Shown: piece after piece, positions 1 through 64,000 of the stretch
Numbering within the stretch: the stretch's first letter is position 1
Layout of the letters: each line of letters opens with the position of its first letter
Source: a virus
DNA length: 64,000 nucleotides
Reading direction: 5' to 3' (one strand)
UHGV virus genome: UHGV-0312576
Program-made: the position numbers and the translations under genes
Notes under the pieces: model-generated
Databases searched by the model: none
What the model was told of the DNA's origin: nothing
Seen by the model: only the letters and a program-made list of their open reading frames with translations

Positions 1-9601: not shown

Positions 9602-9618
9602 GGATGCTCCCCTTTTTG
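9593..9618 (+). terminator. rho-independent terminator after the ligase gene
   Basis: GGGGAG-8nt-CTCCCC hairpin followed by TTTTT. Confidence 0.7.
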
Positions 9619-9636
9619 ACATACAAAAGCCTGATG

Positions 9637-10347
9637 TTATTTGCATTTTCTTGCTACATAAGTAACTACCTTTGTATACAGATGACTAATTATTGAATCC
9701 CGTGGAATATCATATTCTTGTTTGCTAACAGAATACTTTAATATATTCCATCCACTAAAAATATCATTTAAATATTCCTGTATTTTTCCAGTTGAAAGGT
9801 TTACTTCAAATTGTGCGTCTAAGTTTTCTTGTGTATCTAAATTTATTTCTTTAATATCAGAATTTATTACTAAACAGACAATACCATCTTTTCGCAATCC
9901 ATTTTTGATTTCAAACAATTTTTTAATAAATGATTGTTCAGTGTCAATATGTTCTAATGCAGATATTGCCATAATAAAATCAAAGGCATTAACACTAATA
10001 TCATATTCTTCAATAGATTTTACAATTCCAATAATGTGTGAACTCACATTATGTTCTTTAGCGTTTTGACGGAGTTTTTCAATTGCAACTTCCAATAAAT
10101 CAACACATTCTACAGTACAATTTATGTTTTTATATTTTTCCGCAATGTAAATACAGTTACGACCAATACCACACCCCAAGTCCAATACTTGAAGCTTATC
10201 GTATCCGTTAAATAAAGGGCATATATCCTGTACTGTTTTTATGGGTTTACGTAACCAAGTGTTTGATTGATATAGTTTTTCATTAGTATATATCGCAACA
10301 TGTGACATTTTCTCATTCGCTCGAATATGTGCTAATCTTTCATCCAA
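9637..10347 (-). CDS. class I SAM-dependent methyltransferase (TehB-like)
   Basis: Motif I 'VLDLGCGIGRN' and overall TehB-like layout. 236 aa. Confidence 0.7.
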   Translation of the reverse strand: MDERLAHIRANEKMSHVAIYTNEKLYQSNTWLRKPIKTVQDICPLFNGYDKLQVLDLGCGIGRNCIYIAEKYKNINCTVECVDLLEVAIEKLRQNAKEHNVSSHIIGIVKSIEEYDISVNAFDFIMAISALEHIDTEQSFIKKLFEIKNGLRKDGIVCLVINSDIKEINLDTQENLDAQFEVNLSTGKIQEYLNDIFSGWNILKYSVSKQEYDIPRDSIISHLYTKVVTYVARKCK

Positions 10348-10379
10348 TTTTATTCACCTCAATAAATATATCTGTTTGA

Positions 10380-11400
10380 TACCCAAACTTTGACTAATTA
10401 TAGCATGTATTTGTGTACATGAAAACGATAAGTTCGGTGAGGAGATTCGGAAGTGAGGAGATTTCATTGAAATACAAGGGATTTTTGAGATTTTGTGGTG
10501 TGATTTAGGATGAGTGAGAGGTGTTATTTCCTTATATAAAGGTCGAGTTCGGGAAAGTGCTTGATTTATAGGGAGTTTTAGGGGGGAGGAGAGTGATTTT
10601 GCAGTATTTTGGGGCGAAAATAAATTATCTGAAAATTTAGTTTTCGTTGTAAATGCGTTGTTTTACCGAACTCGATACCGAACGTGCTTTGAGTAAATAT
10701 GTAAATTGTGTGGACGTTTGGTACAATTATAAGGGGTGTTTTGGGTGCCAGAAAGTGAAAATTTTAAGGTTATGTGTGGGTGGAACAGATAGGGGCATTT
10801 GGTGAAAATGGGATTAACTGGGAAATGTAAACATACCCCCACCTATGGTATAGACAGCAAAAACCCTTGATAAATAAGGGCAAAATCAAAAATGCGTACT
10901 TTTGTTATTAGTACGCATTGTAAATGATTTCCAACTATGTGATATAGTATTGATTACTATAAATATTGCGTTGTAAAAACAACAAAATATATCGAACTGT
11001 ATACTTGTTTAAACAAGGCTGAAATTGTCTGACAATAACATGTTTAAACAAGTTCGACACAACGCTGTTTCGACAACATAACTGGCATGGTCAATACTTC
11101 AAAATCTATCACTATCAACCATGCCAGTCGTTCCTGGATATGTTACACCTACATCAATACACACCCAATAAATCAATCTACAATCCAATACCCCACACAA
11201 CGTACCACAATCAAATCCTAGCCATTTAACATCCACACTCTAACGACTATCCACCCACATCACAAACCAGCCTTAAAACGTCTCACAATGTGTCACATCG
11301 TTCCTGGCTCCATTACAAAATCCTATCCCTACATTATAATGTCCACAATCTAATCACATATGCCCATATAGCGCACCACAACGGCCCACAATCCATTTTA
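10380..11400. other. About 1 kb non-coding tract carrying repeats, a perfect inverted repeat and a G-rich to C-rich strand-composition switch
   Basis: No ORF of 60 aa or more with an RBS on either strand. The + strand is G-rich at 10380-10870 and C/A-rich at 11050-11400. Nested long-range complementarity: GTTCGGT (10427) pairs with ACCGAAC (10678), and CGAGTTCGG (10544) with CCGAACTCG (10666). Four CCACAATC-like repeats (11177-11378). TCGTTCCTGG occurs twice. Perfect 10-bp inverted repeat CTGGCATGGT...ACCATGCCAG around 11085-11131. Confidence 0.3.
10878..10919 (-). terminator. terminator hairpin (AATGCGTAC/GTACGCATT) with a U-run on the minus strand
   Basis: 9-bp stem at 10891-10899 / 10911-10919. 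The T-run on the minus strand is the complement of 10881-10890. It would end a leftward transcript coming from the repressor gene. Confidence 0.55.
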
Positions 11401-11405
11401 CGCTA

Positions 11406-11669
11406 TCAGTCAATATCAATATATAGGTTACATCCAATAGCCTTACATAATGTGTATATAATATTGATTCCAGGATTAGGAGTCCTACCAGCTAATAAAT
11501 TACTAACTGTCTGACGTGACCATCCTGTAATATTGCAAATATCTTTTTGGCGCAATCCTTTGTCAATCATTATGTGTTTAATTTGTTTCATAATATCATT
11601 AACATTGCCACTGTATTCTAGTTTCATTCTATCCTCCAAATGGGTAGTATTATAGTATAACATATCCAC
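11406..11669 (-). CDS. XRE-family HTH transcriptional regulator (cI-like repressor, switch module 1)
   Basis: 87 aa. 'QKDICNITGWSRQTVSNLLAG' is a classic XRE helix-turn-helix. Divergent from the early + strand operon. Confidence 0.7.
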   Translation of the reverse strand: MDMLYYNTTHLEDRMKLEYSGNVNDIMKQIKHIMIDKGLRQKDICNITGWSRQTVSNLLAGRTPNPGINIIYTLCKAIGCNLYIDID

Positions 11670-11852
11670 ACATTGTATTGCAATGACAAAACATTGTTGA
11701 TTTTTACAAAAATATTATAGCATAATTTGTGCACTATTTTCGCAAGAAAAGTATTGTAATAACAATACAAGTATGCTATATTATAAGTGTCCCAAGGGAC
11801 AGGGCGCAAGCCCTACAACATAATAGCAACAATCGGCACCTTGATAATTGAA

Positions 11853-11881
11853 TAGACTTTACACTCCCAACATGGTATAAT
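11853..11881 (+). promoter_or_regulatory. extended -10 promoter (TGgTATAAT) for the early + strand operon
   Basis: TGGTATAAT at 11873-11881 with TAGACT 17 nt upstream. A mirror-image TGcTATAAT on the minus strand around 11724-11736 could drive the repressor. Confidence 0.4.
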
Positions 11882-11922
11882 CAATCCATATCAACCCGAC
11901 AACGTGGGAAGGTGGTGAGACA

Positions 11923-12192
11923 ATGACAGACAGCGAGTTATTACAAGCGATATACAGCGACATGCAAGAGTTAAAACAGCGCGTGACTGGTATCGAGATA
12001 ACGCTTGAAAACGAAACCAATAAAAACATTAAGCTACTGGCTGAAAACCATGGAAACTTGATTGACAAGCTAAATCAAGCCATTAAAGTATCTGATAAGA
12101 CGGCAATATATGAGATCCAAGTTAATATCCTTACTAGTAAGGTAGAGAAACTCGAAAAGGAAATGGCTGAATTAAAGAATCGGATAGCATAG
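11923..12192 (+). CDS. small coiled-coil protein, paralog 1 of 3 (89 aa)
   Basis: ORF track. RBS AAGGTGGTGAG. Shares 'I.LENE..K.I..L.E.HG.L...L' with the genes at 12206 and 12830. Confidence 0.55.
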   Translation: MTDSELLQAIYSDMQELKQRVTGIEITLENETNKNIKLLAENHGNLIDKLNQAIKVSDKTAIYEIQVNILTSKVEKLEKEMAELKNRIA

Positions 12193-12205
12193 TGGGAGGG
12201 ATTTT

Positions 12206-12397
12206 GTGACAGACAATGAGTTATTACTTGCTCTATCAGACATGTTAGAAACAAAATTACAGCCAATAAAGGACGACATCCAATGTTTATATAAGTTAAT
12301 ATCACAGACTGAGCGTGAAATTAACTGCATCGTCCGTTTGATGGATCTATCATCCAAGGTTAATGAATTGGAAAAGAAAGTAAACGATTTAAAATAA
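12206..12397 (+). CDS. small coiled-coil protein, paralog 2 of 3 (63 aa, GTG start)
   Basis: ORF track. RBS GGGAGGG. N-terminal 'MTDNELL' parallels 'MTDSELL' of paralog 1. Confidence 0.45.
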   Translation: MTDNELLLALSDMLETKLQPIKDDIQCLYKLISQTEREINCIVRLMDLSSKVNELEKKVNDLK

Positions 12398-12526
12398 CCA
12401 TACAGAGTGTAAAGCCTATTGAATTATTAAGGGGTTTACACTCTTTTTAATTGGAGTACATACGTTGTCAAGTAGGTGGGAGGTGTGATATAATTTCCTT
12501 ATTATAATAAGGCAGGTATATGATAT

Positions 12527-12745
12527 ATGACAGATATACGTACTAATCAAGAGCTCTTGCAGGTAGTAAATAAGATAATAAAAGACTCTGGTATTAAAAA
12601 GACTGCACTAGCTCAAAAGATAGGACTATCAAGGCAAGGACTTGATAACCTGTTAAAAAAGCAATCTTTTTCAATTGACGATGCAAATCGTATATTAAAT
12701 GTATTGCATTATACTGTAACAGCAAAAATGGACGAAATAAAATAG
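12527..12745 (+). CDS. XRE-family HTH protein (Cro-like)
   Basis: 'KKTALAQKIGLSRQGLDNLLKK' HTH. 72 aa. Confidence 0.6.
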   Translation: MTDIRTNQELLQVVNKIIKDSGIKKTALAQKIGLSRQGLDNLLKKQSFSIDDANRILNVLHYTVTAKMDEIK

Positions 12746-12829
12746 TTTACAAAAACGCAATAAAACACTTGACATTCTATCGGCATAGCGTTATACTTGA
12801 TTCAAGAGTTAAGGAAAGGAGAAAACAGC

Positions 12830-13120
12830 ATGACAGAAACAGAAAAACTCATTCTTGAAAAACTGGACGAATTAGGACAGGGATTAAAGGAAGTAAATGA
12901 ACGTACTACAAGGATTGAGGAAAGAACTACTCGCATTGAATTAACCGTTGAAAACGAGATTAGCAAGAAAATCGACATTATCGGTGAGGGTCATGATTTC
13001 CTTAAACAGCGTCTTGATGAAGCCCTTCAGATGGAAAAGAAACGCGAAAGCATGGAACTTGAATTAATCAATCTCCGCATGGAAATTAAGAAAATCAAAG
13101 AGCATTTAGACATTGCATAA
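12830..13120 (+). CDS. small coiled-coil protein, paralog 3 of 3 (96 aa from the RBS-supported ATG)
   Basis: AAGGAAAGGAG RBS 8 nt before the ATG at 12830. 'IELTVENEISKKIDIIGEGHDFL' aligns with paralog 1 'ITLENETNKNIKLLAENHGNL'. Confidence 0.5.
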   Translation: MTETEKLILEKLDELGQGLKEVNERTTRIEERTTRIELTVENEISKKIDIIGEGHDFLKQRLDEALQMEKKRESMELELINLRMEIKKIKEHLDIA

Positions 13121-14250
13121 TGACAGAGGAATTGACGGTGTAGCCGTGGGGAATTCAGTTTCCCAATTCCATTCGCCGTAACAAACGGTGACAATAGACG
13201 TAACTACAACGTACTATAAAAAATCGTAGGACAGATACTGCTATCTAAGTAAGTAGCAGCGTATAGGTCAAAACGATAGCTAGTGATCTTAATACCTGCC
13301 CATAAGGTAATTCGGACAATCGAGTAGGGGAAGTTCCGAAAGTGTCGTAACGTGAAACCTTATAGAGAGGGGGCGGAAAGTACCTCTTACAATAGAAAAG
13401 GGGCGGAGCTACTAACTCCACCCAATTCACGGGAACACATTGATATGTGAACCTCTCATTCGCAATTTGAGGATATCACATTTCAACGATTCTGTCAATT
13501 CTGACAGAAAAATTCCCTAAAACAAATTGAGCGCATTTTCTCATTCTGTATTTTTGACTACGGAACGTGTATTAAAGTCGCTCAAAAAAAAGAGAACTAA
13601 TAATGTGTGATATGGTGGTGTGCCTATCACATGGCAAACAAGACAGGTTTTAGAGACTGTACAAGAGGTTAAAGAAATCATAGTTGATTATTTAACACAT
13701 TCTCTAAATAGAGAAAACGGAACGAGATAAGCGCCGTAAAACTGCTATCCGTGTTAGCCGAAACACGCTGGTGACATCCGGGACGATATTAGGTAATCAG
13801 TTAAATATTATCAGATGTTACGCGAATAACCAACGCAAAAATCGGACTACCCAATAAGGGATAGACAACTACATATAAAAGTTTTGGATTATTTAAAGTA
13901 AATAGTCCAACGGTGTGGCCGTGGTAAGCTGTAACCGTGATGATAGACTTTTTCTATCATATGGATAATATCGTAGTCTTTTCAATAATTAGCGCGCTAG
14001 AGGATGGAGCGGGTGAAAATGGGGATGTGATACCATATCATAATAGGAAAGTAAACCATTGTGGACAAAAGCTAATGTTAAAGTCTAAACAGCCGTAGAG
14101 AATGAACGGCAGACGAAAGACGAAAAACTTACATATTACAGGTAGTCAATCACGACTGCTTTTTATTATTTACCATGCAAAGAATACAATCAACTTGTTT
14201 GCATGGATAAGTGATAAAGAGAATATCAACGATAAGAAGTGGAGGGAACA
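13121..14250. other. About 1.1 kb non-coding tract dense in local hairpins. Candidate structured RNA.
   Basis: No convincing ORF. Many short perfect stems, including GGGAA/TTCCC, CCGT/ACGG, CTGCT/AGCAG, TTCGGA/TCCGAA, AGAGG/CCTCT, CGTGTT/AACACG and TGTGATA/TATCACA. Repeated AGGGGCGGA motif. Confidence 0.3.
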
Positions 14251-14252
14251 CA

Positions 14253-14417
14253 ATGAATGGTACAAAAGTAATTTATGGTTACAAGGATCTTGATCATGCA
14301 ATCATGTGTACAGTAAAGGATCTGATCTTTAAAGGTATGGATATCTTAATAGTAGCAGAATGTGCAGGCGGTACAATCACGGCACCGGTTGAAATGTTTC
14401 AGTGGATGGAGGTATAA
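14253..14417 (+). CDS. small hypothetical protein (54 aa)
   Basis: GGAGGG RBS 6 nt before the ATG at 14253. In frame with ORF-track entry 14211-14417. Confidence 0.4.
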   Translation: MNGTKVIYGYKDLDHAIMCTVKDLIFKGMDILIVAECAGGTITAPVEMFQWMEV

Positions 14418-14589
14418 GCCGTGTGCAGTGCGGGATGGTTCAGAACTGGAAGTATATTCCGGAACCTGGAGTGAATGTCTAAACTATTGCCGTCAGCGGA
14501 ATTGGAAGTGGATTGCACCTCATTGGGCATTAGAATTCACTACATATCCGGTCTTATAGTTCTAAATCAATATTTCAAGGGAGGCAAGC

Positions 14590-14769
14590 ATGAAAAAATA
14601 TTTAGTATCATTTATGAAAAATGGAGAACTTTTTGAAACAATAGTAACGGCTAATAATTCATTTGATGCGAGAGAATGTATATCAATTAAATACGAAATT
14701 CCAATGAATTTTGAAATTGGAAATAATGAAGATGAAAAAAATCATGTAAGTGCGGTAATTAAACTATAA
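14590..14769 (+). CDS. small hypothetical protein (59 aa)
   Basis: AAGGGAGG RBS. ATG at 14590, TAA at 14767. Confidence 0.45.
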   Translation: MKKYLVSFMKNGELFETIVTANNSFDARECISIKYEIPMNFEIGNNEDEKNHVSAVIKL

Positions 14770-14816
14770 AATCAATGAAATATCACATTTGTAACACCAG
14801 AGAGGAAGAATAACAA

Positions 14817-14963
14817 ATGGAAAGAAAGTTTTATGACCCTGAATATGACAGAATAGTTGATGAATCAGTACCTAAAAAACAATATGCATGGTTCAGTGCG
14901 CAGTCGTGGTTTCATCAATCCTATGATGACTTTTTAGCAGAAAATTTCACAGTCATTGAATAA
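14817..14963 (+). CDS. small hypothetical protein (48 aa)
   Basis: GAGAGGAAG RBS. ATG at 14817, TAA at 14961. Confidence 0.4.
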   Translation: MERKFYDPEYDRIVDESVPKKQYAWFSAQSWFHQSYDDFLAENFTVIE

Positions 14964-14974
14964 AGGGGCACTAT

Positions 14975-15181
14975 ATGAAAGATAGACAAATTGAGCACAA
15001 AGTTATCAATGGCCTATTAAAACAAGGATATCAGCCAGATAAAGCTGTTTTAGAGGACATACGGAAAACTATAGTGAGGGAATCCATAGACAAATATCAT
15101 CCGTACTACATCCTGGGATTAGTCTGTGACTATGGCTTTTATTTGGGCGTAAAGGGTACACAATTTGAGGTCCCATTATAG
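14975..15181 (+). CDS. hypothetical protein (68 aa)
   Basis: ORF track. RBS AAGGGG. Confidence 0.45.
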   Translation: MKDRQIEHKVINGLLKQGYQPDKAVLEDIRKTIVRESIDKYHPYYILGLVCDYGFYLGVKGTQFEVPL

Positions 15182-15209
15182 AATATATACGCAAGGAAGG
15201 GTGGGAGAA

Positions 15210-15386
15210 ATGAAAACTATAACTACAATTTTAATCACGGCAGCAATTACGGCGCTCATTACAGCGTCTATTTTAATGCACAAATCTAATTATCTCAATA
15301 TGTCCAATGTGACAGACTTTAGAGTCACAGATACGGGGCTAATGCTCTATACAGAGGATGGCGCAGGATGGTACTGGGAACGATAA
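15210..15386 (+). CDS. small membrane protein (58 aa, one TM helix)
   Basis: AAGGAAGGGTGGGAG RBS. Hydrophobic 'ITTILITAAITALITASIL' segment. Confidence 0.5.
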   Translation: MKTITTILITAAITALITASILMHKSNYLNMSNVTDFRVTDTGLMLYTEDGAGWYWER

Positions 15387-15392
15387 TTAGGG

Positions 15393-15416
15393 CATATACA
15401 CGTCACAGTGTATATG
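15393..15416. promoter_or_regulatory. palindrome CATATACAC-N6-GTGTATATG sharing the CACGYYACAGTGT core with the 4.6-kb sites
   Basis: Perfect 9-bp arms. Lies directly after the stop of the 15210 gene. Confidence 0.35.
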
Positions 15417-15603
15417 CTCATTTGCTTATGGGAGAGATACATAATGGATTTTGTAACAGCATTATTGATATTGGCCAGAGGTTATGTAGTCAGACTTGCC
15501 CATGATATTATGGGAGATTAAAAGAGGTATTTCTTTGGGAATATCTCTTTTTTAGTGGAATGAAATAGAGAATACATATAACGAAAGGGAACAAGGTGAG
15601 ACT

Positions 15604-15783
15604 ATGGCTTATAAAAGGAAAACAGTTGATAGATGGGACATATTAGGTAATTGTGGCTATGGATGGGAAGTTGAAAATTCCGAATACACAAGAGAAGACG
15701 CAAAGCGAAGCTTGAAAGAATATAGGGAAAACTGCAATTACCCTATTAAGATGGAAAAGCACAGAGAAAAAATTGAAGAATAA
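15604..15783 (+). CDS. small hypothetical protein (59 aa)
   Basis: ATG at 15604 with an upstream GGTGAG. TAA at 15781. Confidence 0.4.
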   Translation: MAYKRKTVDRWDILGNCGYGWEVENSEYTREDAKRSLKEYRENCNYPIKMEKHREKIEE

Positions 15784-15797
15784 GAAAGGTTAAAACG

Positions 15798-16319
15798 GTG
15801 GAGATTATGACAAGAGAAATTACAACAATTTTAGAAGCAAGTAGAGAATGGGTTGGAACTTTTAATGCTTTTCCTTTGGAAATGATAACAAAACTATTTA
15901 ATATAGACGTTGATGGTTGGAGAGAAATTACCCCTATTTCAAAAGGTTGTAGAGTATGGAGTAATAAAAATCAGGAGATGGGTTATATAAAAGAGATAAA
16001 AGAAAATGAAGATAGGGAAGAAATTGCAGTTATTGAACTTGACAATGGAGAAAAAGTTGAGGAATTAAAAGAAGATTTAAGCAGAGAAGAAGATGATTAC
16101 TTTCCTATGTGGGGGACAATGTGGCAGTTTTCCGATTCTTGTGATAATTGGTGGCTTGAAAATCATCTTAATGAAATGGCCGATTGTGGCTTTAGGATTT
16201 ATGAATCAGATGAATTTGGCTACTTCTTCGGAATAGATGGTGCCGGATATGATTTTTATGAAGCACACTGGATTCCTTTATACAATAAGCGTGGTTTACA
16301 ATGGCATACAACCGTATAA
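15798..16319 (+). CDS. hypothetical protein (173 aa)
   Basis: ORF track. Confidence 0.5.
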   Translation: MEIMTREITTILEASREWVGTFNAFPLEMITKLFNIDVDGWREITPISKGCRVWSNKNQEMGYIKEIKENEDREEIAVIELDNGEKVEELKEDLSREEDDYFPMWGTMWQFSDSCDNWWLENHLNEMADCGFRIYESDEFGYFFGIDGAGYDFYEAHWIPLYNKRGLQWHTTV

Positions 16320-16344
16320 ATACGAAAAGAAAGGCGGTACATAT

Positions 16345-16533
16345 ATGAAAGAATGGAACGGGAAACCCGTTAAGAAGTGGAATAGCGCTATGGACCAGAA
16401 CGGGAACAAGGTTGGCAAAATTTTCTATGAGGACGGCACAACGGAGATTGTCAGAGGTGGAAACGCTGCACAGTTACCATGGACAAGTGATAAAAACTAT
16501 AAGTCACTGTCTGGACTATATGGGAGCAAATAG
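16345..16533 (+). CDS. small hypothetical protein (62 aa)
   Basis: AAAGGCGG RBS. Internal Met of ORF-track entry 16237-16533. Confidence 0.4.
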   Translation: MKEWNGKPVKKWNSAMDQNGNKVGKIFYEDGTTEIVRGGNAAQLPWTSDKNYKSLSGLYGSK

Positions 16534-16546
16534 GGAGGATAGTATT

Positions 16547-16819
16547 ATGTATGGAATGAAAGAGATAGGGAAATACAATGTTGATTATGAAGGCTTGTCT
16601 TATGATGGAAAAATTCCTTATCAAATGGTTATCATTGCTGAGTTTGATGGAGATAAGGAACTATCAAGGAAAAGGTTTTATTTTAGAGATAATATTGGAT
16701 TAAATAGATTTTATATTATGCCACCATTAGGAACGGAAGAACAGATTGAGGATATTTTACAATATCCTGATAATTCAAAGATCAGAGTATATAATCAGAT
16801 GGTCATTGAAAGAGAATGA
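16547..16819 (+). CDS. hypothetical protein (90 aa)
   Basis: GGGAGGA RBS. Internal Met of ORF-track entry 16412-16819. Confidence 0.45.
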   Translation: MYGMKEIGKYNVDYEGLSYDGKIPYQMVIIAEFDGDKELSRKRFYFRDNIGLNRFYIMPPLGTEEQIEDILQYPDNSKIRVYNQMVIERE

Positions 16820-16846
16820 AAGGTAGATTTCCAGAGGAGTAAAAAA

Positions 16847-17023
16847 ATGGTCTATCAATGGGAATTAGATAAAATTAAAGAATGGAGCACGGAAACAATC
16901 AAAAATTATATATGGTCGGCTGTCAGTGTTGGTCAGCCTGTGCCGGGATGTATATCTGTAGAGGCATTAAGGCAGGAACTTGTAAGCAGAGGGGAAAAAC
17001 CGAAGGGTTATCATAATACATAA
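16847..17023 (+). CDS. small hypothetical protein (58 aa)
   Basis: GAGGAG RBS. ATG at 16847, TAA at 17021. Confidence 0.4.
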   Translation: MVYQWELDKIKEWSTETIKNYIWSAVSVGQPVPGCISVEALRQELVSRGEKPKGYHNT

Positions 17024-17095
17024 CAGAATATCGAATAACTGAAGGAAGGTTTAGCAGCCTTCCTTTTATAATACGGAAAATTGGAGGATAAAATT

Positions 17096-17512
17096 ATGTT
17101 AAATATAGCAAAGTTTCAGAACAATTTCAAAGTGACTATTCAAGGCGGAATCAAAATGGTTAACGAGTGGACTAAAGAAGGAGAGGGGAAATTTTGTCAG
17201 TACTCCGGTATGGAATATTATAATGGGAACTTTGATGTAGATATTCATGCTATTAATAGAATTGGTGAGCTGTTACTTGCATATATCAATAAATGCAATT
17301 ATTCAGACTTCAAAGAATCCGATTTATCTATTATAGATAATAGAGTTTCTTGGAGCCAAATAGAAGACGCCGATTGTAATATTTTGGATACAACGGAGGA
17401 ACAAGAGCGGGAAGAAAAGTGTTACATATGCGATTATACCGTATTCGTATCCATCAACGGTATTGAACTAGAAGAATACGATTTAAGAGAAATGCTACCA
17501 AAGGCAAATTAA
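17096..17512 (+). CDS. hypothetical protein (138 aa)
   Basis: ORF track with a GGAGG RBS at the internal Met. Confidence 0.5.
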   Translation: MLNIAKFQNNFKVTIQGGIKMVNEWTKEGEGKFCQYSGMEYYNGNFDVDIHAINRIGELLLAYINKCNYSDFKESDLSIIDNRVSWSQIEDADCNILDTTEEQEREEKCYICDYTVFVSINGIELEEYDLREMLPKAN

Positions 17513-17624
17513 ACCCGAAGAAATTGTGATTTTTTGTGAACAGTTAGAAGGCATTACGGAGAATACATACCGTAGTGCCTTTTATAGTGTCCATAATCGG
17601 CAAAATCATAGGAGGGTAAGGAAT

Positions 17625-17900
17625 ATGTTAAAGGAGATTAAAACAAGCTGCTATGAGCCGTTATATACGCTCACAGAAGCGGAAAAGATTATTGATTTGC
17701 AGAGGTCCAGGAGAAGTAAGAATCAAAAACGAGTAAGTATTTGCTTTTTCAAACAAAGAGCATGTGGTGCTCTAATGATTGTTTTTGGTTGTGTGGTTGC
17801 AGTTATTGACAACACGGCGGGAATGGCTGCTATTGTCTGCATTGCGATAGGTATTGGGCTTGTTATCACTCGCCAGATTGTAATGATGTTTAGGAGGTAA
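17625..17900 (+). CDS. small membrane protein (91 aa)
   Basis: AGGAGGG RBS. C-terminal hydrophobic helices. Confidence 0.45.
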   Translation: MLKEIKTSCYEPLYTLTEAEKIIDLQRSRRSKNQKRVSICFFKQRACGALMIVFGCVVAVIDNTAGMAAIVCIAIGIGLVITRQIVMMFRR

Positions 17901-18003
17901 CGAGACTATGATTACGGAAATTATTATCACCGGAGTTTGAGGAATATCTGAAGGATAAGAAATGCATACAGTAATTATTATAATCAAATGGAGAGATAAC
18001 ACC

Positions 18004-18252
18004 ATGGATAAGTATTATAGAGCCAGAGTTAGAGCAAGATGGGGTATTGATGAAGTAATGCTATGCGGATATACGTTCCAAGAAGCAATTAAGAGGTTTT
18101 CTAAAGACTGTATTGAATCGGATGATACAGGGTACTTTTTTGATTTGGGGAATGCTGATATAAGCAGTATGGAAGATAACGAACATATTTACTATGTGGA
18201 TGATTTGCGTGGAAAATATGCGATAGAGATTGAGTCATTTGAGGTGAACTAA
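18004..18252 (+). CDS. hypothetical protein (82 aa)
   Basis: ORF-track frame with a GGAGAG RBS at the internal Met. Confidence 0.45.
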   Translation: MDKYYRARVRARWGIDEVMLCGYTFQEAIKRFSKDCIESDDTGYFFDLGNADISSMEDNEHIYYVDDLRGKYAIEIESFEVN

Positions 18253-18290
18253 CAAAAAGCAATTTCATTTGAAGGATGGAGGCAAATATT

Positions 18291-18788
18291 ATGACGATGC
18301 AAGAATGTATTTTGACAAAACTTTTAGATTGTGGTAGTGCTGATTTATCACTTCTTGAAGACATAAATTATGATTTAGATGAAATTCTGGACGGTCTTAT
18401 GAAAAATGGAGATTTGAGCATAAATAGTCTGTTTAGGGAAGTGTTCAGAACTGGGGCAATGGAATTAAAAGAAGAATTTGAATTGCAGAAAGATTATATA
18501 GAAGAGAGGATAAAAGAGGAGCTAGAAGAAGTAAGGAAAGAATGCATTGAGTACGGATTGATGACAGAGGAACAAATTGAAGAAGATCAAGATTATATAA
18601 AACTTGTTACTGACTTGGAATTGTTACATAGTGATGAGTTAAATCCAGAAGAGGATATTGAATGTTACTGCAACTATATGGACACTCATGTTTTTCTGAA
18701 ACATATTGATTTTTATAGAAAGTGGATGGAGTCAGAAGTTAATGATATCGAAGATAAAATGGGGTGGGAATTTAAAAACATAGCGTAA
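18291..18788 (+). CDS. acidic hypothetical protein (165 aa)
   Basis: GGATGGAGG RBS. Glu/Asp-rich. Confidence 0.5.
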   Translation: MTMQECILTKLLDCGSADLSLLEDINYDLDEILDGLMKNGDLSINSLFREVFRTGAMELKEEFELQKDYIEERIKEELEEVRKECIEYGLMTEEQIEEDQDYIKLVTDLELLHSDELNPEEDIECYCNYMDTHVFLKHIDFYRKWMESEVNDIEDKMGWEFKNIA

Positions 18789-18829
18789 GAAATTCACATT
18801 TCAAGCCTATTTCATGGAGGAGATACATA

Positions 18830-19051
18830 ATGGATATAAATAAATTCTGCGTTAATGATAAGACATGTGGAAGTTGTTGGGGAACTCTAGTTGCTTTTGA
18901 CAAACTGGAAGAACTTATTTCTTATGAAAACTGCAAAATGGAATTTCAGCAAAGGTTGTATGAATGGAACGGCAAATTATATCTTTGGTTTAAAGATATG
19001 AGCAAAGATCCTGACGGGCTTACAGGTGATAATTATTTTATAGAAATATAA
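18830..19051 (+). CDS. hypothetical protein (73 aa)
   Basis: ORF track. RBS GGAGGAG. Confidence 0.45.
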   Translation: MDINKFCVNDKTCGSCWGTLVAFDKLEELISYENCKMEFQQRLYEWNGKLYLWFKDMSKDPDGLTGDNYFIEI

Positions 19052-19152
19052 ATATAAAGTAGGGAAGTTTCATAGTGGGAAGACTTATGTGGCTATGATG
19101 GGACTAATAAGCGTTGGATGCATCAAAGTTTAGTGAAAAACAGGAGCAAAAT

Positions 19153-19374
19153 ATGAGTTATTACAAGAATTGGAAGTGTTATAGTTATGGTCTTTGGGGT
19201 AGTACACAAGAATTTGAATATCAGACTCTTAAAGAATATTTTGATATTGACGGAAGTGATGTGGCTTTTTGTAAAAAAGATATTTTAGAATATAAAGCCA
19301 ATAATTATTATCAAATAGAAGCAGGTGGGAAGCTTAATGGAAAAGCGTATGGGTTTGTAATTATGCTTAAATAA
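19153..19374 (+). CDS. hypothetical protein (73 aa)
   Basis: ORF-track frame with an internal Met after CAGGAG. Confidence 0.4.
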   Translation: MSYYKNWKCYSYGLWGSTQEFEYQTLKEYFDIDGSDVAFCKKDILEYKANNYYQIEAGGKLNGKAYGFVIMLK

Positions 19375-19397
19375 AGAACAAAGGGAGTTAGAAGATT

Positions 19398-19727
19398 ATG
19401 AAAACAGTTAGATGTTATAGAAAATATGGAGAATTAAAAAAAGAAATATCCTCTGGTCACTATGATATATCTATGGATTCTGTGGGACAGTTAATAAATT
19501 ATCCACTTGGATATAGCACAGACATTACGATAAGGGATTATGACGGAACTATGTGCATTGATTATGATGTATACAAAAACGATGAACATGGAAAGGTTCT
19601 CGAATACCTTGACGGTGGGAAGGTTTGTGATGTTTCCCAAATGCCTTTTACAGATAAAGGATTTTGGAGATTAATTAAAAGGAATATAAAAGATCATTTA
19701 AAACTACATAGAATATTGTTCCAATAA
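19398..19727 (+). CDS. hypothetical protein (109 aa)
   Basis: ORF track. RBS AAGGGAG. Confidence 0.5.
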   Translation: MKTVRCYRKYGELKKEISSGHYDISMDSVGQLINYPLGYSTDITIRDYDGTMCIDYDVYKNDEHGKVLEYLDGGKVCDVSQMPFTDKGFWRLIKRNIKDHLKLHRILFQ

Positions 19728-19759
19728 CTTATCAATTAAATAGTGAAAGGGGTTACATA

Positions 19760-19948
19760 GTGGCACGGGTAAAATATATGAACAAAGAACAGAAGAAGCA
19801 ATACAATCTTTCACAGTATCCTAATTTTTCTGTGACTGGAAGTATTTATGGAATGAAGAAACTGTATTGCGGTATGGACGCACTTTTAGTAAGAAGTGGT
19901 TCATGGATTTATCGTGTGCCGGAGAGCGTTTATAATGTAGCACATTGA
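19760..19948 (+). CDS. hypothetical protein (62 aa)
   Basis: ORF track. Confidence 0.4.
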   Translation: MARVKYMNKEQKKQYNLSQYPNFSVTGSIYGMKKLYCGMDALLVRSGSWIYRVPESVYNVAH

Positions 19949-19962
19949 ATGGAGGAAATAAC

Positions 19963-20226
19963 ATGACAGATTGGACATTAGAAATGATTGAGGAAGTAGA
20001 AAAACTTAATGTTAATACACCATACGGACAGATTATTGATGCAGACACTATTTTAGTAGATGCATTACAAACAAATGATTTTGAGCTTTCAGGTATCGCT
20101 CAAGATATATTCAATATTTACAAAGAAAGTCAAGATAAGCCATCTGTAAAGAAAATATTTTATGAATTTGTGGGAGTGGAATTTGACGAATATCTTATGA
20201 AATGTCAAAAGGAAATAAGCAGATGA
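19963..20226 (+). CDS. hypothetical protein (87 aa)
   Basis: GGAGGA RBS at the internal Met. Confidence 0.45.
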   Translation: MTDWTLEMIEEVEKLNVNTPYGQIIDADTILVDALQTNDFELSGIAQDIFNIYKESQDKPSVKKIFYEFVGVEFDEYLMKCQKEISR

Positions 20227-20279
20227 ATCAATGATTTGATGGGAGAATATAAGGTTATAAAATTTTTGGAGGATGGATT

Positions 20280-20546
20280 ATGTTTATAGAACTGTATTGC
20301 AAAAAGGCATTTGAAGATTTGCTGGGACATTTCGTAGTTGGAGATATTTATAGTGGCAACCTTGATATTAGAGATGAATCCATGTTCAAGTTTCACCTCA
20401 ATTGGATATTGAGACATGTAAATAACGGAGATTTTAAAATTGTTGCTCCTTGGAAATATACAAAAGCACATATTAATCAAGATTTAATAAATAACAGATA
20501 TGTAGTTCCTTTGATTGAATATTGTGAAGCATTTTATAACAAATGA
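20280..20546 (+). CDS. hypothetical protein (88 aa)
   Basis: ORF track. RBS GGAGGATGG. Confidence 0.45.
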   Translation: MFIELYCKKAFEDLLGHFVVGDIYSGNLDIRDESMFKFHLNWILRHVNNGDFKIVAPWKYTKAHINQDLINNRYVVPLIEYCEAFYNK

Positions 20547-20584
20547 AATGTACCATTCAGGGTATAGGAAGCGAGGGAAGAATT

Positions 20585-20764
20585 ATGAGTAAGGAAGAAA
20601 AAATTGAATTAAGTTTCACTGATGATATTGGATATACAGCATTTTCAGTATATAGAACGTGGTATGAAAAACAACATTTAACAAATGCGGAAAAGTTATA
20701 TCACTTGGCATGTGCTGATGATGAAAGTGATTTAATAGATTGTACAGGAAAATACTACGAATGA
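20585..20764 (+). CDS. small hypothetical protein (59 aa)
   Basis: GGAAGCGAGGGAAG RBS at the internal Met. Confidence 0.4.
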   Translation: MSKEEKIELSFTDDIGYTAFSVYRTWYEKQHLTNAEKLYHLACADDESDLIDCTGKYYE

Positions 20765-20819
20765 TGTCTTTCATCATTTTATTAAATAAGGAGACGGTTA
20801 AAGAACGGAGAGATGCAAT

Positions 20820-21011
20820 ATGAATGAATTTCATTTAGAATTGGAATTTAATACCGACACAGATAATGTTGGTTTCCTATCAATATCACAAGTTGGATTA
20901 AAGAAAGGTAAGAAATATAGAGAGAAACAAAAGTCTTATTACACAGAAAATTTGAACAAACAATTTATTGTTGATTCGGTAGAAAACTTTGTGAATGAGA
21001 AGTTGTCGTAA
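20820..21011 (+). CDS. hypothetical protein (63 aa)
   Basis: ORF track. Confidence 0.4.
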   Translation: MNEFHLELEFNTDTDNVGFLSISQVGLKKGKKYREKQKSYYTENLNKQFIVDSVENFVNEKLS

Positions 21012-21046
21012 TAGGAAATGCACGTTTACAGAGTGGAGGTGCATAA

Positions 21047-21271
21047 ATGAGAAGTCCAATGAGCAGCAACTTGGTATGTTTAATAGAACAAGCCATTGAT
21101 GATTGTTACTTCAAAGGTGAGGGACGTGTTAATGATGAGAAAGGGTTATCTATTTATGCTGAGTGGACAGATAGTAAAAATGAAGGATATTCAGTCATGT
21201 TAATTACCATAAAGGAAAATGGCATTGTGAGATTTTCATATTGTGATTATGGAACACAATGTGCTAATTGA
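21047..21271 (+). CDS. hypothetical protein (74 aa)
   Basis: ORF track. RBS GGAGGTG. Confidence 0.45.
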   Translation: MRSPMSSNLVCLIEQAIDDCYFKGEGRVNDEKGLSIYAEWTDSKNEGYSVMLITIKENGIVRFSYCDYGTQCAN

Positions 21272-21303
21272 GAGTAAGGGTTTTAGAAAGGAAGCGACGG
21301 AAT

Positions 21304-21486
21304 ATGAAAGATTATTTGATTATTTTGAATATGGGAAAAGACTATAAACTCCCTTTACATTTAAAATCCCATAACCACGCGGAGGCTCTCTTGAAGGCAA
21401 GTGAGTTTTGTGTAACTGAGGGATACTACCCAATGGGTATAGATGTAATCTTATTGCACAGCAATATAGGTATTATAGAAATTTAG
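21304..21486 (+). CDS. small hypothetical protein (60 aa)
   Basis: AAGGAAG RBS at the internal Met. Confidence 0.4.
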   Translation: MKDYLIILNMGKDYKLPLHLKSHNHAEALLKASEFCVTEGYYPMGIDVILLHSNIGIIEI

Positions 21487-21633
21487 CAATGATGGTGGTG
21501 GCAATCAGAGAATATATATCTGGTTGCTTTTATTTTTGCTCAGAAAGGGAATTAGTATGATGACATATATTTACTGTGCAATAATTGAATTGGAAAACAA
21601 GAGTATATAGAGAAAAGAGAGGTGGAACCTATA

Positions 21634-21981
21634 ATGAAATTTTATCATGAATCAGTTGGTGAATGCGTAAACCAGGTTTATGAAATAAATGCAGACACCT
21701 GGGAAGATGCCAAAAAGAAGGCTTTCAATGATATGGCCGTTGGGGACTATATTGCAATGTGTGATGAAAATGCGGTAAAAGAATGCGATAACTGGAGAGA
21801 TTATCATTACATAGATGAGGAAATGTGCGAGAAATATGCACGATTAGGGAAGGGATGCTGGGCAACTTATTTGAATTCTGATATTGAATACTGGGAAGAA
21901 CGTGTTTATTCATTTTCAGATGCTCCAGACACATATTTAGATAGTAACGGTGACGTGTTTGACGATTGGAAACACGTTTAA
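21634..21981 (+). CDS. hypothetical protein (115 aa)
   Basis: GAGAGGTGG RBS. Confidence 0.45.
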   Translation: MKFYHESVGECVNQVYEINADTWEDAKKKAFNDMAVGDYIAMCDENAVKECDNWRDYHYIDEEMCEKYARLGKGCWATYLNSDIEYWEERVYSFSDAPDTYLDSNGDVFDDWKHV

Positions 21982-22013
21982 AATATACTTTTCGAGCGAA
22001 GAAGGAGAGAAAT

Positions 22014-22232
22014 ATGTACAAAGTAAAATATACAGACAGTACGGGAAACAACGATAGTATTCAAGATTATTTAACTAAGAAAGAAGCTATAGAAGCGATT
22101 GATTACGAGTTAGATGAAGTGAAGGAATATTTTAAAGGGAGAAACTACGACTATGGAGAATCGGGGAATAAAACAGAAATATGGGATAAAGATGGAAGTG
22201 AGTATGCTTGTTGGGAAATAATTCAAAAATAG
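22014..22232 (+). CDS. hypothetical protein (72 aa)
   Basis: AAGGAGAG RBS. Confidence 0.45.
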   Translation: MYKVKYTDSTGNNDSIQDYLTKKEAIEAIDYELDEVKEYFKGRNYDYGESGNKTEIWDKDGSEYACWEIIQK

Positions 22233-22371
22233 AAAAAAATATTGAAAGTTAATCTATAGAGAAGAAATCTGGCACTGGTTTGAGGAAGCATTTAATGTGA
22301 GTGTTGCAGAGGATTTAATGGGCATGTAAACGGAGAATTACATAGTATCAAGAAAAGATGGAGGAAACAAA

Positions 22372-22533
22372 ATGAGCTATAAAAATCTTAAGCCAGAAGA
22401 GGTAATAGAACGGATTCAGGATTTACAGGACTATTTGATGGGAAAACGACAAGAACCAAAATTCCCTTGTTCTGAAATTCTCGGAGCATTAGAATATGCA
22501 AAAGAAACCGTAAGTGTTTTGAAGAGAGCATGA
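22372..22533 (+). CDS. small hypothetical protein (53 aa)
   Basis: GATGGAGG RBS. ATG at 22372, TGA at 22531. Confidence 0.4.
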   Translation: MSYKNLKPEEVIERIQDLQDYLMGKRQEPKFPCSEILGALEYAKETVSVLKRA

Positions 22534-22567
22534 AATACATGTTTGCTGGGAAGGTGAGGATAAAATT

Positions 22568-23158
22568 ATGAATAGAAAATATGACATGAGAATTTGTAAA
22601 TGCGGAAGAATACATATGATTCCGACTGAGAAAATTGAAAAAGCATTGGAAGATAATAAAAATCTTCTTCTTATCTGTGCCGGATGTGGAGCTGCTACAT
22701 TAATAGGGGCAGATATACAGCCGGATTGGGATGAACCAGACAAGGATTGCTATATGATGTATGCCAGTGATTTTTCAAGCTATAAGGATGTGAGCATTAA
22801 TGTATTAGATTTTGATAAGACAGAAGATTTAAAAGGGATTGAAGAAATCTATTACAGTCACGGTCAGAAAGTTCCTATGATGACGGGACAGTATGCAACT
22901 GACTATTTTAATGGGAGATTTTCTGATAGGTGGTATCCAGACTTTTACAAAATTCAGAGAAAAGATATAACAGTTGAAGAAATAATGAAGTTTATTGACG
23001 AATATAAGCATGATAGAACTACTGTAAATATGGACTGGTTTATCAAACAGACGCCAGAGGACATGTTGTTTGAGATTTCCTGTTATATGATTGATGGGTT
23101 TGACTGGAGTGGCACAAAATTTGAAAACGGATGGAATAGTAAACAAAAGGAGAGTTGA
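22568..23158 (+). CDS. hypothetical protein with N-terminal CxxC...CxxC (196 aa)
   Basis: ORF track. RBS GGTGAGGA. Confidence 0.5.
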   Translation: MNRKYDMRICKCGRIHMIPTEKIEKALEDNKNLLLICAGCGAATLIGADIQPDWDEPDKDCYMMYASDFSSYKDVSINVLDFDKTEDLKGIEEIYYSHGQKVPMMTGQYATDYFNGRFSDRWYPDFYKIQRKDITVEEIMKFIDEYKHDRTTVNMDWFIKQTPEDMLFEISCYMIDGFDWSGTKFENGWNSKQKES

Positions 23159-23162
23159 GTAT

Positions 23163-23690
23163 ATGTTATCTTTGAAGCAGTCAAATATTATCAAAGAACA
23201 GTTACGACAGGAGAACGCTCATGAATTTGTTGAAAACCTAATCATGAGCTATGCGACGGATACAAACAGAATCGGAGAGCTGCTTGCCTTGATTCCTCGA
23301 ATTGCGGATCGGCAGCTTCAGATTAAACAGAAACAGATTCAGGAATACGTCTTTGCATATAACCTGTTACTTGGAGAAAGACTCAGATGTAAATCTAAAG
23401 CCGGGAAAGTATATAGGCCGGAATTTACAACACTTCTATATGGTTGTAAGGCGCACTTTCCGAATAGCTCCGGTGACGGAGGAAGTCAGGTAGAACAAGA
23501 ATTCTTTTCTGAGTTCATTGAGATTGTAAAGAACAAGGATGGGTTTGACTACGAAAAAGAAGAAGACTGGGAGTGGATTTGTAACACGGCGGATTGCAGG
23601 GAATGGATGCTAGAGGTTATTAAACGGTATATTGATGTTGATTTTGTTGAACCAGAAGTGAGGGTAAGGAGCTACAGAGGAAGGAGATAA
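23163..23690 (+). CDS. hypothetical protein (175 aa)
   Basis: AAAGGAGAG RBS at the internal Met of ORF-track entry 23091-23690. Confidence 0.5.
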   Translation: MLSLKQSNIIKEQLRQENAHEFVENLIMSYATDTNRIGELLALIPRIADRQLQIKQKQIQEYVFAYNLLLGERLRCKSKAGKVYRPEFTTLLYGCKAHFPNSSGDGGSQVEQEFFSEFIEIVKNKDGFDYEKEEDWEWICNTADCREWMLEVIKRYIDVDFVEPEVRVRSYRGRR

Positions 23691-23695
23691 ATGAT

Positions 23696-23881
23696 ATGCC
23701 GATATTTGAATTTTGGTTAGGAACCGAAGATACGGACAGATTGTTTTCTGTTAAGGCAGCACAGGGTAAGACAGATTTGACTGCTAACGATTTTGCACAG
23801 GAATTGTTAGAGAATGAATTACATAGGCTTCACCCTGGTGTGGTGAGATATGACGAAAATGGAGAGGAAATCAGAAGATGA
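23696..23881 (+). CDS. hypothetical protein (61 aa)
   Basis: ORF track. Confidence 0.4.
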   Translation: MPIFEFWLGTEDTDRLFSVKAAQGKTDLTANDFAQELLENELHRLHPGVVRYDENGEEIRR

Positions 23882-24080
23882 ATTAGAAGAGGTACAGAGG
23901 CCGGGAGGAGGACGATTAATGCAGAGTGAGTTTAATAAAGGTGCCGCGTATGCAAGAGATTGCATTTTAGCCAAAACTATGGAGAGATGCATGCGCAATT
24001 TAAAGGATAAAACACAAGTTTATAAGGGAGAGGTAAAAGTATGTTTGGAGTATATTTTAATAGATATGATAATGAATTAG
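23859..24080 (+). CDS. hypothetical protein (73 aa)
   Basis: ORF-track frame. Its start overlaps the end of the upstream gene. Confidence 0.35.
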   Translation: MERKSEDELEEVQRPGGGRLMQSEFNKGAAYARDCILAKTMERCMRNLKDKTQVYKGEVKVCLEYILIDMIMN

Positions 24081-24307
24081 AAATTTATAAAATTTTTTCA
24101 GATGGAAGCCGTAGAAAAGTTGCGATATTATATGAAAAGAACGATTTTGTTCATGTTGATATAAGGGCAAATAATTTCCTTTGTGTTATAGCATTGGAAA
24201 ATAAATACGGCTTTTTTAGTCATAACATGAACGGTGTAAGTTTGAACGTATTATATTCGGATTGTATTGATAAGGGGATGAAAGATTTGGGTGATAATGA
24301 AAACTGA
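24041..24307 (+). CDS. hypothetical protein (88 aa)
   Basis: ORF track. RBS AAGGGAGAGG. Confidence 0.4.
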   Translation: MFGVYFNRYDNELEIYKIFSDGSRRKVAILYEKNDFVHVDIRANNFLCVIALENKYGFFSHNMNGVSLNVLYSDCIDKGMKDLGDNEN

Positions 24308-24390
24308 TGAAACATAGGTTTCTAGGCAGCTTACAATAATGTAGGCTGTTTATGTTTGTGATATTACAACTTATGAAGGAGGAGAAAGAG

Positions 24391-24648
24391 ATGATCCGAG
24401 AAATATATGAGGGCGATTTTCGACCTGTGGACAATATGGGAATGTCGGAGGAATATCAGGAGAAGCGTCAGGCTGCTTATGAGTTGGGCAAACAATTTAT
24501 GGATAAGCTTGAACCAGATGATATGGATGTGCTTTCAAAGATTCTGGAAGCGCATATGGAAGTGTTGGTAGCTGGAATGAAGGAAGGATATATCGCTGGA
24601 TTCAGTGATGGGATTAGGCTTGTAATAGAGGCTGTGAGTAGGAAATAG
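24391..24648 (+). CDS. hypothetical protein (85 aa)
   Basis: AGGAGGAG RBS at the internal Met. Confidence 0.45.
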   Translation: MIREIYEGDFRPVDNMGMSEEYQEKRQAAYELGKQFMDKLEPDDMDVLSKILEAHMEVLVAGMKEGYIAGFSDGIRLVIEAVSRK

Positions 24649-24721
24649 TTTGTGATTTACTTTGAATTTTGGTATAATACATGTTATTGAAACAGTGTTT
24701 AAGGAAAGGATGGTACAAAAT

Positions 24722-24952
24722 ATGGAACTGATTGCATCAATTATTCTTATAGCTATAACATGGGCTGTTATAAAGGCTCCAAGTCATGAAGCACACAATC
24801 GGCTGTGTCCACCAGGGAAGAGGTTGGATTACACTCAGATGGGCGTTGATCGGTCGAATGGTATGTCACAGAGAGATATTGATATTAAGACAAATAACGG
24901 AGGGTACGATGTCCCTAATAATATTCATACGACTCCGGCGAAAAAGAGGTAG
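24722..24952 (+). CDS. small membrane protein (76 aa)
   Basis: AAGGAAAGG RBS. N-terminal hydrophobic helix. Confidence 0.45.
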   Translation: MELIASIILIAITWAVIKAPSHEAHNRLCPPGKRLDYTQMGVDRSNGMSQRDIDIKTNNGGYDVPNNIHTTPAKKR

Positions 24953-24964
24953 GTTACAATAGAG

Positions 24965-24992
24965 GCCACTGGATGAAAATCTGGTGGCTTTT
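24965..24992 (+). terminator. rho-independent terminator
   Basis: 8-bp stem (with G-U pairs) followed by TTTTAT. Confidence 0.55.
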
Positions 24993-25214
24993 ATGATGGA
25001 AAAATTGTATAATGGGAGTGAAATATGTCATGAACAGGAATGTTTATAATATTATAGCAGCTTTTGAGAGTAATGGCAGGAAGATGTTAATTATCTGAAT
25101 GAGTGGGGCTACATGCATAATGCCTGAAGAAGAATATAATCGTATTATTATTACTGAGAGGAAATATTTTAGTGAAGAGAAAATAGCATAATGATAGTTG
25201 ATAGGAGGGCATAT

Positions 25215-25781
25215 ATGCCTGGATATATGGTTTACTGGCCAAAGGATCGAGTAGAAGAGATAAAAAGGGCTGGAGATGTAGGACCTATTAAAGTGGTTTT
25301 GGGTAGTATACATTTACGAATGCCAACGATTGTTTCAATCAAAGAAGGGGATGTTGTCTTTCCAGTAACACTAATAGATAAACATTTATACATAATGGCT
25401 CGTCTACCTGTAGAGCATCGTGAAGGAGCTTATGATTACCTTGTGCGCGAGTTGGGAAATCAGTGTAGTGCATTAGTTCCTGATGGGGTGGATTGGGATC
25501 TATATTATCAAACTCCATTTAAACCGTATTTGGAGCATCAGAGGCCATTCAACTGTTGCTCTGAATGGGCTGTTTGGGGAGAACAAGGCTCTAGTATTGA
25601 ACCTCGCCAGTTACCAGATGAGCTTTTATCTGAGTTGCGATTCGGATATCCTAAAAGCAAAGAAAAAGGACTGCGTTTTGATAAAAATGGTAATATACCG
25701 TCGTCTTGCTTGTGCTCTACTAGACGTTTGAGTTCAGAAACGTTTGAGATATTCGAGGCATTATTTAAAGATAGGCAATAG
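25215..25781 (+). CDS. hypothetical protein (188 aa), GC-richer than its neighbours
   Basis: GGAGGG RBS at the internal Met of ORF-track entry 25191-25781. Local GC content is elevated, which suggests a foreign cargo gene. Confidence 0.5.
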   Translation: MPGYMVYWPKDRVEEIKRAGDVGPIKVVLGSIHLRMPTIVSIKEGDVVFPVTLIDKHLYIMARLPVEHREGAYDYLVRELGNQCSALVPDGVDWDLYYQTPFKPYLEHQRPFNCCSEWAVWGEQGSSIEPRQLPDELLSELRFGYPKSKEKGLRFDKNGNIPSSCLCSTRRLSSETFEIFEALFKDRQ

Positions 25782-25821
25782 GTAAAGAAAGGATTATTTC
25801 ATGGGAGGAATATAGAAGCAT

Positions 25822-26100
25822 ATGGAAAAAATTGCGATGGGACACTTAAACAATAAGGTTTTATATTATTATATTCACATTAACAAAGAGAACCCCCAAA
25901 ATGTTAATATCTATATGGCACAACCTGGAGAATCGTTAGACTACAATGAAGAACCACTCACAGAAAATGTGGAACCGGAACATGTAGCAGAAATTATAAG
26001 TACTGTAGATGCAGATATGCGCGGAGACAATCAAGAACAATGCGTTTTTGTTAAAGTGTATGACACAAAGAAAAAGAAGTTTGTTCAGATATTAAAATAG
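25822..26100 (+). CDS. hypothetical protein (92 aa)
   Basis: ORF track. RBS GGGAGG. Confidence 0.45.
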   Translation: MEKIAMGHLNNKVLYYYIHINKENPQNVNIYMAQPGESLDYNEEPLTENVEPEHVAEIISTVDADMRGDNQEQCVFVKVYDTKKKKFVQILK

Positions 26101-26205
26101 CAGGAAATGATTGATGTGCGAGATGTGATACACCAGTGCAAGGACATACATATAAGACCAAAAAAGATTGAATTATTAGATTAATAGGAAAAGAGTGAGT
26201 ATATA

Positions 26206-26382
26206 TTGATAAAGAATTGCAAAACGTGTAGATGGGCAGGATGTAAGAACTATGGCAAAAATATGGGGTCTTGTGAGCGCTACATTCCATCCTTGGAAGA
26301 AGAAAAAAGAGAAAAAGACATTAGATTATCACTTATATCTGAAGTGATTAATGAAAGTGATATACCAGAAGAAATACGTTGA
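26206..26382 (+). CDS. small Cys-rich protein (58 aa, TTG start)
   Basis: AAGAGTGAG RBS. TTG at 26206, TGA at 26380. Contains CxxC...C. Confidence 0.3.
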   Translation: MIKNCKTCRWAGCKNYGKNMGSCERYIPSLEEEKREKDIRLSLISEVINESDIPEEIR

Positions 26383-26411
26383 AATAATAGATTCAAGGGA
26401 GATAAAATAAA

Positions 26412-26663
26412 ATGAATAACAATATGAAATGGTGTGTATGTAAATTTTATTATTCTACAAAGAATACAATTACAGAATGCGAATCGAAAGAAGAAGCAAT
26501 GAGGTTTGCCAATGATGGAAAGCAAAAAGCAATGGATGATGAATCGGTAGTAAGATATTTTGTTGCATTATTGAATAAGACAGAAGACGGATATGAAAGA
26601 GATCCCAAACATCCTAGCGCTTTGAACTTTTATGAGATGATAGATGTTTTAAAAGAGAAGTAG
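26412..26663 (+). CDS. hypothetical protein (83 aa)
   Basis: ORF track. RBS AAGGGAG. Confidence 0.45.
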   Translation: MNNNMKWCVCKFYYSTKNTITECESKEEAMRFANDGKQKAMDDESVVRYFVALLNKTEDGYERDPKHPSALNFYEMIDVLKEK

Positions 26664-26697
26664 CATGAAATTTGAGTTTACAGGGAGGAAATTTTAG

Positions 26698-27003
26698 ATG
26701 ATTAAGGAGTTTGTGAATTACATTAGTTCAAAAGAAGCATCAGATGATACTATAAAAGATTATCAGTTAGCATTGAATAAAATTGAAAGTGACTGTAATC
26801 AGGATCTAAATAACATTTCGCAGGATACTTTAAAAGAATACATCCACAGAATGAAAAGTGCTGGTCTGACTCTGACAACTGTAAAGCATAGATTTTATAT
26901 ACTATTGGCCTACTATAAATGGGCAGTTGCCAGTAAATATATTGATGTAAATCCTGTTGAAGGAATTATGAGTGAAGTTGATAAGTGGTATGCAATGGCA
27001 TAA
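26698..27003 (+). CDS. stand-alone tyrosine-recombinase core-binding (SAM-like N-terminal) domain protein
   Basis: 101 aa. The pattern 'F..Y......S..T...Y...L.....L..I....L..Y......L...T......L..YYKWA........NP..GI' matches the phage-integrase N-terminal SAM-like domain. No catalytic domain follows. Confidence 0.55.
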   Translation: MIKEFVNYISSKEASDDTIKDYQLALNKIESDCNQDLNNISQDTLKEYIHRMKSAGLTLTTVKHRFYILLAYYKWAVASKYIDVNPVEGIMSEVDKWYAMA

Positions 27004-27039
27004 AATCTAAGTTTCTTCAAATATGATGATTGGAGGATT

Positions 27040-27480
27040 ATGAACGAGAATATATTTAATAAGCCAGAAAAACCATTTTTATTATTGGCAGAAGATAGTG
27101 AACATTCTATCAGCTATCATTGGCTGGAGTCAGAGGAAGAATTACAAGAAGTAGCATTAGAATTAAAAGATGGGGGATGTAGAATTATTGAGGCTATTGA
27201 AATCGGCAGTTGTCGGAATGTAGAAATTAAACCAGACTATCTGGTGGATGATTTTATTGAGGAAATAAACTCAGCTTATGATAAAGCCAATGAATTAAAG
27301 TTTGATAGTGTTATTTTGTCAATAGACACTGATGCAGAAGAAACATATCATATTAATGATACTCCAGATGGATTCCAGTGTGATGAATTTGATTACTATT
27401 TTGACGATTTGGATTCTATTGCAGAGGCTTTGTTCGTTGAAAGAATGGTAGGAAAACCTGTAGAAATAAGGATTGAATAA
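27040..27480 (+). CDS. acidic hypothetical protein (146 aa)
   Basis: ORF track. RBS GGAGGA. Confidence 0.45.
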   Translation: MNENIFNKPEKPFLLLAEDSEHSISYHWLESEEELQEVALELKDGGCRIIEAIEIGSCRNVEIKPDYLVDDFIEEINSAYDKANELKFDSVILSIDTDAEETYHINDTPDGFQCDEFDYYFDDLDSIAEALFVERMVGKPVEIRIE

Positions 27481-27517
27481 CAGGATAAAATTAGATATTC
27501 GTTAGGAGGTAATTGGC

Positions 27518-27832
27518 ATGGGAAAGAAAGGGTATAGCAGACCAGGATTCTTTGGGGGAATTAATCACTATGATGAAAATGGACATAAGGTTGGACATAG
27601 CACCCCTGGACTATTCGGTGGGATGAATCATTATGACGAAAATGGAAATAAGACAGGATATAGTCATAGTGGTTTCCTGGGTGGCACAAATCATTATGAT
27701 TCAGATGGTCATAAGACAGGACATAGTACTCCTGGAGTGTTTGGTGGAGTAAACCATTACGATGAGTACGGTAAAAAGAAAGGTGAGAGCCTGAATGGAT
27801 TTTTCGGAGGCTGGAACCATTATGATAAGTAA
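27518..27832 (+). CDS. tandem-repeat protein: five copies of about 19 aa, 'G(F/L)FGGxNHYDExGxKxGxS'
   Basis: ORF track. The repeats are visible at both DNA and protein level. RBS AGGAGG. Confidence 0.5.
   Translation: MGKKGYSRPGFFGGINHYDENGHKVGHSTPGLFGGMNHYDENGNKTGYSHSGFLGGTNHYDSDGHKTGHSTPGVFGGVNHYDEYGKKKGESLNGFFGGWNHYDK
27540..27830 (+). repeat. five tandem 57-bp coding repeats
   Basis: Repeated ...GG(A/C)AT(T/G)AATCA(C/T)TATGA(T/C)GAAAATGG.CA.AAG... units. Confidence 0.6.
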
Positions 27833-27878
27833 TTGATAGAGGACTGGATTATCAAATCTTCTGTTGTTATAAAAACAT

Positions 27879-27913
27879 ACGTAGGAATCCTTTTTGGATA
27901 CCTACGTTTTTTA
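27879..27913 (+). terminator. rho-independent terminator
   Basis: ATACGTAGG...CCTACGT 7-bp stem followed by TTTTTT. Confidence 0.65.
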
Positions 27914-27944
27914 GTGCAAAAAAATAAAAAAGGAGAATATTATT

Positions 27945-28886
27945 ATGAAATCAATGGAACAAAGTAATTTACAAGCTAAAAAGATGGTGGTAGGTATGTC
28001 TAAAGATAAAATGATTGAAAAAATGAGGAAAATTAATTCCTCTCGTAATGATAATACCGACAGCCGTAAAAACGCATTGAAAATTCTTATGGGAGGTATT
28101 CCTATAGGCGACAAAGTGTTTGTCATTGTTCCGGTGGAAGATTTACATATTGATAAAGCATATCAGCGCCCAGTACAGAGTCATGTTAAAACTCTTGCAC
28201 AGGAGTGGGATGATATGAAGTGTGACCCGCTTAAAATTAATTATAGAAGCGATGGGAATTTATATGTATGGGATGGACAGCACAGACTTGTTGCTTTGAA
28301 AATGATGTGTATTGATTACGTGTTATGTGTTATAACAGTAGGTCTTTCACAATCGGATGAAGCTGCATTATTTGGGTGCCAAGGTGATAGTTTAAAGAAA
28401 CCTGATCCATATGATATTTTTAAAGCTCATGTCTGCGCAGGTGAGGCGATTGATACTGCGATTAAAGATTTGTGTGACAAATGGGGATTAATTGTAAATA
28501 GAAATAACAAAAGGGCTGGAAATTTATCATGTCTTACGCTTACAAGAGAAATTTTTAGGCGGGGACACGGAGAACACCTTGATTGGGTATTAGAATTGTT
28601 ACATGAGGCGAACTGGAATGAATTTACCAAAGCACATTGCCATAGAATAATTAATGCTTTGTATGAAATTAAAAAATCAGATGATGACGATAATAAATTT
28701 ATACAAAGAAAACTAATAACATATCTTAGAAAAACGAACCCAGATGATTTGCTTGTAAATGCAACAATACAATATCCACAATTTCAAGATGAGAGTAAAA
28801 AAATAAAATTATTTTTGCTAGATGTGGTAAATAGAATAACATCTAAAAATGGTATTTTCGAAAATCAAGATAGATTTATTGCATAA
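27945..28886 (+). CDS. DGQHR-motif ParB/Srx-like (DndB-like) protein
   Basis: 313 aa with 'VEDLHIDKAYQRPV' and 'YVWDGQHRLVAL' motifs of the ParB-like/DGQHR family. Confidence 0.55.
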   Translation: MKSMEQSNLQAKKMVVGMSKDKMIEKMRKINSSRNDNTDSRKNALKILMGGIPIGDKVFVIVPVEDLHIDKAYQRPVQSHVKTLAQEWDDMKCDPLKINYRSDGNLYVWDGQHRLVALKMMCIDYVLCVITVGLSQSDEAALFGCQGDSLKKPDPYDIFKAHVCAGEAIDTAIKDLCDKWGLIVNRNNKRAGNLSCLTLTREIFRRGHGEHLDWVLELLHEANWNEFTKAHCHRIINALYEIKKSDDDDNKFIQRKLITYLRKTNPDDLLVNATIQYPQFQDESKKIKLFLLDVVNRITSKNGIFENQDRFIA

Positions 28887-28954
28887 GTACATATTGCTTG
28901 GTCGGTAGTGGTCAAACGCTGCCGGCTGATTTCTTAATAGATGGAGGTAGGATT

Positions 28955-29773
28955 ATGGCACAGGCGGCATTAGAAGATAATCACAAAGCAGAAATTATTA
29001 AACTCCCTGTTGAATATCAAGAGGACGTTGCACAGACGGCTCCAGAGACCCATAAAACAAAAAGAAGGACTACCATGGAGTGTCTTTACAACGAGAACGA
29101 AATAAGAGCTGTTTATAGTGTTTTTATGCGTCGAATTGAAGAAGCGGATACATTTGCCAAGGAAAGGGCTGCTAGACGCAACTTGACCATGTTTGCTTGT
29201 GCAATTGAGATCGGTTTACGTGGTGGAGATTTTTGTTCTCTAAAGTGGAGTGACATTGTTAATTCTGACTGGACATTTAATTTGGGAGCAGAATTCGTTC
29301 CACAGAAAACAAGCAAATTTGGAAAGCATATTGACCTAACTTGGGGATTGGGGTTTGAACAGGCGATGAGTGCGTGGCTGGCTTGGAAGAATACCTACAT
29401 CAGACAACAGAATATGGATGACTATATTTTTACAGCTCAAAAACCGCACAAGGATAGGAGGACTGGTGAGATGAGGATGCATATTGACCCTAAAGCTTGG
29501 TATAAAATTGTTGAAGCAGCAAGAAAAGAAGCTGGGATTAAACAGAAAATTGGAACTCATGGACTTAGAAAAACAATGGCTAATCAGTATATCAAACTCT
29601 CAGAGGATAAGTCTGAGGCGCTTCTTGATGTGTCGGAACAGTTTGGACATTCTGATGTCCGGATAACACGTAAGTATGCCTGTATCCAGCGAGAGAAAAT
29701 TAGACAGACAAAGCAAAGAATGGTCTGTTTAACAGAAGGATTGTATGATAAAATGGAGGAAGGTCATAAGTGA
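28955..29773 (+). CDS. tyrosine recombinase catalytic-domain protein lacking an N-terminal core-binding domain
   Basis: Catalytic R..HxxR..H..Y set: 'LRGGDFCSLKW', 'HGLRKT', 'GHSDVRITRKYA'. GGAGG RBS at the ATG at 28955, an internal Met of ORF-track entry 28898-29773. Confidence 0.65.
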   Translation: MAQAALEDNHKAEIIKLPVEYQEDVAQTAPETHKTKRRTTMECLYNENEIRAVYSVFMRRIEEADTFAKERAARRNLTMFACAIEIGLRGGDFCSLKWSDIVNSDWTFNLGAEFVPQKTSKFGKHIDLTWGLGFEQAMSAWLAWKNTYIRQQNMDDYIFTAQKPHKDRRTGEMRMHIDPKAWYKIVEAARKEAGIKQKIGTHGLRKTMANQYIKLSEDKSEALLDVSEQFGHSDVRITRKYACIQREKIRQTKQRMVCLTEGLYDKMEEGHK

Positions 29774-29802
29774 CTATAAGATTCGAGAGGAAAAATTAAA
29801 TT

Positions 29803-29970
29803 ATGGAGAAATATATGAATAAGCCAGTTGAGTATAACTGGACCGAAGAAGATATAATTTCAGAATATAAGGCACTTGAAGATAAGAAGAAGGTAGCGAA
29901 AATATACTGCATAACGACAAAACAGGTTAATGAGATTCTGAAATCAAGAGGGATGTGTGATTTACAGTGA
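29803..29970 (+). CDS. small hypothetical protein (55 aa)
   Basis: GAGAGG RBS. ATG at 29803, TGA at 29968. The overlapping minus-strand ORF 29796-30179 is judged spurious. Confidence 0.4.
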   Translation: MEKYMNKPVEYNWTEEDIISEYKALEDKKKVAKIYCITTKQVNEILKSRGMCDLQ

Positions 29971-30269
29971 TGAAAGGTAACAAGAGCTGGAAAGTTATGG
30001 AGAAAGTTAAAATTGACGATTGTGGATATGGGAATTGTTGTCCGGAATGTGGAAGTGTAAAAATCACAAGGCACGAGCAAAGGAATTTGGAAGTGAATAT
30101 CAATGTGGTTACAAAAAAACCTTATATAATTCACAATGGAAAGATGAAATATATGTCCAATCGAGATAAAGCAATTCACTTCGATAATGCTGATATGTCT
30201 GGTGGAGGCGGTTGCTGGAGTTACGAGTGTCGTAAGTGTGGATGGGTGAGCGATACATTTACTGAGTAA
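29970..30269 (+). CDS. zinc-ribbon protein (two CxxC pairs)
   Basis: ORF track. ATGA overlap with the upstream gene. 'CPECGS...CRKCG'. Confidence 0.5.
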   Translation: MKGNKSWKVMEKVKIDDCGYGNCCPECGSVKITRHEQRNLEVNINVVTKKPYIIHNGKMKYMSNRDKAIHFDNADMSGGGGCWSYECRKCGWVSDTFTE

Positions 30270-30287
30270 ACTAAATCAGAAGAAAGA

Positions 30288-30542
30288 TTGATTTCAAGTG
30301 AGGATATAATTATGAAGTGGAAATGGAAATATTTTATTGTTCTTTGCACTGATGACTGTTATGGTGATTTTGTAGAAAGTGCTGAGGAGGGAGAAGGATT
30401 ACTCGTATGTAACGATGTTGCAGTTGCAATATCATTTTCATCAACAGATGAATTGATAAAGTGGGTAAACGAAAATACAAGTTTAAAAGTAGAAAATGGT
30501 GATTATAAAATTGAGGGACAATATCTACCTTGTGAGTTGTAA
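30288..30542 (+). CDS. hypothetical protein (84 aa)
   Basis: ORF track. Confidence 0.45.
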   Translation: MISSEDIIMKWKWKYFIVLCTDDCYGDFVESAEEGEGLLVCNDVAVAISFSSTDELIKWVNENTSLKVENGDYKIEGQYLPCEL

Positions 30543-30567
30543 TTAATGAAAACTTGGTTGTGTTTGA

Positions 30568-30792
30568 ATGGATATATATATGGAAGTTAAGGTAAGGGAT
30601 TTTATAGAAAAATGGACAGGGGATTATATAGTAGAAAATGAGAATGGTGCAGTCTATGGAACAGGAGGCCCTGATGGTAATTCACTCACAGAAGATATAT
30701 TAAATAAAGATATTGTTGATATTAGACTGGAAAGATCAATGTGGACTACAAAGAGTGGCGATATCATCTTGATTATTAAAGATAATCAGTAG
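30568..30792 (+). CDS. hypothetical protein (74 aa)
   Basis: ORF track. Confidence 0.45.
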   Translation: MDIYMEVKVRDFIEKWTGDYIVENENGAVYGTGGPDGNSLTEDILNKDIVDIRLERSMWTTKSGDIILIIKDNQ

Positions 30793-30827
30793 AAAACTTG
30801 ATTTTAACATGAACTATGGAGAAATAT

Positions 30828-31047
30828 ATGATTGACATAAACCCTGATTTACCATTACCAGACAATTTGAAGGTAAAATACGAGGAGTGTTTGGCTAAAA
30901 TAATTTAAATGTAGAAATTGCGGGTTGAATTTTGTTGCTTATAGTCAATCTGATCAATGTCCTGTTTGTAATAGTGATAATGTAATGGAAAAGAAAGCTA
31001 TAAATGATATGGTAAATATTAGATACAATTCAGAACAGAAAAAATAA
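30828..31047 (+). pseudogene. small zinc-ribbon gene interrupted by a +1 frame change
   Basis: A 26-codon ORF (30828-30908) ends at TAA. In the +1 frame, a CxxC...CxxC zinc-ribbon reading (30904-31047) has no start codon of its own. Confidence 0.3.
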
Positions 31048-31171
31048 CTAGTTGAGGAGGAATGAGGGTGTTTGAAATTATGAAAATGGGAGTCCACATA
31101 CATGTCCTGTAGGTGTTTTCTACCTTGATAGATGCCTACAGGGTGTGAATAATATCAAGGAGGACTCCATT

Positions 31172-31417
31172 ATGGGAAACGCGCAGAGAGGAAGAGAATA
31201 TCGGAGGTATGTAAGGAATAAGACAATATTAAGAAAAAAGTGTATCAGTCATTTAATATACGGGTTTGATTGGTATAATCATGATGGAAAGTATGCAAAG
31301 GGCAAGATTCATTGCGGCTGTGGTCTGTGTAAATATGGCAGGAAGTATGGCTTGCCTACGATTAAAGATATGAGGGAAGAATCAAGAATAAAGTCATTGT
31401 TATATGGGGCCGATTGA
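31172..31417 (+). CDS. Cys-rich hypothetical protein (81 aa)
   Basis: AAGGAGGA RBS at the internal Met. 'CGCGLCKYG'. Confidence 0.45.
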   Translation: MGNAQRGREYRRYVRNKTILRKKCISHLIYGFDWYNHDGKYAKGKIHCGCGLCKYGRKYGLPTIKDMREESRIKSLLYGAD

Positions 31418-31475
31418 TGCATAATTCCGGAATACATGGCAAATATAATTATATTATCTTTTTTAGGGAGAGTTT

Positions 31476-31736
31476 ATGAGGCCTATTTTAAAATCATATA
31501 GATTAACACATGATAATAAGGAATTATATGCTTATGTAGAAAAGCTGAAGGCACAAGGATGGCAATATAATATATCTGAGGGCGGTTGTATTTCACCAGA
31601 TAGGTCAACAATTTTTGTGGATTTTCGTGATCCGTATTATGGACAATTGATGTGTCGTTCTGGCGCGAAGCAGAATGAATATGAAAATATTGTAAATATG
31701 TTTATGGAATCAGGAGATTTTGTTGAGATAAAATAA
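31476..31736 (+). CDS. hypothetical protein (86 aa)
   Basis: ORF track. RBS GGGAGAG. Confidence 0.45.
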   Translation: MRPILKSYRLTHDNKELYAYVEKLKAQGWQYNISEGGCISPDRSTIFVDFRDPYYGQLMCRSGAKQNEYENIVNMFMESGDFVEIK

Positions 31737-31788
31737 TTATGCGAGCATAAGAAATAACTATTTGATGTGATAATTAAAATTGGTAATA

Positions 31789-31818
31789 AAAGGACTGAAA
31801 TTCGTCAGTCCTTTTTTG
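31789..31818. terminator. bidirectional terminator (AGGACTGA/TCAGTCCT, 8 bp)
   Basis: Perfect hairpin flanked by an A-run and a T-run. It overlaps the stop codon of the minus-strand XRE gene. Confidence 0.75.
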
Positions 31819-32056
31819 TACGATGGAAGGTTGGATCATTAGTACGACCTACTAAATAGTCAATTGAAACTTGAAAATAGTCAGCAATTTTAATTACCAT
31901 ATCAAGACTAGGCTTTCGCTGTTCATTTTCAAAATTGCTAATAGTACCACGTGTTGTACTGAGATCTTTACTTAATTGTTCCATTGTGAGATTCTTACTT
32001 ACACGTAACTCGTTAAGTCTTTTTGCAAATGATGGTGGATAAAAGAAAAAAAACAT
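31805..32056 (-). CDS. XRE-family HTH repressor (switch module 2), 83 aa from the RBS-supported start
   Basis: 'LTMEQLSKDLSTTRGTISNFE' HTH. AGAGG RBS before the ATG at 32056. The ORF-track N-terminal extension is not supported. Confidence 0.65.
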   Translation of the reverse strand: MFFFFYPPSFAKRLNELRVSKNLTMEQLSKDLSTTRGTISNFENEQRKPSLDMVIKIADYFQVSIDYLVGRTNDPTFHRTKKD

Positions 32057-32065
32057 AAAACACCT

Positions 32066-32094
32066 CTTGACTTTCGCTTGCAAATGGCATACAA
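32066..32094 (+). promoter_or_regulatory. sigma70-type promoter TTGACT-17-TACAAT
   Basis: Consensus spacing. It faces the antirepressor gene and is followed by a 300-nt leader. Confidence 0.5.
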
Positions 32095-32394
32095 TGGTTT
32101 TGTATTCTAATAGCAAGCGAGTTTGGCTTAAGAATAGCGGCTCTGCTCCGACCAAAGAATAGAAGCCACTATTCAACATACTTGGATTAAATCCAGTCAA
32201 GTACATTTTATCTTACTTTCTGGACTATTTCAAGTCATTTTTCCAAATTCCCGTACTTTGACAATTTGAATAGATTGACCACCTAAGATGGTTGATGTAA
32301 TCGACTTGTAAAATTCTTAATAGTGTGCGATCAAAAATGGAGAATAAATCTATAGAACACTATTAACATAGTCTATGGAAAGGAAGATTATAGT

Positions 32395-33324
32395 ATGAGG
32401 AGAACAAAGGAACAGGAAAAGATTGATAATATTATCTCTGATAGAAATATAAGGGATAAATGTGTAAGTCACTATGAGGTATTGGAAAGAGTAAAAGAAT
32501 TATTCCTTTTACCAGATACAGATTTAATGTCAATCAATCAGGTGGCAGAATATTATGAAGTAAGCCCTCAGTGGATTAAGGACCTGTATACACAAAATAA
32601 GAATGAGATTGACTCCGATGGTACAAAAATGATTAAAAGAAATCATTATGATGGAAGTCTTTTAAAAACTACTTCCGTTGAAAAGAAGCAAACTTCCGTT
32701 ACATACATATTTGATAATGGACAGATTGTAACTATCAATAATAGAGGATTAAAAGCGTTTAGTAGGCGAGCTGTTTTGAGAATTGGAATGTTGTTACAAC
32801 AGTCTGATGTGGCGAGAAGAGTAAGAGACGCATTGCTAGACATTGAAGAAAAAGCTTCGCCAGAAGTTAAAATCAAAGATATTGAAGAAGAGCAGAATCT
32901 TATGATGGAGGTTGGCCGGGCTGTAGCAAGTGGAGATGCTAATGCTGTTGCCATTGCTTCAACCAATCTTATTGCTTTTAAGAATCGTCATATTGAAAAG
33001 CTGGAAAATGACAATAAAAGACTTGCTGGTGAGATATTAGAATGGTCCGATAGGAACAGACTTAATGCTGGAGTAAGAAAACTTGCTTCTGTGACCGGAA
33101 TTCATTTTAGTAAGATTTGGAATGAGTTATATAAGAATCTTCAGTACAAATATAGAATTTATCTAAAGCAGCGTGGCGGAACACCTTATATACAATGGAT
33201 TGATGAAGATGAGTGGAAGAATGTACTAAAAGTATTTTGCGCAATGTGTGAAGCATATAAGCAATCTCCCACAGAGATGTTCCAACAAACAACGCCAAAA
33301 GAAAATTTACATAATGCAAGTTAG
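32395..33324 (+). CDS. phage antirepressor (ORF6N-like N-terminus, KilA-C/ORF6C-like C-terminus)
   Basis: 'MSINQVAEYYEVSPQWIKDLYTQNKNEIDSDG' is ORF6N-like. 309 aa. Confidence 0.5.
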   Translation: MRRTKEQEKIDNIISDRNIRDKCVSHYEVLERVKELFLLPDTDLMSINQVAEYYEVSPQWIKDLYTQNKNEIDSDGTKMIKRNHYDGSLLKTTSVEKKQTSVTYIFDNGQIVTINNRGLKAFSRRAVLRIGMLLQQSDVARRVRDALLDIEEKASPEVKIKDIEEEQNLMMEVGRAVASGDANAVAIASTNLIAFKNRHIEKLENDNKRLAGEILEWSDRNRLNAGVRKLASVTGIHFSKIWNELYKNLQYKYRIYLKQRGGTPYIQWIDEDEWKNVLKVFCAMCEAYKQSPTEMFQQTTPKENLHNAS

Positions 33325-33351
33325 AAATCTCCGGACAAAAGAATCGTTTAA

Positions 33352-33385
33352 TAAAAGACGATACCTAATCCGTATCGTCTTTTTC
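33352..33385. terminator. bidirectional terminator (AGACGATAC/GTATCGTCT, 9 bp)
   Basis: Perfect stem, 7-nt loop, T-run. It overlaps the stop of the minus-strand gene. Confidence 0.8.
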
Positions 33386-33739
33386 ATGACGCGACTTTGA
33401 AGCTTTTTGCAATAAGTCAATATATCTAGCAAAACGTTCCTGTTGACGTAAATCAGAAAGCTTATCACAATTTCTTGATTCTAATATAATTGGAAGTAAT
33501 TCAGATGACAGTTTTTCGATTTCTATACTGTACCTAATATTCTTATCATCAGACACGATGATTTCATTTGGTGTACAGTCTAGTTCTCGACATATTGATT
33601 CTAGTATTTCCAATTTTATACTTGTTGAATTGCCGTTATATATTGATGTGATTGTAGGGTACGTCACACCAATACGTTTTGCTAATTCATAACGACTCAT
33701 GTTTTTAGATTCTAGTTTGTCTTTTATATTTAGCTTCAT
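33365..33739 (-). CDS. XRE-family HTH regulator with a C-terminal extension (switch module 3), 124 aa
   Basis: 'MSRYELAKRIGVTYPTITSIYNG' HTH. GAGG RBS before the ATG at 33739. Confidence 0.65.
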   Translation of the reverse strand: MKLNIKDKLESKNMSRYELAKRIGVTYPTITSIYNGNSTSIKLEILESICRELDCTPNEIIVSDDKNIRYSIEIEKLSSELLPIILESRNCDKLSDLRQQERFARYIDLLQKASKSRHEKDDTD

Positions 33740-33816
33740 TATATATACCTCACTATATATAAAGTATACCACGAATAGCAAATAAATAGTATATAAAAAA
33801 TATTTACTATATATGC

Positions 33817-33845
33817 TTGACTTTATATATAGATAAGTATATAAT
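33817..33845 (+). promoter_or_regulatory. sigma70-type promoter TTGACT-17-TATAAT
   Basis: Perfect -10, near-perfect -35, 17-nt spacer. About 55 nt upstream of the MazF-like gene. Confidence 0.55.
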
Positions 33846-33901
33846 AAGAGGCATAGTATTAAGTAAGCGTAGGGCTACATAAGAGGAAGGGAGGTAAATA
33901 C

Positions 33902-34270
33902 ATGGATATTAGATTCGGTGATGTTGTTCAAGTAGATTTTGGCAAGACTACTGGGTCTGTTCAAGGCAGCGTACGACCGTGTGCAGTTATTCAGAATGAT
34001 GTTGGAAACAAATATGGCCCTACTACAATAGTTATACCTTTCACGTCAGAATTGAAAAAAGTAAATATGCCAGTACATGACATTTTACATAAATCTGAAA
34101 ATAATGGCTTAAAAAACGATTCGCTGATTTTAGGAGAACAGGTGAGAGTCATAGATAAATCCATGGTATTATATAAATTAGGTTCTCTTAGTGAAGATGA
34201 ATGTAATAAAGTTATTGGAGTATATTTGAGAAATTTGCCAAAAAGGAGATTTGCAAATGGAACAGCATAG
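33902..34270 (+). CDS. MazF/PemK-family endoribonuclease toxin-like protein
   Basis: 'GDVVQVDFG...GSVQGSVRPCAVIQND...TTIVIPFTS...LKNDSLILGEQVRVIDK' matches the PemK/MazF signature throughout. Confidence 0.7.
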   Translation: MDIRFGDVVQVDFGKTTGSVQGSVRPCAVIQNDVGNKYGPTTIVIPFTSELKKVNMPVHDILHKSENNGLKNDSLILGEQVRVIDKSMVLYKLGSLSEDECNKVIGVYLRNLPKRRFANGTA

Positions 34271-34550
34271 AAGAATGACAAAAAGAGAACTTATAAATAT
34301 GATTGAAGAAGAATATGGAGAAGATACAAAATTTGATGTTCACACAATTAATTTTGATGCCGGGCAAAAAATATCTGATATAGATAAAGTGAGTAAAAAG
34401 AGGATTTGCTTAATTGCAAATGAGTCAAAGAGCATTATTTTTTCGGGAAATCAATACTTATCGCATGTTGACATCCATAGTGTCTTTCAGCCAAATATAT
34501 ATGATATTAAGCCTATGGGGGTGATGAAAACTATAATGTTACGGGAGTGA
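34251..34550 (+). CDS. hypothetical protein (99 aa) downstream of, and overlapping, the MazF-like gene
   Basis: ORF track. 20-nt overlap. Candidate partner or antitoxin in reversed order. Confidence 0.45.
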   Translation: MQMEQHRRMTKRELINMIEEEYGEDTKFDVHTINFDAGQKISDIDKVSKKRICLIANESKSIIFSGNQYLSHVDIHSVFQPNIYDIKPMGVMKTIMLRE

Positions 34551-34847
34551 AGCATAAAGAGAACAGAACAAACGTTCTTTTTGAGGTTGACACGAACATA
34601 TGTTTGGATTATAATAGCCATATAGCAAAAATATCTTCGAGTTAGCGAAGATACAAATAAAAAGACCCGTCCTCAAACGGTGTTGGTGCACCTCGGACGA
34701 GTCTCTTATATAATTTTTTCTAAAATGGCAGAAGCCACGCTTTATTATTACATAGTAGTATTTGTATTGTCAAGTATTTTGTTTTATATCTAAGCGATTC
34801 TGCTATTGTTCCGCGACCCAAAATTAAATAGAGAATATATCTTGATA

Positions 34848-34920
34848 GGGCTATAGCCAAGAGGTTAAGGCATCGCACTTTGACTGCGAGACTCGTGCGT
34901 TCAAATCGCACTAGCCCCAT
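34848..34920 (+). tRNA. tRNA-Gln (anticodon TTG), slightly irregular acceptor stem
   Basis: Cloverleaf drawn by hand: D arm GCC...GGC, anticodon stem TCGCA/TGCGA with loop CTTTGAC, T arm GTGCG-TTCAAAT-CGCAC. One mismatch at the acceptor end. Confidence 0.55.
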
Positions 34921-34994
34921 TAACTTTTTGTACCCATTTTTAAAGAAAGGAATGATGAGACACGTATATTTTAACTAATGGTAAGGACTATATT

Positions 34995-35618
34995 ATGGAA
35001 AATCCAATGAGGTGTGGCGATTATAGGTCATCGACATCTCCCAACCATGCAAAGCAGTTTACTTTTAAGCAGGCCAGAAATTTACTTCGGATAAACAAAA
35101 AAGGGTTGTCGTGGATTCAATCGGGGCATTTTTACATGGTTGATATGGATAGTGGGGAAAAGGAGAGCCGTGTCCCTAAATACAGCAATGAGAGTATCTT
35201 TACAGACCAAAAGAGTATTGAGTTTGATAACTCTATATTGGATGAAGTAGGTTTAGAGGTTGGTGCAATTACTGGATTGGCTGCATGGGATATAACTCAG
35301 CTCAATGCATACAACGCAGCGTTAAAACAAGGACTATCATTTTACGATAGTGCACTATCCGATATTGATCATGCCAGGATGAACCGGAGGCCACCAGCTC
35401 ATGTGATGACCAAGGTGGATAGGATCAGAAATGAACTCAAGGAAAAGCGGCGAGACATTAAACAGTCGATGGTATACATAGAGGTTCTGACACGGGCATT
35501 GAAAGAGCAATGGTCAATAGGCAAGACCAAAATGGAACTCTCAAAATCCAAATATTCCTCCTACAAAGGGAGAACTAAATATTATGACATGATGGAGCAG
35601 CTTTTACGAGGTTATTAA
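34995..35618 (+). CDS. hypothetical protein (207 aa)
   Basis: ORF track. Confidence 0.5.
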   Translation: MENPMRCGDYRSSTSPNHAKQFTFKQARNLLRINKKGLSWIQSGHFYMVDMDSGEKESRVPKYSNESIFTDQKSIEFDNSILDEVGLEVGAITGLAAWDITQLNAYNAALKQGLSFYDSALSDIDHARMNRRPPAHVMTKVDRIRNELKEKRRDIKQSMVYIEVLTRALKEQWSIGKTKMELSKSKYSSYKGRTKYYDMMEQLLRGY

Positions 35619-35645
35619 TACATAAATTGAGGGAGCTTATTTCTT

Positions 35646-36320
35646 ATGGACTTAACGAAGCAACAACAGTTATTTGCTGGTTTGACGCCACAACAACAAG
35701 ATACAATTAATTTTTATCATGATAACAATATGGCGATGCTTAGAAAGATTTGTGACCCTATAATTTATCGCAAAGGTGTATCACTCATGGACTATGATGA
35801 ACTGTATGATGTCGCGTCTGATACATTGCTGGAAAGTCTCGGAACCTATGATGAATCAAAGGGGAGTCAGTTTAGTACATATTTGAAAGGCAATATCAAC
35901 CGTGCCTTCTATGATTGGACAAGAGATAATCGTAGATTTAAGCGCTGTAATTTAACAGAGGAAAGAGATGAAAACGGAAACCTTGCAAAAGACAAGAATG
36001 GAAAGCAAAAATATGTAGTTATTGCAGACATTTCTATTGATGCTCCGATTGGAGATGATAGTGAGTCAACGCTTGCTGATATGCTTCCATCAGGTTTTGA
36101 TTTAGAAGCAGAGTTGGCTGAAGAAATTGGTATTTCGTCTGGAAGTAAGATGGAAAAATACCTTGAAAAGCTGTCCAAAAAGCAGAGGCAAGTTGTTGGT
36201 TATTTATCTGAAGGATATAAACCATCAGAGATAAAAGAATTGCTACATATTTCAGAGAAAGAATATTCGGATTGCATGATGGCAATCCGAGCTTATAAAA
36301 ACATAAAAATATTGTTATAG
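35646..36320 (+). CDS. sigma-70 family RNA polymerase sigma factor (phage-encoded, ECF-like two-domain)
   Basis: Region 2-like 'FSTYLKGNINRAFYDWTRD'. Region 4 HTH 'LSEGYKPSEIKELLHISEKEYSDCMMAIRAYKN'. Confidence 0.65.
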   Translation: MDLTKQQQLFAGLTPQQQDTINFYHDNNMAMLRKICDPIIYRKGVSLMDYDELYDVASDTLLESLGTYDESKGSQFSTYLKGNINRAFYDWTRDNRRFKRCNLTEERDENGNLAKDKNGKQKYVVIADISIDAPIGDDSESTLADMLPSGFDLEAELAEEIGISSGSKMEKYLEKLSKKQRQVVGYLSEGYKPSEIKELLHISEKEYSDCMMAIRAYKNIKILL

Positions 36321-36340
36321 ATTATTGGGAGGATTTATAC

Positions 36341-37750
36341 ATGGTAGAACCTATTAGGGAGCACACTTATTCACTTTCTGCGTATTTAGACGCTACCAAG
36401 GAGGAAGATATTCGGGAAGACCAGGATGTCCAACGGCTATCGGGACAGTGGGATACAAGTATGATTAATGAGTTGGTCTATACGGTTCTTACCAGGGACT
36501 ACATTCTTCCAATTATTATCGGAGAAGAGGATTTGGAAGGTGGGATGACTCAGTTATGGCTGGTAGATGGTGTACAGAGGACATCTAGTTTCATTTTATT
36601 CCGCTTTGGAAATCACAAAATCACCTCTTCAATATCGGAAGCTCACAAGACTGTAGACTATCAGGTAAGAGCTATAGATGAAGATGGGGAATTTATTAAG
36701 GATGAAGATGGGAATTTTGTATATGAAACTAGAACATGTAATTTAGTAGGAAAAACTTTTGATACACTTCCAAAGGAGCTTCAGAAGGAATTTGATAGAT
36801 TTCAGATAAAGACAGTCATTCATCAGCATTGCACAATGGAGAAGATATCAGAATTAGTGCGTCGCTATAATAACCATAAGGCAATGAATGCTGCGCAAAC
36901 AGCATTTACATATGTTGACAAATTTGCGAGACGGATTAGAAATATTACAGAGCATAAATTTTTTACAGAGTGTGATGGATTTTCTGAAAAGGAAAAGAGA
37001 AGTGGTGTATATGAACGTGTTGTATGCGAAACAACTATGACTATGTTTCATTTAGATGATTGGCAGAAGCAAAGTAAAAAGATGGGAATGTATTTAAATG
37101 AACATGCCACTGACAATGAGTTTGATATAGTGAATAGGACTTTGGATAAAGCATTTGATATGGGGCTTGCGTCATATGATCAGATTTTTACTGCAAAAGA
37201 TGCGTTTATCTGGTTTGCATTATTTCAAAAATTCAACAATATTGAACCTAGTAGCGATAAATTCACAACATTTCTCGATGCCTTCGTAAATGAGTTACAC
37301 AGTAAAGTAGTAGATGGTGTATCATTTGATGAAATTAATACCAACAGAGCCACTAAGGATAAGGCGGTAATCAAAAGAAAACTGGTATTACTTGAAAAGT
37401 TGATGAGGGATTTCTTACATATTGAAGAAGTAGCATCAGAACAGTTTATAGCTGAAAATGTTGGACTGAACATCGAATCAGTTAGAAATGATATGGACTT
37501 TTATAACCAGATGCTTGACGACCTGGAGGATAGAACAATTAAAGATGGCTCAAAACTTTTGAATCCGGATAACAGATTATCATTGCTGACGCTTGTGGCT
37601 TATACAATTGAAAATGATATTGATTTAGATGATTGGATGTTAGAGTATGCAAAGAATAATGATACATATTTTATGGATCAGAAAAAGAATTATTTACATA
37701 TGAGACAGGAACTGGAGAAGTTTCTAAATAAGAAGGTGGTAGCTGCATGA
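36341..37750 (+). CDS. DUF262 (ParB-like, DGxQR) domain protein, 469 aa
   Basis: N-terminal 'QDVQRL...WLVDGVQRTSS' matches DUF262. The long C-terminus has no HNH/DUF1524 motif. Confidence 0.55.
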   Translation: MVEPIREHTYSLSAYLDATKEEDIREDQDVQRLSGQWDTSMINELVYTVLTRDYILPIIIGEEDLEGGMTQLWLVDGVQRTSSFILFRFGNHKITSSISEAHKTVDYQVRAIDEDGEFIKDEDGNFVYETRTCNLVGKTFDTLPKELQKEFDRFQIKTVIHQHCTMEKISELVRRYNNHKAMNAAQTAFTYVDKFARRIRNITEHKFFTECDGFSEKEKRSGVYERVVCETTMTMFHLDDWQKQSKKMGMYLNEHATDNEFDIVNRTLDKAFDMGLASYDQIFTAKDAFIWFALFQKFNNIEPSSDKFTTFLDAFVNELHSKVVDGVSFDEINTNRATKDKAVIKRKLVLLEKLMRDFLHIEEVASEQFIAENVGLNIESVRNDMDFYNQMLDDLEDRTIKDGSKLLNPDNRLSLLTLVAYTIENDIDLDDWMLEYAKNNDTYFMDQKKNYLHMRQELEKFLNKKVVAA

Positions 37751-37905
37751 TTCATGATGATATTCGCTGCGAATGGTGTCGCAGTGGCTACTGTGAATGT
37801 TATGGTGATGCTGAAGAACAGGAACAGAGGGAGACAAATTGGCCGTGCATTGGCACAGAAGATGAGATGATTGCATGTGGACAGTTAGAACAGGAGGCAT
37901 TGTAA
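37747..37905 (+). CDS. small Cys-rich protein (52 aa)
   Basis: ATGA overlap with the upstream stop. 'CEWCRSGYCECYG'. Confidence 0.4.
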   Translation: MIHDDIRCEWCRSGYCECYGDAEEQEQRETNWPCIGTEDEMIACGQLEQEAL

Positions 37906-38111
37906 TGAAATTGTATATGGCAGTAACACCAGATAGATATGAGTTGCCTTTGGCTCCTCCTGATACCGCTAAAAATTTGGCTGAACTATTTGGTACTACT
38001 CCTAATAACATATGGGCACAGGTCAGCCATCAAAAATCAAGAGGAGAACGTAAAAGAGTTAATTATCACAATGATATTGGTGTACGATTTGTTTTGGTTG
38101 GAAATATTTGA
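37906..38111 (+). CDS. hypothetical protein (68 aa)
   Basis: CAGGAGG RBS at the internal Met of ORF-track entry 37875-38111. Confidence 0.4.
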
Positions 38112-38182
38112 TTAGAATGGGCAATGTGGTAATAAAACAAATCTCCCCTTAAGGCTGAAATACCTAAAGGGGAAAAAATTAG

Positions 38183-38527
38183 TTATGATGGGCGATACGG
38201 AAATCCATTCGCTGAATATGGTGTACCCTGCCAAGTAAATGCGATATTTGGTTGCCAAGCAGGAGGAACAGCAGCGAGAGCTGCGGTAACAGCTGCATTA
38301 CCAGCAGTCTCATAAAAATTTTTCTTCTCATCACTATCTCCATCGGAATAATTTGTATCATGATGAGGACTAGGATATAAGGGATATTCATACGATGCTA
38401 CAATCGGACTGCCGGCTGGTGGGGTGATATAAAATCCACGATTTCCGGGGCCATGATGTTTTTTACCTCCACCATACTGTATTTCTTTTACTGAGTAACC
38501 TGCCGTAGTAGTTGTTATAATTGGCAT
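38183..38527 (-). CDS. Pro/Tyr-rich hypothetical protein (114 aa) on the opposite strand (moron-like)
   Basis: ORF track. AGGAGG RBS on the minus strand. Confidence 0.5.
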   Translation of the reverse strand: MPIITTTTAGYSVKEIQYGGGKKHHGPGNRGFYITPPAGSPIVASYEYPLYPSPHHDTNYSDGDSDEKKNFYETAGNAAVTAALAAVPPAWQPNIAFTWQGTPYSANGFPYRPS

Positions 38528-38653
38528 ATAATAACCTCCTTTTTATTTGATAGACAAATTATAACACCTTAAAATAGCAAGATACACAAACTGTCATATA
38601 TAGCATCAATAATGGCATGGATGGTTAAACAACTAGCAATCAAGGAGAATAAG

Positions 38654-38782
38654 ATGGCGAAAGTAAAGATCAATATAGAGCAAGGTATAATCTATGAGTG
38701 CCCGGCCTGTGGGAATAATGTTGAACTTGGACAGTATTATTGCCAGGACTGCGGTGAGCCGCTGGAGTGGGTGGAAGAGTAA
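38654..38782 (+). CDS. mini zinc-ribbon protein (42 aa)
   Basis: AAGGAGAA RBS. 'CPACG...CQDCG'. Confidence 0.4.
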   Translation: MAKVKINIEQGIIYECPACGNNVELGQYYCQDCGEPLEWVEE

Positions 38783-38827
38783 CTAATAACTGAACTTTAG
38801 TATAATTCAAAAATGGAGGCACTGCAT

Positions 38828-38968
38828 ATGGAAGAGTTAGAAAAAGCACTGGAGGGTATCGACTTAACTGAAGAGGAAAGACAGTTAATTGAATGGATAT
38901 CAGGATGGGATCACTCTACTGTAACGCGATTTATTAAAATTATTAGAAAGTGTCGAAATCAGAAATGA
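38828..38968 (+). CDS. small hypothetical protein (46 aa)
   Basis: GGAGGC RBS. Confidence 0.35.
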   Translation: MEELEKALEGIDLTEEERQLIEWISGWDHSTVTRFIKIIRKCRNQK

Positions 38969-39060
38969 TGAAACAGAAATGGCCTGGTCGTATGGACCGG
39001 TGCCAGAAGAGTGATTGTAAAAAGTGTCATTGCTATTATTAAAACTTTGGAGGATAAAAA

Positions 39061-39240
39061 ATGAAGTGTAATTATTGCAAAGTCGAGATGAGGCGCGCAG
39101 CATATACTGACAACACTATTTATTCCACATCAGAAATCTATGATGTTTCCGAAGGAACTGATGTTGGAAAACGAAGATATGTAGGGAAAATATATTATTG
39201 TCCCCATTGCGGCAACCTACAAGTGAATCTGTTAGATTAG
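39061..39240 (+). CDS. zinc-ribbon protein (59 aa)
   Basis: GGAGGA RBS. 'CNYCK...CPHCG'. Confidence 0.45.
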   Translation: MKCNYCKVEMRRAAYTDNTIYSTSEIYDVSEGTDVGKRRYVGKIYYCPHCGNLQVNLLD

Positions 39241-39255
39241 GATTTGGAGGAATAC

Positions 39256-39438
39256 ATGAAAGCGAAAGAATTGGCAGAAAAGTTGTTGGAGAATCCAGAA
39301 TTTGAGGTTAAGGCAATCCATTTATATCCGAGCATAGGTTGGGGATTGACCATGGAAAAATATAGTGTTAATGGTCTTGCTGACGTAGGATACAGTGATG
39401 GTGTGGCTGTTTTGGATTTAGAACGAGAAGAAGATTAG
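39256..39438 (+). CDS. hypothetical protein (60 aa)
   Basis: GGAGGAA RBS. Confidence 0.4.
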   Translation: MKAKELAEKLLENPEFEVKAIHLYPSIGWGLTMEKYSVNGLADVGYSDGVAVLDLEREED

Positions 39439-39464
39439 TAGCATTTAGGAAGGAGGAGACTAAA

Positions 39465-39593
39465 ATGTTTATAGTAACTACAGAGATGGGAACAAGAGAC
39501 GAGTGCTCAACAATTAACGAAGCCATAGAGGAAGCAAAAAGAATAGAGGCTAGTATACTACATCCGATAGCTTTTATTCATGAAGAAAATTAA
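39465..39593 (+). CDS. small hypothetical protein (42 aa)
   Basis: AGGAGGAG RBS. Confidence 0.35.
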   Translation: MFIVTTEMGTRDECSTINEAIEEAKRIEASILHPIAFIHEEN

Positions 39594-39620
39594 GGTTTTA
39601 AGAAAAAAAGAGGTGAAGAT

Positions 39621-39797
39621 ATGCCAGACAATACACAGAGGATTGATGATTGTGAGTGCATCTATTGCCATCACGTTTTTGATGGTAAGCAGGCTTGCAA
39701 CTCAAATATGGACGCTGGTGTCGTGGAGTGTCCAAAGTGTGGCAGGGAAATGGGCGTGAGTTTATCTATTGAGTATTTGTGTTATTCAGTAGATTAG
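39621..39797 (+). CDS. zinc-finger protein (58 aa)
   Basis: GAGGTGAAG RBS. 'CECIYCHH...CPKCG'. Confidence 0.4.
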   Translation: MPDNTQRIDDCECIYCHHVFDGKQACNSNMDAGVVECPKCGREMGVSLSIEYLCYSVD

Positions 39798-39823
39798 GAT
39801 ATTCCGTAGAAAGCAGGTGAATT

Positions 39824-40150
39824 ATGTACGGAAATGAAGGCGAAAAATGGGTAATGATAACCGAGTTATCTATAAATGGATTAATGATTAATGAGGTCGG
39901 TACAGAATTTGAGATTGCCCCATATTACTCTGTACCACATGGGTATACATCCATCAAGTATGAGGGCATACTGCTTTTCATCCCAGATGATATATTTAAC
40001 GAGCATTTTGTAAAGCTGGAGAAATATAAACAATATTATCAACTGGGAGATGTTATTAAAATTAATGACAATGGAAATCTGAGTGAGTATATTATCGAGG
40101 ATATAACCGGTGATGGGCATTATGTGACGTTACATCTTGAACATAATTAA
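39824..40150 (+). CDS. hypothetical protein (108 aa)
   Basis: ORF track. Confidence 0.45.
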   Translation: MYGNEGEKWVMITELSINGLMINEVGTEFEIAPYYSVPHGYTSIKYEGILLFIPDDIFNEHFVKLEKYKQYYQLGDVIKINDNGNLSEYIIEDITGDGHYVTLHLEHN

Positions 40151-40250
40151 AACTTGCTAATAAATGTCAAGCAATTTTTGAAAAAAATTGGATCGTAAAA
40201 AAGGGTAACTTTAATAAACACCACAGTAGGTGATAAAAAAGAAGTGTAGG

Positions 40251-41444
40251 TTATTTATAAAGCTCCATCACTCTTGCATAGTAAATTCTCAAAAACTTAT
40301 TAACACCAGCCATTTTGGCTACAGTCTTGTGCTTACCTTCAGATTCTTTCTTGATGATGAACTGGTAAACAGGGTCATTCTCGGGCTTATGTACCTTGAG
40401 TGAGTGCATGACCTCATAGCAGGCTTTACGCAAGTAGGCTGAGCCACGTTTTGATATATGCCGATTGGTCCCTTCGAATTGCCCAGACTGATAAGGAGGT
40501 GCATCATTACCGGCGTAAGCATTAAGTGCTTTAGCACTGGTAAACCTCCGTACATCTCCAATCTCGGCAATCAGGATAGGGGCCAGGCGGTCTCCAACGC
40601 CATACATGGAACGGACAATGGAATACTCTGGCATTGTATAAGCGATAGACTGCATTTGTCGCAGTATCAAATCGGCTGAGGAGCTGGCTTGCTTTAACAT
40701 TAACAGGCACTGAGATAACGCAAGAGAAGTGGTAACATCGGGGCTGCGGGTGATAATGCCATCAGAGGCGGCTTGATAAATCGCAAGAGCTTTCTTTTGA
40801 GAACCCCTACATCGGTGTTTTTGGGCAAAAGCGATGTAACTATTTACAAACCGTTTTTCACCCATCTGAGAGATTTTTTCATAGCTCTGGTATTTTTCTA
40901 CGAAGTCGAAGAAAAGCGTGTTTTCCAGGTATCTGGATGAGATAGGAATGATATTTTGAATACCAGGCATGATATCATCTAACAGATTGGAGAGTTGGAC
41001 TCTGGCTTTGACTTTCATAGAAACGCTTTGACTGTATTGTCTGGACAGAAATTTTAGGTCCTCATACTTTTGGTCGGTAGGGCTGTAAGGCCTTAACTGA
41101 TATGACTTTTCTAACACAAAATGTGCAATGCGGACAGCATCCTTTTTATCAGTCTTTCCTTTTCTGATACTGTTGTCCATAAACTTTTTAACCAGGAATG
41201 GATTAATCACGAATACGGTGAATCCTGCTTCAAGCAGAGCTTTAAGAATGGGATAGTGGTAATGTCCAGTTGATTCCAAAGCGACTTTAGTCTCTTCTTG
41301 GTATGAATGAATTAAGGCTGTGAGTTGAGTAATATCGCTGATAGTATGTGAAAAGTCATGTGGCTTTGACAGAACAGTCCCATCAGAGCGAATAATTGCG
41401 ACAGTGCTTTTGGATTTAGATACATCAATACCTACAGCTAACAT
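40251..41444 (-). CDS. IS110-family transposase (distinct from IS #1)
   Basis: 'MLAVGIDVSKSKS...ALESTGHYHYPI' DEDD N-terminus. 397 aa. Confidence 0.85.
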   Translation of the reverse strand: MLAVGIDVSKSKSTVAIIRSDGTVLSKPHDFSHTISDITQLTALIHSYQEETKVALESTGHYHYPILKALLEAGFTVFVINPFLVKKFMDNSIRKGKTDKKDAVRIAHFVLEKSYQLRPYSPTDQKYEDLKFLSRQYSQSVSMKVKARVQLSNLLDDIMPGIQNIIPISSRYLENTLFFDFVEKYQSYEKISQMGEKRFVNSYIAFAQKHRCRGSQKKALAIYQAASDGIITRSPDVTTSLALSQCLLMLKQASSSADLILRQMQSIAYTMPEYSIVRSMYGVGDRLAPILIAEIGDVRRFTSAKALNAYAGNDAPPYQSGQFEGTNRHISKRGSAYLRKACYEVMHSLKVHKPENDPVYQFIIKKESEGKHKTVAKMAGVNKFLRIYYARVMELYK

Positions 41445-41632
41445 ACGGGGTTCCTCCTTTGTGAATTAGTATGATTGGGTCCAGCACTCAGTTATCAATT
41501 CATTTTCGTTAGTTACCCGGAAGCGAATCCCAACTTGCTTAATCGAATTAGTGATAATGAGTGATGGTTAACACTTTTAATTTCGGGAGCTATGTCCCAC
41601 ATTTAGGCCGTTAACCAATCAGACTCATCATA
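41445..41632 (-). ncRNA. candidate 5'-UTR / bridge-RNA-like region of IS #2
   Basis: About 190 nt non-coding stretch upstream of the transposase, in the position where IS110-subgroup elements encode their ncRNA. No ORF. Confidence 0.25.
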
Positions 41633-41670
41633 ACAAAAAAAATAAGAATAGGGGTTCTTTCCCTACTCTT
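41633..41670 (-). terminator. minus-strand terminator (AGAATAGGG/CCCTACTCT) with a U-run
   Basis: The hairpin has 8 of 9 pairs. A9 on the + strand gives a U-run for leftward transcription. It would insulate the IS from read-through. Confidence 0.45.
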
Positions 41671-41700
41671 ATATAGTACGACAATTTAGGAGGTGTATGT

Positions 41701-42030
41701 ATGAATAATAGATATTTATACAAGGCAAAGAAGATATATAAAGAGGAGTGGGTTGAAGGGTTTTATGTATTATGCAGAGGGCATCATTACATTCTTCCAG
41801 TATATGATCTTGATCACGGATTCGATGAGCGATATTCAGAATGGTTTGAGATAGAGCCATCTACTCTATGCCAGTGTACCGGAATGTGCGGTGATAAAAG
41901 CAGTGCATATATTCTCGATGGCAAGGAACTTAATGCAGACGAACTTATTATGGAATTAGCGGAGCGTGGAAAAATATTCTTAAATTTTGATAGGGATATA
42001 TCAAAATTTGGTGTAGAGGTAACTCTTTAA
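41701..42030 (+). CDS. hypothetical protein (109 aa)
   Basis: ORF track. RBS AGGAGG. Confidence 0.5.
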   Translation: MNNRYLYKAKKIYKEEWVEGFYVLCRGHHYILPVYDLDHGFDERYSEWFEIEPSTLCQCTGMCGDKSSAYILDGKELNADELIMELAERGKIFLNFDRDISKFGVEVTL

Positions 42031-42333
42031 AATTACGAGATTTCCGGGAGAACCGGAGGAAGGAAAAGCGTATGGGAATTGATTTGAGTAGATTTAAGGT
42101 AATCCACGGAGACAAGGTATTAAATGCAGTGGCGCTTATGGAGATAAGGATGCCAGAAGGAACGTGGGAAGATAGAGAGACTATTATTACCTAAAACACT
42201 TGAAATTTTGGCTATTAATGAGGATGGGAACATTGTATCTATCATGGATGAGGCGTGGATGTTTCAGTTTCTTCCCATAGTCTCGAATTAGCATTTGGCT
42301 GCCGACTGCCAAGTGTCGGAGAAAGCAGGAAAT

Positions 42334-42609
42334 ATGATTATAACAGGAATGAAACATTTTGAAAGTGTATGCAAAAGAAAACTTGTAGATTGGTATAACT
42401 GTGATGTGGAGACAAAAGGCACACGCATTGATTTGGATGATGTTTATATTGTATGGGCTTGCAAGACTTTACAGAACTACAAGTGTTTAGCTTCAACTTC
42501 GGTTAGTGGAGACGGTATTTATGCTGAGTATACGTATAATGGGGACAAACAGGAATTATACGAAGATGTATACAAAAAATTGACGAATACTTGCCATAGA
42601 GAAGAATAG
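42334..42609 (+). CDS. hypothetical protein (91 aa)
   Basis: GAGAAAGCAGG RBS at the internal Met. Confidence 0.4.
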   Translation: MIITGMKHFESVCKRKLVDWYNCDVETKGTRIDLDDVYIVWACKTLQNYKCLASTSVSGDGIYAEYTYNGDKQELYEDVYKKLTNTCHREE

Positions 42610-42670
42610 TTAAACTGAAATTTCGGAAACGAATCAACCCGTGATTTCAAGGGAGATTGGAGTTTGAAAT

Positions 42671-42892
42671 ATGTTTAAAGTTATTTATAAAAAAAGTAAA
42701 GAGCATTATCGAAGTCTATTAATAAAGGCATCCGAGATGGGAATACCTGAGGATTATATAAGACATGCTTTAGAAATAGAAATATACGGAGTAAAAGATG
42801 ATAAACATGGATATCCTACATTTTTGATTAGAAGTGATAATCGGTGGATTTGGAAAAGTGCAAAACATTTTATTCCAGTAGAAGAGATATAG
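42671..42892 (+). CDS. hypothetical protein (73 aa)
   Basis: ORF track. RBS GGGAGA. Confidence 0.45.
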   Translation: MFKVIYKKSKEHYRSLLIKASEMGIPEDYIRHALEIEIYGVKDDKHGYPTFLIRSDNRWIWKSAKHFIPVEEI

Positions 42893-42940
42893 ACGGATGA
42901 AACTCACATTTAGTCTGGTACTCTGTGAAGGGAGAAAAGA

Positions 42941-43141
42941 ATGTTAGAGAAATTAATTGAATTATTGGGTGAAGACAATGTAAAGAAAATAGAGGATGGT
43001 ATCACTGAGATTATCTTAGATCGAATTAGGGCAGATGAAGTATCCAATTAAAGAGCGTGTGGCACGTATCGGAAATAGTGTAGTGCCGGTTATGGCTCAG
43101 GCATTAATCGAAGCTAATTGCCAAGAACTAATAGATGCATA
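42941..43141 (+). pseudogene. remnant of a C5-cytosine DNA methyltransferase C-terminus, split across two frames
   Basis: The +1 frame from 43050 reads 'KERVARIGNSVVPVMAQALIEA', which resembles motif X of C5-MTases. There is no upstream catalytic portion. The preceding 36-codon ORF (42941-43051) is in another frame. Confidence 0.3.
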
Positions 43142-43192
43142 ATTCAATCAAAAGAGATTGAAATACAATTTTTATCCGTTAACACGGAGAAT

Positions 43193-43762
43193 ATGTTATT
43201 GGAGGTGATAATCATAGGACTAAATATAGGTTATTTAACATCAGACACAGAAGATAATGAGCTTTATACACCAGCATTCGCTGTAGATCCGATTATAAAA
43301 TATCTTCCAAAAGATAAAATAATGTGGCTACCATTTGATGATGAGTGGTCGATGTTTTACCAGAGATTGACTGAGGAGGGTTTTAAAGTAATTAGAAGTT
43401 CATTATCTGAAGGAAAGGACTTTTTTGAATATGAGCCGGATACCTGGGACTTCATTGTAAGTAATCCACCGTTCAGCATCAAAGATAAAGTGTTAGAACG
43501 TCTATATTCATTCAACAAACCTTTTGCGGTACTTCTTCCGCTAAACTCCCTTCAAGGTAAAACAAGATACAAATATTTTAGCCAGGGCATTCAGCTCCTC
43601 AGTTTTGATGCAAGAGTTTCTTATCATGACAGAGAACATATGGATAAGCCGGTTAAGGGGAGTCCATTCGCAACGGCATACTTTTGTAGAGATGTACTAC
43701 CAAGGGATTTGATTGTGGAGAAGTTGATTACGTATGATAGACCTTTGATAGAGAATAATTAA
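43193..43762 (+). CDS. small N6-adenine DNA methyltransferase (phage Dam-like)
   Basis: 'DFIVSNPPFS' is an NPPF catalytic motif. 189 aa from the ATG at 43193. Confidence 0.55.
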   Translation: MLLEVIIIGLNIGYLTSDTEDNELYTPAFAVDPIIKYLPKDKIMWLPFDDEWSMFYQRLTEEGFKVIRSSLSEGKDFFEYEPDTWDFIVSNPPFSIKDKVLERLYSFNKPFAVLLPLNSLQGKTRYKYFSQGIQLLSFDARVSYHDREHMDKPVKGSPFATAYFCRDVLPRDLIVEKLITYDRPLIENN

Positions 43763-43859
43763 CTGGACAGGAAATTTTCATTTCATGCCTTTTCAACACG
43801 AGATATAGATGAAAATAGAGGAAATTAACAAGATATAGTATAAAAAAACAGGAGGTAAT

Positions 43860-45029
43860 ATGGCAGAAAGAGCATTAGCACATATTGAAAAGGTGGAATG
43901 GGTAAATCCAATCGAAGGAGCTGATAATATCGAACTTATTGGTATATTAGGTTGGGTTTGTGTTGCAAAAAAGGAGGAGTTTAGGCCGGGAGATATTGCT
44001 GTTTACATTGAGATTGATAGTAAATGTCCGGAAAATGATGAGCGATTTGCTTTTTTGGCAGCTAAACACTATAAAGTGAAAACTATGAAGTTAGGAAAAT
44101 TCAAAGTAATCAGTCAGGGGCTTGCATTACCAATTACTTTATTCCCGGAGTTTGCTGGTAAGAAAATTGGCGATGATGTAACCAATGAACTGAAAATTAC
44201 ATACTCTTCTCAGGAAGATATTAAGAGAAAATCAAATGGAGTTGATCCGGAAGCCAAGTATAAAGCAATGGCTAACAGGAAGCCTAATTTGTTTAAGAAG
44301 CCATTAGTACGGAAGATAATGAGGTACAAATTTGGACGTAAGTTAATGTTTTTGCTTTTTGGCAGAAAGAAAGATAATCCGAAGAAATTTCCTGATTGGA
44401 TTGTGAAGACTGATGAAACAAGAATTGAGAATGCTCCGTTTTATTTAAATAGTACAGATAAATGGGTTAAAACAGAGAAGTGTGATGGGACTAGCTGTAC
44501 GTATGCTGTTGACAGATTAAAAAAAGGGAAAAATAAATTTGATTTTATTGTGTGTAGTAGAAATGTACGGCAAGCAGATAGAAACCAAGAAACTTATCAC
44601 GACTCAAATATTTATTGGGAACTGGCAGATAAATATGGGATTGAAAAGATTCTTACTGATTTTGCAACAGAGAATAATTATAGCAGAGTGGTATTACAGG
44701 GAGAGGGAGTTGGTTCTGTTCAAGGAAATCCATATAAATTGAAGGAGAATGTACTATATGTATTTAATCTCATTATTGATGGAGTGAGGGCTGGAACTGT
44801 GGAAATGTCTAACTTTTGCAAGGCACATAATTTAACAAGTGTTCCAATTATTGATACTGAATGTGTATTGCCGAAGACTATGGAAGAAATGAAGCTTGAG
44901 GCTGATGGATATAGTGAGTTAAATCCAAAGGTAAAGAGAGAAGGATTTGTATATAGGAGTGTTGATGGACAACAGAGTTTTAAAAATGTTTCAAGAGAGT
45001 ATTTGTTAAAACATAATGGTAAGGAGTAA
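43860..45029 (+). CDS. ATP-dependent polynucleotide (RNA) ligase, nucleotidyltransferase superfamily
   Basis: Motif I 'TEKCDGTS' (KxDG). Motif IV-like 'VVLQGEGVG'. 389 aa. Immediately followed by a kinase-phosphatase gene. Confidence 0.55.
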   Translation: MAERALAHIEKVEWVNPIEGADNIELIGILGWVCVAKKEEFRPGDIAVYIEIDSKCPENDERFAFLAAKHYKVKTMKLGKFKVISQGLALPITLFPEFAGKKIGDDVTNELKITYSSQEDIKRKSNGVDPEAKYKAMANRKPNLFKKPLVRKIMRYKFGRKLMFLLFGRKKDNPKKFPDWIVKTDETRIENAPFYLNSTDKWVKTEKCDGTSCTYAVDRLKKGKNKFDFIVCSRNVRQADRNQETYHDSNIYWELADKYGIEKILTDFATENNYSRVVLQGEGVGSVQGNPYKLKENVLYVFNLIIDGVRAGTVEMSNFCKAHNLTSVPIIDTECVLPKTMEEMKLEADGYSELNPKVKREGFVYRSVDGQQSFKNVSREYLLKHNGKE

Positions 45030-45034
45030 ACGAG

Positions 45035-46099
45035 ATGTCAATACCAATTTTTACAATGATGGTAGGTTTACCTGGTAGTGGTAAATCTACCTACGCAGAA
45101 AAACTATCAAAAGAACGCAGCGCAATAATTTGTAGTTCTGATAAAGTTAGAGAAGATTTGTATGGAGACGAAAACTCGCAAAGCAACAATGATGAGGTTT
45201 TTAAATTATTACATAAAAGAATTAAAGAACTTCTTAAAGCAGGCGAAAGTGTTATTTATGATGCGACGAATATCAATTCCAAAAGACGTAGAGCATTTTT
45301 ATCTGAATTGAGAAGTATTCCATGTAAAAAGATTTGCGTGATAATGGCAACTTCATTGAAGAAGTGTTGTAGACAGAATAATTCTAGGAGCAGGACAGTT
45401 CCATATGAAGTTATTGAGAGAATGTATAAGAACTGGAATACCCCGTATTGGTTTGAAGGATGGGATGAGATTAAAGTTGCTTCGGAATATAAATTACCAA
45501 ACCTAATTTTTTGTTGGTTGACGGATTATATGGATTTTAATCAACAAAATCCAAATCATACTTTAACACTTGGGAAACACTCTATTGAAGTAGGGGATTA
45601 CTTTCCAGAAAATAGTTTATTGCGAGATGCTGGATACCTTCATGACTGTGGAAAGCCGTTTACAAAATCTTTTAATAACTCAAAGGGAGAAGAAACAAAT
45701 GTGGCGCATTATTATCAACATCATTGTGTAGGAGCTTATGATAGTTTGTTTTATGACTATTCAGAAGGCGTTGATAGATTAGACGGCTCTATTCTAATTA
45801 ATTTGCACATGATGCCTTATTTTTGGGAGAAAGACAAAGAGTACGGGGAGAAGACAAGGTTGAAATATAAGAAGCTATGGGGTGAGGAACTATATAACAA
45901 TGTGATGAAACTGCATGAGGCTGTGGAGTGGTGCCAACAGCATGGTTTGGAATTTGATGCTATTAACGAGAATCTACCGGAGACACTAGAGTGGCTTGGC
46001 GGAACTGAAAGTAGGAAAATTCACGCAGATGTCTTTATTGATGACAAGGCTGTTAATAAGCCAAAATATTGTGTGCCATATAAGGAGTGTACCATGTAA
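45035..46099 (+). CDS. polynucleotide kinase-phosphatase (P-loop kinase + HD phosphohydrolase)
   Basis: N-terminal Walker A 'GLPGSGKST'. C-terminal HD motif 'H...YLHDCGK'. Confidence 0.65.
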   Translation: MSIPIFTMMVGLPGSGKSTYAEKLSKERSAIICSSDKVREDLYGDENSQSNNDEVFKLLHKRIKELLKAGESVIYDATNINSKRRRAFLSELRSIPCKKICVIMATSLKKCCRQNNSRSRTVPYEVIERMYKNWNTPYWFEGWDEIKVASEYKLPNLIFCWLTDYMDFNQQNPNHTLTLGKHSIEVGDYFPENSLLRDAGYLHDCGKPFTKSFNNSKGEETNVAHYYQHHCVGAYDSLFYDYSEGVDRLDGSILINLHMMPYFWEKDKEYGEKTRLKYKKLWGEELYNNVMKLHEAVEWCQQHGLEFDAINENLPETLEWLGGTESRKIHADVFIDDKAVNKPKYCVPYKECTM

Positions 46100-46584
46100 T
46101 GGAGCAGCTGAATTACCTTAAACAAAAGATGATTCCTATTGTGAATCAATGTCTGAAGATACATGGCGGTGGAGAAAGCTATTTTGATGAATTAGACGGT
46201 CTGATTAAGAATGACATTGAGTTAATGGTTACATATCTTAAATATGCAGTAGAAAAAGAGAAGATTGAGAATGTGGTTGTATCTGGAGAAATTGGTCTTA
46301 TATTATCTAAGCTAATCAGCAAAAAGATTATTCCCATGGATGTTAATTTAATATGTCTGAATGGAGGGCTGCGTAAGGGGGAGGAGCCGGTGGGAACTAT
46401 CCCGCGTTACCAATCGTTCAAAGCCATCTTTTTCGATGACAGCTATTATAGTGGTAAGACGGCTATGGCAGTTCATGATTACATACATAAGTGTGGAGGA
46501 ACCATTGTGAAGAATTACGTTTTCTACGATGGTTGCTTAAAGAAACATGATGATGTGGATAGTCTATATCGGTATTACAAATAG
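46099..46584 (+). CDS. phosphoribosyltransferase-like domain protein
   Basis: PRPP-binding signature 'AIFFDDSYYSGKTAMAV'. TAATG overlap with the upstream stop. Confidence 0.5.
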   Translation: MEQLNYLKQKMIPIVNQCLKIHGGGESYFDELDGLIKNDIELMVTYLKYAVEKEKIENVVVSGEIGLILSKLISKKIIPMDVNLICLNGGLRKGEEPVGTIPRYQSFKAIFFDDSYYSGKTAMAVHDYIHKCGGTIVKNYVFYDGCLKKHDDVDSLYRYYK

Positions 46585-46624
46585 GCTGAAATTTCGGTTT
46601 CGTGTGAGGAGGTGGGTGGCGAAA

Positions 46625-46828
46625 ATGTCAATTTTGATGATTGAAGACCAGCTTGTAACGGTTAAGGGATCAGAAGTTCTGAAAGCGCAATTTGAGAATT
46701 ATTGTAGTTGGTGTTGGGGACACGGATACGGGAACTGTGATATGTGTAAAAGGGTTTATCACAGATATTATATTCCGATTAGAAAAAGAGAACTTCAAGA
46801 AAAATTGGGATTAAATGATATAAGATGA
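46625..46828 (+). CDS. small Cys/His-rich protein (67 aa)
   Basis: GGAGGTGGGTGG RBS. 'CSWCWGHGYGNCDMCK'. Confidence 0.45.
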   Translation: MSILMIEDQLVTVKGSEVLKAQFENYCSWCWGHGYGNCDMCKRVYHRYYIPIRKRELQEKLGLNDIR

Positions 46829-46869
46829 AAGTCGAGTTTCTTGTGCTAATAGAAATGGGGTGACAGAAA

Positions 46870-47205
46870 ATGGAGTGTCCATATTGTGGTAAAGAATTAA
46901 ACTGTGTAGACCATCATGGGACTGGAAGGCCGGAATGTTATTATGGAACGGCTGCTAACGGCATATATTATCCATCAACATATAACAAACTTGGTGACAT
47001 TTATAAATGCAGTAACTCTTTTGGGTTCAACAACAAAAGCGAAGCTATGGATTATATTAACGCTCAATCAGAAGCAGATTTAGAGAAATATATTAATGAT
47101 AATGAACTGGAAGACTGGATGGATATCGTCTGTGAGAGTGAAACATTTAATGAGAACTTCTACACAGACAATAATGAAAATTTATTTGAGGGTTATCCAT
47201 GTTAG
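46870..47205 (+). CDS. hypothetical protein with N-terminal CxxC (111 aa)
   Basis: ORF track. Confidence 0.5.
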   Translation: MECPYCGKELNCVDHHGTGRPECYYGTAANGIYYPSTYNKLGDIYKCSNSFGFNNKSEAMDYINAQSEADLEKYINDNELEDWMDIVCESETFNENFYTDNNENLFEGYPC

Positions 47206-47213
47206 GAGGTTGA

Positions 47214-47612
47214 ATGAAAGAACTTAGAATTATCATAGCTGGTGGGAGAGATTTTGACGATTTTGAATTACTTTACAAAAGTGTTGAGAAAATTCAGCTT
47301 GATTATGTTGATAGATATTTTGATGAATTATCAAGAGTTTGCATTGTAAGTGGAAACGCAAGAGGAGCTGATAAACTTGGCGAATTATATGCGAAGAGAA
47401 TGGGATTGCACATTTATATATGTCCAGCAGCGTGGGATTTATACGGAAAGAGTGCTGGTTACAGAAGAAATGCTGAAATGGCAAAGTTTGCTTCTGAAGA
47501 TGGTAACATTGGCGTACTGATTGCATTCTGGGACGGTAAGAGTCGAGGAACTAAACATATGATTGATTTGGCGAAGAGATATGGACTGAAAGTACATGCG
47601 GTGAACTACTAG
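47214..47612 (+). CDS. SLOG-superfamily (DUF2493/YspA-like) protein
   Basis: 'IIIAGGRDF', 'SGNARGADKLGELYA', 'PAAWDLYGKSAGYRRN' and 'AFWDGKSRGTKHMIDLA' match DUF2493. Confidence 0.6.
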   Translation: MKELRIIIAGGRDFDDFELLYKSVEKIQLDYVDRYFDELSRVCIVSGNARGADKLGELYAKRMGLHIYICPAAWDLYGKSAGYRRNAEMAKFASEDGNIGVLIAFWDGKSRGTKHMIDLAKRYGLKVHAVNY

Positions 47613-47628
47613 ATGGGAGAATATATAA

Positions 47629-47898
47629 ATGAAGAAAACAAAACAGATTGATACATATTATTGTGATTATTGCGGTAAAGAGTGTGAACAAACACCGGAA
47701 TATTTTATGCCAGAAATAAGAAAAGTACAATATACAAGCCGTTGCTCGAAAAATATTATTAGACCATCACAAAAGGATATTTGTCCAGTTTGCCAAAAGC
47801 AGATTGCGAAACTTATCAATCTCTTACATTATGCAGATTTTGTAGGTGATGATATGGAAAAAGTGGTATATGTGCTTTTGAAAAAGTCAAAGGCTTGA
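47629..47898 (+). CDS. zinc-ribbon protein (89 aa)
   Basis: ORF track. 'CDYCGK...CPVCQ'. Confidence 0.45.
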   Translation: MKKTKQIDTYYCDYCGKECEQTPEYFMPEIRKVQYTSRCSKNIIRPSQKDICPVCQKQIAKLINLLHYADFVGDDMEKVVYVLLKKSKA

Positions 47899-47953
47899 AA
47901 CTTTGGATTCGTGTGAAAGTGGGTGATTTAATATCATAAGAAATATAGATGAA

Positions 47954-48148
47954 ATGGCAGAAGATGAGTCATTGTGTGAATATTGTGATGCGGAACCTGG
48001 TTGGCATATGCCTGGTGGCGGTACTCCGTATTCTTGTGAAGGCGCATATTGTAAAGAAGCATATGAGTGCTATTTGAATGAATTGGGTATTTCCGATAGG
48101 GTTGTAAAGATTAAAAATAAAACAAAAGTGACGATAGAAAGGGATTAA
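47954..48148 (+). CDS. small Cys-rich protein (64 aa)
   Basis: ORF track. Confidence 0.4.
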   Translation: MAEDESLCEYCDAEPGWHMPGGGTPYSCEGAYCKEAYECYLNELGISDRVVKIKNKTKVTIERD

Positions 48149-48149
48149 T

Positions 48150-48719
48150 ATGGGGCAGATTTTAAAGATAGAATACGATATGGAAGACATGGTTCTTGGT
48201 ATTAAAGAAGCGGTTAAAGAAGAATTGAAGCCTGAAATTGCTGAGGAAATCCGAGAGGAAATCAAGTCAGAAATTAAGTCAGAGATTATGAATAAGGTAA
48301 AAGAACAGATTCCAGAGGATACATCGGTTTGGCTCAAAGATATTATGAAAGAAATTTATGATACAGAAATCATCAGAGTCGGTGGTGGATGGAACGAAGA
48401 TGATAAAGAATATACATTGAGAGAATATGTAATTGAACAGATTAAGGACAGGATTGTAAACAATGATTGTGGTTCAAAAAAGAGTTATTCTTCAACGTCA
48501 TTTAATGAATGGTTTAGAGATAAATGTGTAGATACTGATATACAGAAAGTGATCGATAGAGAAATCAAGACAATTCGTGATGATGTAAATAGCAAAGTAA
48601 AAAGTATGTTTGATAGCAGCACAAAGCAAATGTTATCAGAAGCGGTTCTGAATGTACTTATGGCGAATGATACATATAAGAAAATCGAAAGCAATATTGG
48701 TAGTATAGCTTCAAAATAA
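48150..48719 (+). CDS. hypothetical protein with an EEIxxEIK repeat-rich N-terminus (189 aa)
   Basis: ORF track. Confidence 0.5.
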   Translation: MGQILKIEYDMEDMVLGIKEAVKEELKPEIAEEIREEIKSEIKSEIMNKVKEQIPEDTSVWLKDIMKEIYDTEIIRVGGGWNEDDKEYTLREYVIEQIKDRIVNNDCGSKKSYSSTSFNEWFRDKCVDTDIQKVIDREIKTIRDDVNSKVKSMFDSSTKQMLSEAVLNVLMANDTYKKIESNIGSIASK

Positions 48720-48761
48720 GGTTTGAAATCTTGGTTTCCTGTGTACGGGGAGGATAATAGT

Positions 48762-49010
48762 ATGGATCAAAATAAATCAGATTATGAAATATATCTATCG
48801 TTATTACAAAATGCAAATATTAAACATGTTACTACAAAGGGAGACTTCCCAGAGAGTTTATATGATAATTTGTATATCGCTACATATGCATCTTATAGCG
48901 ATAGTATAATAACTGTTCATCAATTTAAAGAGTCTGGTAAATTATGTGATATTTATATTGCAGATGCATGTAAAACTTTGGAAGAGTTTTTGAATTATAC
49001 ATCAGAATAA
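48762..49010 (+). CDS. hypothetical protein (82 aa)
   Basis: GGGGAGGA RBS at the internal Met. Confidence 0.45.
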   Translation: MDQNKSDYEIYLSLLQNANIKHVTTKGDFPESLYDNLYIATYASYSDSIITVHQFKESGKLCDIYIADACKTLEEFLNYTSE

Positions 49011-49084
49011 ACCATCGTTTCATGAGAAATAAAGGAGCGTGAAAAAGTAGTAAAAATCGGTTAGAAGAAAGGTGGTGAAAAGTA

Positions 49085-49459
49085 GTGCATCCGAGCAAAT
49101 TCTTTGAAGAGGTAGGTTGTCGGACTCACATGGATGTGTTTGAACAATATGATCCCTATATCAAGGAGCAGCTTAAAAATGTGCATCCTTTGAATTTCAT
49201 AAAAACCAGGGTTACACTTCCGGTTTTCAAGATTACAATTTCATATAGTACAATAAAAGGTAATCTTCGCCATACGGAAAAGTATATTGTTTTAGACAAC
49301 TCACATCTAGAATCATCAGACTCATTTAATTTATATGTTGAATCAAATGTGCAAATGGAATGTGATTCCTATAACTCGGCTCATCCAAAGAATCCGATGC
49401 TAGATTTTATGATAAATAAGATTGAATTCGTTTGTGACGCTGTGCTACCAATTGGGTAG
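49085..49459 (+). CDS. hypothetical protein (start uncertain, GTG at 49085 or ATG at 49130)
   Basis: ORF track. Confidence 0.35.
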   Translation: MHPSKFFEEVGCRTHMDVFEQYDPYIKEQLKNVHPLNFIKTRVTLPVFKITISYSTIKGNLRHTEKYIVLDNSHLESSDSFNLYVESNVQMECDSYNSAHPKNPMLDFMINKIEFVCDAVLPIG

Positions 49460-49633
49460 GTTTTTACCAGATGTATTAAACGCCTTTAGTAGATAAAGGT
49501 TGTCACGAGATTATGAAGCTGGAACGCTGAGATAAATAATCGAAAAAGATATGCGGTAGTGACATAAAAAGACACCCGCTAAGTATGGCTTTGCCTCATG
49601 CAAGCGTAATAAATTGCGTGAGGAAAGTACATA

Positions 49634-50635
49634 TTGGTAGAAAGCAAATATACAGCAACAGACTTAAAGATTATGCAGTCCTGGCTCCTGGAAAGAAAAA
49701 TTCAGGTGAGTCAAACCAGGATATTAGAAACATATAACAGATATAATAACATGTGTTACGTCTCCTTTAGCGGAGGCAAGGATAGTAGCGTATTGGCTGA
49801 TTTAACAGCCAGAGTATGTAAAGTACTAAACTGTAAATTAGTTCTATGGTTCTCAGATACAGGTCTTGAATTTCCAGAAGTAAAAAAACATGTCAAAGAG
49901 TTTCCAACCTATTTAAGAAACAGATATGGTATTGAAGTTGAACTGATAGTAGATTATCCGAGAGATAAATCTGGTAAGCGTATATCATTTAGAGATGTGG
50001 TGTTGACTGAAGGATATCCGGTTATCTCTAAAACTGTCAGCCGCCAGGTTCGCGATGTAAAGAAGCTTGGTAAAAATTGCTGGGCTTACGGATGTTTCAA
50101 TGGCAGAGAGAAAGGTATCTATAATATGCTGCAATGGAAGTATCTTATTGATGCTCCATTCAAGGTATCCAATAAGTGCTGCCAAATCATGAAGAAGAAT
50201 CCAGCTAAGAGGTTCAATAAGAGTAGTGGAAGAATACCTATTATTGGGACCATGGCCTGTGAGAGTAAGCAGCGAAAAACAGAGCGGCTACATAATGGCT
50301 GTAATGCTTTCGATAAAGGGGAACCTAGCAGCCAACCGATTAGCTTTTGGACAGAAAATGATGTTCTGGAATATCTATACCGTTTTGATGTACCATATCC
50401 ATCAGTTTATGGAGAAATATGTATTGATGAGGATGGCAAATATTATTGTACAGGATATAGTAGAACGGGATGTGTATTTTGCGCTTTTGGGTGTCATCTG
50501 GAAAAGGATATTAATCGATTCCAGAGATTATTAAAGACTCATCCGAGGCTTTGGCTTTATTGTATGAAACCTGTAATGTATGGTGGTCTGGGAATGGCTA
50601 AGGTGCTTAGGTATATAGGCGTAAAGTATTTTTGA
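49634..50635 (+). CDS. PAPS-reductase-family PP-loop protein (DndC-like) with a C-terminal Cys cluster
   Basis: PP-loop 'VSFSGGKDSS'. C-terminal 'CTGYSRTGCVFCAFGC'. 333 aa. Confidence 0.6.
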   Translation: MVESKYTATDLKIMQSWLLERKIQVSQTRILETYNRYNNMCYVSFSGGKDSSVLADLTARVCKVLNCKLVLWFSDTGLEFPEVKKHVKEFPTYLRNRYGIEVELIVDYPRDKSGKRISFRDVVLTEGYPVISKTVSRQVRDVKKLGKNCWAYGCFNGREKGIYNMLQWKYLIDAPFKVSNKCCQIMKKNPAKRFNKSSGRIPIIGTMACESKQRKTERLHNGCNAFDKGEPSSQPISFWTENDVLEYLYRFDVPYPSVYGEICIDEDGKYYCTGYSRTGCVFCAFGCHLEKDINRFQRLLKTHPRLWLYCMKPVMYGGLGMAKVLRYIGVKYF

Positions 50636-50637
50636 AT

Positions 50638-51060
50638 TTATGAGGAACCTGGAATAAGTTTAATTAGAGTCTCCACATCGGCATTACTACTTTTATTGAG
50701 GAGTGTCACTGATTGTATTTTGGTTATTATTTCGGGGTAACTTGCAACGATGTCACCCATAAAGTTCACCCTAATTGTATCGCCAGTTTTTATGTCGCTC
50801 AAAGCAATTGTCTCTGAATCGGCGTTTTGTATTATGACATCATTGAGATGCATTTTAATTATTCGTATTTCATTTTCGCTATCAACTAAAATGTAATATT
50901 TATCTCTTGATTGCTGACCATTTACAATAACATATGTGCCTGTAAACTCAGCAGGATGATTGCCATATTCAAACTCTTTATTCTGGCATGAAAATGAGGT
51001 TGTGTTTATTGCAATCAGTAGTATAATTCCGAAGCCGATGATATACAGATATCTCCTCAT
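50638..51060 (-). CDS. secreted or lipoprotein-like protein on the opposite strand (moron)
   Basis: N-terminal signal-like 'IIGFGIILLIAINTTSFSC'. 140 aa. Confidence 0.5.
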   Translation of the reverse strand: MRRYLYIIGFGIILLIAINTTSFSCQNKEFEYGNHPAEFTGTYVIVNGQQSRDKYYILVDSENEIRIIKMHLNDVIIQNADSETIALSDIKTGDTIRVNFMGDIVASYPEIITKIQSVTLLNKSSNADVETLIKLIPGSS

Positions 51061-51246
51061 TCCAGTCTCCTTTCTATTTTACATTAAAAATACTACAATC
51101 AAAATAAAAAGTCAATCTGAATGCTGAATAGCATTCTAACGGTTTTGGTAACGGGGATGTTGGAGGTCCATTTAGAAGAGGTTTTGAGTTTGAATTGCAA
51201 GTGCTAAAGGTCGAGACAAATCATTCATGTGAGATGAGGTGATGGT

Positions 51247-51495
51247 ATGACAAATGTAGAGAAAATTGATTATATGATTCAGTCATTGCAGATAGCAAAA
51301 GAAGAGATATCATATGCTCAGAGGTGGGCAGAGAAGTATAAGATAGACACAGAGCATTGTTGGACGGAGCGGATTCCTAATGGAACAATAATTCGTGAGT
51401 CACTAAAGATGGTCGGTCGCATGGCAAATATCGTAGCGAATAATGTTGTTTTAAGTCCGTATTCCAAGGATGTGTTTAAACATGATGAATCATGA
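51247..51495 (+). CDS. hypothetical protein (82 aa)
   Basis: ORF track. RBS GATGAGGTG. Confidence 0.45.
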   Translation: MTNVEKIDYMIQSLQIAKEEISYAQRWAEKYKIDTEHCWTERIPNGTIIRESLKMVGRMANIVANNVVLSPYSKDVFKHDES

Positions 51496-51530
51496 ATTTC
51501 CTCTGTTAAATAAGGTAGGTATGAAAGTAT

Positions 51531-51800
51531 ATGACTATAAAGAAAATCCCATGTACATATGGAGAATATGAGTTTTATGAAACCATAAATAATACAGAAG
51601 TTAGAATTGCCTCATTAACAGGACAACTTGTGGGGCATTCAAAAATGTTCCTTACTATGTATTTTCCAGCAAGAGAATGTTCAGAAGTGATTCTTGATTT
51701 AAAGTATCATGCTTATGAAGAAGTGTTAGAAAAAGCAATGAGAATCATAAGGAAGAAGATGTATGTTGCAGCACAAGAAATATTAAATGGAATACGATAA
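51531..51800 (+). CDS. hypothetical protein (89 aa)
   Basis: ORF track. Confidence 0.45.
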   Translation: MTIKKIPCTYGEYEFYETINNTEVRIASLTGQLVGHSKMFLTMYFPARECSEVILDLKYHAYEEVLEKAMRIIRKKMYVAAQEILNGIR

Positions 51801-51839
51801 AATGCGACTTTCGAGCAAGGATAAAGGAGGAAAATTTAT

Positions 51840-52004
51840 ATGACAAGAATAACAGATAGAAACACCAATGGTTCCATAGATATTCTGGATGATTGGGGAA
51901 GATGTAGGTATACAATTCAAGGCAATGAGACTGGTTTGATTGCAGATATTGGTAGGAAACTTGCTGAATATGAAGATGATGCGGAAGTAATTGAGAATGA
52001 GTAA
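51840..52004 (+). CDS. small hypothetical protein (54 aa)
   Basis: AAAGGAGG RBS. Confidence 0.4.
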   Translation: MTRITDRNTNGSIDILDDWGRCRYTIQGNETGLIADIGRKLAEYEDDAEVIENE

Positions 52005-52005
52005 T

Positions 52006-52209
52006 ATGACAGATTTAGAACGGTTTGAAGATGCTTTGGTAACAGTTGGTATTGAGTATAATAAGAGGATTTTCCAACCTAAAAATTTTCCCAAAGTGAT
52101 CGAACTTGATATAAATGAGAAATATATTTATATGTCATATAGTAATTCAGTAAGTATTAGATTTGATGAAGATGGGAAATTTACCTGTTTTGAAGCTTTT
52201 GGAGAATAA
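52006..52209 (+). CDS. hypothetical protein (67 aa)
   Basis: Internal Met of ORF-track entry 51991-52209, directly after the upstream stop. Confidence 0.4.
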   Translation: MTDLERFEDALVTVGIEYNKRIFQPKNFPKVIELDINEKYIYMSYSNSVSIRFDEDGKFTCFEAFGE

Positions 52210-52251
52210 GCAGTAAATGTAGGTTTCATGACGTGAAAAGGAGAGAAAAGA

Positions 52252-52683
52252 ATGAGACACAGAATTGGTGGATTAGAGAATGTATATATGGGATTAGGTG
52301 CAGATAATATTCCATATGAATTAGACAATACGTGGAGTGGACATAAGGAATTAGATACTGTGGCAGATAAAATGTTAGATGATGCGGTAGAAACACTATT
52401 TGCAGAAATCGGCGGCTTTGATTATAAGGTTACTTGCAACAATAATTCATTTAAGATTTTATTCGGAAGAGAACCAGCGTATAAGCACGACCCGTATCAG
52501 ATGTGTACAATAACCACTTTATATAATGAGTGCAATATTAAACGTGGAACAGCTAGAGGCTATTATGGTGAAGACGTTGAGATTGAATATGACAAAAATA
52601 TTTCAGATGCAGATTGTGATAAAGCATTTGTAGAATTTGTTAACAAGTGGCATCCACAACTGCTAGAGGCTATGAAGTGTTGA
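52252..52683 (+). CDS. hypothetical protein (143 aa)
   Basis: ORF track. RBS AAAGGAGAG. Confidence 0.5.
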   Translation: MRHRIGGLENVYMGLGADNIPYELDNTWSGHKELDTVADKMLDDAVETLFAEIGGFDYKVTCNNNSFKILFGREPAYKHDPYQMCTITTLYNECNIKRGTARGYYGEDVEIEYDKNISDADCDKAFVEFVNKWHPQLLEAMKC

Positions 52684-52700
52684 TTTCGAGAGGAGATGTT

Positions 52701-52973
52701 ATGGGAAGATTAATTGATTCAGATAAAGTGTCTACAAAGATATATTTGACTGGATGTCGTACTAATCAGATTGAAGAAGCGATTGACAATACAGAAACTG
52801 CATTTGATATGGATATGGTTCTGGAGCAGCTTGAAGACTATGGAAAGTTTAAGGGAGTACTTCGCTGCGAAGGTGAGAGCTTTGAAAACTACATACCAGT
52901 ATCAGTGGCAAAGCTGATTGTGAAGGGGCGTGGCCTGGGTGGAGTCCTGGGATATGTGGAAGAAAACTTATGA
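52701..52973 (+). CDS. hypothetical protein (90 aa)
   Basis: GAGAGGAG RBS at the internal Met. Confidence 0.45.
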   Translation: MGRLIDSDKVSTKIYLTGCRTNQIEEAIDNTETAFDMDMVLEQLEDYGKFKGVLRCEGESFENYIPVSVAKLIVKGRGLGGVLGYVEENL

Positions 52974-52974
52974 G

Positions 52975-53400
52975 AAGAAGATTTATATAGAAATACCTTT
53001 GAAAAAGGTATCTAGTAATTCCCTGCTAAATACCTTTCACCTGAGTTTCTTCCATTACCTTGTCAATTTTTCTTCCGTGATTCAACGGTCACTTGGGAAC
53101 TGGACTTCGTCTCTTATTCGCTATATCCAGGGTAATATAGAGTTTTTAGACAAAACTTCGCAATTTATGGTATCAGGAACCTTAACAATAGATGTCCCAG
53201 CTACGAAGTTCGTGAAGTAATGGTGCAGGGCAAATTCAAAACTGCCTTCAAACTAGTGCCCTCCAGCTCATTAGATTTGCCCTAGAAGGAGCAAGATAAT
53301 TATACATAATTTTGAACAATATAATAACAATAAATTAGAGAAATTTTATGAAGTAAAAGCAACAGAATGAATTCTAGTTTTCATGTGAATTGCATAGAGG
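52975..53400. other. 420-bp non-coding tract with hairpins and a long-range inverted repeat
   Basis: ATACCTT/AAGGTAT hairpin at 52994-53013. AGGGCAAAT (53227-53235) and ATTTGCCCT (53275-53283) lie 39 nt apart. The + strand is pyrimidine-rich. The overlapping ORF-track entry 52930-53220 is judged spurious. Confidence 0.3.
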
Positions 53401-53403
53401 GGA

Positions 53404-53655
53404 GTGTTTAGATTGGATTTAGTGAAAGTTGATATTGACGAACTTAGGTATCGTATAAATAAATTTGAACAGTGCACAAATAAAGAAGCCTATCTTATTA
53501 TGAGCGGCAATACAATGAGTTGCTTGGAGAGTATATATCCATTTACTATATGGCATTCAGTAGAATATTCCAAAACAGGAATTGTCGCAGAATTTGACCA
53601 TAGAAAGATATTTATCGATAAAGATATTGCTTTTGGAAAAGTCGAAATACGATGA
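53404..53655 (+). CDS. hypothetical protein (83 aa), paralog of the gene at 56079 (both end FGxxEIR)
   Basis: ORF track. Shared 'KVDI...Y....Q.AYL.MS.NTM......I......FGKVEIR' pattern. Confidence 0.5.
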   Translation: MFRLDLVKVDIDELRYRINKFEQCTNKEAYLIMSGNTMSCLESIYPFTIWHSVEYSKTGIVAEFDHRKIFIDKDIAFGKVEIR

Positions 53656-54269
53656 AGCACGTCTTTCATATTATTACAGGGGGGGGGGATGAAAAAATAA
53701 AACAAATAATAAAACTGATGAAAATATTAATATCTAAATATGAATTAAAACACCCAGAAAATGAATCACCAGTCTATATTTGTGAAAATATTAATACTCG
53801 AAACAGATATAAAAATGAAAGATATAAGATTCCAGAAGATCAACCTCAGTGTCCCGTTTATAAAGACAATCGTTGCTGTGGTGGGTGTAAGTTAGCTCCT
53901 GAATGTGAACATTGTGTTGATTGTGGTTGCTATGGTTTTACAAAAGTTCACATGGGAGGAACAGATAAGAATTACTATTTGCACAAGGCATCTAATAATT
54001 ATGGTATAGGACGAATAGGCAAAGACGGAAAATTTGATTGGAACTACTACTATTTTAATAAAAAGCGGAAAGAGCTTAAGGTTGGTAAATATATTTTACA
54101 GAACAATAAAATATATGAAATTAAGTCATCTCCAAGTCGCAACGGTAAGTTCACAGCCCTAGAAATTGGTACAGATAATTATGTGAGACTTAACATAAAT
54201 GAAATGGAAAATTATATGTCTACATACGATAGCAAAGAGCAACTTATGTTATACAATAAAATGACATGA
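53652..54269 (+). CDS. Cys-rich protein (205 aa) with a G10 homopolymer in codons 9-13
   Basis: ORF track. ATGA overlap with the upstream stop. 'CCGGCKLAPECEHCVDCGC'. Confidence 0.45.
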   Translation: MKHVFHIITGGGDEKIKQIIKLMKILISKYELKHPENESPVYICENINTRNRYKNERYKIPEDQPQCPVYKDNRCCGGCKLAPECEHCVDCGCYGFTKVHMGGTDKNYYLHKASNNYGIGRIGKDGKFDWNYYYFNKKRKELKVGKYILQNNKIYEIKSSPSRNGKFTALEIGTDNYVRLNINEMENYMSTYDSKEQLMLYNKMT

Positions 54270-54281
54270 AAAATCGGTTTC

Positions 54282-54683
54282 GTGTGGAAAGGAGAGAATC
54301 AGTTGCAGTTAGATAAAATAACAGAGGATAAGATTAGAGAACAATTTCGTTCATATGAATTTCAAAATTTTATGTTTGAAATGCTTGTTGGCAACTCAAG
54401 GGACGAAAATGGAGAATTATTTAAACATGTGTATAATTGCGAATTAGAGGAGACAGAAAACGAATTAATATATTTAATTGAATCGCATGTCAATCACAAT
54501 ATTTTACTAAATAGAAATACAATTATCTCGTTTATATTGAGACATGTTGTGACTGAGCTATTTAACAGTGATTTGAATTGTAATCATATTAAATTCTTTG
54601 CTTTATGTAATCAGCTTTATTATATGGTGTTTAAAGAAATACAAAAGTACTATAAACCTTTCATGCTTAAGGAGAATATATAA
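54282..54683 (+). CDS. hypothetical protein (133 aa)
   Basis: ORF track. RBS GGAAAGGAGAG. Confidence 0.45.
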   Translation: MWKGENQLQLDKITEDKIREQFRSYEFQNFMFEMLVGNSRDENGELFKHVYNCELEETENELIYLIESHVNHNILLNRNTIISFILRHVVTELFNSDLNCNHIKFFALCNQLYYMVFKEIQKYYKPFMLKENI

Positions 54684-55463
54684 ATGGCAATTATAGGAGC
54701 AATTTTAGGTGACATAGCTGGTTCCAGATGGGAGTTTCGTAGACCGAAAGGTTTAGACTGGGAACACATTGATTTATTTACAGATGATTGTTTCCTCACG
54801 GACGATACGGTTTTGACCGTAGCAACAAAATATGCTTTGCAGAATAATGTTTCATTCAAAGAAGCGTACCACAAGTTTGGAAATAAATATCCAAATTGCA
54901 GTTACGGCTGTGGCTTCGAGTCCTGGTTGGGGTCTAAGTGGAGCAAGCCGTACAATAGTTTTGGTAATGGTGCTGCTATGAGAGTATCACCTGTTGTAGA
55001 CTTATGTGAGTCACGATTAGAGGTAAGTTACGTTTCTAAAGAAAGTGCATTATGTACTCATAATCATCCAGAGGGAATTAAAGGAGCCAAGGTTACGGCA
55101 ACGTGTGCCTGGATGGCAAAGAGAGGCGCATCGAAGAAAGAAATTGAAGAATATGCCTGTAGAAAATATCCGTCTGATGAGTATATGTTTCCGGTGTCGA
55201 TGTCTTTAAAAGAATTAAGAGAAAAATATAGATGGAACGAAACTTGCCAAGGAAGTGTGCCAGTAGCAATCAGATGTTTTCTGGATAGTGAGGATTATGA
55301 GAGCTTCATCAGAAATGTGTTGAGTCTGCCATGTGATACCGATACATTGTGTGCTATTGGTGGAGGTATTGCTGAAGAATTTTATCATGGGACAGGCTTT
55401 AATGCGGACAAGTTGATGAGAGAATACTTGGATGAATATTTATATGAAATTGTGAAAGCGTAA
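54684..55463 (+). CDS. ADP-ribosylglycohydrolase family protein (DraG/ARH-like)
   Basis: 'GAILGDIAGS', 'FTDDT', 'GNGAAMRVSP' and 'GGDTDT'-type 'CDTDTLCAIGGG' motifs. Confidence 0.65.
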   Translation: MAIIGAILGDIAGSRWEFRRPKGLDWEHIDLFTDDCFLTDDTVLTVATKYALQNNVSFKEAYHKFGNKYPNCSYGCGFESWLGSKWSKPYNSFGNGAAMRVSPVVDLCESRLEVSYVSKESALCTHNHPEGIKGAKVTATCAWMAKRGASKKEIEEYACRKYPSDEYMFPVSMSLKELREKYRWNETCQGSVPVAIRCFLDSEDYESFIRNVLSLPCDTDTLCAIGGGIAEEFYHGTGFNADKLMREYLDEYLYEIVKA

Positions 55464-55479
55464 AGGAGAATAAGAAACT

Positions 55480-55755
55480 ATGAAGAAGAAAATATTAAAT
55501 CTTTTATTAATGGGAATGATGCTGATGACCTTACTTACAGGTTGTCAAAGTGTAGCAAAGTCTATGGGCGGTTCCATGACACTGAAATTGGAATCAAATC
55601 AAAAGTTAGAGGAGATTACATGGAAAGATGATTCTCTTTGGTATTTGACCAGGCCGATGACGGAGAATGATATTGCAGAGACTCATACATTTCAACAATC
55701 TACTGATTTTGGGGTGTTTGAGGGTACAGTTACCATTGTAGAGACAAAGGAGTAA
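55480..55755 (+). CDS. small lipoprotein (lipobox LLTGC)
   Basis: Signal peptide 'MKKKILNLLLMGMMLMTLLTGCQS'. Confidence 0.6.
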   Translation: MKKKILNLLLMGMMLMTLLTGCQSVAKSMGGSMTLKLESNQKLEEITWKDDSLWYLTRPMTENDIAETHTFQQSTDFGVFEGTVTIVETKE

Positions 55756-55770
55756 GAAGGGAATACATAT

Positions 55771-56070
55771 ACGAAGAAGTTATTTATCAGTCAGCCAATG
55801 AACGGCAAAACAGACGAATAAATTTTATCAGAAAGAGAAATTGCTATTACAAAAGCAAAGGAATTTGTTGGTGAAGAAGTAGAAATAATTGATACATTTT
55901 ATACGAATTTTTCTTCAGACGCAAAACCCCTTGAATATCTGGCTAGAAGTATTGCTGATTTAGCAAAAGCGGATGTAGCATATTTTGCAAAAGGTTGGGA
56001 TGAGAAGCGTGGCTGCAAGATTGAATATGAGTGTGCTACTCAATATGGAATTGCTACTATTACGGATTAG
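55771..56070 (+). pseudogene. DUF4406-like (nucleoside 2-deoxyribosyltransferase-like superfamily) gene with no valid start and an in-frame TAA
   Basis: The frame reads 'KKLFISQPMNGKTDE-stop-ILSEREIAITKAKEF...ADVAYFAKGWDEKRGCKIEYECATQYGIATI'. The TAA is at 55819-55821. The only in-frame ATG (55798) sits 7 codons before the stop. ACG occupies the expected start position. Confidence 0.35.
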
Positions 56071-56078
56071 GAGAAAAT

Positions 56079-56339
56079 ATGAAAGTTGATATTTCAAAGA
56101 AAATTATTACTTTAGATAATCAAAAACTATCTGATGAAATTGAGAAATATGAGTGTATTAGCAATCAGACAGCGTACTTATTTATGAGTCAGAACACAAT
56201 GAAAGCGTTGACTGATTTAATAGCAACGAGAATTCCATTTATGGAAATTAATACAGATGATTGTATTCTTGCTAAATATAAGGAAAGAAAAGTATTTCAG
56301 AACGATGAGCTGGAATTTGGTGAAATAGAAATCCGATAA
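56079..56339 (+). CDS. hypothetical protein (86 aa), paralog of the gene at 53404
   Basis: GGAGAAAAT RBS. C-terminal 'FGEIEIR'. Confidence 0.5.
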   Translation: MKVDISKKIITLDNQKLSDEIEKYECISNQTAYLFMSQNTMKALTDLIATRIPFMEINTDDCILAKYKERKVFQNDELEFGEIEIR

Positions 56340-56442
56340 AACTTCGATTTCCTGTGAAAAATTGGAGAATAAAATAATGTAACAAGGTAGTAATACCTAA
56401 AATATAAAATTCAAAATCAAAGATTAAAAGGAGAAAATAACT

Positions 56443-57084
56443 ATGACGACAGAAAAAATGACGGTACATAAAGCCCTGGCAGAACTGAAAATTATTGATG
56501 ACAGAATTATTTCTGCAATTAACGGAGGAACATACTGTGTAGCAAATAAGCACTCTAACGAAAAAATTAAAGGTGTTTCAGTTGACGAATACAAAGGTGT
56601 AATACAAGGCTACTACGACAAAGCAACAGATTTAATTAGGCGTAGAAACGCAATTAAGAGAGCGGTTGTTTTATCAAATTCTACAACAAAAGTTTCTATA
56701 AATGGAGAAGAATACACAAGAGCCGAAGCTATTGAAATGAAGAATCACGGTGTAGAGTTTGATGAGAGAATGCTTGAAATGCTTAATAAACAGTATAACA
56801 AGGCACAGGCAGAAATTCTCAAACAAAACGGCGATGACCTTGAAAAGCGGGCAGAGCAGTACGTTATTGGAATTTATGGTTCTAAAGAAGGAAAAACCAA
56901 CACAGATGATTTTGAGAAAACCAAAAAGGATTTTATGACGGCTAATGCCTTTGAACTGGTAGATCCGATTAAAATTCTGGACAAAATTAATGCCCTCGAA
57001 GATAAAATTGCCTCTTTCAAGGCTGAGGTTGACGCAGCATTGTCGGTCAGTAATGCAATTACTGAAATAGAGATTAGCTATTAG
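56443..57084 (+). CDS. hypothetical coiled-coil protein (213 aa)
   Basis: ORF track. RBS AAAGGAGAA. Confidence 0.5.
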   Translation: MTTEKMTVHKALAELKIIDDRIISAINGGTYCVANKHSNEKIKGVSVDEYKGVIQGYYDKATDLIRRRNAIKRAVVLSNSTTKVSINGEEYTRAEAIEMKNHGVEFDERMLEMLNKQYNKAQAEILKQNGDDLEKRAEQYVIGIYGSKEGKTNTDDFEKTKKDFMTANAFELVDPIKILDKINALEDKIASFKAEVDAALSVSNAITEIEISY

Positions 57085-57563
57085 CGAATAGTTAATTAAG
57101 ATTATTCACTGTTTACTGAAAACTTAAAACTACAACTCATTAGACTTTTGCAGATATAGTCTCATGTAAAGCGAAAAAGAAATCTGTAAATATAATGCAA
57201 ATATTATCAAATGAAATTAAAATCTATGATAAATATTTGTATAATTTCACAAGTAAAACAGTACATATAACTTGGCATAAAATGGTGCGACCATTAGCTA
57301 AGTACATGTAAGTATTATGAAATTATACTACTATACTATAAATTATTGCTTCCAGATGCGAGAAGCGTGTACTGTAAAGCTTAAAGTTATAAGGCTCAAA
57401 AAGTAAAGCTGAAAATTCAAAGTTTAAATCATGAGTCAAAGTTGAAATAGTAAATAGTAAAGATATAAAGTTTTATCAAATCCTTGATATACAGTTTAGC
57501 ATAGTTGTACTTGGCTATAAGCATCTGCAAGGCTGGTAAATAGTGAGTAATCTATAAAAATAA

Positions 57564-57637
57564 TGGGCATTCGCCAAGCGGTTAAGGCACAGGACTTTGA
57601 CTCCTGCATTACGTTGGTTCGAATCCAACATGCCCAG
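57564..57637 (+). tRNA. tRNA-Gln (anticodon TTG)
   Basis: Acceptor TGGGCAT/ATGCCCA. D arm GCC..GGC. Anticodon stem CAGGA/TCCTG with loop CTTTGAC. T arm GTTGG-TTCGAAT-CCAAC. Confidence 0.75.
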
Positions 57638-57640
57638 TTC

Positions 57641-57709
57641 TCACCATAGTTAGTCCCATTAGCTAACACAGCTAAACCGCCAGGGACGGCGGTGGCTATG
57701 GTGATACCA
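57641..57709 (+). other. tRNA-sized, non-canonical hairpin element sitting between two tRNAs
   Basis: 8-bp terminal stem TCACCATAG/CTATGGTGA encloses two hairpins (AGCT-aacac-AGCT and CCGCC-agggacg-GGCGG). No standard D, anticodon or T arms. The 3' end is ...ACCA. Confidence 0.3.
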
Positions 57710-57783
57710 GGATCATTAGCTCAGTTGGTCAGAGCATCCGGCTCATAACCGGACGGTCATCTGTTCGAGTCAGATATGATCCA
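57710..57783 (+). tRNA. tRNA-Met (anticodon CAT; could equally be Ile2/lysidine type)
   Basis: Acceptor GGATCAT/ATGATCC. D arm GCTC..GAGC. Anticodon stem TCCGG/CCGGA with loop CTCATAA. T arm ATCTG-TTCGAGT-CAGAT. Confidence 0.8.
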
Positions 57784-57785
57784 TA

Positions 57786-57850
57786 AGGCCGGTTCGACTC
57801 CGGCTCAATAGCAGAGGGCATGGTGCGACGGGGTGATGGTTCGACTCCAT
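57786..57850 (+). other. two stacked T-arm + acceptor-3' tRNA fragments with no 5' halves
   Basis: GCCGG-TTCGACT-CCGGC-TCAATAG and GATGG-TTCGACT-CCATC-TGATTTG. No complementary acceptor 5' strands are present upstream. Confidence 0.35.
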
Positions 57851-58169
57851 CTGATTTGTCTTTCAGAAGTGACGTGTCTGGGAGTAACCTGGGTAGGACA
57901 AGACTCATCCGCATGGTAAGGTGGATGTAAAACTGTCAAAGATTCCAGTTCAAAAGAGAATAAAATGAGGGAGGTATTATGTTTATATAAGGAGTTTATA
58001 ATGTTTATACAGCCGACGATGAAGATCCAAAATGTATAAGATGTGACAACGTTAATAATGATACTATTTGTATCACTCGCTGTGGTGAAAAACATGGATG
58101 GAATGGATATGAGAGAAGAGAATCAATAATGCAGAAGAATAAAAGATAAATGTTTGCTTTCCTAGGGAG

Positions 58170-58436
58170 GTGAGTGTAATAGATAAAACAGAAATAAGAT
58201 CAGAGATAATTAAACGGAGAATACATTATTTCTACTGTGATAATTGCGGTGAATATCTGGGCGCTGTTGAAGAATGTGATGATGGATATTACCATAGTCC
58301 AGGAGAATATAATTTGCCTATTCGTGTGGATAGTGTATGGTTTAGATATAATCAGCAATTGTGCGAAGAATGTAGAAAACAATTTATTGATACATTGAAA
58401 AATACATTGATTAATTTGGGATTTAAACCGGAATAA
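58170..58436 (+). CDS. zinc-ribbon protein (88 aa)
   Basis: ORF track. 'CDNCG...CEEC'. Confidence 0.4.
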   Translation: MSVIDKTEIRSEIIKRRIHYFYCDNCGEYLGAVEECDDGYYHSPGEYNLPIRVDSVWFRYNQQLCEECRKQFIDTLKNTLINLGFKPE

Positions 58437-58476
58437 ACCCACGTTTCATAGGAGGTGATTTAATATAGCGAAGGAT

Positions 58477-58770
58477 TTGATTAGTAGAAAAGAGCTGTTG
58501 AAAAAAGTTACTATTGATTGTAATGGGAAAAGAATCCCAGAAACAGATATTGACAATTTTCCTATTACATTAACCATCAGAGAAATTAAGGATTTGATTA
58601 GAAAAGAACCTTTGGCTTATGATGTGGATAAAGTTATAGGACAGTTAGAGGAATGTAAGTCAATTATGTTAAGCCCAACAACAATGGATTGTTTTGGAAC
58701 AAACTGTGAGCATAATGACTGTCTTGCATGTGTATTTGAAAAGGCAATCGAGATTGTAAAAAATGGTTAA
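58477..58770 (+). CDS. hypothetical protein with a C-terminal Cys cluster (97 aa, non-ATG start)
   Basis: ORF track. RBS AGGAGGTG. Confidence 0.4.
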   Translation: MISRKELLKKVTIDCNGKRIPETDIDNFPITLTIREIKDLIRKEPLAYDVDKVIGQLEECKSIMLSPTTMDCFGTNCEHNDCLACVFEKAIEIVKNG

Positions 58771-58791
58771 TAAAATGAGGGTGAAAAAATA

Positions 58792-58947
58792 ATGTGGAAT
58801 AGTGCTAAAAAAGAACCATTCGTAGACGATGTATATACTTGTATAGTCGAGTTTTATAAGGAACCATTTGATGTCCAGATTGTAGACTGCGAATATTACG
58901 GCGAGTGGAAAATTAATGAAACATGGAATCTTCTTTTGTGGAAGTGA
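58792..58947 (+). CDS. small hypothetical protein (51 aa)
   Basis: GAGGGTGAAAAAAT RBS. Confidence 0.35.
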   Translation: MWNSAKKEPFVDDVYTCIVEFYKEPFDVQIVDCEYYGEWKINETWNLLLWK

Positions 58948-59038
58948 AAGATGTTGGAGTAAAAAAAGTTGGGAGAGAGGAGAATAGTAGAATAGAGGTG
59001 AATACATCATTAGTAAAGAACTAAAATATCCAAAAGAT

Positions 59039-59293
59039 ATGTATACAGACTGTGGATTATATGATGGTGATATGGATAGCGAAGAAATTTCTTGTTATAA
59101 AGAGAAGTTAGTAAAGTGTAGAAAGCCACACAAATGTAATGCTTGTGATAAAGATATTCCTATAGGTGATTATGCACTTAATGAGTCGGGATTTATGGAT
59201 GACCATGCAATATCCTGTTATACCTGTACAGATTGTATTGAGGACTGGTTGGAAGAATCTGGACAGGTAGATACAGAAGATGATGGAGAATAG
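59039..59293 (+). CDS. Cys-rich protein (84 aa)
   Basis: ORF track. Confidence 0.4.
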   Translation: MYTDCGLYDGDMDSEEISCYKEKLVKCRKPHKCNACDKDIPIGDYALNESGFMDDHAISCYTCTDCIEDWLEESGQVDTEDDGE

Positions 59294-59361
59294 CGATTGA
59301 AAATCTTATTTCAAATCGATAATTAAAAAAATATTATACATAAAAAGGAGAATATAACACT

Positions 59362-59685
59362 ATGGAGAAAATTTTAGAATTGTTAGCAAGTAACCCGGAG
59401 TTAGTTATGCCAGTGGTAAGAGAGTACATTGCCAAGTATAAGCCTATGGCTTATGAACTGGCTCATGAAGTGATGGAGATTTATAAGGACTATGCAAATA
59501 ACACAGAGTACCCTTCTGTAATTGCAAAGACAAAGAAGAATCTCTACGATGCATATGTGGAAGTTGGATTTACTGGCGACCAGGCATTAGCACTCATGAT
59601 TAATGATAATATTCAGCTTCTGAAGAATCTTAAACAAATCTCTACTAATAACAGCAAATCTACTAAGAAATCACAGACTTTTTAA
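59362..59685 (+). CDS. hypothetical protein (107 aa)
   Basis: ORF track. RBS AAGGAGAA. Confidence 0.5.
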   Translation: MEKILELLASNPELVMPVVREYIAKYKPMAYELAHEVMEIYKDYANNTEYPSVIAKTKKNLYDAYVEVGFTGDQALALMINDNIQLLKNLKQISTNNSKSTKKSQTF

Positions 59686-59730
59686 CTGAAATAAAATTCC
59701 TATTTTATGTGATTATGTGAGGTGAAAACA

Positions 59731-59886
59731 ATGGAAGATTTACCGCTAACGTGTGACTGTGGCTCCGAAAGTACAATACATAAAAATCCTTATTACGATG
59801 AGATTGGAGAAGTGGAGTATGATTTACACTGCGCAAAGTGTGATAAGTATTTAGGGCACTTTGTATATGGGTGTTGGGAATATTAA
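59731..59886 (+). CDS. small zinc-ribbon protein (51 aa)
   Basis: GAGGTGAAAAC RBS. 'CDCGS...CAKCDK'. Confidence 0.4.
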   Translation: MEDLPLTCDCGSESTIHKNPYYDEIGEVEYDLHCAKCDKYLGHFVYGCWEY

Positions 59887-59896
59887 TTGAGAAAGG

Positions 59897-60256
59897 GTGA
59901 GAAAAATAAGAACAGAACTACCATGTTTACCACTTATCCAAGAGAGATTTTGGAATGAGGTAAAAAATAAAGAAGAATATGGGAGAGGTAATTGTTGTTG
60001 GCCAGAGTTTGAATTCTATATGTTTCCTCAAGTATGGGGAGATACATCATTAGGCTTCGGCGGCATTGGTGGTCAGGCTATGACATCTGCCTATACAACG
60101 GTCATAGTTGATAACTGTACTGGCTGGTGTGGAGTGTTTTTTGGAGAAAGACTGGCATATACAATTCTAAATCCTAATCAGGCGTTTTATGATGATTTAC
60201 ATAATGGTCGGATGGAGAGTGTTAGTAAATCGGGGAAATATTTGAGGAAAGAGTGA
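59897..60256 (+). CDS. hypothetical protein (119 aa, GTG start)
   Basis: ORF track. RBS GAAAGGGTGAG. Confidence 0.4.
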   Translation: MRKIRTELPCLPLIQERFWNEVKNKEEYGRGNCCWPEFEFYMFPQVWGDTSLGFGGIGGQAMTSAYTTVIVDNCTGWCGVFFGERLAYTILNPNQAFYDDLHNGRMESVSKSGKYLRKE

Positions 60257-60464
60257 GGTAAAAATTTGGGATTAATTTGTAAGCCGATTGGCAATTTCGC
60301 AAGCGTAATGAGAAGAATGGAGAATAAGTTAGCAGCGGAGAAGATAGAGAATAAGGTAAAGAATGAACGCAAGAGAACAAAAGAATTGGGTGCAGTCTAA
60401 TTCTATCAAAATAGAAATACAGCAATAGCTGTACAAAATATAAATTAAAAAGGAGATCATTATT

Positions 60465-61439
60465 ATGACAGACATTAACGCAAAGAGCACAAAGGCAGAA
60501 ATCATGGAGGCTTATATGGCCCAGAAGAAGCAACTTGATAAGTTGATGGCAGCAAAGGACGATCCGGTTGCCCAGGAGAAATTAAAAAAGCAGAAGCTGA
60601 CTCTTGATTCGGCAGCGGAGATTGCGGGTGCGGGTATTCTGAATGATTCAATTGTTAAGCAGTACAATGACATCTGTGAGGCAGTTGATATTAAAAAGGC
60701 AGAATTATGCGAATTATATGATATTGAAACAGAGTTGAACACACTTGTTGCCCTGGTAAACGCGCATAAAGACAAGGCTCATGAGTTGGATGAACAGTAT
60801 AAGCTGGTTAAAGCTGAAGCAGAGAAAAATCTTCAGGACACAAAGGCCGCTATTAAAGATGAGATTGATGCTCTCAACAAAGAAAAGGCTGAAGCACTGG
60901 CCATAATTAGAAAAGAAGCCGCAGATTTAAAAGCACAGTTAAAACAGGAACGGCAGCGTGAAGAAGAGGAATATACATATAATCGTGATAGAGCAAGAAA
61001 GATTGCCGAAGACAAATGGGCAGATGAAGAAGCTGTGAAGCGTAAAGAGTTGGAAGCGTGGAATAATTCTATTGAAGAAAGAGAATTATCTGTTATTGCA
61101 CAGGAGAACCACATTGGTGACCTTGAGCAGAAGGTAGCTGAAATCCCTTCGTTGATTGAATCTGCAACAACTGAAGGCTATGAGAAGGGGAAGTCCGATG
61201 CCGGGAAGTCTTGGGGTTTTGAAAAGAGGGCTATCGAGCAGAAGAATGAATATGAGCAGAAAGCGCTGCATGATAAGGTAGAACGTCTTGAGACGGATTT
61301 ATCAGATGCTAAGAATACTATTGTTACATTACAGAATAAGCTGGATTCAGCTTATGCTCAGATGAGAGAACTTGCTACTGACACTGTTAAGAGTAATGGC
61401 GGAGTGAAGATTTTGGACAGGGAGACTTCCGGGAAGTAA
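60465..61439 (+). CDS. long coiled-coil protein (324 aa)
   Basis: ORF track. RBS AAGGAGA. Heptad-rich, Lys/Glu/Ala-rich. Confidence 0.55.
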   Translation: MTDINAKSTKAEIMEAYMAQKKQLDKLMAAKDDPVAQEKLKKQKLTLDSAAEIAGAGILNDSIVKQYNDICEAVDIKKAELCELYDIETELNTLVALVNAHKDKAHELDEQYKLVKAEAEKNLQDTKAAIKDEIDALNKEKAEALAIIRKEAADLKAQLKQERQREEEEYTYNRDRARKIAEDKWADEEAVKRKELEAWNNSIEERELSVIAQENHIGDLEQKVAEIPSLIESATTEGYEKGKSDAGKSWGFEKRAIEQKNEYEQKALHDKVERLETDLSDAKNTIVTLQNKLDSAYAQMRELATDTVKSNGGVKILDRETSGK

Positions 61440-61447
61440 GGTGCTAA

Positions 61448-61789
61448 ATGGATTTATCAAGAGATTTTATACAATATGAGATAGACAATCCGCATAATGT
61501 AGCTTTTAAAAGTTTAGTGAGTTATGAAAACAGAGAAGATACCATTGAAGGATTTAGGAAGCTGCTTGATGGTACTGGTGGAGGTTGGATTTTGTGCAAA
61601 GACAACCTGCCAGACGATGGTGTAGAGGTTTTGTTTAAAGCAAAACTTGATGGGAGGAAGTATGTGGGACATAAGCATACACATATTTACCATGATGGAG
61701 AAAAACGGATTGAGTATCATTATTTAACGGTTAGGGGAAGTACACGAATTGGGTTGAAACCTATTGCATGGATGCCGCTACCAGAATAG
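61448..61789 (+). CDS. DUF551-like phage protein
   Basis: C-terminal '...IAWMPLPE' and the overall size (113 aa) fit DUF551. Confidence 0.45.
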   Translation: MDLSRDFIQYEIDNPHNVAFKSLVSYENREDTIEGFRKLLDGTGGGWILCKDNLPDDGVEVLFKAKLDGRKYVGHKHTHIYHDGEKRIEYHYLTVRGSTRIGLKPIAWMPLPE

Positions 61790-61902
61790 TTTAATTAATT
61801 TCTTATTCAATGGTCATTTCTGACCGAGTTTCCACAAATAAAAACAATTGAACAGAGAATATTTGTTTAGGCAAGATACAGCCTGCCTATGGTGTATTTA
61901 TG

Positions 61903-61950
61903 CAACTATATATAGATGAGACGGTGCCTGGTGCATACTATATATAGTTG
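61903..61950. repeat. perfect 13-bp inverted repeat CAACTATATATAG-N22-CTATATATAGTTG
   Basis: Seen directly. Lies in a 300-bp intergenic region upstream of the SSB-like gene. Confidence 0.6.
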
Positions 61951-62090
61951 TTAAATCGCCATGAAAGAGCTGTTTCATCATAGATTTTCATATAGAGTGA
62001 CTTTCTATGTTCCAGTCTGCGAAGGCTGTTGATGTTATATAAGATGTAAAAATATATGAATAATTTTATTTACAGGAGGACATTCAATTA

Positions 62091-63158
62091 ATGACAGAAA
62101 CAAAGAAAAAAGGAAGACTATTCGATTTACCTGAGACAAAAGGATCATTCCAGTTGAAAGGTATTGTTAGTGGTGTAGAGAAGGAAAACTTCTATAAGGA
62201 AATTAAGACCAAGAGCAATAAAGATATGAGAATGATTAACTTTGGAGTCGGATACGCTGAAGGCAGCACACTCTATGTTAATTTACAGGGTATGGAACAG
62301 GACAATGTTTACTACTCTAAGAAAGCAGAAAAGAAAGGCGAAAAAGGCGAAACTGTTAAAGTTCCTTGGGCAGACAGATTCACTTATAACCGTGAGGGAT
62401 TCAGACTTATCGGTAAGAACATTGGCGTAAAGAAGAAAGTTGATGAGACTGGTAAGACTGTAAATGATAAGAAGGTTATGACAGACTTCGATGCTTGTAA
62501 GGAAGTAAATGAAAACCTTAAGGATGGTGCAAGCGTATTTATCAGAGGAACACTTGATTATAGCAGTTTCTTAGATAACAACGGCAACAAGAAGTCTTCC
62601 ACAAAGTTAGTCCCTAATCAGATTTCCCTCTGTGCAGATGTTGTTTTTGATGATGATAACTTCACTCAGCAGAACGACTTCAATCAGGTAATTATCTTTA
62701 TGGGAATTGGGCAGGAAAAGGTAGATGATAAGCCTACTGGTAGATTCGTAGTTGCTGCAAAGATTGTTACATATAGCACAATTGAAGATGTTGAGTTTAT
62801 TGTGGAGAATAAGGATTTAGCTTCTAAATTTAAGAAATCTCTCAAGCCTTACAACGCAATCAAGGTTAATGGTCATATGGTTTCTTCTGTACAGACTGAG
62901 ACTGTAGTTGATGATGACGACAATTGGGGCGAAGAAGACGCTATGGAAAAGGTATCTGCTCCTGTCAAGAGAGAGTTCATCATTACTGGTGCAAAGGGTT
63001 CTACTATCGACAAGGAACTTTATACGGAAGCAAATATTGCTGAAGCAATCGCAAAGATTAACAAGGCTAATAAGGCAGAAAATGACTTTGGTAGTGATGA
63101 TGGTGATGATTGGGGAGAAGCTGATTTAGATTCTGATGAAGATGAAGCATGGGACTAA
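62091..63158 (+). CDS. putative single-stranded DNA-binding-type protein with acidic internal and C-terminal tails
   Basis: 355 aa. Acidic 'DDDDNWGEEDAME' and C-terminal 'DDGDDWGEADLDSDEDEAWD'. The fold assignment is inferred only. Confidence 0.3.
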   Translation: MTETKKKGRLFDLPETKGSFQLKGIVSGVEKENFYKEIKTKSNKDMRMINFGVGYAEGSTLYVNLQGMEQDNVYYSKKAEKKGEKGETVKVPWADRFTYNREGFRLIGKNIGVKKKVDETGKTVNDKKVMTDFDACKEVNENLKDGASVFIRGTLDYSSFLDNNGNKKSSTKLVPNQISLCADVVFDDDNFTQQNDFNQVIIFMGIGQEKVDDKPTGRFVVAAKIVTYSTIEDVEFIVENKDLASKFKKSLKPYNAIKVNGHMVSSVQTETVVDDDDNWGEEDAMEKVSAPVKREFIITGAKGSTIDKELYTEANIAEAIAKINKANKAENDFGSDDGDDWGEADLDSDEDEAWD

Positions 63159-63161
63159 TTA

Positions 63162-63917
63162 ATGGGTAAAGATAACCAATTAAAAGATAGAACAGGCGAG
63201 GTGTCATACACCAAGTATGGCACTAAAGCCACTACCGTCCAGTATATCAATAATAAAGATGTGCTTGTTGAATTTAATGATGATTATAGATTTCAGTATC
63301 ACACAACATATATCAATTTTAAAAATGGAAGATTAACAAATCCATACGACAAAAGTATCTACAGAATTGGTTTTATCGGAATTGGAGATTATGATTCAAA
63401 ACATATATCATATCCAGCTTGGTTCAATATGATTAAACGTTGTTACAAAAAACAAAAGAGTTATGATGATGAGTCCTATGATGATTGCATTGTCGATAAG
63501 GAATGGCACAACTTTCAGAATTTTGCAAAATGGTATGAAGAAAATATGTATGTGTGTGATGAACGTTTAGTGATAGATAAGGACATTAAATTGCATGGGA
63601 ACAGAATGTATTCAAAAGAGTATTGTATGTTATTACCAGAAAAAATAAACCTACTATTCATTAAAGAAAAGGCAAGACGAGGCGACTTGCCTATGGGAGT
63701 GCATTTCCATAAGGAAAGAGATAATTATGTAGCAATGTGTTCTGTAGATGGAAAAACAAAATATATTGGCTCATATTCAAATCCTCAAATTGCATTTAAT
63801 CATTATAAAGAGTTTAAAGAAAAGCATATTAAAAAGGTTTTAGAAAATTACATTGGTATTTTGCCAAGTGATATTTATAAAGCAGTTGAGAATTACAAAA
63901 TAGAAATTACAGATTAA
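63162..63917 (+). CDS. AP2-domain homing-endonuclease-like protein
   Basis: C-terminal 'VHFHKERDNYVAMCSVDGKTKYIGSYSNPQIAFNHYKEF' resembles an AP2 DNA-binding domain. 251 aa. Confidence 0.4.
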   Translation: MGKDNQLKDRTGEVSYTKYGTKATTVQYINNKDVLVEFNDDYRFQYHTTYINFKNGRLTNPYDKSIYRIGFIGIGDYDSKHISYPAWFNMIKRCYKKQKSYDDESYDDCIVDKEWHNFQNFAKWYEENMYVCDERLVIDKDIKLHGNRMYSKEYCMLLPEKINLLFIKEKARRGDLPMGVHFHKERDNYVAMCSVDGKTKYIGSYSNPQIAFNHYKEFKEKHIKKVLENYIGILPSDIYKAVENYKIEITD

Positions 63918-64000
63918 CGGAGGTAAATATATTGAAGACAAGAGCAGCAAATAAAATTCAGACAAAGTTAGTTACATTATTATATGGTGCAACCTTTAGT

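What the first reader, a model, noticed from the sequence alone, without database searches (positions are those of the whole stretch)
10380..11400. A 1-kb gene-free tract with a strand-composition switch, nested long-range complementarity, iterated CCACAATC motifs and a perfect 10-bp inverted repeat
No plausible ORF exists on either strand. The left half is G-rich on the + strand and the right half is C/A-rich, and the switch point is near a strong hairpin (10891-10919). Nested long-range complementarity is described in the tract feature above. The right half carries four CCACAATC-like repeats, a duplicated TCGTTCCTGG, and the perfect inverted repeat CTGGCATGGT...ACCATGCCAG. The cI-like repressor gene (11406-11669, minus) would read through the right half until the terminator at about 10.9 kb. 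That makes a roughly 480-nt G/U-rich 3' extension. Possible roles are a large structured ncRNA, a long repressor 3'UTR with regulatory repeats, or an origin/centromere-like site for a phage-plasmid. ParB-like proteins are encoded elsewhere in the window.
Basis: seen in the sequence. Interest (0 to 1): 0.65.

Follow-up and report, generated by a model that had tools for sequence, protein, structure and literature searches.

The report
Mirror-skewed boundary element after phage repressor
The 1-kb gene-free tract is real and is one copy of a widespread, conserved non-coding module. It sits just downstream of the immunity repressor in large gut Clostridia prophages and most likely works as a two-way transcription stop and regulatory DNA platform, not as a folded RNA.

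Summary
The tract (10348-11405) is non-coding under any genetic code and matches no Rfam family. Its strand-composition switch is real: GC skew goes from +0.71 to -0.73.

The same layout recurs in at least 39 sequence-distinct copies. They come from large (67-201 kb) phage contigs and Lachnospiraceae/Clostridia genomes. On the repressor strand the order is:
- a small repressor gene;
- a C-depleted spacer (5-11% C) whose sequence is not conserved;
- an AT-rich centre with lineage-specific palindromes and intrinsic terminators;
- a G-depleted core (4-10% G) whose sequence is conserved;
- the next operon, with its own promoter (antirepressor, RelA/SpoT-like or other accessory genes).

The core has linear motifs at fixed spacing. 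Examples are GGGG-N4-TTTACAT-N38-GTTCCACTCACAC, tandem TAYCGAA boxes 12 nt apart, and a near-consensus CodY-type box. It shows no conserved secondary structure or covariation. The left-right complementarity is purely compositional.

Best reading (about 0.4): a terminator hairpin, bidirectional in several relatives but not in this window, is flanked on both exit sides by G-poor, untranslatable, Rho-loading-like zones. Together they insulate the repressor from the neighbouring operon, and the core also carries protein-binding sites. No transcription or binding was tested. The structured-RNA, origin and centromere readings are not supported.

The parts
11406..11627 (-). Immunity-type repressor gene. 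It encodes 73 aa and starts at an ATG after GGAGGA. It anchors the module and its transcript runs into the tract.
   Evidence: Pfam HTH_26 E=6.9e-10, PHROG transcriptional repressor or regulator. The identical protein occurs in 628 blocks of the metagenome collection, always followed by the tract in the 7 places read.
11100..11405 (-). C-depleted zone, the untranslated 3' extension of the repressor transcript. On the minus strand it is G 34%, C 7.5%. Read on the plus strand it is G-depleted, with C/G 4.5, no SD-like motif and 6 start codons. It holds GATTGTGG at 11205-11212, 11343-11350 and 11386-11393, and CCAGGAACGA (minus-strand reading of TCGTTCCTGG) at 11128-11137 and 11298-11307.
   Evidence: Composition and counts. 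Motifs. The sequence is not conserved between lineages, but C stays at 5-11%.
11081..11128 (-). Hairpin formed by the perfect 10-bp inverted repeat CTGGCATGGT/ACCATGCCAG. The arms extend to 16 nt at 88%. A weak U-rich tail follows on the minus strand, so it may be a leaky terminator.
   Evidence: I3; -19.3 kcal/mol, tail GTTATGTT. It is not maintained in L005/L006.
10990..11080 (.). AT-rich centre. It holds two copies of the palindrome CTTGTTTAAACAAG (11003-11017, 11038-11052) around the palindrome AATTGTCTGACAATA (11023-11037). Two perfect TGTCGAA boxes lie on the minus strand (11053-11059, 11069-11075), and TATCGAAC is at 10990-10997. This is an operator-like cluster.
   Evidence: (D8, I7, I23). 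Every lineage has its own pair of palindromes followed by a YCGAAC box. In L015, L037, L019, L052 and L053 the centre or adjacent-spacer repeats recur upstream of the repressor gene.
10858..10919 (-). Tandem intrinsic terminators for the repressor strand. The first is hairpin 10919-10891 plus a U-tract. The second is hairpin 10881-10863 plus a U-tract.
   Evidence: (I19). Stems covary while the loop AAUAACA is kept: GCGTAC, CGGTA and GTGAA stems. In L004-6, L030, L010, L026 and L027 the hairpin also has a U-tail on the other strand, making it bidirectional.
10426..10860 (-). Sequence-conserved core. On the minus strand it is G-depleted: G 9.2%, C 29.7%, 1 SD-like motif and 7 start codons, the window minimum. 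Plus-strand motifs are:
- ATGTAAACATACCCCC at 10825-10840;
- GTGTGGGTGGAAC at 10774-10786, exactly 38 nt before ATGTAAA;
- GAAAATTTTAAGG at 10757-10769;
- tandem TACCGAAC at 10664-10671 and 10676-10683;
- CodY-type box AATTATCTGAAAATT at 10623-10637;
- CTTGATTTATAGGGAGTTTT at 10560-10579;
- TCGAGTTCGGG at 10543-10553;
- GTTCGG at 10432-10437;
- a variable poly-G run at 10581-10586.
   Evidence: nhmmer family across 31 loci, then 39 distinct copies. Fixed spacings. CodY-type box. Composition. No consensus structure.
10397..10425 (-). Promoter of the next gene, a SAM methyltransferase at 9637-10347: TTTTCA-17-TGcTATAAT. It marks the left edge of the module.
   Evidence: Conservation stops here when the downstream gene differs. 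Other lineages likewise have their own promoter after the core.

Best explanation
The tract is a conserved non-coding boundary module of the prophage immunity region. It works mainly at the level of transcription and DNA binding, not as a folded RNA.

Shown:
- The repressor transcript runs into a C-poor untranslated stretch and meets tandem intrinsic terminators in an AT-rich centre.
- The centre carries lineage-specific paired palindromes, which look like operators.
- Beyond the terminators lies a roughly 430-nt conserved core. The next operon starts from its own promoter only after this core.
- Read outward from the centre, both flanks give RNA that is G-poor (7-9% G; C/G 3.2 and 4.5). This RNA has almost no start codons or Shine-Dalgarno-like motifs and no above-background structure.

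Inferred:
- These two G-depleted zones are Rho-loading ('C>G bubble') fail-safe terminators.
- One stops repressor read-through before it reaches the antirepressor or accessory-gene operon.
- The other stops transcription coming from the opposite side before it runs antisense into the repressor gene.
- The mirror-image skew is then simply two such zones placed back to back around a terminator hairpin that is bidirectional in several relatives but has a poor plus-strand tail in this window.
- The core carries fixed-spacing linear motifs: GGGG-N4-TTTACAT-N38-GTTCCACTCACAC, TAYCGAA boxes 12 nt apart, and a CodY-type palindrome. These are most simply binding sites for proteins shared by all lineages, either host factors or conserved phage proteins, that tune the adjacent promoters.
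For: Conserved architecture:
- Of 26 distinct copies with enough flank, 25 have an upstream C-depleted zone of at least 150 nt and all 26 have a downstream G-depleted zone of at least 300 nt. Median lengths are 335 and 514 nt.
- The upstream regulator gene varies. It can be an HTH_26 protein of a different family or a small protein with no Pfam match.

What is conserved:
- Only composition is conserved in the upstream zone, which points to selection on base content.
- The tract skew is about 3 times the third-codon-position skew, so it is not just background mutation bias.

Outward RNAs:
- They are G-poor, YC-rich, nearly free of SD-like motifs and start codons, and not structured.
- This matches the descriptors reported for Rut sites mapped in a Firmicute: pyrimidine-rich, G-poor, unstructured, C>G, enriched in prophages, and about 80% antisense to genes (PMC12350095).

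Terminators and promoters:
- Intrinsic terminators sit at the switch point with covarying stems, and are bidirectional in several lineages.
- The next operon has its own sigma-A-type promoter after the core.
- It encodes Bro-N, AntA or P22_AR_N antirepressors, DUF3825, or a RelA/SpoT-like protein.

Motifs:
- Spacing is fixed while the sequence between motifs varies.
- CGAAC is enriched 16-fold in the tract: 6 of 22 window copies against 0.36 expected.
- The only CodY-consensus match with 2 or fewer mismatches in 64 kb lies in the core, and it is conserved in many lineages.
- Centre or adjacent-spacer repeats recur in the switch region of several lineages.
Against: - No transcription data are available. 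Rho dependence is inferred from composition alone, and the authors of the Rut-mapping study state that no combination of sequence descriptors reliably distinguishes Rut from non-Rut sequences.
- A pure Rho-loading zone would not need the strong sequence conservation and fixed spacings of the core. That part of the model has no identified binder.
- The host Rho, CodY and Spo0A were not checked in these genomes.
- Sense strands in this phage are generally G-rich. By analogy, the left half could therefore be transcribed inward on the plus strand. In L030 a ligase gene on that strand ends 40 nt before the core.
- In the window itself, the central hairpin has a poor U-tail on the plus strand.
Confidence: 0.4

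Rival explanations
1. The functional products are the inward, C-depleted RNAs. The left half would be a 430-490-nt G/U-rich, weakly structured non-coding RNA, or the 3'UTR of a plus-strand operon. It would be transcribed toward the repressor gene and end at the shared central terminator. The right half would be the repressor's long 3'UTR. Both would act through linear motifs, for example as protein or RNA sponges or as antisense regulators.
For: - Sense strands are G-rich genome-wide, so the left half looks 'sense' on the plus strand.
- The central hairpin is bidirectional in several lineages.
- In L030 the Ku-ligase operon on that strand ends 40 nt before the core with no terminator between.
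- The plus-strand RNA has 13 SD-like GGAG/GAGG/AGGA motifs.
- One helix pair, TTCGR:YCGAA, shows G-C, A-U, U-A and G-U variants.
Against: - There is no conserved promoter at the plus-strand 5' edge, and the sequence upstream of the first conserved motif differs in every lineage.
- In most lineages the neighbouring gene on that side is on the other strand and is transcribed away.
- There is no consensus structure and no stacked covariation.
- z-scores on this strand are often positive.
- There is no Rfam match.
- The TTCGR:YCGAA 'helix' is only 5 bp and is also what copies of a near-palindromic DNA site would give.
Confidence: 0.2
2. It is a replication origin primed by R-loops. The G-rich inward transcripts would form stable RNA-DNA hybrids that prime DNA synthesis across the AT-rich centre, as in ColE1, the T4 oriF/oriG origins and lactococcal phage c2.
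For: - Strong positive GC skew on the non-template strand of both inward transcripts, next to an AT-rich centre of 27% GC.
- Repeated protein-binding-like motifs are present.
Against: - The repressor transcript is expected to be made constitutively in lysogens, which would fire such an origin all the time.
- No replication genes lie nearby; the nearest is an SSB-like gene at 62 kb.
- The skew polarity (plus then minus) is that of converging leading strands, not of an origin.
- The G content of the upstream zone falls to 16% in some lineages while its C-depletion is kept. The conserved feature is therefore absence of C, not richness in G.
Confidence: 0.07
3. It is a centromere or partition site, or a dimer-resolution site, for a phage-plasmid. 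Oriented motifs would converge on a central recombination or binding site, in the manner of KOPS and dif.
For: - Motif polarity converges on the centre.
- ATGTAAAC resembles the XerD arm of Firmicute dif (TTATGTAAACT), a resemblance recalled from memory.
- ParB-like (DUF6551) and tyrosine-recombinase genes exist elsewhere in the window.
Against: - No 28-bp dif-like dyad surrounds the motif (sequence read).
- There are no tandem repeats.
- The ParB-like and recombinase genes lie 17 kb away.
- Relatives are integrated in chromosomes.
- The motif sits on the opposite strand in L032.
Confidence: 0.04
4. The skew has no function of its own. It would be a passive product of transcription-associated mutation (C to T on the non-template strand) in unconstrained DNA flanking highly expressed genes.
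For: - Third-codon positions show the same direction of bias on sense strands: GC3 skew +0.25, with T3 above A3.
- T exceeds A on the G-rich strand of both halves.
Against: - The tract skew (0.7) is about 3 times the synonymous-site skew.
- The left half has no known plus-strand transcription in most lineages.
- The left half is under sequence constraint.
- The architecture is kept over lineages whose repressors share only 44-60% identity or belong to other families.
Confidence: 0.08

Closest known systems
Rho-dependent terminators and Rut sites ('C>G bubbles'), for example lambda tR1 and the Rut sites mapped genome-wide in Bacillus subtilis (PMC12350095)
   Same: Both are untranslated, unstructured, G-poor, C- and U-rich RNA of 80 nt or more downstream of a gene. 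Rut sites are enriched in prophages and are frequently antisense to genes. Here the zones follow intrinsic terminators as a second line of defence.
   Different: Here the zones are very long (345-933 nt) and extreme (4-10% G). They come as a mirror-image pair around one terminator, and one of the two is strongly conserved in sequence with fixed motif spacing. Rho dependence was not tested.
Secondary immunity regions that keep antirepressor genes silent: P22 immI (Mnt/Arc, sar RNA), P1/P7 immI (c4 RNA) and the N15 antirepressor locus. This comparison is from my own knowledge.
   Same: Both are non-coding control regions placed before an antirepressor (Bro-N, AntA or P22_AR_N) operon in a temperate phage. 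Leaky transcription of that operon would cause induction.
   Different: Those systems rely on defined small antisense RNAs or dedicated repressors. No such RNA structure or complementarity is detectable here, and the antirepressor operon has its own promoter after the tract.
Distal operator sites and DNA looping in phage switches: lambda OL-OR and the coliphage 186 FL/FR sites. This comparison is from my own knowledge.
   Same: Paired, lineage-specific palindromes lie 0.4-2 kb from the primary switch, on the far side of the repressor gene. In L015 and four other lineages the centre or adjacent-spacer repeats recur in the switch region.
   Different: In the window itself only a 13/14-nt match links the tract (11135-11148) to the switch region (11655-11668), which is within chance. 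Looping does not explain the base depletion.
Large phage-associated non-coding RNAs in Rfam (GOLLD, ROOL, RAGATH motifs)
   Same: They share the habitat (gut and Firmicute phages), a size of 400-800 nt, and a gene-free setting. A RAGATH-27 RNA and self-cleaving ribozymes occur elsewhere in these phages.
   Different: There is no covariance-model match even at E<=10, no consensus structure and no covariation.

Membership tests
Any Rfam family (including GOLLD, ROOL, OLE, RAGATH) | Covariance-model match at the family's gathering score | tested here: not met
   There is no match in the tract at gathering score. At E<=10 only noise appears, the best being RAGATH-30 at 22 bits against a threshold of 59.5. 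Nothing is found in the tracts of 14 relatives.
Structured non-coding RNA (generic) | Conserved secondary structure supported by compensatory changes in stacked pairs | tested here: not met
   RNAalifold gives -11/-14 kcal/mol on a 426-column alignment, -0.19 kcal/mol with one 5-bp helix on 18 sequences, and 0.0 on 27 gap-free sequences. The top mutual-information pairs among 37 copies are scattered and mostly not Watson-Crick.
Structured non-coding RNA (generic) | Folding energy below that of shuffled sequence | tested here: not met
   z-scores over 14 lineages run from -4.1 to +0.6 on the repressor strand and from -3.4 to +1.7 on the G-rich strand. About half are near zero or positive.
Intrinsic (Rho-independent) terminator | GC-containing hairpin followed directly by a U-tract, with the stem kept by compensatory change | tested here: met
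   Two terminators lie on the minus strand at 10919-10880 and 10881-10858. Stems differ between lineages while pairing is kept.
Rho-dependent terminator / Rut site | Untranslated RNA that is G-poor with C>G, pyrimidine-dimer-rich and unstructured | tested here: met
   The outward RNAs have G 9.2% and 7.5%, C/G 3.2 and 4.5, 83 and 58 YC dimers, 1 and 0 SD-like motifs, and the fewest start codons in the window. They show no stable consensus structure. The same holds in 26 of 26 distinct copies.
Rho-dependent terminator / Rut site | Termination that depends on Rho (lost with bicyclomycin or in a rho mutant) | not testable with these tools
   This needs transcript mapping in a lysogen. Presence of rho in the hosts was not checked here.
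Iteron-type replication origin or plasmid/phage centromere | Three or more regularly spaced direct repeats of about 12-22 bp next to an AT-rich unwinding region and to rep or par genes | tested here: not met
   Tandem Repeats Finder finds nothing in the tract. The direct repeats found are short two- to five-copy families at irregular spacing. The neighbouring genes are Ku, a ligase, a methyltransferase and the repressor.
CodY-regulated site | 15-nt box matching AATTTTCWGAAAATT | tested here: met
   The box at 10623-10637 has 1 mismatch and is the only site with 2 or fewer mismatches in 64 kb. Conserved counterparts with 1-2 mismatches occur in many lineages. A second copy lies in the centre of several lineages, and L032 has a perfect one.
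CodY-regulated site | Binding by CodY and a CodY-dependent effect | not testable with these tools
   The conserved form is AATTTTCAGACAATT, a palindrome in its own right (AATTGTCWGACAATT). A phage protein is therefore an equally good candidate binder.
Spo0A-regulated site (0A box) | TGTCGAA boxes, often in tandem | tested here: inconclusive
   Two of the four perfect boxes in the window lie 16 nt apart in the centre. The tandem boxes in the core are mostly TAYCGAA and sit 12 nt apart, not the roughly 10-nt tandem spacing I recall for abrB. Binding was not tested.
Protein-coding gene (including stop-codon recoding) | Open frame, codon-phase substitution pattern, and a suppressor tRNA if recoded | tested here: not met
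   In-frame-incompatible indels occur among close relatives.

The most novel reading that the evidence does not exclude
The module is a previously undescribed kind of phage 'immunity boundary'. It would be a bidirectional super-terminator made of an intrinsic terminator flanked by two very long G-free Rho-loading zones, and its conserved core would be read by host growth-state regulators (CodY, Spo0A~P and Rho abundance). Read-through into the antirepressor or accessory-gene operon, and hence prophage induction, would then be gated by the nutritional or sporulation state of the Lachnospiraceae host.
Probability: 0.15. Interest if true: 0.8.

Novelty: new variant of a known kind. Interest (0 to 1): 0.55.

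Why it matters
Large temperate phages of gut Lachnospiraceae are abundant and almost unstudied. This module is their most conspicuous conserved non-coding feature. It runs 1-2.7 kb and was found in at least 39 distinct copies next to different repressor families.

If it is a two-way insulator that keeps the repressor and the antirepressor operon transcriptionally separate, it would be a general design rule for prophage stability in Firmicutes. It would also be a portable, orientation-symmetric terminator part. The extreme, selectable base depletion would give a simple sequence signature for finding such boundaries.

If the conserved core is read by host regulators, it would link induction of gut prophages to host physiology.

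It is also a cautionary example. A long, conserved, strongly skewed gene-free tract can look like a large ncRNA and yet show no RNA structure.

Tried and rejected
- Coding potential, including TGA or TAG recoding: rejected.
- Rfam at gathering and permissive thresholds: nothing.
- BLAST against INPHARED phages and PLSDB plasmids: no relatives.
- Left-right RNA pairing (a giant fold-back): equal to composition-matched shuffles.
- Tandem repeats or iterons: none.
- DnaA boxes: only partial TGTGG cores, with no TTATCCACA-type matches clustered (sequence read).
- dif/XerD resemblance of ATGTAAAC: there is no dyad partner, and the motif is on the other strand in L032.
- LexA (Cheo) box: only CGAAC half-sites, with no GAAC-N4-GTTC.
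- TTTACAT as a -35 element: no conserved -10 at 16-18 nt, and no GTTATA as in TcdR-type promoters. An 18-nt-spaced TATCAT exists only at a second motif copy in L035.
- ECF-type -35/-10 motifs on the G-rich strand: none.
- Small conserved ORFs across TTTACAT-N38-GTTCCAC, which spans 48 nt: start and frame are not conserved (sequences).
- GATTGTGG as a Chi- or KOPS-like polar octamer: 10 copies against 2.2 expected from dinucleotide shuffles, always on the G-rich strand, but unremarkable under a higher-order Markov model.
- Contig ends as genome termini: L007 ends inside the tract right after the poly-G/C run, but no other contig does.
Full report
**What is in the window**

The tract 10348-11405 lies between two minus-strand genes. 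One is a SAM-methyltransferase gene (9637-10347). The other encodes a 73-aa HTH_26 repressor-type protein (11406-11627, with its true start after GGAGGA). On the other side of the repressor gene is a typical divergent switch region, followed by a long run of small plus-strand early genes.

The wider window is a large temperate phage-like element. It carries a Ku plus ATP-ligase pair, a RelA/SpoT-like gene, an Ant-type antirepressor, two IS110 transposases, a tyrosine recombinase next to a DUF6551 protein, and an ECF-like sigma factor.

**Checking the observation**

- The tract is non-coding. Only ORFs of 27-74 aa occur, and TAA, TAG and TGA all appear in all six frames. Mismatches to an 80%-identical relative fall 31/35/27 over the three phases. 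Indels among close relatives are not multiples of three, and the three tRNAs in the window are not suppressors.
- The composition switch is real. In 200-nt windows the tract holds both extremes of the whole 64 kb, +0.71 at 10441 and -0.73 at 11151.
- The hairpin at 10891-10919 is a perfect 10-bp stem. On the minus strand a U-tract follows it, and then a second terminator at 10881-10863.
- The CCACAATC copies (3 exact, 2 with one mismatch), the two TCGTTCCTGG copies and the perfect 10-bp inverted repeat are all at the stated places.
- Two TCGTTCCTGG matches are within chance. The inverted repeat is broken without compensation in L005 and L006.
- The claimed long-range complementarity between the halves is only compositional. 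Duplex energies of -48 to -129 kcal/mol equal those of shuffles that keep composition, with z from -0.7 to +1.6 in 14 lineages.
- Sense strands are G-rich throughout this phage (mean skew +0.22, third-codon-position skew +0.25). The tract is therefore the extreme of a trend, about three times the synonymous-site value.

**Relatives**

The exact repressor protein is on record in 628 blocks of the metagenome collection. In the seven places read, the same roughly 1-kb gene-free tract follows it even when the next gene differs.

Repressor homologues of 44-86% identity were traced to contigs, GTDB genomes and IMG/VR. They led to Lachnospiraceae/Clostridia genomes, including the Mediterraneibacter hominis chromosome, and to viral contigs of 49-176 kb, most above 100 kb. 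In most of these loci a gene-free stretch of 1-2.7 kb follows the repressor or lies one or two small genes further on.

Iterated nhmmer shows that the window's left half (10426-10860) is a sequence family shared by these loci. A pattern taken from that family (TTTACAT-N38-GTTCCACNCACAC) found 14 more IMG/VR loci and 40 metagenome loci. In total there are 39 copies that are distinct at the 9-mer level.

Many of the new loci have no homologue of this repressor. They carry other small HTH_26 genes, or small genes with no Pfam match, in the same position.

**The shared architecture**

Read on the repressor strand, the order is always the same:

1. A small regulator gene.
2. A zone of 137-1025 nt in which C is only 5-11%, G varies from 16 to 33%, and the sequence is not conserved between lineages.
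3. An AT-rich centre of about 200-600 nt. It holds two copies of a lineage-specific palindrome, a YCGAAC box and one or two intrinsic terminators.
4. A zone of 345-933 nt in which G is only 4-10% and the sequence is conserved.
5. A promoter and the next operon.

This is documented. Of 26 distinct copies with enough flank, 25 have the C-depleted zone and all 26 have the G-depleted zone.

The next operon encodes Bro-N, AntA or P22_AR_N antirepressors, DUF3825, or a RelA/SpoT-like protein. In the window's lineage, accessory genes (methyltransferase, Ku-ligase) have been inserted before the RelA/SpoT-like and Ant genes.

**RNA or DNA?**

Nothing in Rfam matches, in the window or in 14 relatives. 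Folding energies of the core are not consistently below those of shuffles on either strand.

RNAalifold finds almost nothing. It gives -11/-14 kcal/mol over 426 columns, one 5-bp TTCGR:YCGAA helix (-0.19 kcal/mol) in an 18-sequence alignment of the middle domain, and no structure at all in a gap-free 27-sequence alignment of the terminator-proximal domain. An unbiased mutual-information scan of 37 diverged copies gives scattered pairs that are mostly not Watson-Crick, with no stacks.

The one covarying pair (A-U 9, G-C 5, G-U 2, U-A 2) lies in a motif that is nearly palindromic as DNA and occurs five times per module. It is equally what co-evolving copies of a protein site would give.

What the core does have is linear motifs at fixed distances:
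- GGGG-N4-TTTACAT, then exactly 38 nt of variable sequence, then GTTCCACTCACAC.
- Two TAYCGAA boxes exactly 12 nt apart.
- A constant 165-170 nt between the outer CGAAC-type motifs.
- A 15-nt palindromic box, AATTTTCAGACAATT. In the window it reads AATTATCTGAAAATT and is the only match to the CodY consensus with two or fewer mismatches in 64 kb.

CGAAC is 16-fold enriched in the tract, and two of the window's four perfect TGTCGAA boxes lie 16 nt apart in the centre. Fixed spacing with free sequence in between is the signature of a DNA-protein assembly, not of an unstructured RNA.

The only clear hairpins are the terminators. Their stems covary while a loop AAUAACA is kept.

**How it most likely works**

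The conserved quantity in the upstream zone is the absence of C. In the downstream zone it is the absence of G. Seen from the centre, this means that RNA made outward in either direction is G-poor.

In the window the outward RNAs have C/G ratios of 3.2 and 4.5, 83 and 58 YC dimers, one and zero Shine-Dalgarno-like motifs, and the fewest start codons of any stretch of the window. They are not structured.

These are the descriptors reported for Rut sites mapped in Bacillus subtilis. That study also found Rut sites enriched in prophages and mostly antisense to genes (PMC12350095).

I therefore read the module as a two-way insulator:
- The repressor transcript ends at the central intrinsic terminators. 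Anything that reads through enters a long Rho-loading zone before it can reach the antirepressor or accessory-gene operon, which has its own promoter after the core.
- Transcription arriving from the other side crosses the centre and enters the mirror-image zone before it can run antisense into the repressor gene. In L030 this would come from the Ku-ligase operon, which abuts the core. In several lineages the hairpin also terminates in that direction.

The upstream zone needs only composition, which explains why its sequence drifts. The paired palindromes in the centre look like distal operators of the lineage's own repressor. In L015, L037, L019, L052 and L053, repeats from the centre or the adjacent spacer recur upstream of the repressor gene.

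The conserved core must do something more than load Rho. Its binders have to be shared by lineages with unrelated repressors, so host factors or conserved phage proteins are the candidates. CodY and Spo0A are leads from motif resemblance only.

None of this has been tested by transcription or binding data, so I give this composite reading about 0.4.

**Rivals**

- A plus-strand non-coding RNA or 3'UTR over the left half remains possible at about 0.2. Its support is the genome-wide rule that sense strands are G-rich, together with the L030 arrangement. Against it are the lack of any conserved promoter at its 5' edge, the outward orientation of the neighbouring genes in most lineages, and the absence of structure.
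- An R-loop origin, a centromere or dif-like site, and a purely mutational skew are each disfavoured for the reasons listed under rival explanations.

**Novelty and verdict**

The parts are known kinds of things: intrinsic terminators, C>G zones and operator-like palindromes. I know of no described element that has all of the following:
- a mirror-image pair of very long, nearly G-free zones around one terminator;
- a conserved fixed-spacing motif platform in one arm;
- a conserved position between the immunity repressor and the antirepressor operon.

Neither the literature searches nor Rfam found one. I rate it a new variant of a known kind and of moderate interest. Of the three interpretations offered, only the long 3'UTR survives, and only for the right half.

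Noticed in passing
window 10581-10586: This poly-G run (poly-C on the repressor strand) inside the conserved core varies from 6 to 12 nt among otherwise near-identical relatives. The contig of L007 diverges right after it and ends about 60 nt later. It could be slipped-strand variation or an assembly or sequencing artefact.
   Followed up: partly
window 8564, 16182, 18327, 30018, 43711, 48465, 53919 (+); 11205, 11343, 11386 (-): The octamer GATTGTGG has 10 exact copies against 2.2 expected from dinucleotide shuffles. In the nine copies I could assign it lies on the sense strand of the local gene or transcript. Of the six plus-strand copies inside plus-strand ORFs, four are in one reading frame and two in another. 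It is not exceptional under a higher-order Markov model.
   Followed up: partly
window 57105-57188, 57564-57637, 57710-57783, 34846-34920: A RAGATH-27 RNA (93.7 bits) lies just upstream of tRNA-Gln and tRNA-Met genes. A second tRNA-Gln is at 34.8 kb.
   Followed up: no
L027:1504-1566 and L034:1199-1267: A pistol ribozyme and a type-P5 twister ribozyme lie a few kb upstream of the repressor in two related prophages.
   Followed up: no
L034:7350-7370 and L035:7496-7520: A second copy of the GGGGG-N-TTTACAT motif lies after a terminator and a short C-rich stretch. In L034 it is about 170 nt upstream of a small gene. In L035 it is spaced 18 nt from TATCAT, which looks like a sigma-A promoter.
   Followed up: partly
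window about 13431-14534: This is a second gene-poor stretch of about 1.1 kb on the early-gene side. No gene is called there in the near-identical locus L001 (7094-8225). It has no extreme skew.
   Followed up: no
window 7878-9601 and 6435-7643: The element encodes a Ku plus ATP-dependent DNA ligase pair (an end-joining module) and a RelA/SpoT-like 402-aa protein (PHROG 4773). In other lineages the RelA/SpoT-like gene sits directly after the tract.
   Followed up: partly
window 10891-10919 and homologous hairpins in L010, L030, L034, L036, L068: The terminator hairpin keeps a conserved loop (AAUAACA) while its stem changes between lineages. A conserved loop is unusual for a plain terminator and might be a protein-binding hairpin.
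   Followed up: partly
window 2310-3596 and 40251-41444: Two IS110-family transposase genes lie on the minus strand. The first region shares 77% DNA identity with an unannotated human-faecal phage record (MT837215.1), the only nucleotide hit in INPHARED.
   Followed up: no

Follow-up and report, generated by a model that had tools for sequence, protein, structure and literature searches.

A free-standing core-binding gene and a catalytic-only tyrosine recombinase gene flank exchangeable cargo in a large phage of human-gut Lachnospiraceae

Genes and features of the locus

The window analysed here is a stretch of 64,000 nucleotides from the virus genome UHGV-0312576 and belongs to a large temperate phage of human-gut Lachnospiraceae that has not been cultivated. 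The original prediction had described, from the sequence alone, a tyrosine recombinase split into separate core-binding and catalytic genes around a three-gene cassette. We confirmed all five open reading frames (ORFs) at the coordinates first reported, all on the plus strand, and a search for the same five-gene order in other genomes found it in an independent human-gut contig (OFOU01000634.1, locus L080) at 99.3% identity.

The first gene (26698-27003) encodes a stand-alone core-binding (SAM-like) domain protein of 101 amino acids, hereafter CB-only. Its reading as a core-binding domain and nothing else is borne out by both profile and fold. The protein exceeds the Pfam cut-offs of PF02899 (Phage_int_SAM_1; E = 1.3e-8, 35.5 bits against 22.3), PF13102 (SAM_5; 30.7 against 22.3) and PF22822 (MrpR_N_CB; 30.0 against 27), with no Pfam match beyond these three, and its AF2 model (pLDDT 93) is a helical bundle of five helices that superposes on the core-binding domain of Brujita Int (5vfz; TM 0.81, 1.5 A), with further structural matches to SroF, XerA and lambda Int. 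The tail following an 'NP' motif is strongly conserved, with N85, V87, E88, G89, I90, D95, W97 and Y98 invariant; it corresponds to the interdomain linker and is modelled as an extra helix. Conserved K20, Y22, T58, K63, R65 and K74 suggest that CB-only may bind DNA, and its pI of 5.6 (net acidic) is atypical for a strong DNA binder. The homologue set comprises nine full-length proteins (101-102 aa, 68-99% identity) and three fragment matches, and dN/dS is 0.17-0.39 in nine of ten pairs; CB-only is a real, functional gene under purifying selection.

Three genes separate CB-only from the catalytic gene. The first (27040-27480, cluster c12) encodes the 146-residue protein that was correctly described as acidic (pI 4.06; 39 D+E against 11 K+R) and has no significant family match in profile searches. 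It is 57% identical to the product of a gene adjoining CB-only at locus L011 and adjoins CB-only in three of eight arrangements, and it also occurs downstream of the catalytic gene at loci lacking CB-only. The second (27518-27832, cluster c77) encodes a Gly/His-rich protein whose five tandem repeats were recognised earlier with a period of 19 residues; the repeats stand, but their period is 21 residues (63-nt direct repeats, with motif starts at 10, 31, 52, 73 and 94). This gene is also present at L014 and L010, both without CB-only, and is followed in the window by a terminator-like hairpin and T-run on the plus strand, read in the sequence (27872-27910; RNA fold of the spacer -26.9 kcal/mol). 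The third gene (27945-28886, cluster c7) encodes a ParB-fold DUF6551 protein of 313 residues with DGQHR at residues 110-114, matching PF20188 (E = 2e-13, score 50.9, cut-off 26.8) and the ParB-like phrog_1033 (2.5e-15). Of its earlier description, DGQHR and ParB-like hold, whereas the likeness to DndB finds no profile support, the protein scoring below the DGQHR/DndB cut-offs (TIGR03187, 21.3 against 58.85; TIGR04172, 13 against 450). Phage DUF6551 proteins, which have a ParB-CTPase fold, have been reported to bind CTP or ATP (bioRxiv 10.1101/2025.10.10.680097). DUF6551 homologues lie one to three genes upstream of the catalytic gene in 18 loci, the L011 counterpart sharing 26% identity (E = 2e-18), and ParB-fold genes are recurrent neighbours of the recombinase. 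Breakpoints relative to related genomes fall at gene boundaries, and the three genes of this interval form exchangeable cargo within a hypervariable island.

The terminator that had been placed at the end of the cassette is recovered as a terminator-like hairpin at 28898-28929 on the plus strand (terminator scan; fold -21.7 kcal/mol), followed by TTTCTT and lying between the DUF6551 stop codon and the ribosome-binding site of the catalytic gene. L010, L011, L012 and L017 retain it, with compensatory and wobble changes, and homology with relatives starts at this hairpin, the alignments of L010, L011 and L017 all beginning at 28904. Most lineages of the catalytic gene have their own upstream hairpin and ribosome-binding site, and these hairpins resemble RNA terminators with G.U wobbles. 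Since a TTG at 28898 falls within the hairpin and precedes the GGAGG ribosome-binding site, the ATG at 28955 is the likely start.

The catalytic gene itself (28955-29773) encodes a tyrosine recombinase of 272 residues, hereafter Cat, with matches to PF00589 (E = 7.7e-17, 62 bits, cut-off 27.1) and the integrase family phrog_216 (5e-29). The complete catalytic signature noticed at the outset withstands comparison, with R89, K118, H202, R205, H232 and Y241 invariant across 33 diverse homologues. Its first reading as a recombinase lacking a core-binding domain agrees with both profile and structure: there is no SAM-like Pfam match, and in the AF2 model the catalytic domain is confident over residues 41-250 (pLDDT >90). 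Residues 1-40 are predicted to be disordered, with the first helix from residue 47, so Cat has no core-binding domain. The disordered N-terminal tail of about 40 residues carries a short conserved motif. Foldseek matches are IntI4 (top), XerA, XerH and Cre, at probability 1.00, and no candidate recombination site for Cat was identified. Directly 3' of Cat, a conserved plus-strand ORF of 55 residues (29803-29970, cluster c1) without a Pfam or PADLOC match is the first ORF past Cat at most of the 36 loci carrying c1. A helix-turn-helix (HTH) gene on the minus strand (31805-32206) lies 2 kb downstream in the window.

Distribution of Cat and CB-only among related phages

Cat belongs to a large family whose members lack a core-binding domain by design. 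Of its 115 clusters, 109 span at least 78% of the query; these are 225-317 residues long and contain PF00589 only. Cat occurs at 66 viral loci, mostly on viral contigs of 90-205 kb, and in Lachnospiraceae genomes, among which Lacrimispora, Eubacterium segne and Blautia are named. CB-only lies within 10 kb upstream of Cat at three of the 66 viral loci, and CB-only is absent from at least 54 Cat loci for which 4 kb or more of sequence upstream is available. The closest relative, L014 on a 156-kb contig, shares positions 27485-29969 at 96% identity (Cat, 97%) and has no CB-only, a Fic gene replacing both CB-only and the acidic gene.

CB-only is never seen without Cat in the eight distinct arrangements, and Cat is mostly found without CB-only. 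In all eight, the two genes share a strand with CB-only upstream, and zero to five differing genes separate them. CB-only proteins share about 80% identity in phages with Cat proteins that are just 42% identical, a pattern compatible with a promiscuous helper as well as with no interaction. At L001 an intact CB gene stands beside a Cat missing the region from box II to Tyr, and the motif in the N-terminal tail of Cat is as conserved in genomes without CB-only as in those with it.

Interpretation of the two-gene arrangement

We favour, at a probability of roughly 0.55, a reading in which Cat is a self-contained and separately expressed CB-less recombinase, CB-only is a separate and optional accessory, and the genes between them are exchangeable cargo, with no broken gene. 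Cat would most likely catalyse site-specific recombination for the phage alone; the reaction might be multimer resolution, integration or inversion, in line with the assumption made for the catalytic-only integrases of 180-215 residues in Firmicute plasmids and phages. CB-only would be an accessory in a minority of related phages, always upstream of Cat when present and dispensable for catalysis. It may serve as a DNA-binding helper or regulator of the Cat reaction and might contribute to site recognition in trans, modulate it or govern expression. Relatives would exchange the cargo of the island at gene boundaries through recombination. Mosaicism, domain content, family distributions, selection on CB-only and the separateness of the two genes are observed directly; from these we infer all biochemical activities and any contact between CB-only and Cat.

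The strongest rival, which we nevertheless regard as rather unlikely, is a true two-piece recombinase in which CB-only docks non-covalently on Cat and DNA, rebuilds the C-shaped clamp and is required for recombination at the site of that phage. Such a recombinase, working with a DGQHR/ParB-like partner, was one of the two explanations offered originally, and the frequency of ParB-fold genes beside Cat fits it. The two domains are complementary, with CB-only corresponding to positions 2-95 and Cat to positions 114-285 of the XerC model, and their linkage and orientation are kept in all eight arrangements even though all other neighbours are shuffled. CB-only is under purifying selection and keeps its linker-like tail after the 'NP' motif, and the motif in the disordered tail of Cat is a possible docking peptide. 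That motif, however, is equally conserved where CB-only is absent, CB-only is missing from the 54 or more loci with sufficient upstream sequence and from the 156-kb contig with the 97% identical Cat, one type of CB-only is paired with Cat types sharing only 40-43% identity, a terminator separates the two genes, and the intact CB gene of L001 accompanies a Cat without its box II to Tyr region. Because CB-only is functional and lies upstream of Cat in every arrangement, a facultative two-piece recombinase is conceivable, and the fixed position amid such heavy shuffling could indicate a heteromeric coupling tighter than that of an accessory. Tentatively, a free-standing CB-only might assemble in trans with Cat, perhaps re-targeting it to another site, with the intergenic space serving as a landing pad for accessory or defence genes. 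In the literature we found no described natural core-binding and catalytic domains that function as separate polypeptides.

Less probable still is a lysogeny module analogous to the SPbeta 'sro' operon, in which CB-only would be a recombinase-derived DNA-binding regulator resembling the N-terminal half of MrpR/SroF and unrelated to catalysis by Cat, the acidic protein a Sar-type antagonist, and the ParB-fold gene and Cat the counterparts of YopQ and YopP. In SPbeta, yopO (HTH), yopP (integrase), yopQ (ParB_N) and yopR (integrase-fold repressor) are clustered next to a divergent HTH gene (PMC8612738, PMC10516654), and Sar mimics DNA as a small protein of negative charge (bioRxiv 10.1101/2025.11.27.690993). 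The likeness extends to the CB-only score above the MrpR_N_CB cut-off, to model matches with the SroF, YopR and MrpR structures, to the minus-strand HTH gene 2 kb downstream, to an HTH(-)/HTH(+) pair between CB-only and Cat at L103 and to the three arrangements in which the acidic gene adjoins CB-only. Yet hhalign and BLASTP comparisons with YopP, YopQ and YopR of SPBc2 were not significant, no AimR-sized ORF lies upstream and no arbitrium genes were seen at the locus, and the acidic gene is also present where CB-only is not. The catalytic (CAT) domain makes most of the DNA contacts of SroF (bioRxiv 10.1101/2025.11.27.690993), and CB-only has none; Cat retains all catalytic residues, unlike MrpR, a protein with both domains in which these residues are lost (PMC10516654).

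It is very improbable that CB-only is the inert vestige of another full-length integrase, one that relatives carry a few kb upstream. L007, L010 and L101 do have full-length integrases (304-370 aa) 3-6 kb upstream of Cat, and those of L010 and L101 weakly match the CB-only profile (E = 4e-5 and 3e-6). L101, however, carries a full-length integrase and CB-only together, the identity between CB-only and these integrases is only 36% over 50 residues, and a remnant fits poorly with a constant length and a dN/dS well under 1.

Least credible of all is the other explanation first offered, a cassette in an integrase gene, here taken as three genes recently inserted into a once-intact full-length gene and leaving two fragments: the N-terminal domain, cargo and C-terminal domain are ordered on one strand and CB-only and Cat tile the Xer profile without overlap, but the Cat family is CB-less, and at the cargo-free loci L002, L101/L102 and L001 the two ORFs remain separated, by a 139-166 bp spacer that holds a strong terminator hairpin with G.U wobbles and a U-tract and then a ribosome-binding site. 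In L002, where the frame was checked, the two ORFs are in different frames. Both pieces form conserved families, each of fixed length, and CB-only is under purifying selection; the cargo varies across the eight arrangements and is absent in three of them, and no direct repeats or att-like sites flank it. No fused homologue of CB-only or Cat was found, and no fused CB-Cat form is present in a library of 1.84 billion representative proteins. Beyond the CB-only homologues, the next matches reach no better than E = 1e-7 and are generic integrases, and the full-length integrases nearest to CB-only have catalytic domains just generically similar to Cat, so that no close full-length homologue aligns contiguously with both halves. 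The refuting outcome named at the outset, halves that match different integrase families, was not seen: for both, Xer-like or simple recombinases are nearest. Nor are the marks of a gene split by insertion seen: relatives without the insert have two ORFs, and the pieces show no decay, the length of CB-only being constant, its dN/dS low and the catalytic residues of Cat all kept.

Significance and comparison with known systems

Firmicute phages and plasmids commonly encode catalytic-only tyrosine recombinases, and a CB-only gene that is selectively kept and always linked to Cat offers a testable handle on DNA recognition without a core-binding clamp. If the two proteins cooperate, they would form a modular recombinase with an exchangeable specificity subunit, relevant to recombinase engineering and to the ways in which phages switch the target of integration or resolution. 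Otherwise, CB-only would be a second case, after MrpR/SroF, of recombinase parts used as DNA-binding regulators in large temperate phages. For annotation, an 'integrase N-terminal fragment, cargo, integrase C-terminal fragment' is not automatically a disrupted gene.

The SPbeta/phi3T sro region resembles the locus in its setting, as both belong to large temperate Firmicute phages and bring integrase-domain, ParB-fold, recombinase-CB-like and small acidic genes together beside a divergent HTH gene. The sequences are not significantly similar, however, and the resemblance holds at the level of the core-binding domain only; MrpR has two domains and lost catalytic residues, whereas CB-only has no CAT domain and the catalytic set of Cat is intact.

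Catalytic-only Firmicute recombinases likewise have PF00589 only and no core-binding domain, and they provide the best Cat matches among annotated plasmids and cultured phages. Examples are an INT_C_like_3 'integrase' of 195 aa on Lactobacillus pRC12/pRC18 and L. plantarum plasmids, the phiSemix9P1 'XerD' of 214 aa and a recombinase of 180 aa from Bacillus phage 11143. They differ from Cat, with which they share 26-33% identity, in that Cat is longer (272 aa) and has the disordered N-terminal tail with its conserved motif, and no stand-alone CB gene was present beside these plasmid and phage relatives in the regions inspected. These recombinases often adjoin PemK or RelE toxin-antitoxin genes (PMC7117683). 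Among distant Cat relatives, the catalytic-only integrases on Lactiplantibacillus, Enterococcus and Bacillus plasmids lie beside toxin-antitoxin genes, and many related phages with Cat carry such genes (PemK/RelE) next to it.

Xer and other simple recombinases (XerA, XerH, XerC/D, IntI) give the best structure and profile matches for both pieces and have the same catalytic residues, but they hold the core-binding and catalytic domains in one polypeptide where this phage has two genes, and CB-only and Cat both score below every Xer/IntI family cut-off. As in integrons, small genes in a variable array adjoin a tyrosine recombinase, and IntI4 is the top fold match of Cat. Here, however, the genes are separated by 36-112 bp, the cargo precedes the recombinase in the same orientation, and no attC-like repeats occur between the genes at the locus; an integron was rejected on the lack of repeated att-like elements and on a TIGR02249 score of 45.9 against a cut-off of 265. 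In SSV1-type archaeal integrases, attP lies inside int, integration parts the gene to opposite ends of the element and excision rejoins it. These too present a tyrosine recombinase gene as N-terminal and C-terminal parts, whereas at the locus described here the order is N-terminal part, cargo and C-terminal part, and the empty state still consists of two genes.

Composition of the five-gene locus

All five open reading frames of the original prediction are present, and the same five-gene arrangement was also recovered from an independent human-gut contig, L080 (OFOU01000634.1), at 99.3% identity. The first gene (26698-27003, + strand; the CB gene) encodes a 101-aa core-binding domain and nothing else, passing the curated cut-offs of three core-binding Pfam models (PF02899, 35.5 bits; PF13102, 30.7 bits; PF22822 or MrpR_N_CB, 30.0 bits) and of no others. 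AlphaFold2 modelled it with confidence (pLDDT 93) as five helices, and the model superposes on the core-binding domain of Brujita integrase (TM 0.81, 1.5 A), as well as on those of phi3T SroF, Tn1549 Int, XerA and lambda Int. The product is 101-102 aa long in all nine full-length homologues (68-99% identity), and dN/dS values of 0.17-0.39 in nine of ten pairs, the tenth being nearly identical, indicate purifying selection.

The last gene (28955-29773, + strand; Cat) encodes a 272-aa tyrosine recombinase matching PF00589 (E 7.7e-17) and PHROG 216 'integrase' (5e-29). As anticipated, its catalytic signature is complete, with R89, K118, H202, R205, H232 and Y241 invariant in an alignment of 33 Cat homologues down to 38% identity. 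In the structure model, which is closest to IntI4, XerA, XerH and Cre, the catalytic domain is well defined (pLDDT >90) and residues 1-40 are disordered; the core-binding domain is therefore absent, again as proposed. A terminator-like hairpin (28898-28929) lies upstream of the Cat ribosome-binding site, so that ATG 28955, rather than TTG 28898, is the likely start. Directly 3' of Cat there is a conserved 50-55-aa open reading frame (29803-29970) without a family match, found in the same place in most of the 36 loci carrying it, a position that suggests a small partner, e.g. a directionality factor or regulator.

Three genes separate the CB gene from Cat, the first encoding an acidic 146-aa protein (pI 4.06). 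The second (27518-27832) encodes a Gly/His-rich protein with five units of the form G-[FLV]-[FL]-G-G-x-N-H-Y-D-x-x-G-x-K, the repeat being 21 aa long and not 19 aa as first reported; no family match was found for it, and the related loci L014 and L010 keep the gene, with a nearly identical protein in the former and 81% nucleotide identity in the latter. A candidate terminator hairpin follows at 27872-27910. The third gene encodes a ParB-fold DUF6551 protein. Its earlier label, DGQHR ParB/DndB-like, holds for the fold and for the DGQHR motif, while the protein falls below the cut-offs of the DGQHR and DndB models. None of the five proteins had a match in PADLOC.

Distribution of Cat and its linkage to the CB gene

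The homology search with Cat returned 115 clusters. In 109 of them, coverage of the query reaches 78% or more; these proteins are 225-317 aa long and match PF00589 only. Cat is a member of a large family in which the CB domain is missing from all proteins. Relatives were found on 66 IMG/VR viral contigs, mostly of 90-205 kb, and in Lacrimispora, Eubacterium segne and Blautia genomes; in Lacrimispora sp. HJ-01, whose chromosome is complete (NZ_CP173277.1), the gene lies within that chromosome and is flanked by phage DNA on both sides (L087 vs L021). Based on these large viral contigs and on the Lachnospiraceae genomes and prophage with Cat, the element is a temperate phage of large size whose hosts are gut Lachnospiraceae. 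Cat itself most likely works autonomously as a CB-less tyrosine recombinase with its own expression, and most likely counts among the core genes of the phage family.

Among the 66 viral loci, the CB gene occurs within 10 kb upstream of Cat in three, all of one lineage, and it is absent from at least 54 viral Cat loci having at least 4 kb of upstream sequence; a pattern scan of IMG/VR likewise placed it on three contigs only. Of the relatives, L014 is the closest, its Cat being 97% identical; it matches window positions 27485-29969, from the repeat gene through the DUF6551 gene to Cat, at 96% identity and features a Fic gene where the window has the CB and acidic genes. The CB gene is also absent from L010 (Cat 80%) and L017 (Cat 70%). 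Since most Cat loci, including L014, are without the CB gene, it is not required by Cat. The genes most often found directly upstream of Cat (clusters c6, c23, c93 and c76) were considered as divergent CB genes hidden in the CB-less lineages; their representatives had no SAM-like Pfam match, and c20 was set aside by eye, from sequence alone.

All CB genes found have a same-strand Cat downstream, across eight different arrangements. In the window and L080, the order is CB, acidic, repeat, DUF6551, Cat, and in the L011 group CB, acidic, c27, ParB-fold c7, NsnA-like DUF262, Cat. The remaining orders are TIR, CB, Cat (L101/L102); acidic, CB, truncated Cat (L001); CB, Cat (L002); TIR, CB, a 196-aa gene, Cat (L003); CB, a 140-aa gene, Cat (L106); and CB, Fic, HTH(-), HTH(+), an antirepressor-like gene, Cat (L103). 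Where the two are direct neighbours (L002, L101/L102 and L001), they are still two open reading frames with 139-166 bp between them (the frames differ in L002, where this was checked), and the spacer holds a strong hairpin with G.U wobbles, a U-tract and then a ribosome-binding site, which is an intrinsic-terminator arrangement and not a disrupted reading frame.

Phages with a Cat only 40-43% identical carry a CB protein that is approximately 80% identical, and the pairing is therefore mosaic. Breakpoints against relatives coincide with gene boundaries, several homologies beginning at 28904, in the hairpin upstream of Cat, and the genes exchanged belong to TIR, Fic, GmrSD_N/NsnA-like, PemK and HEPN families, a set characteristic of phage accessory or defence islands. 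The CB gene is most likely an optional accessory under selection, and we infer that its product is a DNA-binding helper or regulator tied to the Cat reaction and dispensable for catalysis.

In 18 loci (Cat identities 36-97%), a ParB-fold gene of cluster c7, which includes the window DUF6551 protein, precedes Cat at a distance of one to three genes; an NsnA-like DUF262 gene often comes next. In many lineages, a ParB-superfamily gene pair directly precedes Cat at positions -2 and -1 (L011:11186-13189; also L010, L017, L028/29, L066-69 and L077/78), the first being a homologue of the DUF6551 protein and the second a ~350-aa DUF262/GmrSD_N protein with a PADLOC NsnA match (4e-24), and the window and L014 have the first gene only. 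The two genes may make up a module for defence or maintenance that is linked to the recombinase.

Additionally, variant Cat genes were observed. The chimeric P0052 has residues 1-24 the same as the window protein and a divergent, L002-type remainder (49% identity), which shows recombination inside the Cat gene family. On the 153-kb contig of L001, Cat (L001:8473-9126) is cut to 217 aa by an internal deletion spanning box II through the catalytic Tyr, next to an intact CB gene; P0093, located elsewhere, is an intact version of this type.

Alternative readings and recombination sites

The CB protein and Cat could together form a genuine two-piece recombinase, as their genes are linked in 8/8 arrangements, their domain contents are complementary, the linker-like tail of the CB protein is conserved and the disordered N-terminal tail of Cat contains a short conserved motif. 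Weighing these features together with the many loci in which Cat occurs alone, we consider this unlikely. We found no description in the literature of a natural tyrosine recombinase with CB and CAT as separate polypeptides. The conserved linkage provides a clear experimental handle, through which a modular recombinase could come to light.

We abandoned the integron and cassette-insertion models because the cargo boundaries gave no attC- or att-like direct or inverted repeats, only chance-level short repeats and a coding 63-nt repeat. The hairpins upstream of Cat were also rejected as lox/dif-like core sites and look like terminators, since their + strand arms need G.U wobbles, a compensatory change separates the window from L010, and U-tracts follow. 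That one integrase gene was split by a cassette, the first of the two original suggestions, is wrong: Cat comes from a CB-less family, the CB gene has a nearly constant length and is under purifying selection, CB and Cat are separate open reading frames even when adjacent, and the CB family profile, run against 1.84 billion representative proteins, returned its own small family and then generic integrases at E >=1e-7, with no fused form and with catalytic domains only generically similar to Cat.

The same search returned P0128 (1455 aa), a low-complexity repeat artefact, and further stand-alone CB-like proteins (P0132, P0153 and P0140, the last on a low-coverage contig) whose contexts were uninformative or different. 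The divergent, 114-aa P0132 comes from L097, a related phage-like contig (L097:4001-6129). Some 870 bp downstream of it, beyond a PemK gene, is a 304-aa MrpR-like protein with weak MrpR_N_CB and MrpR_C_cat matches, which is not a Cat; here too a CB gene stands alone close to a gene of recombinase fold.

A full-length tyrosine integrase (304-370 aa) is located 3-6 kb upstream of Cat in three relatives (L007:1443-2357, L010:1460-2548 and L101:2122-3234), which may use this different enzyme for integration; this hints that Cat may serve not in integration but in resolution, inversion or regulation. The window has no such integrase upstream of Cat, the matching segment at ~23.9-24.8 kb being shorter. 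The Lacrimispora prophage junctions, inspected to tell an integrase from a resolvase, defined no att site. The HJ-01 chromosome also holds a second, decayed and frameshifted Cat copy, and the DNA 3' of this remnant is 97-99% identical to L. celerecrescens, ending near tRNA-Val/tRNA-Ala; this stretch (L090:9932-10674 and L005:2893-7646) may represent the end of a decayed prophage or an integration region.

Phage setting and comparison with known systems

A megablast search with the 24-33 kb segment found no nucleotide match among cultured phages or plasmids. The window is densely filled with small co-oriented open reading frames and phage-type functions, including a sigma factor (35646-36320), a second GmrSD_N-like protein (36341-37750), an RNA-repair-like module (RNA ligase and polynucleotide kinase/phosphatase-like protein) with tRNAs Gln, Gln and Met (43860-46099, 34846-34920 and 57564-57783), a PAPS-reductase-like gene (49634-50635) and an ADP-ribosylglycohydrolase gene (54684-55463). 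Adjacent Ku (PF02735) and ATP-dependent DNA ligase genes (7878-9601) form an NHEJ-like pair, beside which lie a RelA/SpoT-domain protein (6435-7643, - strand) and an antirepressor-like protein with a P22 AR N-terminal domain (5412-6308, - strand). Two transposase genes interrupt the otherwise + strand phage region, one (2310-3596, - strand) with IS110-family Pfam domains and a local GC rise (0.47 at 2-3 kb), the other (40251-41444, - strand) matching only the PHROG 'transposase' family (2e-68). Further, 2 kb downstream of Cat, an XRE/CI-type HTH gene (31805-32206, - strand) diverges from an antirepressor-like 309-aa gene (32395-33324, + strand), a pair that looks like a lysis-lysogeny switch; in L103, the homologous genes are placed between the CB gene and Cat.

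CB plus CAT is the general architecture in a large survey of the tyrosine recombinase family (PMC8138268). The catalytic-only architecture is already known, and Cat adds another member: its nearest annotated relatives are 180-215-aa catalytic-only 'integrases' (26-33% identity) on plasmids of Lactiplantibacillus, Enterococcus and Bacillus, where toxin-antitoxin genes are frequent neighbours (PMC7117683), and phiSemix9P1 and Bacillus phage 11143 also carry such relatives. The novelty of the locus is the free-standing CB gene linked to a CB-less enzyme.

Among the matches of the CB model were SroF and MrpR (YopR), which have an integrase fold and act as master repressors in SPbeta-like phages. 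In SPbeta, yopO (HTH), yopP (integrase), yopQ (ParB_N) and yopR (MrpR) adjoin a divergent HTH gene (PMC8612738; PMC10516654), and SroF is inactivated by Sar, a small acidic DNA-mimic antirepressor (bioRxiv 10.1101/2025.11.27.690993). The window has the same domain set, i.e. CB-like, acidic, ParB-fold and integrase-domain proteins with a divergent HTH gene nearby. However, direct comparison with SPBc2 YopP, YopQ and YopR gave no significant homology, the window has no AimR-sized open reading frame upstream, and Cat keeps the catalytic residues that MrpR has lost; the resemblance to SPbeta is one of analogy, not membership.

Follow-up and report, generated by a model that had tools for sequence, protein, structure and literature searches.

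What is the short repeat that recurs between the small genes of this viral genome, and what does it mark? The initial annotation of the window (the whole 64-kb stretch of DNA analyzed here) described a motif of about 21 nt ahead of ribosome-binding sites and offered a promoter, an RNA operator, or a PeSL-like recombination sequence as its function, an interpretation that is partly supported by our analysis. The motif is real, and all ten listed sites are present where they were placed, but the unit that recurs is a shorter and commoner dyad-symmetric core of 13–15 nt (T-R-AAA-N6-TTTC), for which the original delimitation was wrong and the count too low. At least 38 copies occupy short gaps that separate small, co-directional genes at 14.5–31.8 kb and 42.6–62 kb (Table 1), in arrays carried by a large SPbeta-like Lachnospiraceae prophage that is common in gut bacteria. 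The 21-mer is the core plus an nTGTGA leader, which belongs to a subset of downstream cassettes and not to the core. Two of the sites listed as weak (51799 and 58435) are ordinary cores, while the third (42616–42652) is a composite of a left half, 21 nt, and a right half.

The weight matrix gives an extended consensus of aTGAAAt-N4-rTTTCat (symmetric form ATGAAAT-N4-ATTTCAT), in which AAA-N6-TTTC is invariant. The palindrome reported earlier, GAAATTTC, is found in the copy at 46587 but not in the others; the dyad that holds generally is GAAA-N6-TTTC. Conservation lies in the half-sites; the N6 center varies between copies, and different cores have only 4–7 nt per arm in common. Because the left arm is weakly conserved, with G or A at position −1 partly forced by TGA/TAA stop codons, the core is only an imperfect palindrome. 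The site list comes from this matrix, which was trained on the window; the unbiased tests are a spacing scan and fixed-pattern counts. On the + strand, AAA-N6-TTTC occurs 32 times, compared to 7–15 times for each other spacing from 0 to 15; 25 of these 32 copies are intergenic (1–8 at other spacings), although intergenic DNA makes up 12,921 of the 64,000 nt. Enrichment over background is also evident for RAAA-N6-TTTC (24 on the + and 21 on the − strand, versus 6.3±2.0 per strand in shuffles), for TGAAA-N6-TTTC with up to one mismatch (87 versus 45±9 expected), and for the 20-mer GAAANTTCGGTTTCGTGTGA with up to three mismatches (4 matches versus 0.01 expected). A matrix built from the seven clear copies of the initial annotation scores those copies at 21.7–31.4 bits, with the next-best site on both strands of the 64 kb at 13.8 bits.

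The core keeps closer to the stop codon upstream of it than to the start codon that follows. The upstream stop lies within 16 nt in 27 of 33 cases and is overlapped by the core in 12 of 33, while the next start may be anywhere from 8 to 630 nt away. Five of the seven clear copies have the placement given earlier, 10–20 nt ahead of a start codon; those at 47896 and 56337 lie 37 and 82 nt from the next canonical start. TTTC ends 1–10 nt before the Shine-Dalgarno sequence, which the right arm often abuts (for example, TTTCAAGGGAGG). All informative copies have a single orientation relative to the genes; since nearly all array genes lie on one strand, this geometry alone is compatible with an orientation-dependent, RNA-level function. 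Several cores have no nearby downstream gene, and one lies between convergent genes. No cores were found in the adjacent replication module, the minus-strand operon, or the immunity region. The sigma-A-like early promoters and the region of divergent HTH genes (10.7–14.5 kb) have none either.

Table 1. Cores and candidate partner proteins in the window. Blocks are homology blocks; "annotated" marks copies listed in the initial annotation; SD, Shine-Dalgarno sequence.
Feature	Coordinates	Strand	Bits	Remarks
Ku + NHEJ-type ATP-dependent ligase	7881..9601	+		Ku_bact 233 bits, cutoff 150
Core CTAAATCAATATTTC	14562..14576	+	12.8	L025 block starts exactly here
Core TGAAAGGTAGATTTC	16817..16831	+	19.4	Exact match; upstream stop TGA
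Core AGAAATTGTGATTTT	17519..17533	+	14.5	
Weak core ACAAAAAGCAATTTC	18252..18266	+	9.7	L025 block finishes at 18267
Core AGAAATTCACATTTC	18788..18802	+	15.6	Followed by second right arm
Core TGAATCAATGATTTG	20224..20238	+	14.6	
Core TGAAATGTACCATTC	20544..20558	+	11.9	Block end 20558; consensus arm TTTC in L025
Core GGAAATGCACGTTTA	21014..21028	+	13.6	Block start 21015
Core TAAAATATACTTTTC	21979..21993	+	14.9	Upstream stop TAA; block end past core and SD, 22007-22011
Core TGAAATACATGTTTG	22531..22545	+	19.5	Block start 22528
Core TGAAACATAGGTTTC	24308..24322	+	19.9	81 nt to next gene
Core AGAAAGGATTATTTC	25786..25800	+	17.6	
Core TGAAATAATAGATTC	26380..26394	+	14.4	
Core TGAAATTTGAGTTTA	26666..26680	+	18.0	
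101-aa protein, tyrosine-recombinase core-binding domain alone (candidate partner)	26698..27003	+		Phage_int_SAM_1
Core TAAAATCTAAGTTTC	27001..27015	+	11.9	At stop codon of 101-aa recombinase core-binding-domain ORF; block end exactly 27015 in five relatives
Degenerate core TAAAATTAGATATTC	27486..27500	+		Block start 27485; TAA in window, TGA in relative, identity from AAA onward
Xer/IntI-like tyrosine-recombinase catalytic-domain protein (candidate partner)	28898..29773	+		PF00589; phrog_216 integrase
Core AGAAAGATTGATTTC	30281..30295	+	19.7	
Core AGAAATAACTATTTG	31750..31764	+	14.4	Between convergent genes, no downstream + strand gene
Composite site TGAAATTTCGG + 21 nt + GATTTCAAGGGAG	42616..42652	+	15.4 (right half)	Annotated, weak
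Core TGAAACTCACATTTA	42898..42912	+	16.0	TTTC to next start codon 280 nt
Degenerate core TGAAATACAATTTTT	43159..43173	+		1 mismatch; block common to L016/L017 starts at 43160
Core GGAAATTTTCATTTC	43770..43784	+	16.8	Block end exactly 43784
Core TGAAATTTCGGTTTC	46587..46601	+	20.9	Annotated, copy 1; cassette leader GTGTGA 46602-46607
Core TGAAAGTCGAGTTTC	46826..46840	+	16.8	Annotated, copy 2; upstream stop TGA; block end 46841 in L034, L039, L041, L042
Core TGAAACTTTGGATTC	47896..47910	+	18.8	Annotated, copy 3; block start 47897
Core TGAAATCTTGGTTTC	48724..48738	+	20.7	Annotated, copy 4; block end exactly 48738, then three different cassettes across relatives
Core ATAAACCATCGTTTC	49007..49021	+	16.8	Block start 49009; L016 deletion ends at core's first base (A)
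Core TGAATCATGAATTTC	51486..51500	+	14.8	Overlaps end of gene 51247-51495
Core TAAAATGCGACTTTC	51798..51812	+	12.2	Annotated, weak; block end 51815
Core GTAAATGTAGGTTTC	52213..52227	+	15.2	
Core TGAAGTGTTGATTTC	52673..52687	+	16.1	Overlaps stop codon of 52252-52683
Core TGAATTCTAGTTTTC	53368..53382	+	18.9	Annotated; block end 53384
Core TGAAAAATCGGTTTC	54267..54281	+	19.4	Annotated; upstream stop TGA; block start 54268
Core TAAAACTTCGATTTC	56337..56351	+	22.8	Annotated
Core TAAATGTTTGCTTTC	58147..58161	+	14.5	
Core ATAAACCCACGTTTC	58433..58447	+	17.7	Annotated, weak; many relatives' blocks end at 58459, past core and SD
Core TGAAAATCTTATTTC	59298..59312	+	11.6	Both strands match exactly
Core TAAAATTCCTATTTT	59692..59706	+	16.1	
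Core TGAAAGAGCTGTTTC	61962..61976	+	14.5	TTTC to next start 114 nt; both strands match exactly

Replaced segments distinguish the window from near-identical relatives, which come from many gut metagenomes and one isolate genome. Comparison with relatives of at least 97% identity gives 32 unique breakpoints, of which 10 lie no more than 3 nt from an outer core edge and none falls inside a core (P = 1.5e-14 for the 10 with a uniform null, 1.1e-11 with a null restricted to intergenic DNA); a census of all family loci places 17 of 50 within 3 nt. Gene boundaries with a core are broken more often (11 of 33) than those without one (3 of 55; odds ratio 8.7, p = 0.0016). At 48738/49009, 46841/47897, 27015/27485, and 53384/54268, the cassette is swapped and both flanking cores are unchanged, and identical junctions recur in independent assemblies, the isolate genome included. 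In a second lineage (L004 versus L005), a block of 98% identity extends from one core to another core plus its Shine-Dalgarno sequence.

What is observed, a motif of strict spacing and position that persists at orthologous boundaries and coincides with breakpoints, is best accounted for, with a probability of roughly 0.55, by a dyad-symmetric DNA element that acts with a putative bound protein as a module boundary delimiting exchangeable gene slots. The core would then be the mark of such slots and not a promoter. Against this reading, about half of the breakpoints lie away from cores, and two thirds of the cores have no breakpoint among the sampled relatives. Direct evidence that cassettes move between slots is also lacking, as no homologues of the variant cassettes occur at other places in the window. 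Under the boundary model, the core would punctuate arrays of small co-directional accessory genes, following directly on, and often overlapping, the stop of one gene and preceding the next gene's ribosome-binding site, and cassettes would be replaced, gained, or lost flush with the outer core edges, the core and its site-specific 6-nt center being retained. With half-sites spaced by about one helical turn and an unconstrained center between them, the core may be a binding site for a phage-encoded, two-fold-symmetric DNA-binding protein, for which a tyrosine-recombinase-fold protein is our preferred candidate class. Flush junctions could arise if exchange took place inside cores that do not differ between the two partners; alternatively, a bound protein might shield the core while inter-core DNA is broken and then rejoined; both the cutting and joining mechanism and the binding protein are what we infer from these patterns.

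The preference for this class comes from two separate proteins encoded in the array and from SPbeta, whose repressor MrpR, of recombinase fold, binds an intergenic repeat. The 101-aa core-binding-domain protein matches XerC/XerD positions 2–95 and gives a weak MrpR_N_CB hit. The catalytic-domain protein has all catalytic residues in place (GLRGGD, K, HGLRKT, GHSDVRITRKY) and may simply be the prophage integrase. Neither recombinase protein shows pairwise similarity to MrpR or YopP. Ku and the ligase are a possible source of homology-independent joining.

The leading alternative, to which we give perhaps one chance in a handful, is a purely regulatory operator: a repressor or silencer bound to the cores would hold the early accessory arrays silent in the prophage, and breakpoints would coincide with them only from selection keeping operators and compact boundaries intact, with no role in recombination. 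There is precedent in SPbeta, where the repeat bound by MrpR is SPBRE, and in SPbeta-like phages the repressor-bound repeat abuts the Shine-Dalgarno sequence in two cases (PMC10516654). The many cores in short gaps of the early one-directional arrays, often over stop codons, agree with how mycobacteriophage stoperators, the other model for this reading, are described (PMC3029335). Free centers with conserved half-sites are likewise consistent with an operator, and some junctions fall 10–18 nt past the core, after a shared Shine-Dalgarno sequence, as expected from selection on expression signals. Such selection does not readily explain why junctions cluster at offsets 0 to +3 despite 10–60 nt of unconstrained spacer (43784, 27015, 48738, 46841), or why the L016 deletion stops exactly at a core's first base. 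Moreover, cores are missing from the early promoters and the divergent HTH-gene region, the places to look for the primary operators of a master repressor, and the motif is unlike SPBRE and absent from SPbeta. An RNA-level signal in polycistronic mRNA (a translational operator, a coupling or re-initiation signal, or a processing site) seems to us improbable. Its appeal lies in the single orientation, in the location within co-directional operons, after the stop codon and ahead of the Shine-Dalgarno sequence, and in lineage L054, where a GC-rich inverted repeat occupies the same position and extends with its 3′ half over the Shine-Dalgarno sequence. However, covariation is absent, with variable positions pairing as often as shuffling predicts (A at −1 keeps C at +12), none of ten folded intergenic RNAs is better than its shuffles (z from −0.9 to +0.8), and only two of the ten have the GAAA/UUUC stem as their minimum-energy structure. 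Protein–RNA hairpin operators known to us show the opposite of conserved stem letters with a variable loop. Cores 40–630 nt from any downstream start, the core between convergent genes, and the flush breakpoints also go unexplained, and the RNA operator of the initial annotation is not upheld.

Passive homology of the PeSL type, a concept established for T4-type phages (PMC2839356, PMC4122927), would have the cores conserved for an unrelated reason and serving general recombination as short homology patches, exchanges between different cores included. Breakpoints do fall at cores, and identity shifts within genes indicate that this population undergoes ordinary homologous exchange as well. PeSL exchanges, however, give chimeric elements (PMC2839356), and no core with a switched N6 occurs in 32 to 50 junctions; the 4–7 nt per arm shared by different cores is little homology, and PeSLs are defined by a promoter and a terminator, neither of which the core has. 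No cassette was found at two different slots. The gene-boundary recombination sequence of the initial annotation holds up in substance, as breakpoints of replaced segments in relatives fall at the core; passive homology we regard as quite unlikely. Least probable of all, and very much so, is a promoter recognized by the sigma factor that the element encodes or by a different phage RNA polymerase, with one transcript per small gene. A sigma-70-family, ECF-like protein is indeed encoded at 35646–36320, the left arm TGAAA is similar to some ECF −35 boxes, and one element per gene would fit shuffled cassettes. Yet the blocks are 6 nt apart, not about 17, sigma-70 promoter geometry is absent at the core, and 16–18 nt downstream only the Shine-Dalgarno sequence is conserved. 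A sigma-70-type start would fall in or past that sequence, and because the core ends 1–10 nt before it, a transcript starting downstream would lose its ribosome-binding site. When the downstream gene is swapped the core remains with the upstream gene, some cores have no downstream gene, and the dyad symmetry is left unexplained. Between 41 and 60.5 kb, neither sigma-70-like promoters (75 versus 82 expected) nor terminators (10 versus 8 expected) are enriched.

Distant low-GC relatives also carry the motif. At the boundary after a 189-aa gene, relatives at 79% and 63% protein identity retain both arms and the spacing but have a different N6, and the deviant arm ATTC of the core at 20544..20558 reads TTTC in a relative.

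The repeated element in the window is a short, dyad-symmetric core of the form T-R-AAA-N6-TTTC, in which the arms TRAAA and TTTC flank a variable 6-nt centre (cores are named here by their first nucleotide). The initial annotation had listed ten sites of a 21-nt motif, seven of them as clear copies, and all ten are present at its coordinates. In the comparison with background that it proposed, the motif is enriched: the 20-mer GAAANTTCGGTTTCGTGTGA, with up to three mismatches, gave four matches versus 0.01 expected. A weight matrix built from the seven clear copies, which all lie on the + strand between 46.5 and 56.4 kb, scored those copies at 21.7–31.4 bits and the next best window site on either strand at 13.8 bits. 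When all upstream regions were read, a looser form of the motif was found to precede many more genes. As an unbiased test, we scanned the + strand for AAA-Nk-TTTC with k from 0 to 15. The spacing k = 6 occurs 32 times, compared to 7–15 times for every other value of k, and 25 of the 32 copies are intergenic, compared to 1–8 at other spacings, with intergenic DNA accounting for 12,921 of the 64,000 nt by a crude gene call. RAAA-N6-TTTC was found 24 times on the + strand and 21 times on the − strand versus 6.3±2.0 per strand in shuffles, and TGAAA-N6-TTTC with at most one mismatch 87 times versus 45±9 expected (maximum, 67).

A matrix iterated from the 25 intergenic copies yielded 49 + strand sites of at least 9 bits, 38 of them intergenic (shuffles, 11.6±3.1), with the dyad-symmetric consensus ATGAAAT-N4-ATTTCAT followed by n-W-G-n-G; because this matrix was trained on the window itself, we used it to list sites and not as proof. 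Most sites match on both strands, the − strand matches being the palindromic mates of the + strand sites. The right arm, TTTC, carries 1.1–1.5 bits per position, and the left arm is less conserved, in part because position −1 is G or A depending on whether the stop codon is TGA or TAA. Unseeded expectation-maximization motif discovery on the upstream regions converged on the Shine-Dalgarno sequence only, and was therefore replaced by the spacing scan and the seeded matrix. We conclude that the motif is real and more extensive than originally reported.

The cores follow the end of the preceding gene more closely than they approach the start of the next. Among 33 intergenic sites of at least 12 bits, 27 start no more than 16 nt from the stop codon of the preceding gene, which 12 of the sites overlap, and the distance from TTTC to the next start codon ranges from 8 to 630 nt (median, 24 nt). 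The proximity to the stop codon, together with the variable distance to the start, ties the motif to the 3′ end of the upstream gene and not to the ribosome-binding site. Cores 24308, 42898, 43770, and 61962 have no nearby downstream gene, and core 31750 lies between convergent genes. No cores were found in the minus-strand operon at 4.8–7.8 kb, in the region of sigma-A-like promoters and small divergent HTH genes at 10.7–14.5 kb (none between 10,644 and 14,562), in the tiny-gene array at 38.6–40.2 kb, or in the replication module downstream of the window. Small HTH proteins are encoded at 11406–11627 and 12527–12745, and also at 31805–32056. Past core 56337 and a Shine-Dalgarno-like GGAG, positions 56377–56382 hold only an ATG followed by TAA, and the next real gene is at 56443.

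In relatives that match the window at 97–100% identity along most of their length, individual segments have been replaced, inserted, or deleted, and we read the ends of the shared blocks base by base. Measured from the C of TTTC, blocks end at offset 0 at 20558, 27015, 43784, and 48738, and at +1, +2, and +3 at 46841, 53384, and 51815, respectively; measured from the first A, blocks start at offset 0 at 49009 and at −1 at 21015, 47897, and 54268. Two more blocks start at degenerate cores (27485 and 43160), and further blocks end 10–18 nt later, past a shared Shine-Dalgarno sequence (22007–22011 and 58459). Altogether, 10 of the 32 unique junctions are found no more than 3 nt from the outer edge of a core (P = 1.5e-14 under a uniform null; P = 1.1e-11 using intergenic positions and junctions only), and none of the 32 lies inside a core. 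Among the + strand gene boundaries covered, breakpoints occur at 11 of 33 with a core versus 3 of 55 without one (odds ratio 8.7, p = 0.0016), and a census of all family loci places 17 of 50 junctions within 3 nt of a core. Downstream of core 48724, for example, relatives carry an ORF of 82, 107, or 54 aa and all rejoin at core 49007, and in one of them (locus L016) the 107-aa cassette carries an internal deletion whose end falls exactly on the first A of core 49009. The cores that flank a swapped cassette (48738/49009 and 46841/47897) are identical in both genomes, 6-nt centres included. In an independent lineage, the 98%-identity block shared by loci L004 and L005 starts at a core (−1) and ends past a core and its Shine-Dalgarno sequence (+18). 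Chimeric assembly is an unlikely source of these junctions, since they recur across samples and pipelines and in an isolate genome, and since the identity between cores of different slots is far below an assembler k-mer. The core is, then, a conserved, dyad-symmetric, spacing-specific boundary motif in DNA, and non-homologous replacements are flush with it.

Half of the junctions lie away from cores, as in the kinase gene (45902–45923), at 52803, and at 25106/25366 and 56721/56980. The last two pairs bound clean deletions of ∼260 nt, in single relatives (L026, L018/L038). The C-terminal part of the kinase-like gene (45035–46099) is a separate 117-aa gene in relatives that carry 5.4–5.7 kb of other genes at 45902–45923, encoding either an ABC transporter or a cation ATPase with TerD and PspA, and a 22-nt stretch of the window is found on both sides of this junction. 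Identity profiles of diverged relatives show homologous DNA changing between identical and diverged within genes as well, which indicates that cores are not needed for ordinary homologous exchange. A search for the variant cassettes elsewhere in the window returned only diverged alleles of the same slot and one HNH paralogue. An apparent junction at core 15521 is uninformative, since the window carries a deletion there compared with the longer ORF of locus L025.

The breakpoints also revise the unit. The core part of the 21-mer first described is retained, but its TGTGA tail lies on the variable side of the junctions at 46841, 48738, and 53384, and hence is part of the leader in some of the downstream cassettes, not of the core. 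A 13-mer, GGTGATTTAATAT, is common to two cassettes directly after the Shine-Dalgarno sequence (47919–47935 and 58450–58467), neither of which has a canonical start at the usual distance; relatives carry GGAGGTGATAAATG at 58459 in place of the window sequence.

Three functions had been suggested for the motif, namely a promoter for the phage's own sigma factor, an RNA operator, and a gene-boundary recombination sequence like PeSL elements. The conserved blocks stand 6 nt apart with no −35/−10 pair at 16–18 nt, which does not fit the geometry of sigma-70-family promoters; the sole conserved downstream element is the Shine-Dalgarno sequence, and, where the downstream gene differs, the core is retained together with the upstream gene. 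Over 41–60.5 kb, promoter-like sites number 75 versus 81.9±7.5 in shuffles, and terminator-like sites 10 versus 8.0±3.2. An RNA operator is not supported either: pairing at the variable positions equals the shuffled expectation, hairpin covariation is absent, and ten intergenic RNAs gave fold z-scores of −0.9 to +0.8, with a GAAA/UUUC stem predicted in two of the ten. Lineage differences confound a weak G..C / A..T association (p = 0.03), which is not seen within the window. Of the three suggestions, the boundary sequence is supported, in that junctions fall at cores, although the promoter, terminator, and chimeric elements of a PeSL are missing.

Distant low-GC relatives retain the motif: loci L004, L003, and L005 contain 7, 3, and 3 matrix matches, respectively, versus 0.2–0.5 expected from shuffles, and locus L044 contains 4 versus 0.3 expected, with L003 and L044 displaying the variant TAAAA-N5/6-TTTT[A/G]. 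Loci with homologues of the window's recombinase (49–97% identity) carry the motif, and three of these loci (L062, L067, and L068) have 8–10 exact copies of TRAAA-N6-TTTC. The motif is absent from the higher-GC relatives (L046–L052, 43–48% GC), whose gaps are 12–27 nt, and TGAAA-N6-TTTC occurs in the SPbeta genome at background counts only; the exact strong-class pattern has seven single matches in IMG/VR, mostly chance by a rough estimate. The boundary after a 189-aa gene reads TGAAA-TCTTGG-TTTC in the window, TAAAA-GAAATA-TTTC in L044 (79% protein identity), and TGAAA-TAGAGGG-TTTA, with a 7-nt centre and a deviant right arm, in locus L001 (63% protein identity), and both the centre and the distance to the stop codon differ among the three. 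Where the window has the deviant arm ATTC (20546 and 47898), relatives have TTTC. Arms and approximate spacing are maintained, and the centre is free over long times. A different element, CCCTGC-N8-GCAGGG, occupies three consecutive gaps of a related Lachnospiraceae contig with 43% GC (L054, 460–1610), where it lies between the stop codon and the Shine-Dalgarno sequence and overlaps the latter with its 3′ half.

Half-sites about one helical turn apart, an unconstrained centre, and degenerate copies are the usual signature of a symmetric DNA-binding protein, and we infer that the core is almost certainly protein-bound. Two recombinase proteins encoded in the array, one with a catalytic domain and one with a stand-alone core-binding domain, are circumstantial candidates for its partner. 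A recombinase core site normally has two inverted arms with a 6-bp centre between them. The ∼1.9 kb between their genes contains a variable slot (27016–27484) and a ParB-like/DGQHR-like gene. Neither protein shows sequence similarity to MrpR or YopP by BLASTP, and the 101-aa ORF has a weak precomputed Pfam match to MrpR_N_CB beside Phage_int_SAM families.

Three models would account for junctions that are flush with cores and never inside them. Crossover could occur within cores that are identical in both partners, and, if driven by a recombinase, would be limited to equal centres. Alternatively, a bound protein might protect the core when ends are resected following a break in the cassette, with the ends then joined without homology, possibly by the phage Ku and NHEJ-type ligase, or template switching might take place at a protein roadblock. 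The lack of hybrid cores and the identity of the flanking cores in both partners are compatible with equal-centre exchange and are likewise predicted by the other models. Selection for intact signals alone is an unlikely cause, since junctions lie at offsets of 0–3 (43784, 27015, 48738, and 46841) despite an available spacer of 10–60 nt. A more specific proposal, which we consider improbable, is that the cores serve as heterospecific sites of recombination, comparable to naturally occurring lox variants, at which a phage tyrosine recombinase exchanges DNA only between sites of equal centre. Each gene slot would lie between two sites with common arms and different 6-bp centres, and the enzyme would possibly act in two pieces, with one protein for core binding and another for catalysis. 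In this way, co-infecting or co-resident relatives would trade individual cassettes in register, in the manner of recombinase-mediated cassette exchange, and deletions and inversions within one genome would be avoided. A lox/dif-like layout is present, with a strict spacing of 6 between AAA and TTTC and a symmetric consensus. The element is best described as delimiting exchangeable gene slots in a widespread gut prophage family.

Integrons also place an imperfect inverted repeat after each promoterless ORF of a one-directional cassette array. Their attC sites are 55–140 bp long, with R''-L''...L'-R' boxes and a conserved AAC...GTT, and move with the upstream ORF. The cores resemble attC as inverted repeats that follow ORFs in a one-directional array, but span only 13–18 bp, with GAAA/TTTC and arms of 5–7 bp, and both flanking cores, N6 included, stay put when a cassette is replaced. 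A search for an integron integrase gave a best NCBIfam match of 45.9 bits to TIGR02249 (cutoff, 265), in the catalytic region only, and no attI or Pc was identified. A cassette swapped between two sites of different centre, both of them retained, is what recombinase-mediated cassette exchange produces, as at heterospecific lox/FRT or plasmid dif-module sites. To our knowledge, known boxes of host regulators and similar host sites (cre, Rex, ARG box, CodY, ComK, parS, Type I restriction sites, and Dnd GAAC/GTTC) do not fit the 5-6-5 pattern.

The PeSLs (promoter-early stem-loops) of T4-type phages are closest in effect (PMC2839356, PMC4122927). Like the cores, PeSLs are conserved elements of the gaps that separate small ORFan-like genes in hyperplastic regions; insertions, deletions, and replacements among close relatives map to both, and both are proposed as linkers for modular shuffling. 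However, PeSLs are ∼100 bp long and combine a strong sigma-70 promoter with a terminator stem-loop, and their crossovers fall inside the element, producing chimeric PeSLs and mini-circles (PMC2839356, PMC4122927), whereas the core measures 13–18 bp without promoter or terminator, its junctions abut the outer edges, and neither a chimeric core nor a cassette at a second slot was seen. Closest in setting is the SPBRE/MrpR system (PMC10516654), which shares an SPbeta-like background (YorF-family, PolIII-alpha, and RecJ-like replication genes), short intergenic repeats that sometimes lie directly 5′ of the Shine-Dalgarno sequence, and gene arrays that also encode tyrosine-recombinase-fold proteins. 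The SPbeta repressor MrpR (YopR), which has a recombinase fold, binds the repeated intergenic element SPBRE, for which no link to mosaic junctions is reported in that paper (PMC10516654). As read from the SPbeta genome upstream of aimR, yopM, yopV, and yorE, SPBRE is ∼AAAAAATATGTATAT and abuts the Shine-Dalgarno sequence in two cases; it has ∼10 copies, in promoter regions, whereas the core is an unrelated TGAAA-N6-TTTC with at least 38 copies, inside operons.

The 17-bp repeat of Cluster O mycobacteriophages, TGTTCGG-N3-CCGAACA (PMC4351075), is likewise short and dyad-symmetric, has more than 30 copies mostly in or near the intergenic gaps of small-gene arrays, and has no meaningful orientation and no reported function. 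It differs from the core in sequence and spacing, one-third of its sites are inside genes, and no tie to stop codons or systematic association with breakpoints is described for it (PMC4351075). Stoperators of Cluster A mycobacteriophages resemble the cores in number (24–34 or more copies) and in their location in short intergenic gaps of one-directional operons, but they are asymmetric 13-mers oriented with transcription, identical to the operator of the early lytic promoter and bound by a monomeric repressor (PMC3029335, PMC9283540), whereas the core is symmetric and absent from the immunity/promoter region. The start-associated sequence (SAS) of Cluster K mycobacteriophages (PMC3203893; described in PMC4351075) is also a repeated motif near many translation starts, but is closely linked to translation initiation sites, whereas the core does not coincide with the Shine-Dalgarno sequence and is linked to the stop codon of the preceding gene. 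Our literature search found no description of this motif, and the core is best described as a short, palindromic variant of the conserved boundary-sequence idea.

The window has a GC content of 35.5%, and its genes from 10.6 kb onward are nearly all on the + strand. Genes downstream of the window encode a YorF-family protein, a RecJ-like protein, a PolIII-alpha-type polymerase, and a RecD2-like helicase, a set that recalls SPbeta. Megablast of 46.0–56.5 kb against cultured phages gave no match, and protein searches gave distant matches only, to RNA ligases and Bacillus phage G. Proteins identical to those of the window occur in 227–697 blocks of the assembly collection (669 for one protein), on contigs of up to 649 kb and in the isolate assembly GCA_000371645.1; the GTDB genomes that hold relatives are Lachnospiraceae, and the IMG/VR relatives are contigs of 100–156 kb. 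We take the element to be a large SPbeta-like prophage of Lachnospiraceae.

Annotated features of the window, with coordinates and strand where given
Feature	Coordinates	Remarks
Tyrosine-recombinase catalytic-domain protein	28898–29773	Full residue set GLRGGD, K, HGLRKT, GHSDVRITRKY; without core-binding domain
Stand-alone core-binding domain, 101 aa	26698–27003	∼1.9 kb upstream of the catalytic-domain gene; ORF ends at core 27001
Ku adjoining NHEJ-type ATP-dependent DNA ligase domain	7881–9601	Ku, 233 bits (cutoff, 150); Cluster O mycobacteriophages also encode Ku
IS110-family transposase gene	2310–3596 (−)	One of two
IS110-family transposase gene	40251–41444 (−)	One of two
ECF-like sigma factor (35646–36320)		Annotation
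GmrSD-like protein		Annotation
RNA ligase with kinase domain		Annotation
PAPS-reductase-like protein		Annotation
RelA/SpoT-domain protein		Annotation
Antirepressor domain		Annotation
ParB-like protein (27945–28886)		Annotation
HNH endonuclease		Annotation
RAGATH-27 RNA	57105–57188	Rfam RF03100, 93.7 bits (gathering score, 76.1); in a 1.1-kb non-coding stretch
tRNA-Gln	57564–57637	Same non-coding stretch
tRNA-Met	57710–57783	Same non-coding stretch
tRNA-Gln, second	34846–34920	
Gene with internal 235-nt direct repeat	27518–27832	Repeat at 27534–27831, 67% identity

Phage genomes are mosaics, for which the T4-type PeSLs are named as the main case. Here, an element of 13–18 bp coincides to the nucleotide with cassette boundaries in a very common prophage family, and this exactness and abundance make it testable which protein binds the core, whether exchange is catalysed or passive, and what enters the slots. 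The slots hold accessory genes such as those for ADP-ribosylglycohydrolase, tRNA-repair enzymes, TerD, PspA, and transporters, so the element maps where the phages keep their rapidly changing host-interaction genes. If a recombinase is involved, the cores would constitute a natural set of orthogonal sites for cassette exchange. In one related locus (L056, 7860–12273), the homologue of gene 18291–18788 contains a conjugative-element-like insertion encoding ParB_N and a TraG/TrwB-type coupling protein.

Follow-up and report, generated by a model that had tools for sequence, protein, structure and literature searches.

A putative RNA heal-and-seal cassette with a clipped HD domain in a temperate phage of Enterocloster bolteae

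Bacteriophage T4 encodes a polynucleotide kinase/phosphatase (Pnkp) and the RNA ligase Rnl1, which together reverse the damage inflicted by the anticodon nuclease PrrC; Rnl1 acts on tRNA loops. Characterized members of a different ligase family, the Rnl5 or DRB0094 type, have a strict need for an RNA 3′-OH and seal 3′-OH/5′-PO4 nicks in duplexes, with DraRnl accepting either DNA or RNA as the 5′-PO4 strand and as the template. The physiological role of the Rnl5 family has been described as "uncharted." The sole physiological datum, from Deinococcus, points to DNA-associated repair: an rnl knockout was radiation sensitive and showed delayed genome reassembly after irradiation. Biochemical precedent for a polynucleotide kinase/3′-phosphatase built from a kinase and an HD domain is provided by phage RM378.

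The locus described here lies in the accessory region of a ~156-kb temperate phage, a prophage of Enterocloster bolteae (Lachnospiraceae), and was analyzed within a 64,000-nucleotide stretch of DNA (the window). A first-pass annotation had proposed an RNA heal-and-seal pair followed, in the same cassette, by phosphoribosyltransferase (PRTase)-like and SLOG genes. All of its open reading frames and motifs were found in the window at the positions it gave, and all are on the + strand. By HMM classification, the ligase was assigned to PF21189 and PF09414, the kinase to AAA_33 and the SLOG gene to PF10686, with scores well beyond chance expectation; the PRTase-like protein had no Pfam match. The features of the region are as follows.

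43772–43859, + strand: leader and ribosome-binding region that moves with the cassette; left edge of the 99.6% identity block (blastn), with AGGAGG 6 nt before the ATG
43860–45029, + strand: Rnl5-type RNA ligase, 389 aa (PF21189, PF09414 and NgrRnl matches)
45035–46099, + strand: kinase–HD open reading frame, 354 aa, with P-loop GLPGSGKST at residue 11 and LHDCGKP at residue 202
45035–45922, + strand: predicted polynucleotide 5′-kinase (residues 1–150) and HD phosphoesterase (residues ~170–296) portion of that frame (AAA_33, bacterial Pnkp, PSTK and HDIG models)
45917–45923, + strand: deletion/recombination junction, a 7-nt microhomology (GAGGCTG) found both at the 3′ end of the HD sequence and midway in a HAD gene
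45924–46099, + strand: in-frame remnant of a BT0820-family HAD phosphatase, residues 297–354 (NF046079 positions 47–97 of 137)
46099–46584, + strand: type I PRTase-fold protein, 161 aa from the ATG (AlphaFold fold; PRPP loop AIFFDDSYYSGKT)
46625–46828, + strand: small Cys-rich open reading frame, called at 67 aa on public contigs; counted from its first ATG, at 46547, it has 93 aa
46870–47205, + strand: small Zn-ribbon-like open reading frame, 111 aa, starting CPYCG
47214–47612, + strand: SLOG-superfamily YAcAr/DUF2493 protein, 132 aa (PF10686, phrog_289)

The ligase matched PF21189 over residues 6–92 (6.9e-23) and PF09414 over residues 201–375 (1.3e-17), and its alignment with the Naegleria enzyme NgrRnl (PDB 5cot; 1e-35) extended over both domains. 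As in DraRnl and NgrRnl, an N-terminal OB domain and a nucleotidyltransferase domain are present without a C-terminal domain, and the motif V Lys375 is located 14 residues before the end of the protein. Active-site residues are conserved: R4, D53, T184, R188, K207, D209, R234, E282, E361, and K375 agree with NgrRnl, where K170, D172, E227, E312, K326, R149, R4, and D53 align with K207, D209, E282, E361, K375, R188, R4, and D53 of the phage protein, respectively. Lys207, within the TEKCDGTS motif (residues 205–212), is the predicted AMP acceptor. The phage ligase differs from DraRnl and NgrRnl in an interdomain insert of ~55 aa, which starts at the point of NgrRnl K121 (a residue with no aligned equivalent in the phage ligase), and in its score against the TIGR02306 equivalog, which is below threshold (91.2 bits versus a cutoff of 151.15). 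That score marks it as either divergent within Rnl5 or sister to the curated TIGR02306 set. It is also operonically paired with a kinase–HD gene, whereas DraRnl is not.

The kinase domain of the adjoining gene matched AAA_33 (9e-25) and the CthPnkp kinase domain (1.4e-17 by sequence; 1e-9 by Foldseek), and among solved structures it is nearest to polynucleotide kinases (CthPnkp, PSTK, Pnkp1, T4 Pnk, and mammalian PNKP). In an alignment of 37 homologues, K17, D36, and R39 are invariant, with S18, R118, and R120 occurring in at least 90%; the predicted model has pLDDT >90 for residues 1–300. The same layout of N-terminal P-loop kinase, C-terminal HD domain, and adjoining RNA ligase is found for the RM378 enzyme and for the polynucleotide kinases of Bacillus phages Kirov, vB_BcoS-136, and Thrax1, whose proteins share 31–34% identity with the one in the window. 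Like T4, the phage encodes a 5′-kinase with a fold related to T4 Pnk, a 3′-phosphoesterase domain, and an ATP-dependent ligase; however, T4 combines a HAD phosphatase with Rnl1, whereas the window has HD and Rnl5 types. The HAD domain with a DxDxT nucleophile that characterizes T4-type Pnkp is absent, the remnant covering only positions 47–97 of the 137 in the HAD model. The proposal that the pair is the Clostridia-phage counterpart of T4 Pnk/Rnl1 does not hold in that form, since Rnl5 enzymes seal duplex nicks and not open loops.

The boundaries of the cassette were evident from comparison with other phages. Positions 43772–45923 of the window align with 4913–7064 of contig L027 (UViG 3300045988_164015) at 99.58% identity over 2,153 nt (blastn), and the flanks of the two copies differ, with other genes upstream of the shared block in L027. 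Among 80 IMG/VR contigs with this ligase, 70 have a kinase–HD gene just downstream, at a distance of ≤60 nt in 54 of these. Because a ~2.15-kb block is shared between different flanks and the two genes are linked in 70 of the 80 contigs, they form one cassette. The same pair occurs in cultured Bacillus phages, including Thrax1, whose annotations give an RNA ligase and then a polynucleotide kinase, and in sister phages (L008–L013) the position ahead of the orthologous kinase–HD gene is filled by an Rnl1-type ligase. The heal-and-seal assignment is supported by the Rnl5/DRB0094-type ligase, the conserved cassette, the interchange with Rnl1 in sister phages, and the separate Ku and ATP-dependent DNA ligase of the element. 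Collectively, these comparisons support the ligase and kinase–HD genes being a horizontally shuffled two-gene RNA heal-and-seal cassette, of a kind already known.

The kinase–HD architecture was also correctly recognized in the first pass, but the HD domain of this copy is not complete. Homologues are ~303 aa long and end in ...LHEADKxAH, with the PF01966 match in intact homologues reaching to ≤3 residues from the C terminus (model position 112 of 116). The protein in the window diverges exactly after LHEA; it keeps H175, H203-D204, H229, and H258, and the invariant terminal Asp, retained in all 119 other homologues, is replaced by Val. The predicted HD metal-binding set (H...HD...D) is thus incomplete in the 354-aa allele and complete in the 301-aa allele (P0243), which is identical to the fused allele through residue 296. 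Another invariant Asp, D267, is still present in the clipped domain. In place of the last five HD residues is the 58-aa HAD remnant, which has 84% identity to residues 55–117 of the intact 117-aa HAD protein of L012 and lacks the DxDGT nucleophile motif (DFDGT in that homologue). Against both L012 and L107, homology on the left extends to 45923 and that on the right begins at 45914. An illegitimate recombination at the 7-nt microhomology would explain this arrangement, deleting the last five HD codons, including that of the invariant Asp, and joining the HD domain to the 3′ half of a HAD phosphatase gene located downstream. Residues 310–354 of the tail are predicted to be unfolded (pLDDT 27–38, a low value that stems partly from the absence of aligned sequences there). 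Judged from the residues lost, 3′-end healing by the HD domain is probably lost or weakened in this copy, with kinase and ligase intact. The fused allele is present unchanged on 143 contigs and the intact allele on 134; being about equally common, the fused form is at least tolerated.

The PRTase-like protein found no match in Pfam, PHROG, or NCBIfam, and PF00156 (Pribosyltran), absent from the protein in the window, is carried by one of 120 listed relatives. Its assignment derives from the AlphaFold (AF2) model (pLDDT 92), for which the best 50 Foldseek matches in the PDB comprise nothing but PRTases and PRTase-fold proteins, PyrR and two unnamed entries among them (E ~2e-5, TM ~0.5), and from the PRPP loop (four hydrophobic residues, DD, xxx, S/T-G-x-T), which is invariant in the family (FxDDSYYSGKT); 131 relatives were found. 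The stop codon of the kinase–HD frame and the start codon of the PRTase-like gene overlap in TAATG (46097–46101), an arrangement indicating translational coupling to the upstream frame, which was originally that of the HAD gene. The SLOG gene product matched PF10686 YAcAr (46.1 bits versus a gathering threshold of 28.2; 4.4e-12) and phrog_289 (2e-29). The two small Zn-ribbon-like open reading frames that separate the PRTase-like and SLOG genes have no family matches in Pfam or PHROG. The one at 46870–47205 is not called on L003 or L004, which are otherwise identical, and tblastn finds its sequence at 100% in L004.

Ter-type clusters, which occur in bacteria and in some large phages, combine TerD and membrane-stress proteins with PRTase and HAD genes ascribed to a "nucleoside-like metabolite." The pairing of PRTase and HAD with TerD was noted by Iyer et al. 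(2021). An order of HAD, PRTase and, further downstream, SLOG is shared by L012/L013 and L107. Of these, L107 is the closest intact relative. There, a P-type ATPase gene, three terD genes (PF02342, E-values down to 1e-79), and pspA lie between the kinase–HD gene and the HAD–PRTase pair, which comes immediately after the ATPase/TerD/PspA genes, as in a Ter-type cluster. The window differs in that TerD, PspA, and P-type ATPase genes are absent, the HAD gene is destroyed, leaving an orphan PRTase, and the PRTase family is one without a Pfam match. Because the PRTase was the partner of the HAD protein and is located beyond the Ter-like cluster in L107, the gene orders identify the PRTase-like and SLOG genes as neighbors and not as parts of the repair module; the claim that they belong to the same cassette is not supported, both being outside its boundary.

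The whole is best explained, we think with somewhat better than even confidence, by an RNA-repair cassette with a clipped HD domain, beside which the PRTase-like and SLOG genes stand as a separate unit. In such a cassette, the kinase domain would phosphorylate 5′-OH ends, the HD domain would, in intact alleles, remove 2′,3′-cyclic or 3′-phosphates, and the ligase, of Rnl5 type and charged with AMP at Lys207, would then close the 3′-OH/5′-PO4 nicks so produced in duplexed stretches of the broken RNA. The cassette would probably serve to undo the cleavage of tRNA or rRNA suffered during infection. The phage itself carries two tRNA-Gln genes and one tRNA-Met gene. Because Rnl5 ligases need a duplex nick, the anticodon-loop break of the classic T4 paradigm may not be a substrate.

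An alternative is that the pair serves phage or host DNA repair, with the kinase–HD protein healing 5′-OH/3′-P DNA ends and Rnl5 sealing nicks with 3′ ribonucleotides, left for example by ribonucleotide fill-in or RNA priming. The tolerance of DraRnl for DNA and RNA strands and the delayed genome reassembly of the knockout favor this, as do an HD-kinase (DR_B0098) and a PARG that Deinococcus encodes on the same replicon at a distance of a few genes, and Ku and an ATP-dependent DNA ligase are also encoded in the window. However, these last two genes are separated from the pair by 35 kb, at the opposite side of the element, and possession of its own Ku and DNA ligase was counted as support for an RNA-repair role of the pair. 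The kinase–HD orthologue is moreover paired with Rnl1-type ligases at the same position in sister phages, and related accessory regions contain the tRNA-repair enzyme Thg1 and an RlaP nucleotidyltransferase of the RNA-ligase-associated kind. DNA repair is on this evidence rather unlikely. Decay is a less probable account still: the clipped HD domain, the destroyed HAD gene, and the removal of the Ter-like cluster, together with IS insertions nearby, would reflect relaxed selection on cargo that no longer confers a benefit. It draws on the truncation of HD and the reduction of HAD to a remnant, on an IS110 inside the gene array (40251–41444), on a PRTase gene split by a DDE transposase in one sequenced strain, and on the split Rnl1 gene of L012. 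Yet the ligase and kinase have unbroken reading frames and every catalytic residue, the fused allele occurs widely and without change on its 143 contigs, and the fusion is in frame and preserves translational coupling to the next gene.

The first-pass reading, in which ligase, kinase–HD, PRTase-like, and SLOG proteins act as one counter-defense cassette that joins RNA repair to interference with nucleotide signaling, appears improbable and is the least favored of the readings considered. The genes all point the same way, without a terminator-like site in 43.8–49.4 kb, and the kinase–HD and PRTase frames overlap; but the block of high identity goes no further than the fusion junction, and the overlap comes from the HAD gene and not from the kinase–HD gene. 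PRTase-like genes are found a few kilobases from kinase–HD, Thg1, or RlaP genes in ~13 of 49 viral loci, and a DUF2493 gene is 4 kb from the RNA ligase/PNK pair of Bacillus phage Thrax1. Against this, a PRTase gene lies within 5 kb in only one of the 80 Rnl5-ligase loci, and many PRTase loci have no nearby RNA-repair gene, having instead Band_7/flotillin, TerD/P-type ATPase, or PARG...YorF. None of the proteins matched a PADLOC model, the library covering defense systems and not anti-defense genes. "Anti-defense island" is a loose label for a mosaic accessory region of the phage, and counter-defense is a role that we only infer.

A bolder form of the RNA-repair reading is that the cassette is dedicated to breaks in base-paired RNA (tRNA stems or rRNA) made by a putative ribotoxin of gut Firmicutes, with allele frequencies set by selection and not by drift. 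Its scope would be at least 70 large (~90–220 kb) Lachnospiraceae phage contigs with Rnl5 and kinase–HD genes. We regard this as speculative and, as stated, unlikely. If true, it would give the Rnl5 family its first natural function, and the near-even balance in E. bolteae prophages between intact alleles and HD-clipped, Ter-less alleles could arise, for example, because the toxin leaves 3′-OH ends or because the Ter-like cargo is costly.

ORF calling revealed an uninterrupted run of co-directional ORFs on the + strand between 43.1 and 50.7 kb of the window. All ORFs named in the first-pass annotation were found in the window, and the domain calls made for them are statistically solid, confirming the underlying observation.

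Genes under study, in order along the window
43860-45029, + strand: ligase, 389 aa, with TEKCDGTS at residues 205-212
45035-46099, + strand: kinase-HD, a 354-aa P-loop/HD protein
46099-46584, + strand: PRTase-like protein, 161 aa, carrying AIFFDDSYYSGKT
Same + strand run: two small Cys-rich ORFs
47214-47612, + strand: SLOG protein, 132 aa

The genes belong to a large temperate phage, whose size in IMG/VR is about 156 kb. It occurs as a prophage in Enterocloster bolteae and on metagenomic contigs from many samples; the window further encodes an integrase, a ParB-like protein, a sigma factor, an antirepressor, and an HNH endonuclease. A search of cultured-phage DNA gave only short matches of 70-74%, limited to the MTase and DUF2493 genes; the phage therefore has no close cultured relative. 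The 43-50 kb segment is a mosaic accessory region. Its earlier description as an anti-defense island is a fair guess for parts of it, but an anti-defense function has been demonstrated for none of the genes there. PADLOC returned no matches for the ligase, kinase-HD, PRTase-like, small-ORF, or SLOG proteins, which says little about anti-defense because its library consists of defense systems. Promoter and terminator counts did not exceed those of shuffled controls, and the scan was thus of no use for delimiting operons; an Rfam search gave no matches inside 43860-47612. Two IS110-family transposase genes are located at 40251-41444 (-) and 2310-3596 (-); the former lies on the opposite strand within the + array, and each of the six public contigs with the exact kinase-HD protein has it.

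The ligase matched the PHA02142 OB domain (PF21189; 6.9e-23) and RNA_ligase (PF09414; 1.3e-17) in Pfam, and the PHROGs labels for the ligase and kinase-HD were "RNA ligase" and "polynucleotide kinase," respectively. Members of the Rnl5 family, defined by NgrRnl and Deinococcus DraRnl, seal 3′-OH/5′-PO4 nicks in duplexes; RNA is obligatory on the 3′-OH side, and RNA or DNA is equally accepted in the remaining strands. The published NgrRnl active site was transferred to the window ligase by HMMER alignment, and 10 of the 10 mapped residues are conserved (NgrRnl/window: R4/R4, D53/D53, T145/T184, R149/R188, K170/K207, D172/D209, R190/R234, E227/E282, E312/E361, and K326/K375). The window protein differs from NgrRnl in an insert of ~55 aa between the domains and scored 91 bits against the curated TIGR02306 model, below the threshold of 151. 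Judged by homology, the enzyme is unlikely to be DNA-specific, a possibility raised in the first-pass annotation. Elsewhere in the window, a Ku gene (PF02735) is directly followed by a gene for a 311-aa ATP-dependent DNA ligase (7878-9601, +), forming a phage-borne NHEJ-like pair. A more distant Rnl5 relative in a Bacilli MAG (locus L025, 2732-6926) directly follows NAPRTase-, NMNAT-, and NAD-synthetase-like genes (labels assigned by eye from translations) and a 149-aa NADAR-like ORF; a calcineurin-type phosphoesterase (PF00149) encoded 1.2 kb downstream of it represents a different healing-enzyme partner.

The proposed fusion of a P-loop kinase to an HD domain was borne out by matches to AAA_33 in Pfam (9e-25), to Pnkp, and to HDIG-type profiles. 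Residues 1-150 are, from sequence and structural modeling, a predicted polynucleotide kinase. By sequence, the closest proteins of known structure were the Clostridium thermocellum Pnkp kinase domain (1.4e-17), PSTK, Pnkp1, and T4 Pnk, and Foldseek searches with the AlphaFold model (pLDDT >90 for residues 1-300) pointed to the same identity; with the full model, matches were confined to the kinase domain. Across homologs, K17, D36, and R39 are invariant, and the P-loop Ser, R118, and R120 are found in at least 90%. Profile searches assigned residues ~170-296 to an HD domain of the HDIG/CCA-enzyme type. A profile search of the PDB using just the HD domain found nothing beyond a marginal hit (E = 0.07) in the Aquifex A-adding enzyme, whose HD-like region aligned without reaching the terminal Asp. 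Phage RM378 provides a biochemical precedent for a kinase + HD polynucleotide kinase/phosphatase, and it has been suggested that enzymes of this kind form a Pnkp subfamily.

Comparison of related loci shows that the ligase and kinase-HD genes form a cassette. A block of 2153 nt (43772-45923), beginning 88 nt before the ligase and ending at a fusion junction within the kinase-HD gene, is 99.6% identical to the 156.5-kb IMG/VR contig UViG_3300045988_164015, in which the genes flanking the block differ from those of the window on both sides. Kinase-HD was found downstream of a ligase relative in 70 of 80 viral contigs, mostly of 90-220 kb, with a gap of ≤60 nt in 54 of the linked contigs and 61-1200 nt in the other 16. 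The pairing recurs in Lachnospiraceae genomes (Eubacterium segne, Lacrimispora, and Konateibacter). It is also seen in cultured large Bacillus phages, where the gene immediately after an "RNA ligase" encodes a full-length kinase-HD and bears the label "polynucleotide kinase." Sister phages have a ligase of the Rnl1 type (PF09511), in some cases with a second PF09414 ligase, ahead of their kinase-HD ortholog (72-88% identity). This organization as a whole is in keeping with the phage RNA-repair systems surveyed by Iyer et al. (2021), who describe HD-type phosphatases as the less common choice. Several variants were seen among these relatives. The kinase of UViG_3300045988_164015 has a G14V change in its P-loop. 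The Rnl1-type ligase gene is present as two ORFs in the compared metagenomic contig locus L012 (4497-5806) and is whole in the near-identical L013 (4413-5717); the split is due to a frameshift or to an error in sequencing. A 267-aa protein encoded between Rnl5 and kinase-HD in two other loci (L019 and L024) was considered as an RlaP nucleotidyltransferase, and the assignment was dropped after no Pfam matches were found.

The locus is real but ordinary, and its instructive twist is a clipped HD domain fused to a HAD remnant. Kinase-HD has more than 2000 homologs; the closest are ~303 aa long and end in "...LHEADKxAH." The window protein departs from them right after LHEA (residue 296) and runs on for 58 residues, which match only the middle (positions 47-97 of 137) of the BT0820-family HAD phosphatase model. 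L012 encodes an intact 117-aa HAD, with a DFDGT nucleophile motif, directly upstream of the PRTase-like gene, and residues 55-117 of this protein share 84% identity with the window tail. At the DNA level, window 45043-45923 shares 87% identity with the L012 kinase-HD gene and 45914-46600 shares 80% identity with the 3′ half of its HAD gene plus PRTase; the two homologies meet at a common GAGGCTG (45917-45923). An assembly error was ruled out by the exact 354-aa protein, present in 300 indexed blocks of the collection (143 contigs) and in RefSeq as WP_002572313.1 ("ATP-binding protein," Enterocloster bolteae), an entry to be treated with caution in annotation, as it is a two-gene chimera. A 301-aa allele (P0243) that is intact is carried on 134 contigs; it is identical through residue 296 and ends DMRAH. 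In the window copy, both candidate 3′-phosphatases (HD and HAD) are damaged, and the kinase and ligase are intact. Since the Asp after LHEA is kept in 119 of 119 other retrieved homologs, and the Pfam HD model reaches position 112 of 116 in intact homologs, ≤3 residues from the C-terminus, we infer that the lost Asp most likely served as the final metal ligand in the H...HD...D set. The HAD-derived tail is predicted to be unfolded in the AlphaFold model (pLDDT 27-38), a low score due in part to aligned sequences covering none of the tail. Interpretation of the fusion as a T4-like kinase-HAD Pnkp was rejected, the nucleophile half of the HAD being missing. The 354- and 301-aa alleles offer a natural pair for asking whether the terminal Asp, or the phosphatase, is needed.

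The PRTase-like protein and both small ORFs gave no matches in Pfam, PHROGs, or NCBIfam. The AlphaFold model of the PRTase-like protein (pLDDT 92, built from 29 homologs) had no matches other than type I phosphoribosyltransferases and relatives with the PRTase fold (APRT, OPRT, PyrR, and archaeal purine PRTase; Foldseek E about 2e-5, TM about 0.5). Its PRPP loop is canonical and invariant. The earlier guess of a PRTase fold was right. The SLOG identity was upheld by PF10686 (YAcAr; 4.4e-12, above the gathering score), a family that the literature predicts to act on NAD-derived molecules; a PDB sequence search with this protein gave only chance-level matches (E >0.3). In L107, which together with L027 belongs to UViG_3300045988_164015, the closest intact relative, the gene order is kinase-HD, P-type cation ATPase, three TerD, PspA/IM30, HAD, PRTase, one ORF, SLOG, and, further on, PAPS reductase. 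Relative to this layout, ~5.8 kb is missing from the window. The ATPase, TerD paralogs, and PspA/IM30 constitute a Ter-like cluster on a gut phage. Among 49 viral loci with a PRTase relative, neighbors include Band_7/flotillin directly upstream, TerD with a P-type ATPase, PARG...PRTase-YorF, Thg1 directly upstream, and a nearby RlaP nucleotidyltransferase, and many loci have none of these; in one compared locus (L015), the gene upstream of PRTase was checked for HAD identity and is not HAD. PRTase and HAD beside TerD is a Ter-type combination, proposed to make a nucleoside-like metabolite (Iyer et al. 2021). Because Ter-type systems pair PRTase and HAD near TerD, the window PRTase is read, by analogy, as the orphaned half of such a pair. 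In L006 (GCA_000371645.1, KB851154.1; 11065-13326), a DDE transposase interrupts the PRTase-like gene after ~95 codons.

These comparisons bear on the extent of the module and its use. The first-pass annotation joined the ligase, kinase-HD, PRTase-like, and SLOG genes (43860-47612) into a single candidate counter-defense cassette. Such a four-gene unit is highly unlikely: the genes are adjacent, but adjacency alone is insufficient, and membership of the PRTase-like and SLOG genes is unsupported. The PRTase gene is placed outside the cassette because the 99.6% block stops at the junction, the TAATG stop/start overlap came from the HAD gene, other genes separate kinase-HD from HAD-PRTase in L107, and the neighbors vary across the 49 viral loci. 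The YAcAr SLOG gene is, from its position in related contigs, a syntenic neighbor. That the module is decaying cargo is also unlikely, if less so.

A three-step repair mechanism is considered the most likely explanation, with prospects modestly better than even. The kinase would phosphorylate 5′-OH ends, the HD domain of intact alleles would open and remove 2′,3′-cyclic or 3′-phosphates, and the Rnl5 ligase, working through Lys207-AMP, would seal the nick within a duplex. In biological terms, the system would serve to undo RNA cleavage that occurs during infection. The 3′-end step is probably impaired in the window allele, so repair would need breaks that are already 3′-OH, or a host phosphatase. 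The physiological role of Rnl5 has been described as uncharted, and the main rival explanation, a minority possibility, is that the pair repairs ribonucleotide-terminated nicks in DNA, as the radiation phenotype of a Deinococcus rnl knockout suggests. The strongest contextual argument that kinase-HD heals RNA ends comes from the interchange of ligase types before this one end-healing enzyme. Phage RNA healing and sealing is already familiar from T4 Pnkp/Rnl1, RM378, and comparative surveys of large phages, and the window locus adds no new category. It is a useful pointer for the Rnl5 family: an Rnl5-type duplex-nick ligase is the regular partner of kinase-HD across a sizeable set of Lachnospiraceae phages from the human gut, and the pairing gives a testable biological setting to a ligase family without an established role.

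A PAPS-reductase-fold protein (PF01507; 49634-50635, +) is weakly similar to models of BrxP (1.8e-16), SspD, and DndC, which suggests a DNA-modification-related role and not sulfur assimilation. The same accessory array encodes a GmrSD_N/NsnA-like protein (36341-37750, +) and an ADP-ribosylglycohydrolase (54684-55463, +), and relatives have NADAR, PARG, and YpsA genes at comparable positions. A 402-aa RelA/SpoT-domain protein (6435-7643, -) matched the PADLOC candidate defense model PDC-S33 (E = 8e-121); its gene lies on the opposite strand at the element edge and adjoins a P22-type antirepressor. The window has three tRNA genes, a tRNA-Gln(ttg) at 34846-34920 and a tRNA-Gln(ttg)/tRNA-Met(cat) pair at 57564-57783, and ~380 nt upstream of the pair is a RAGATH-27 RNA (57105-57188, +; RF03100, 93.7 bits against a gathering score of 76.1).
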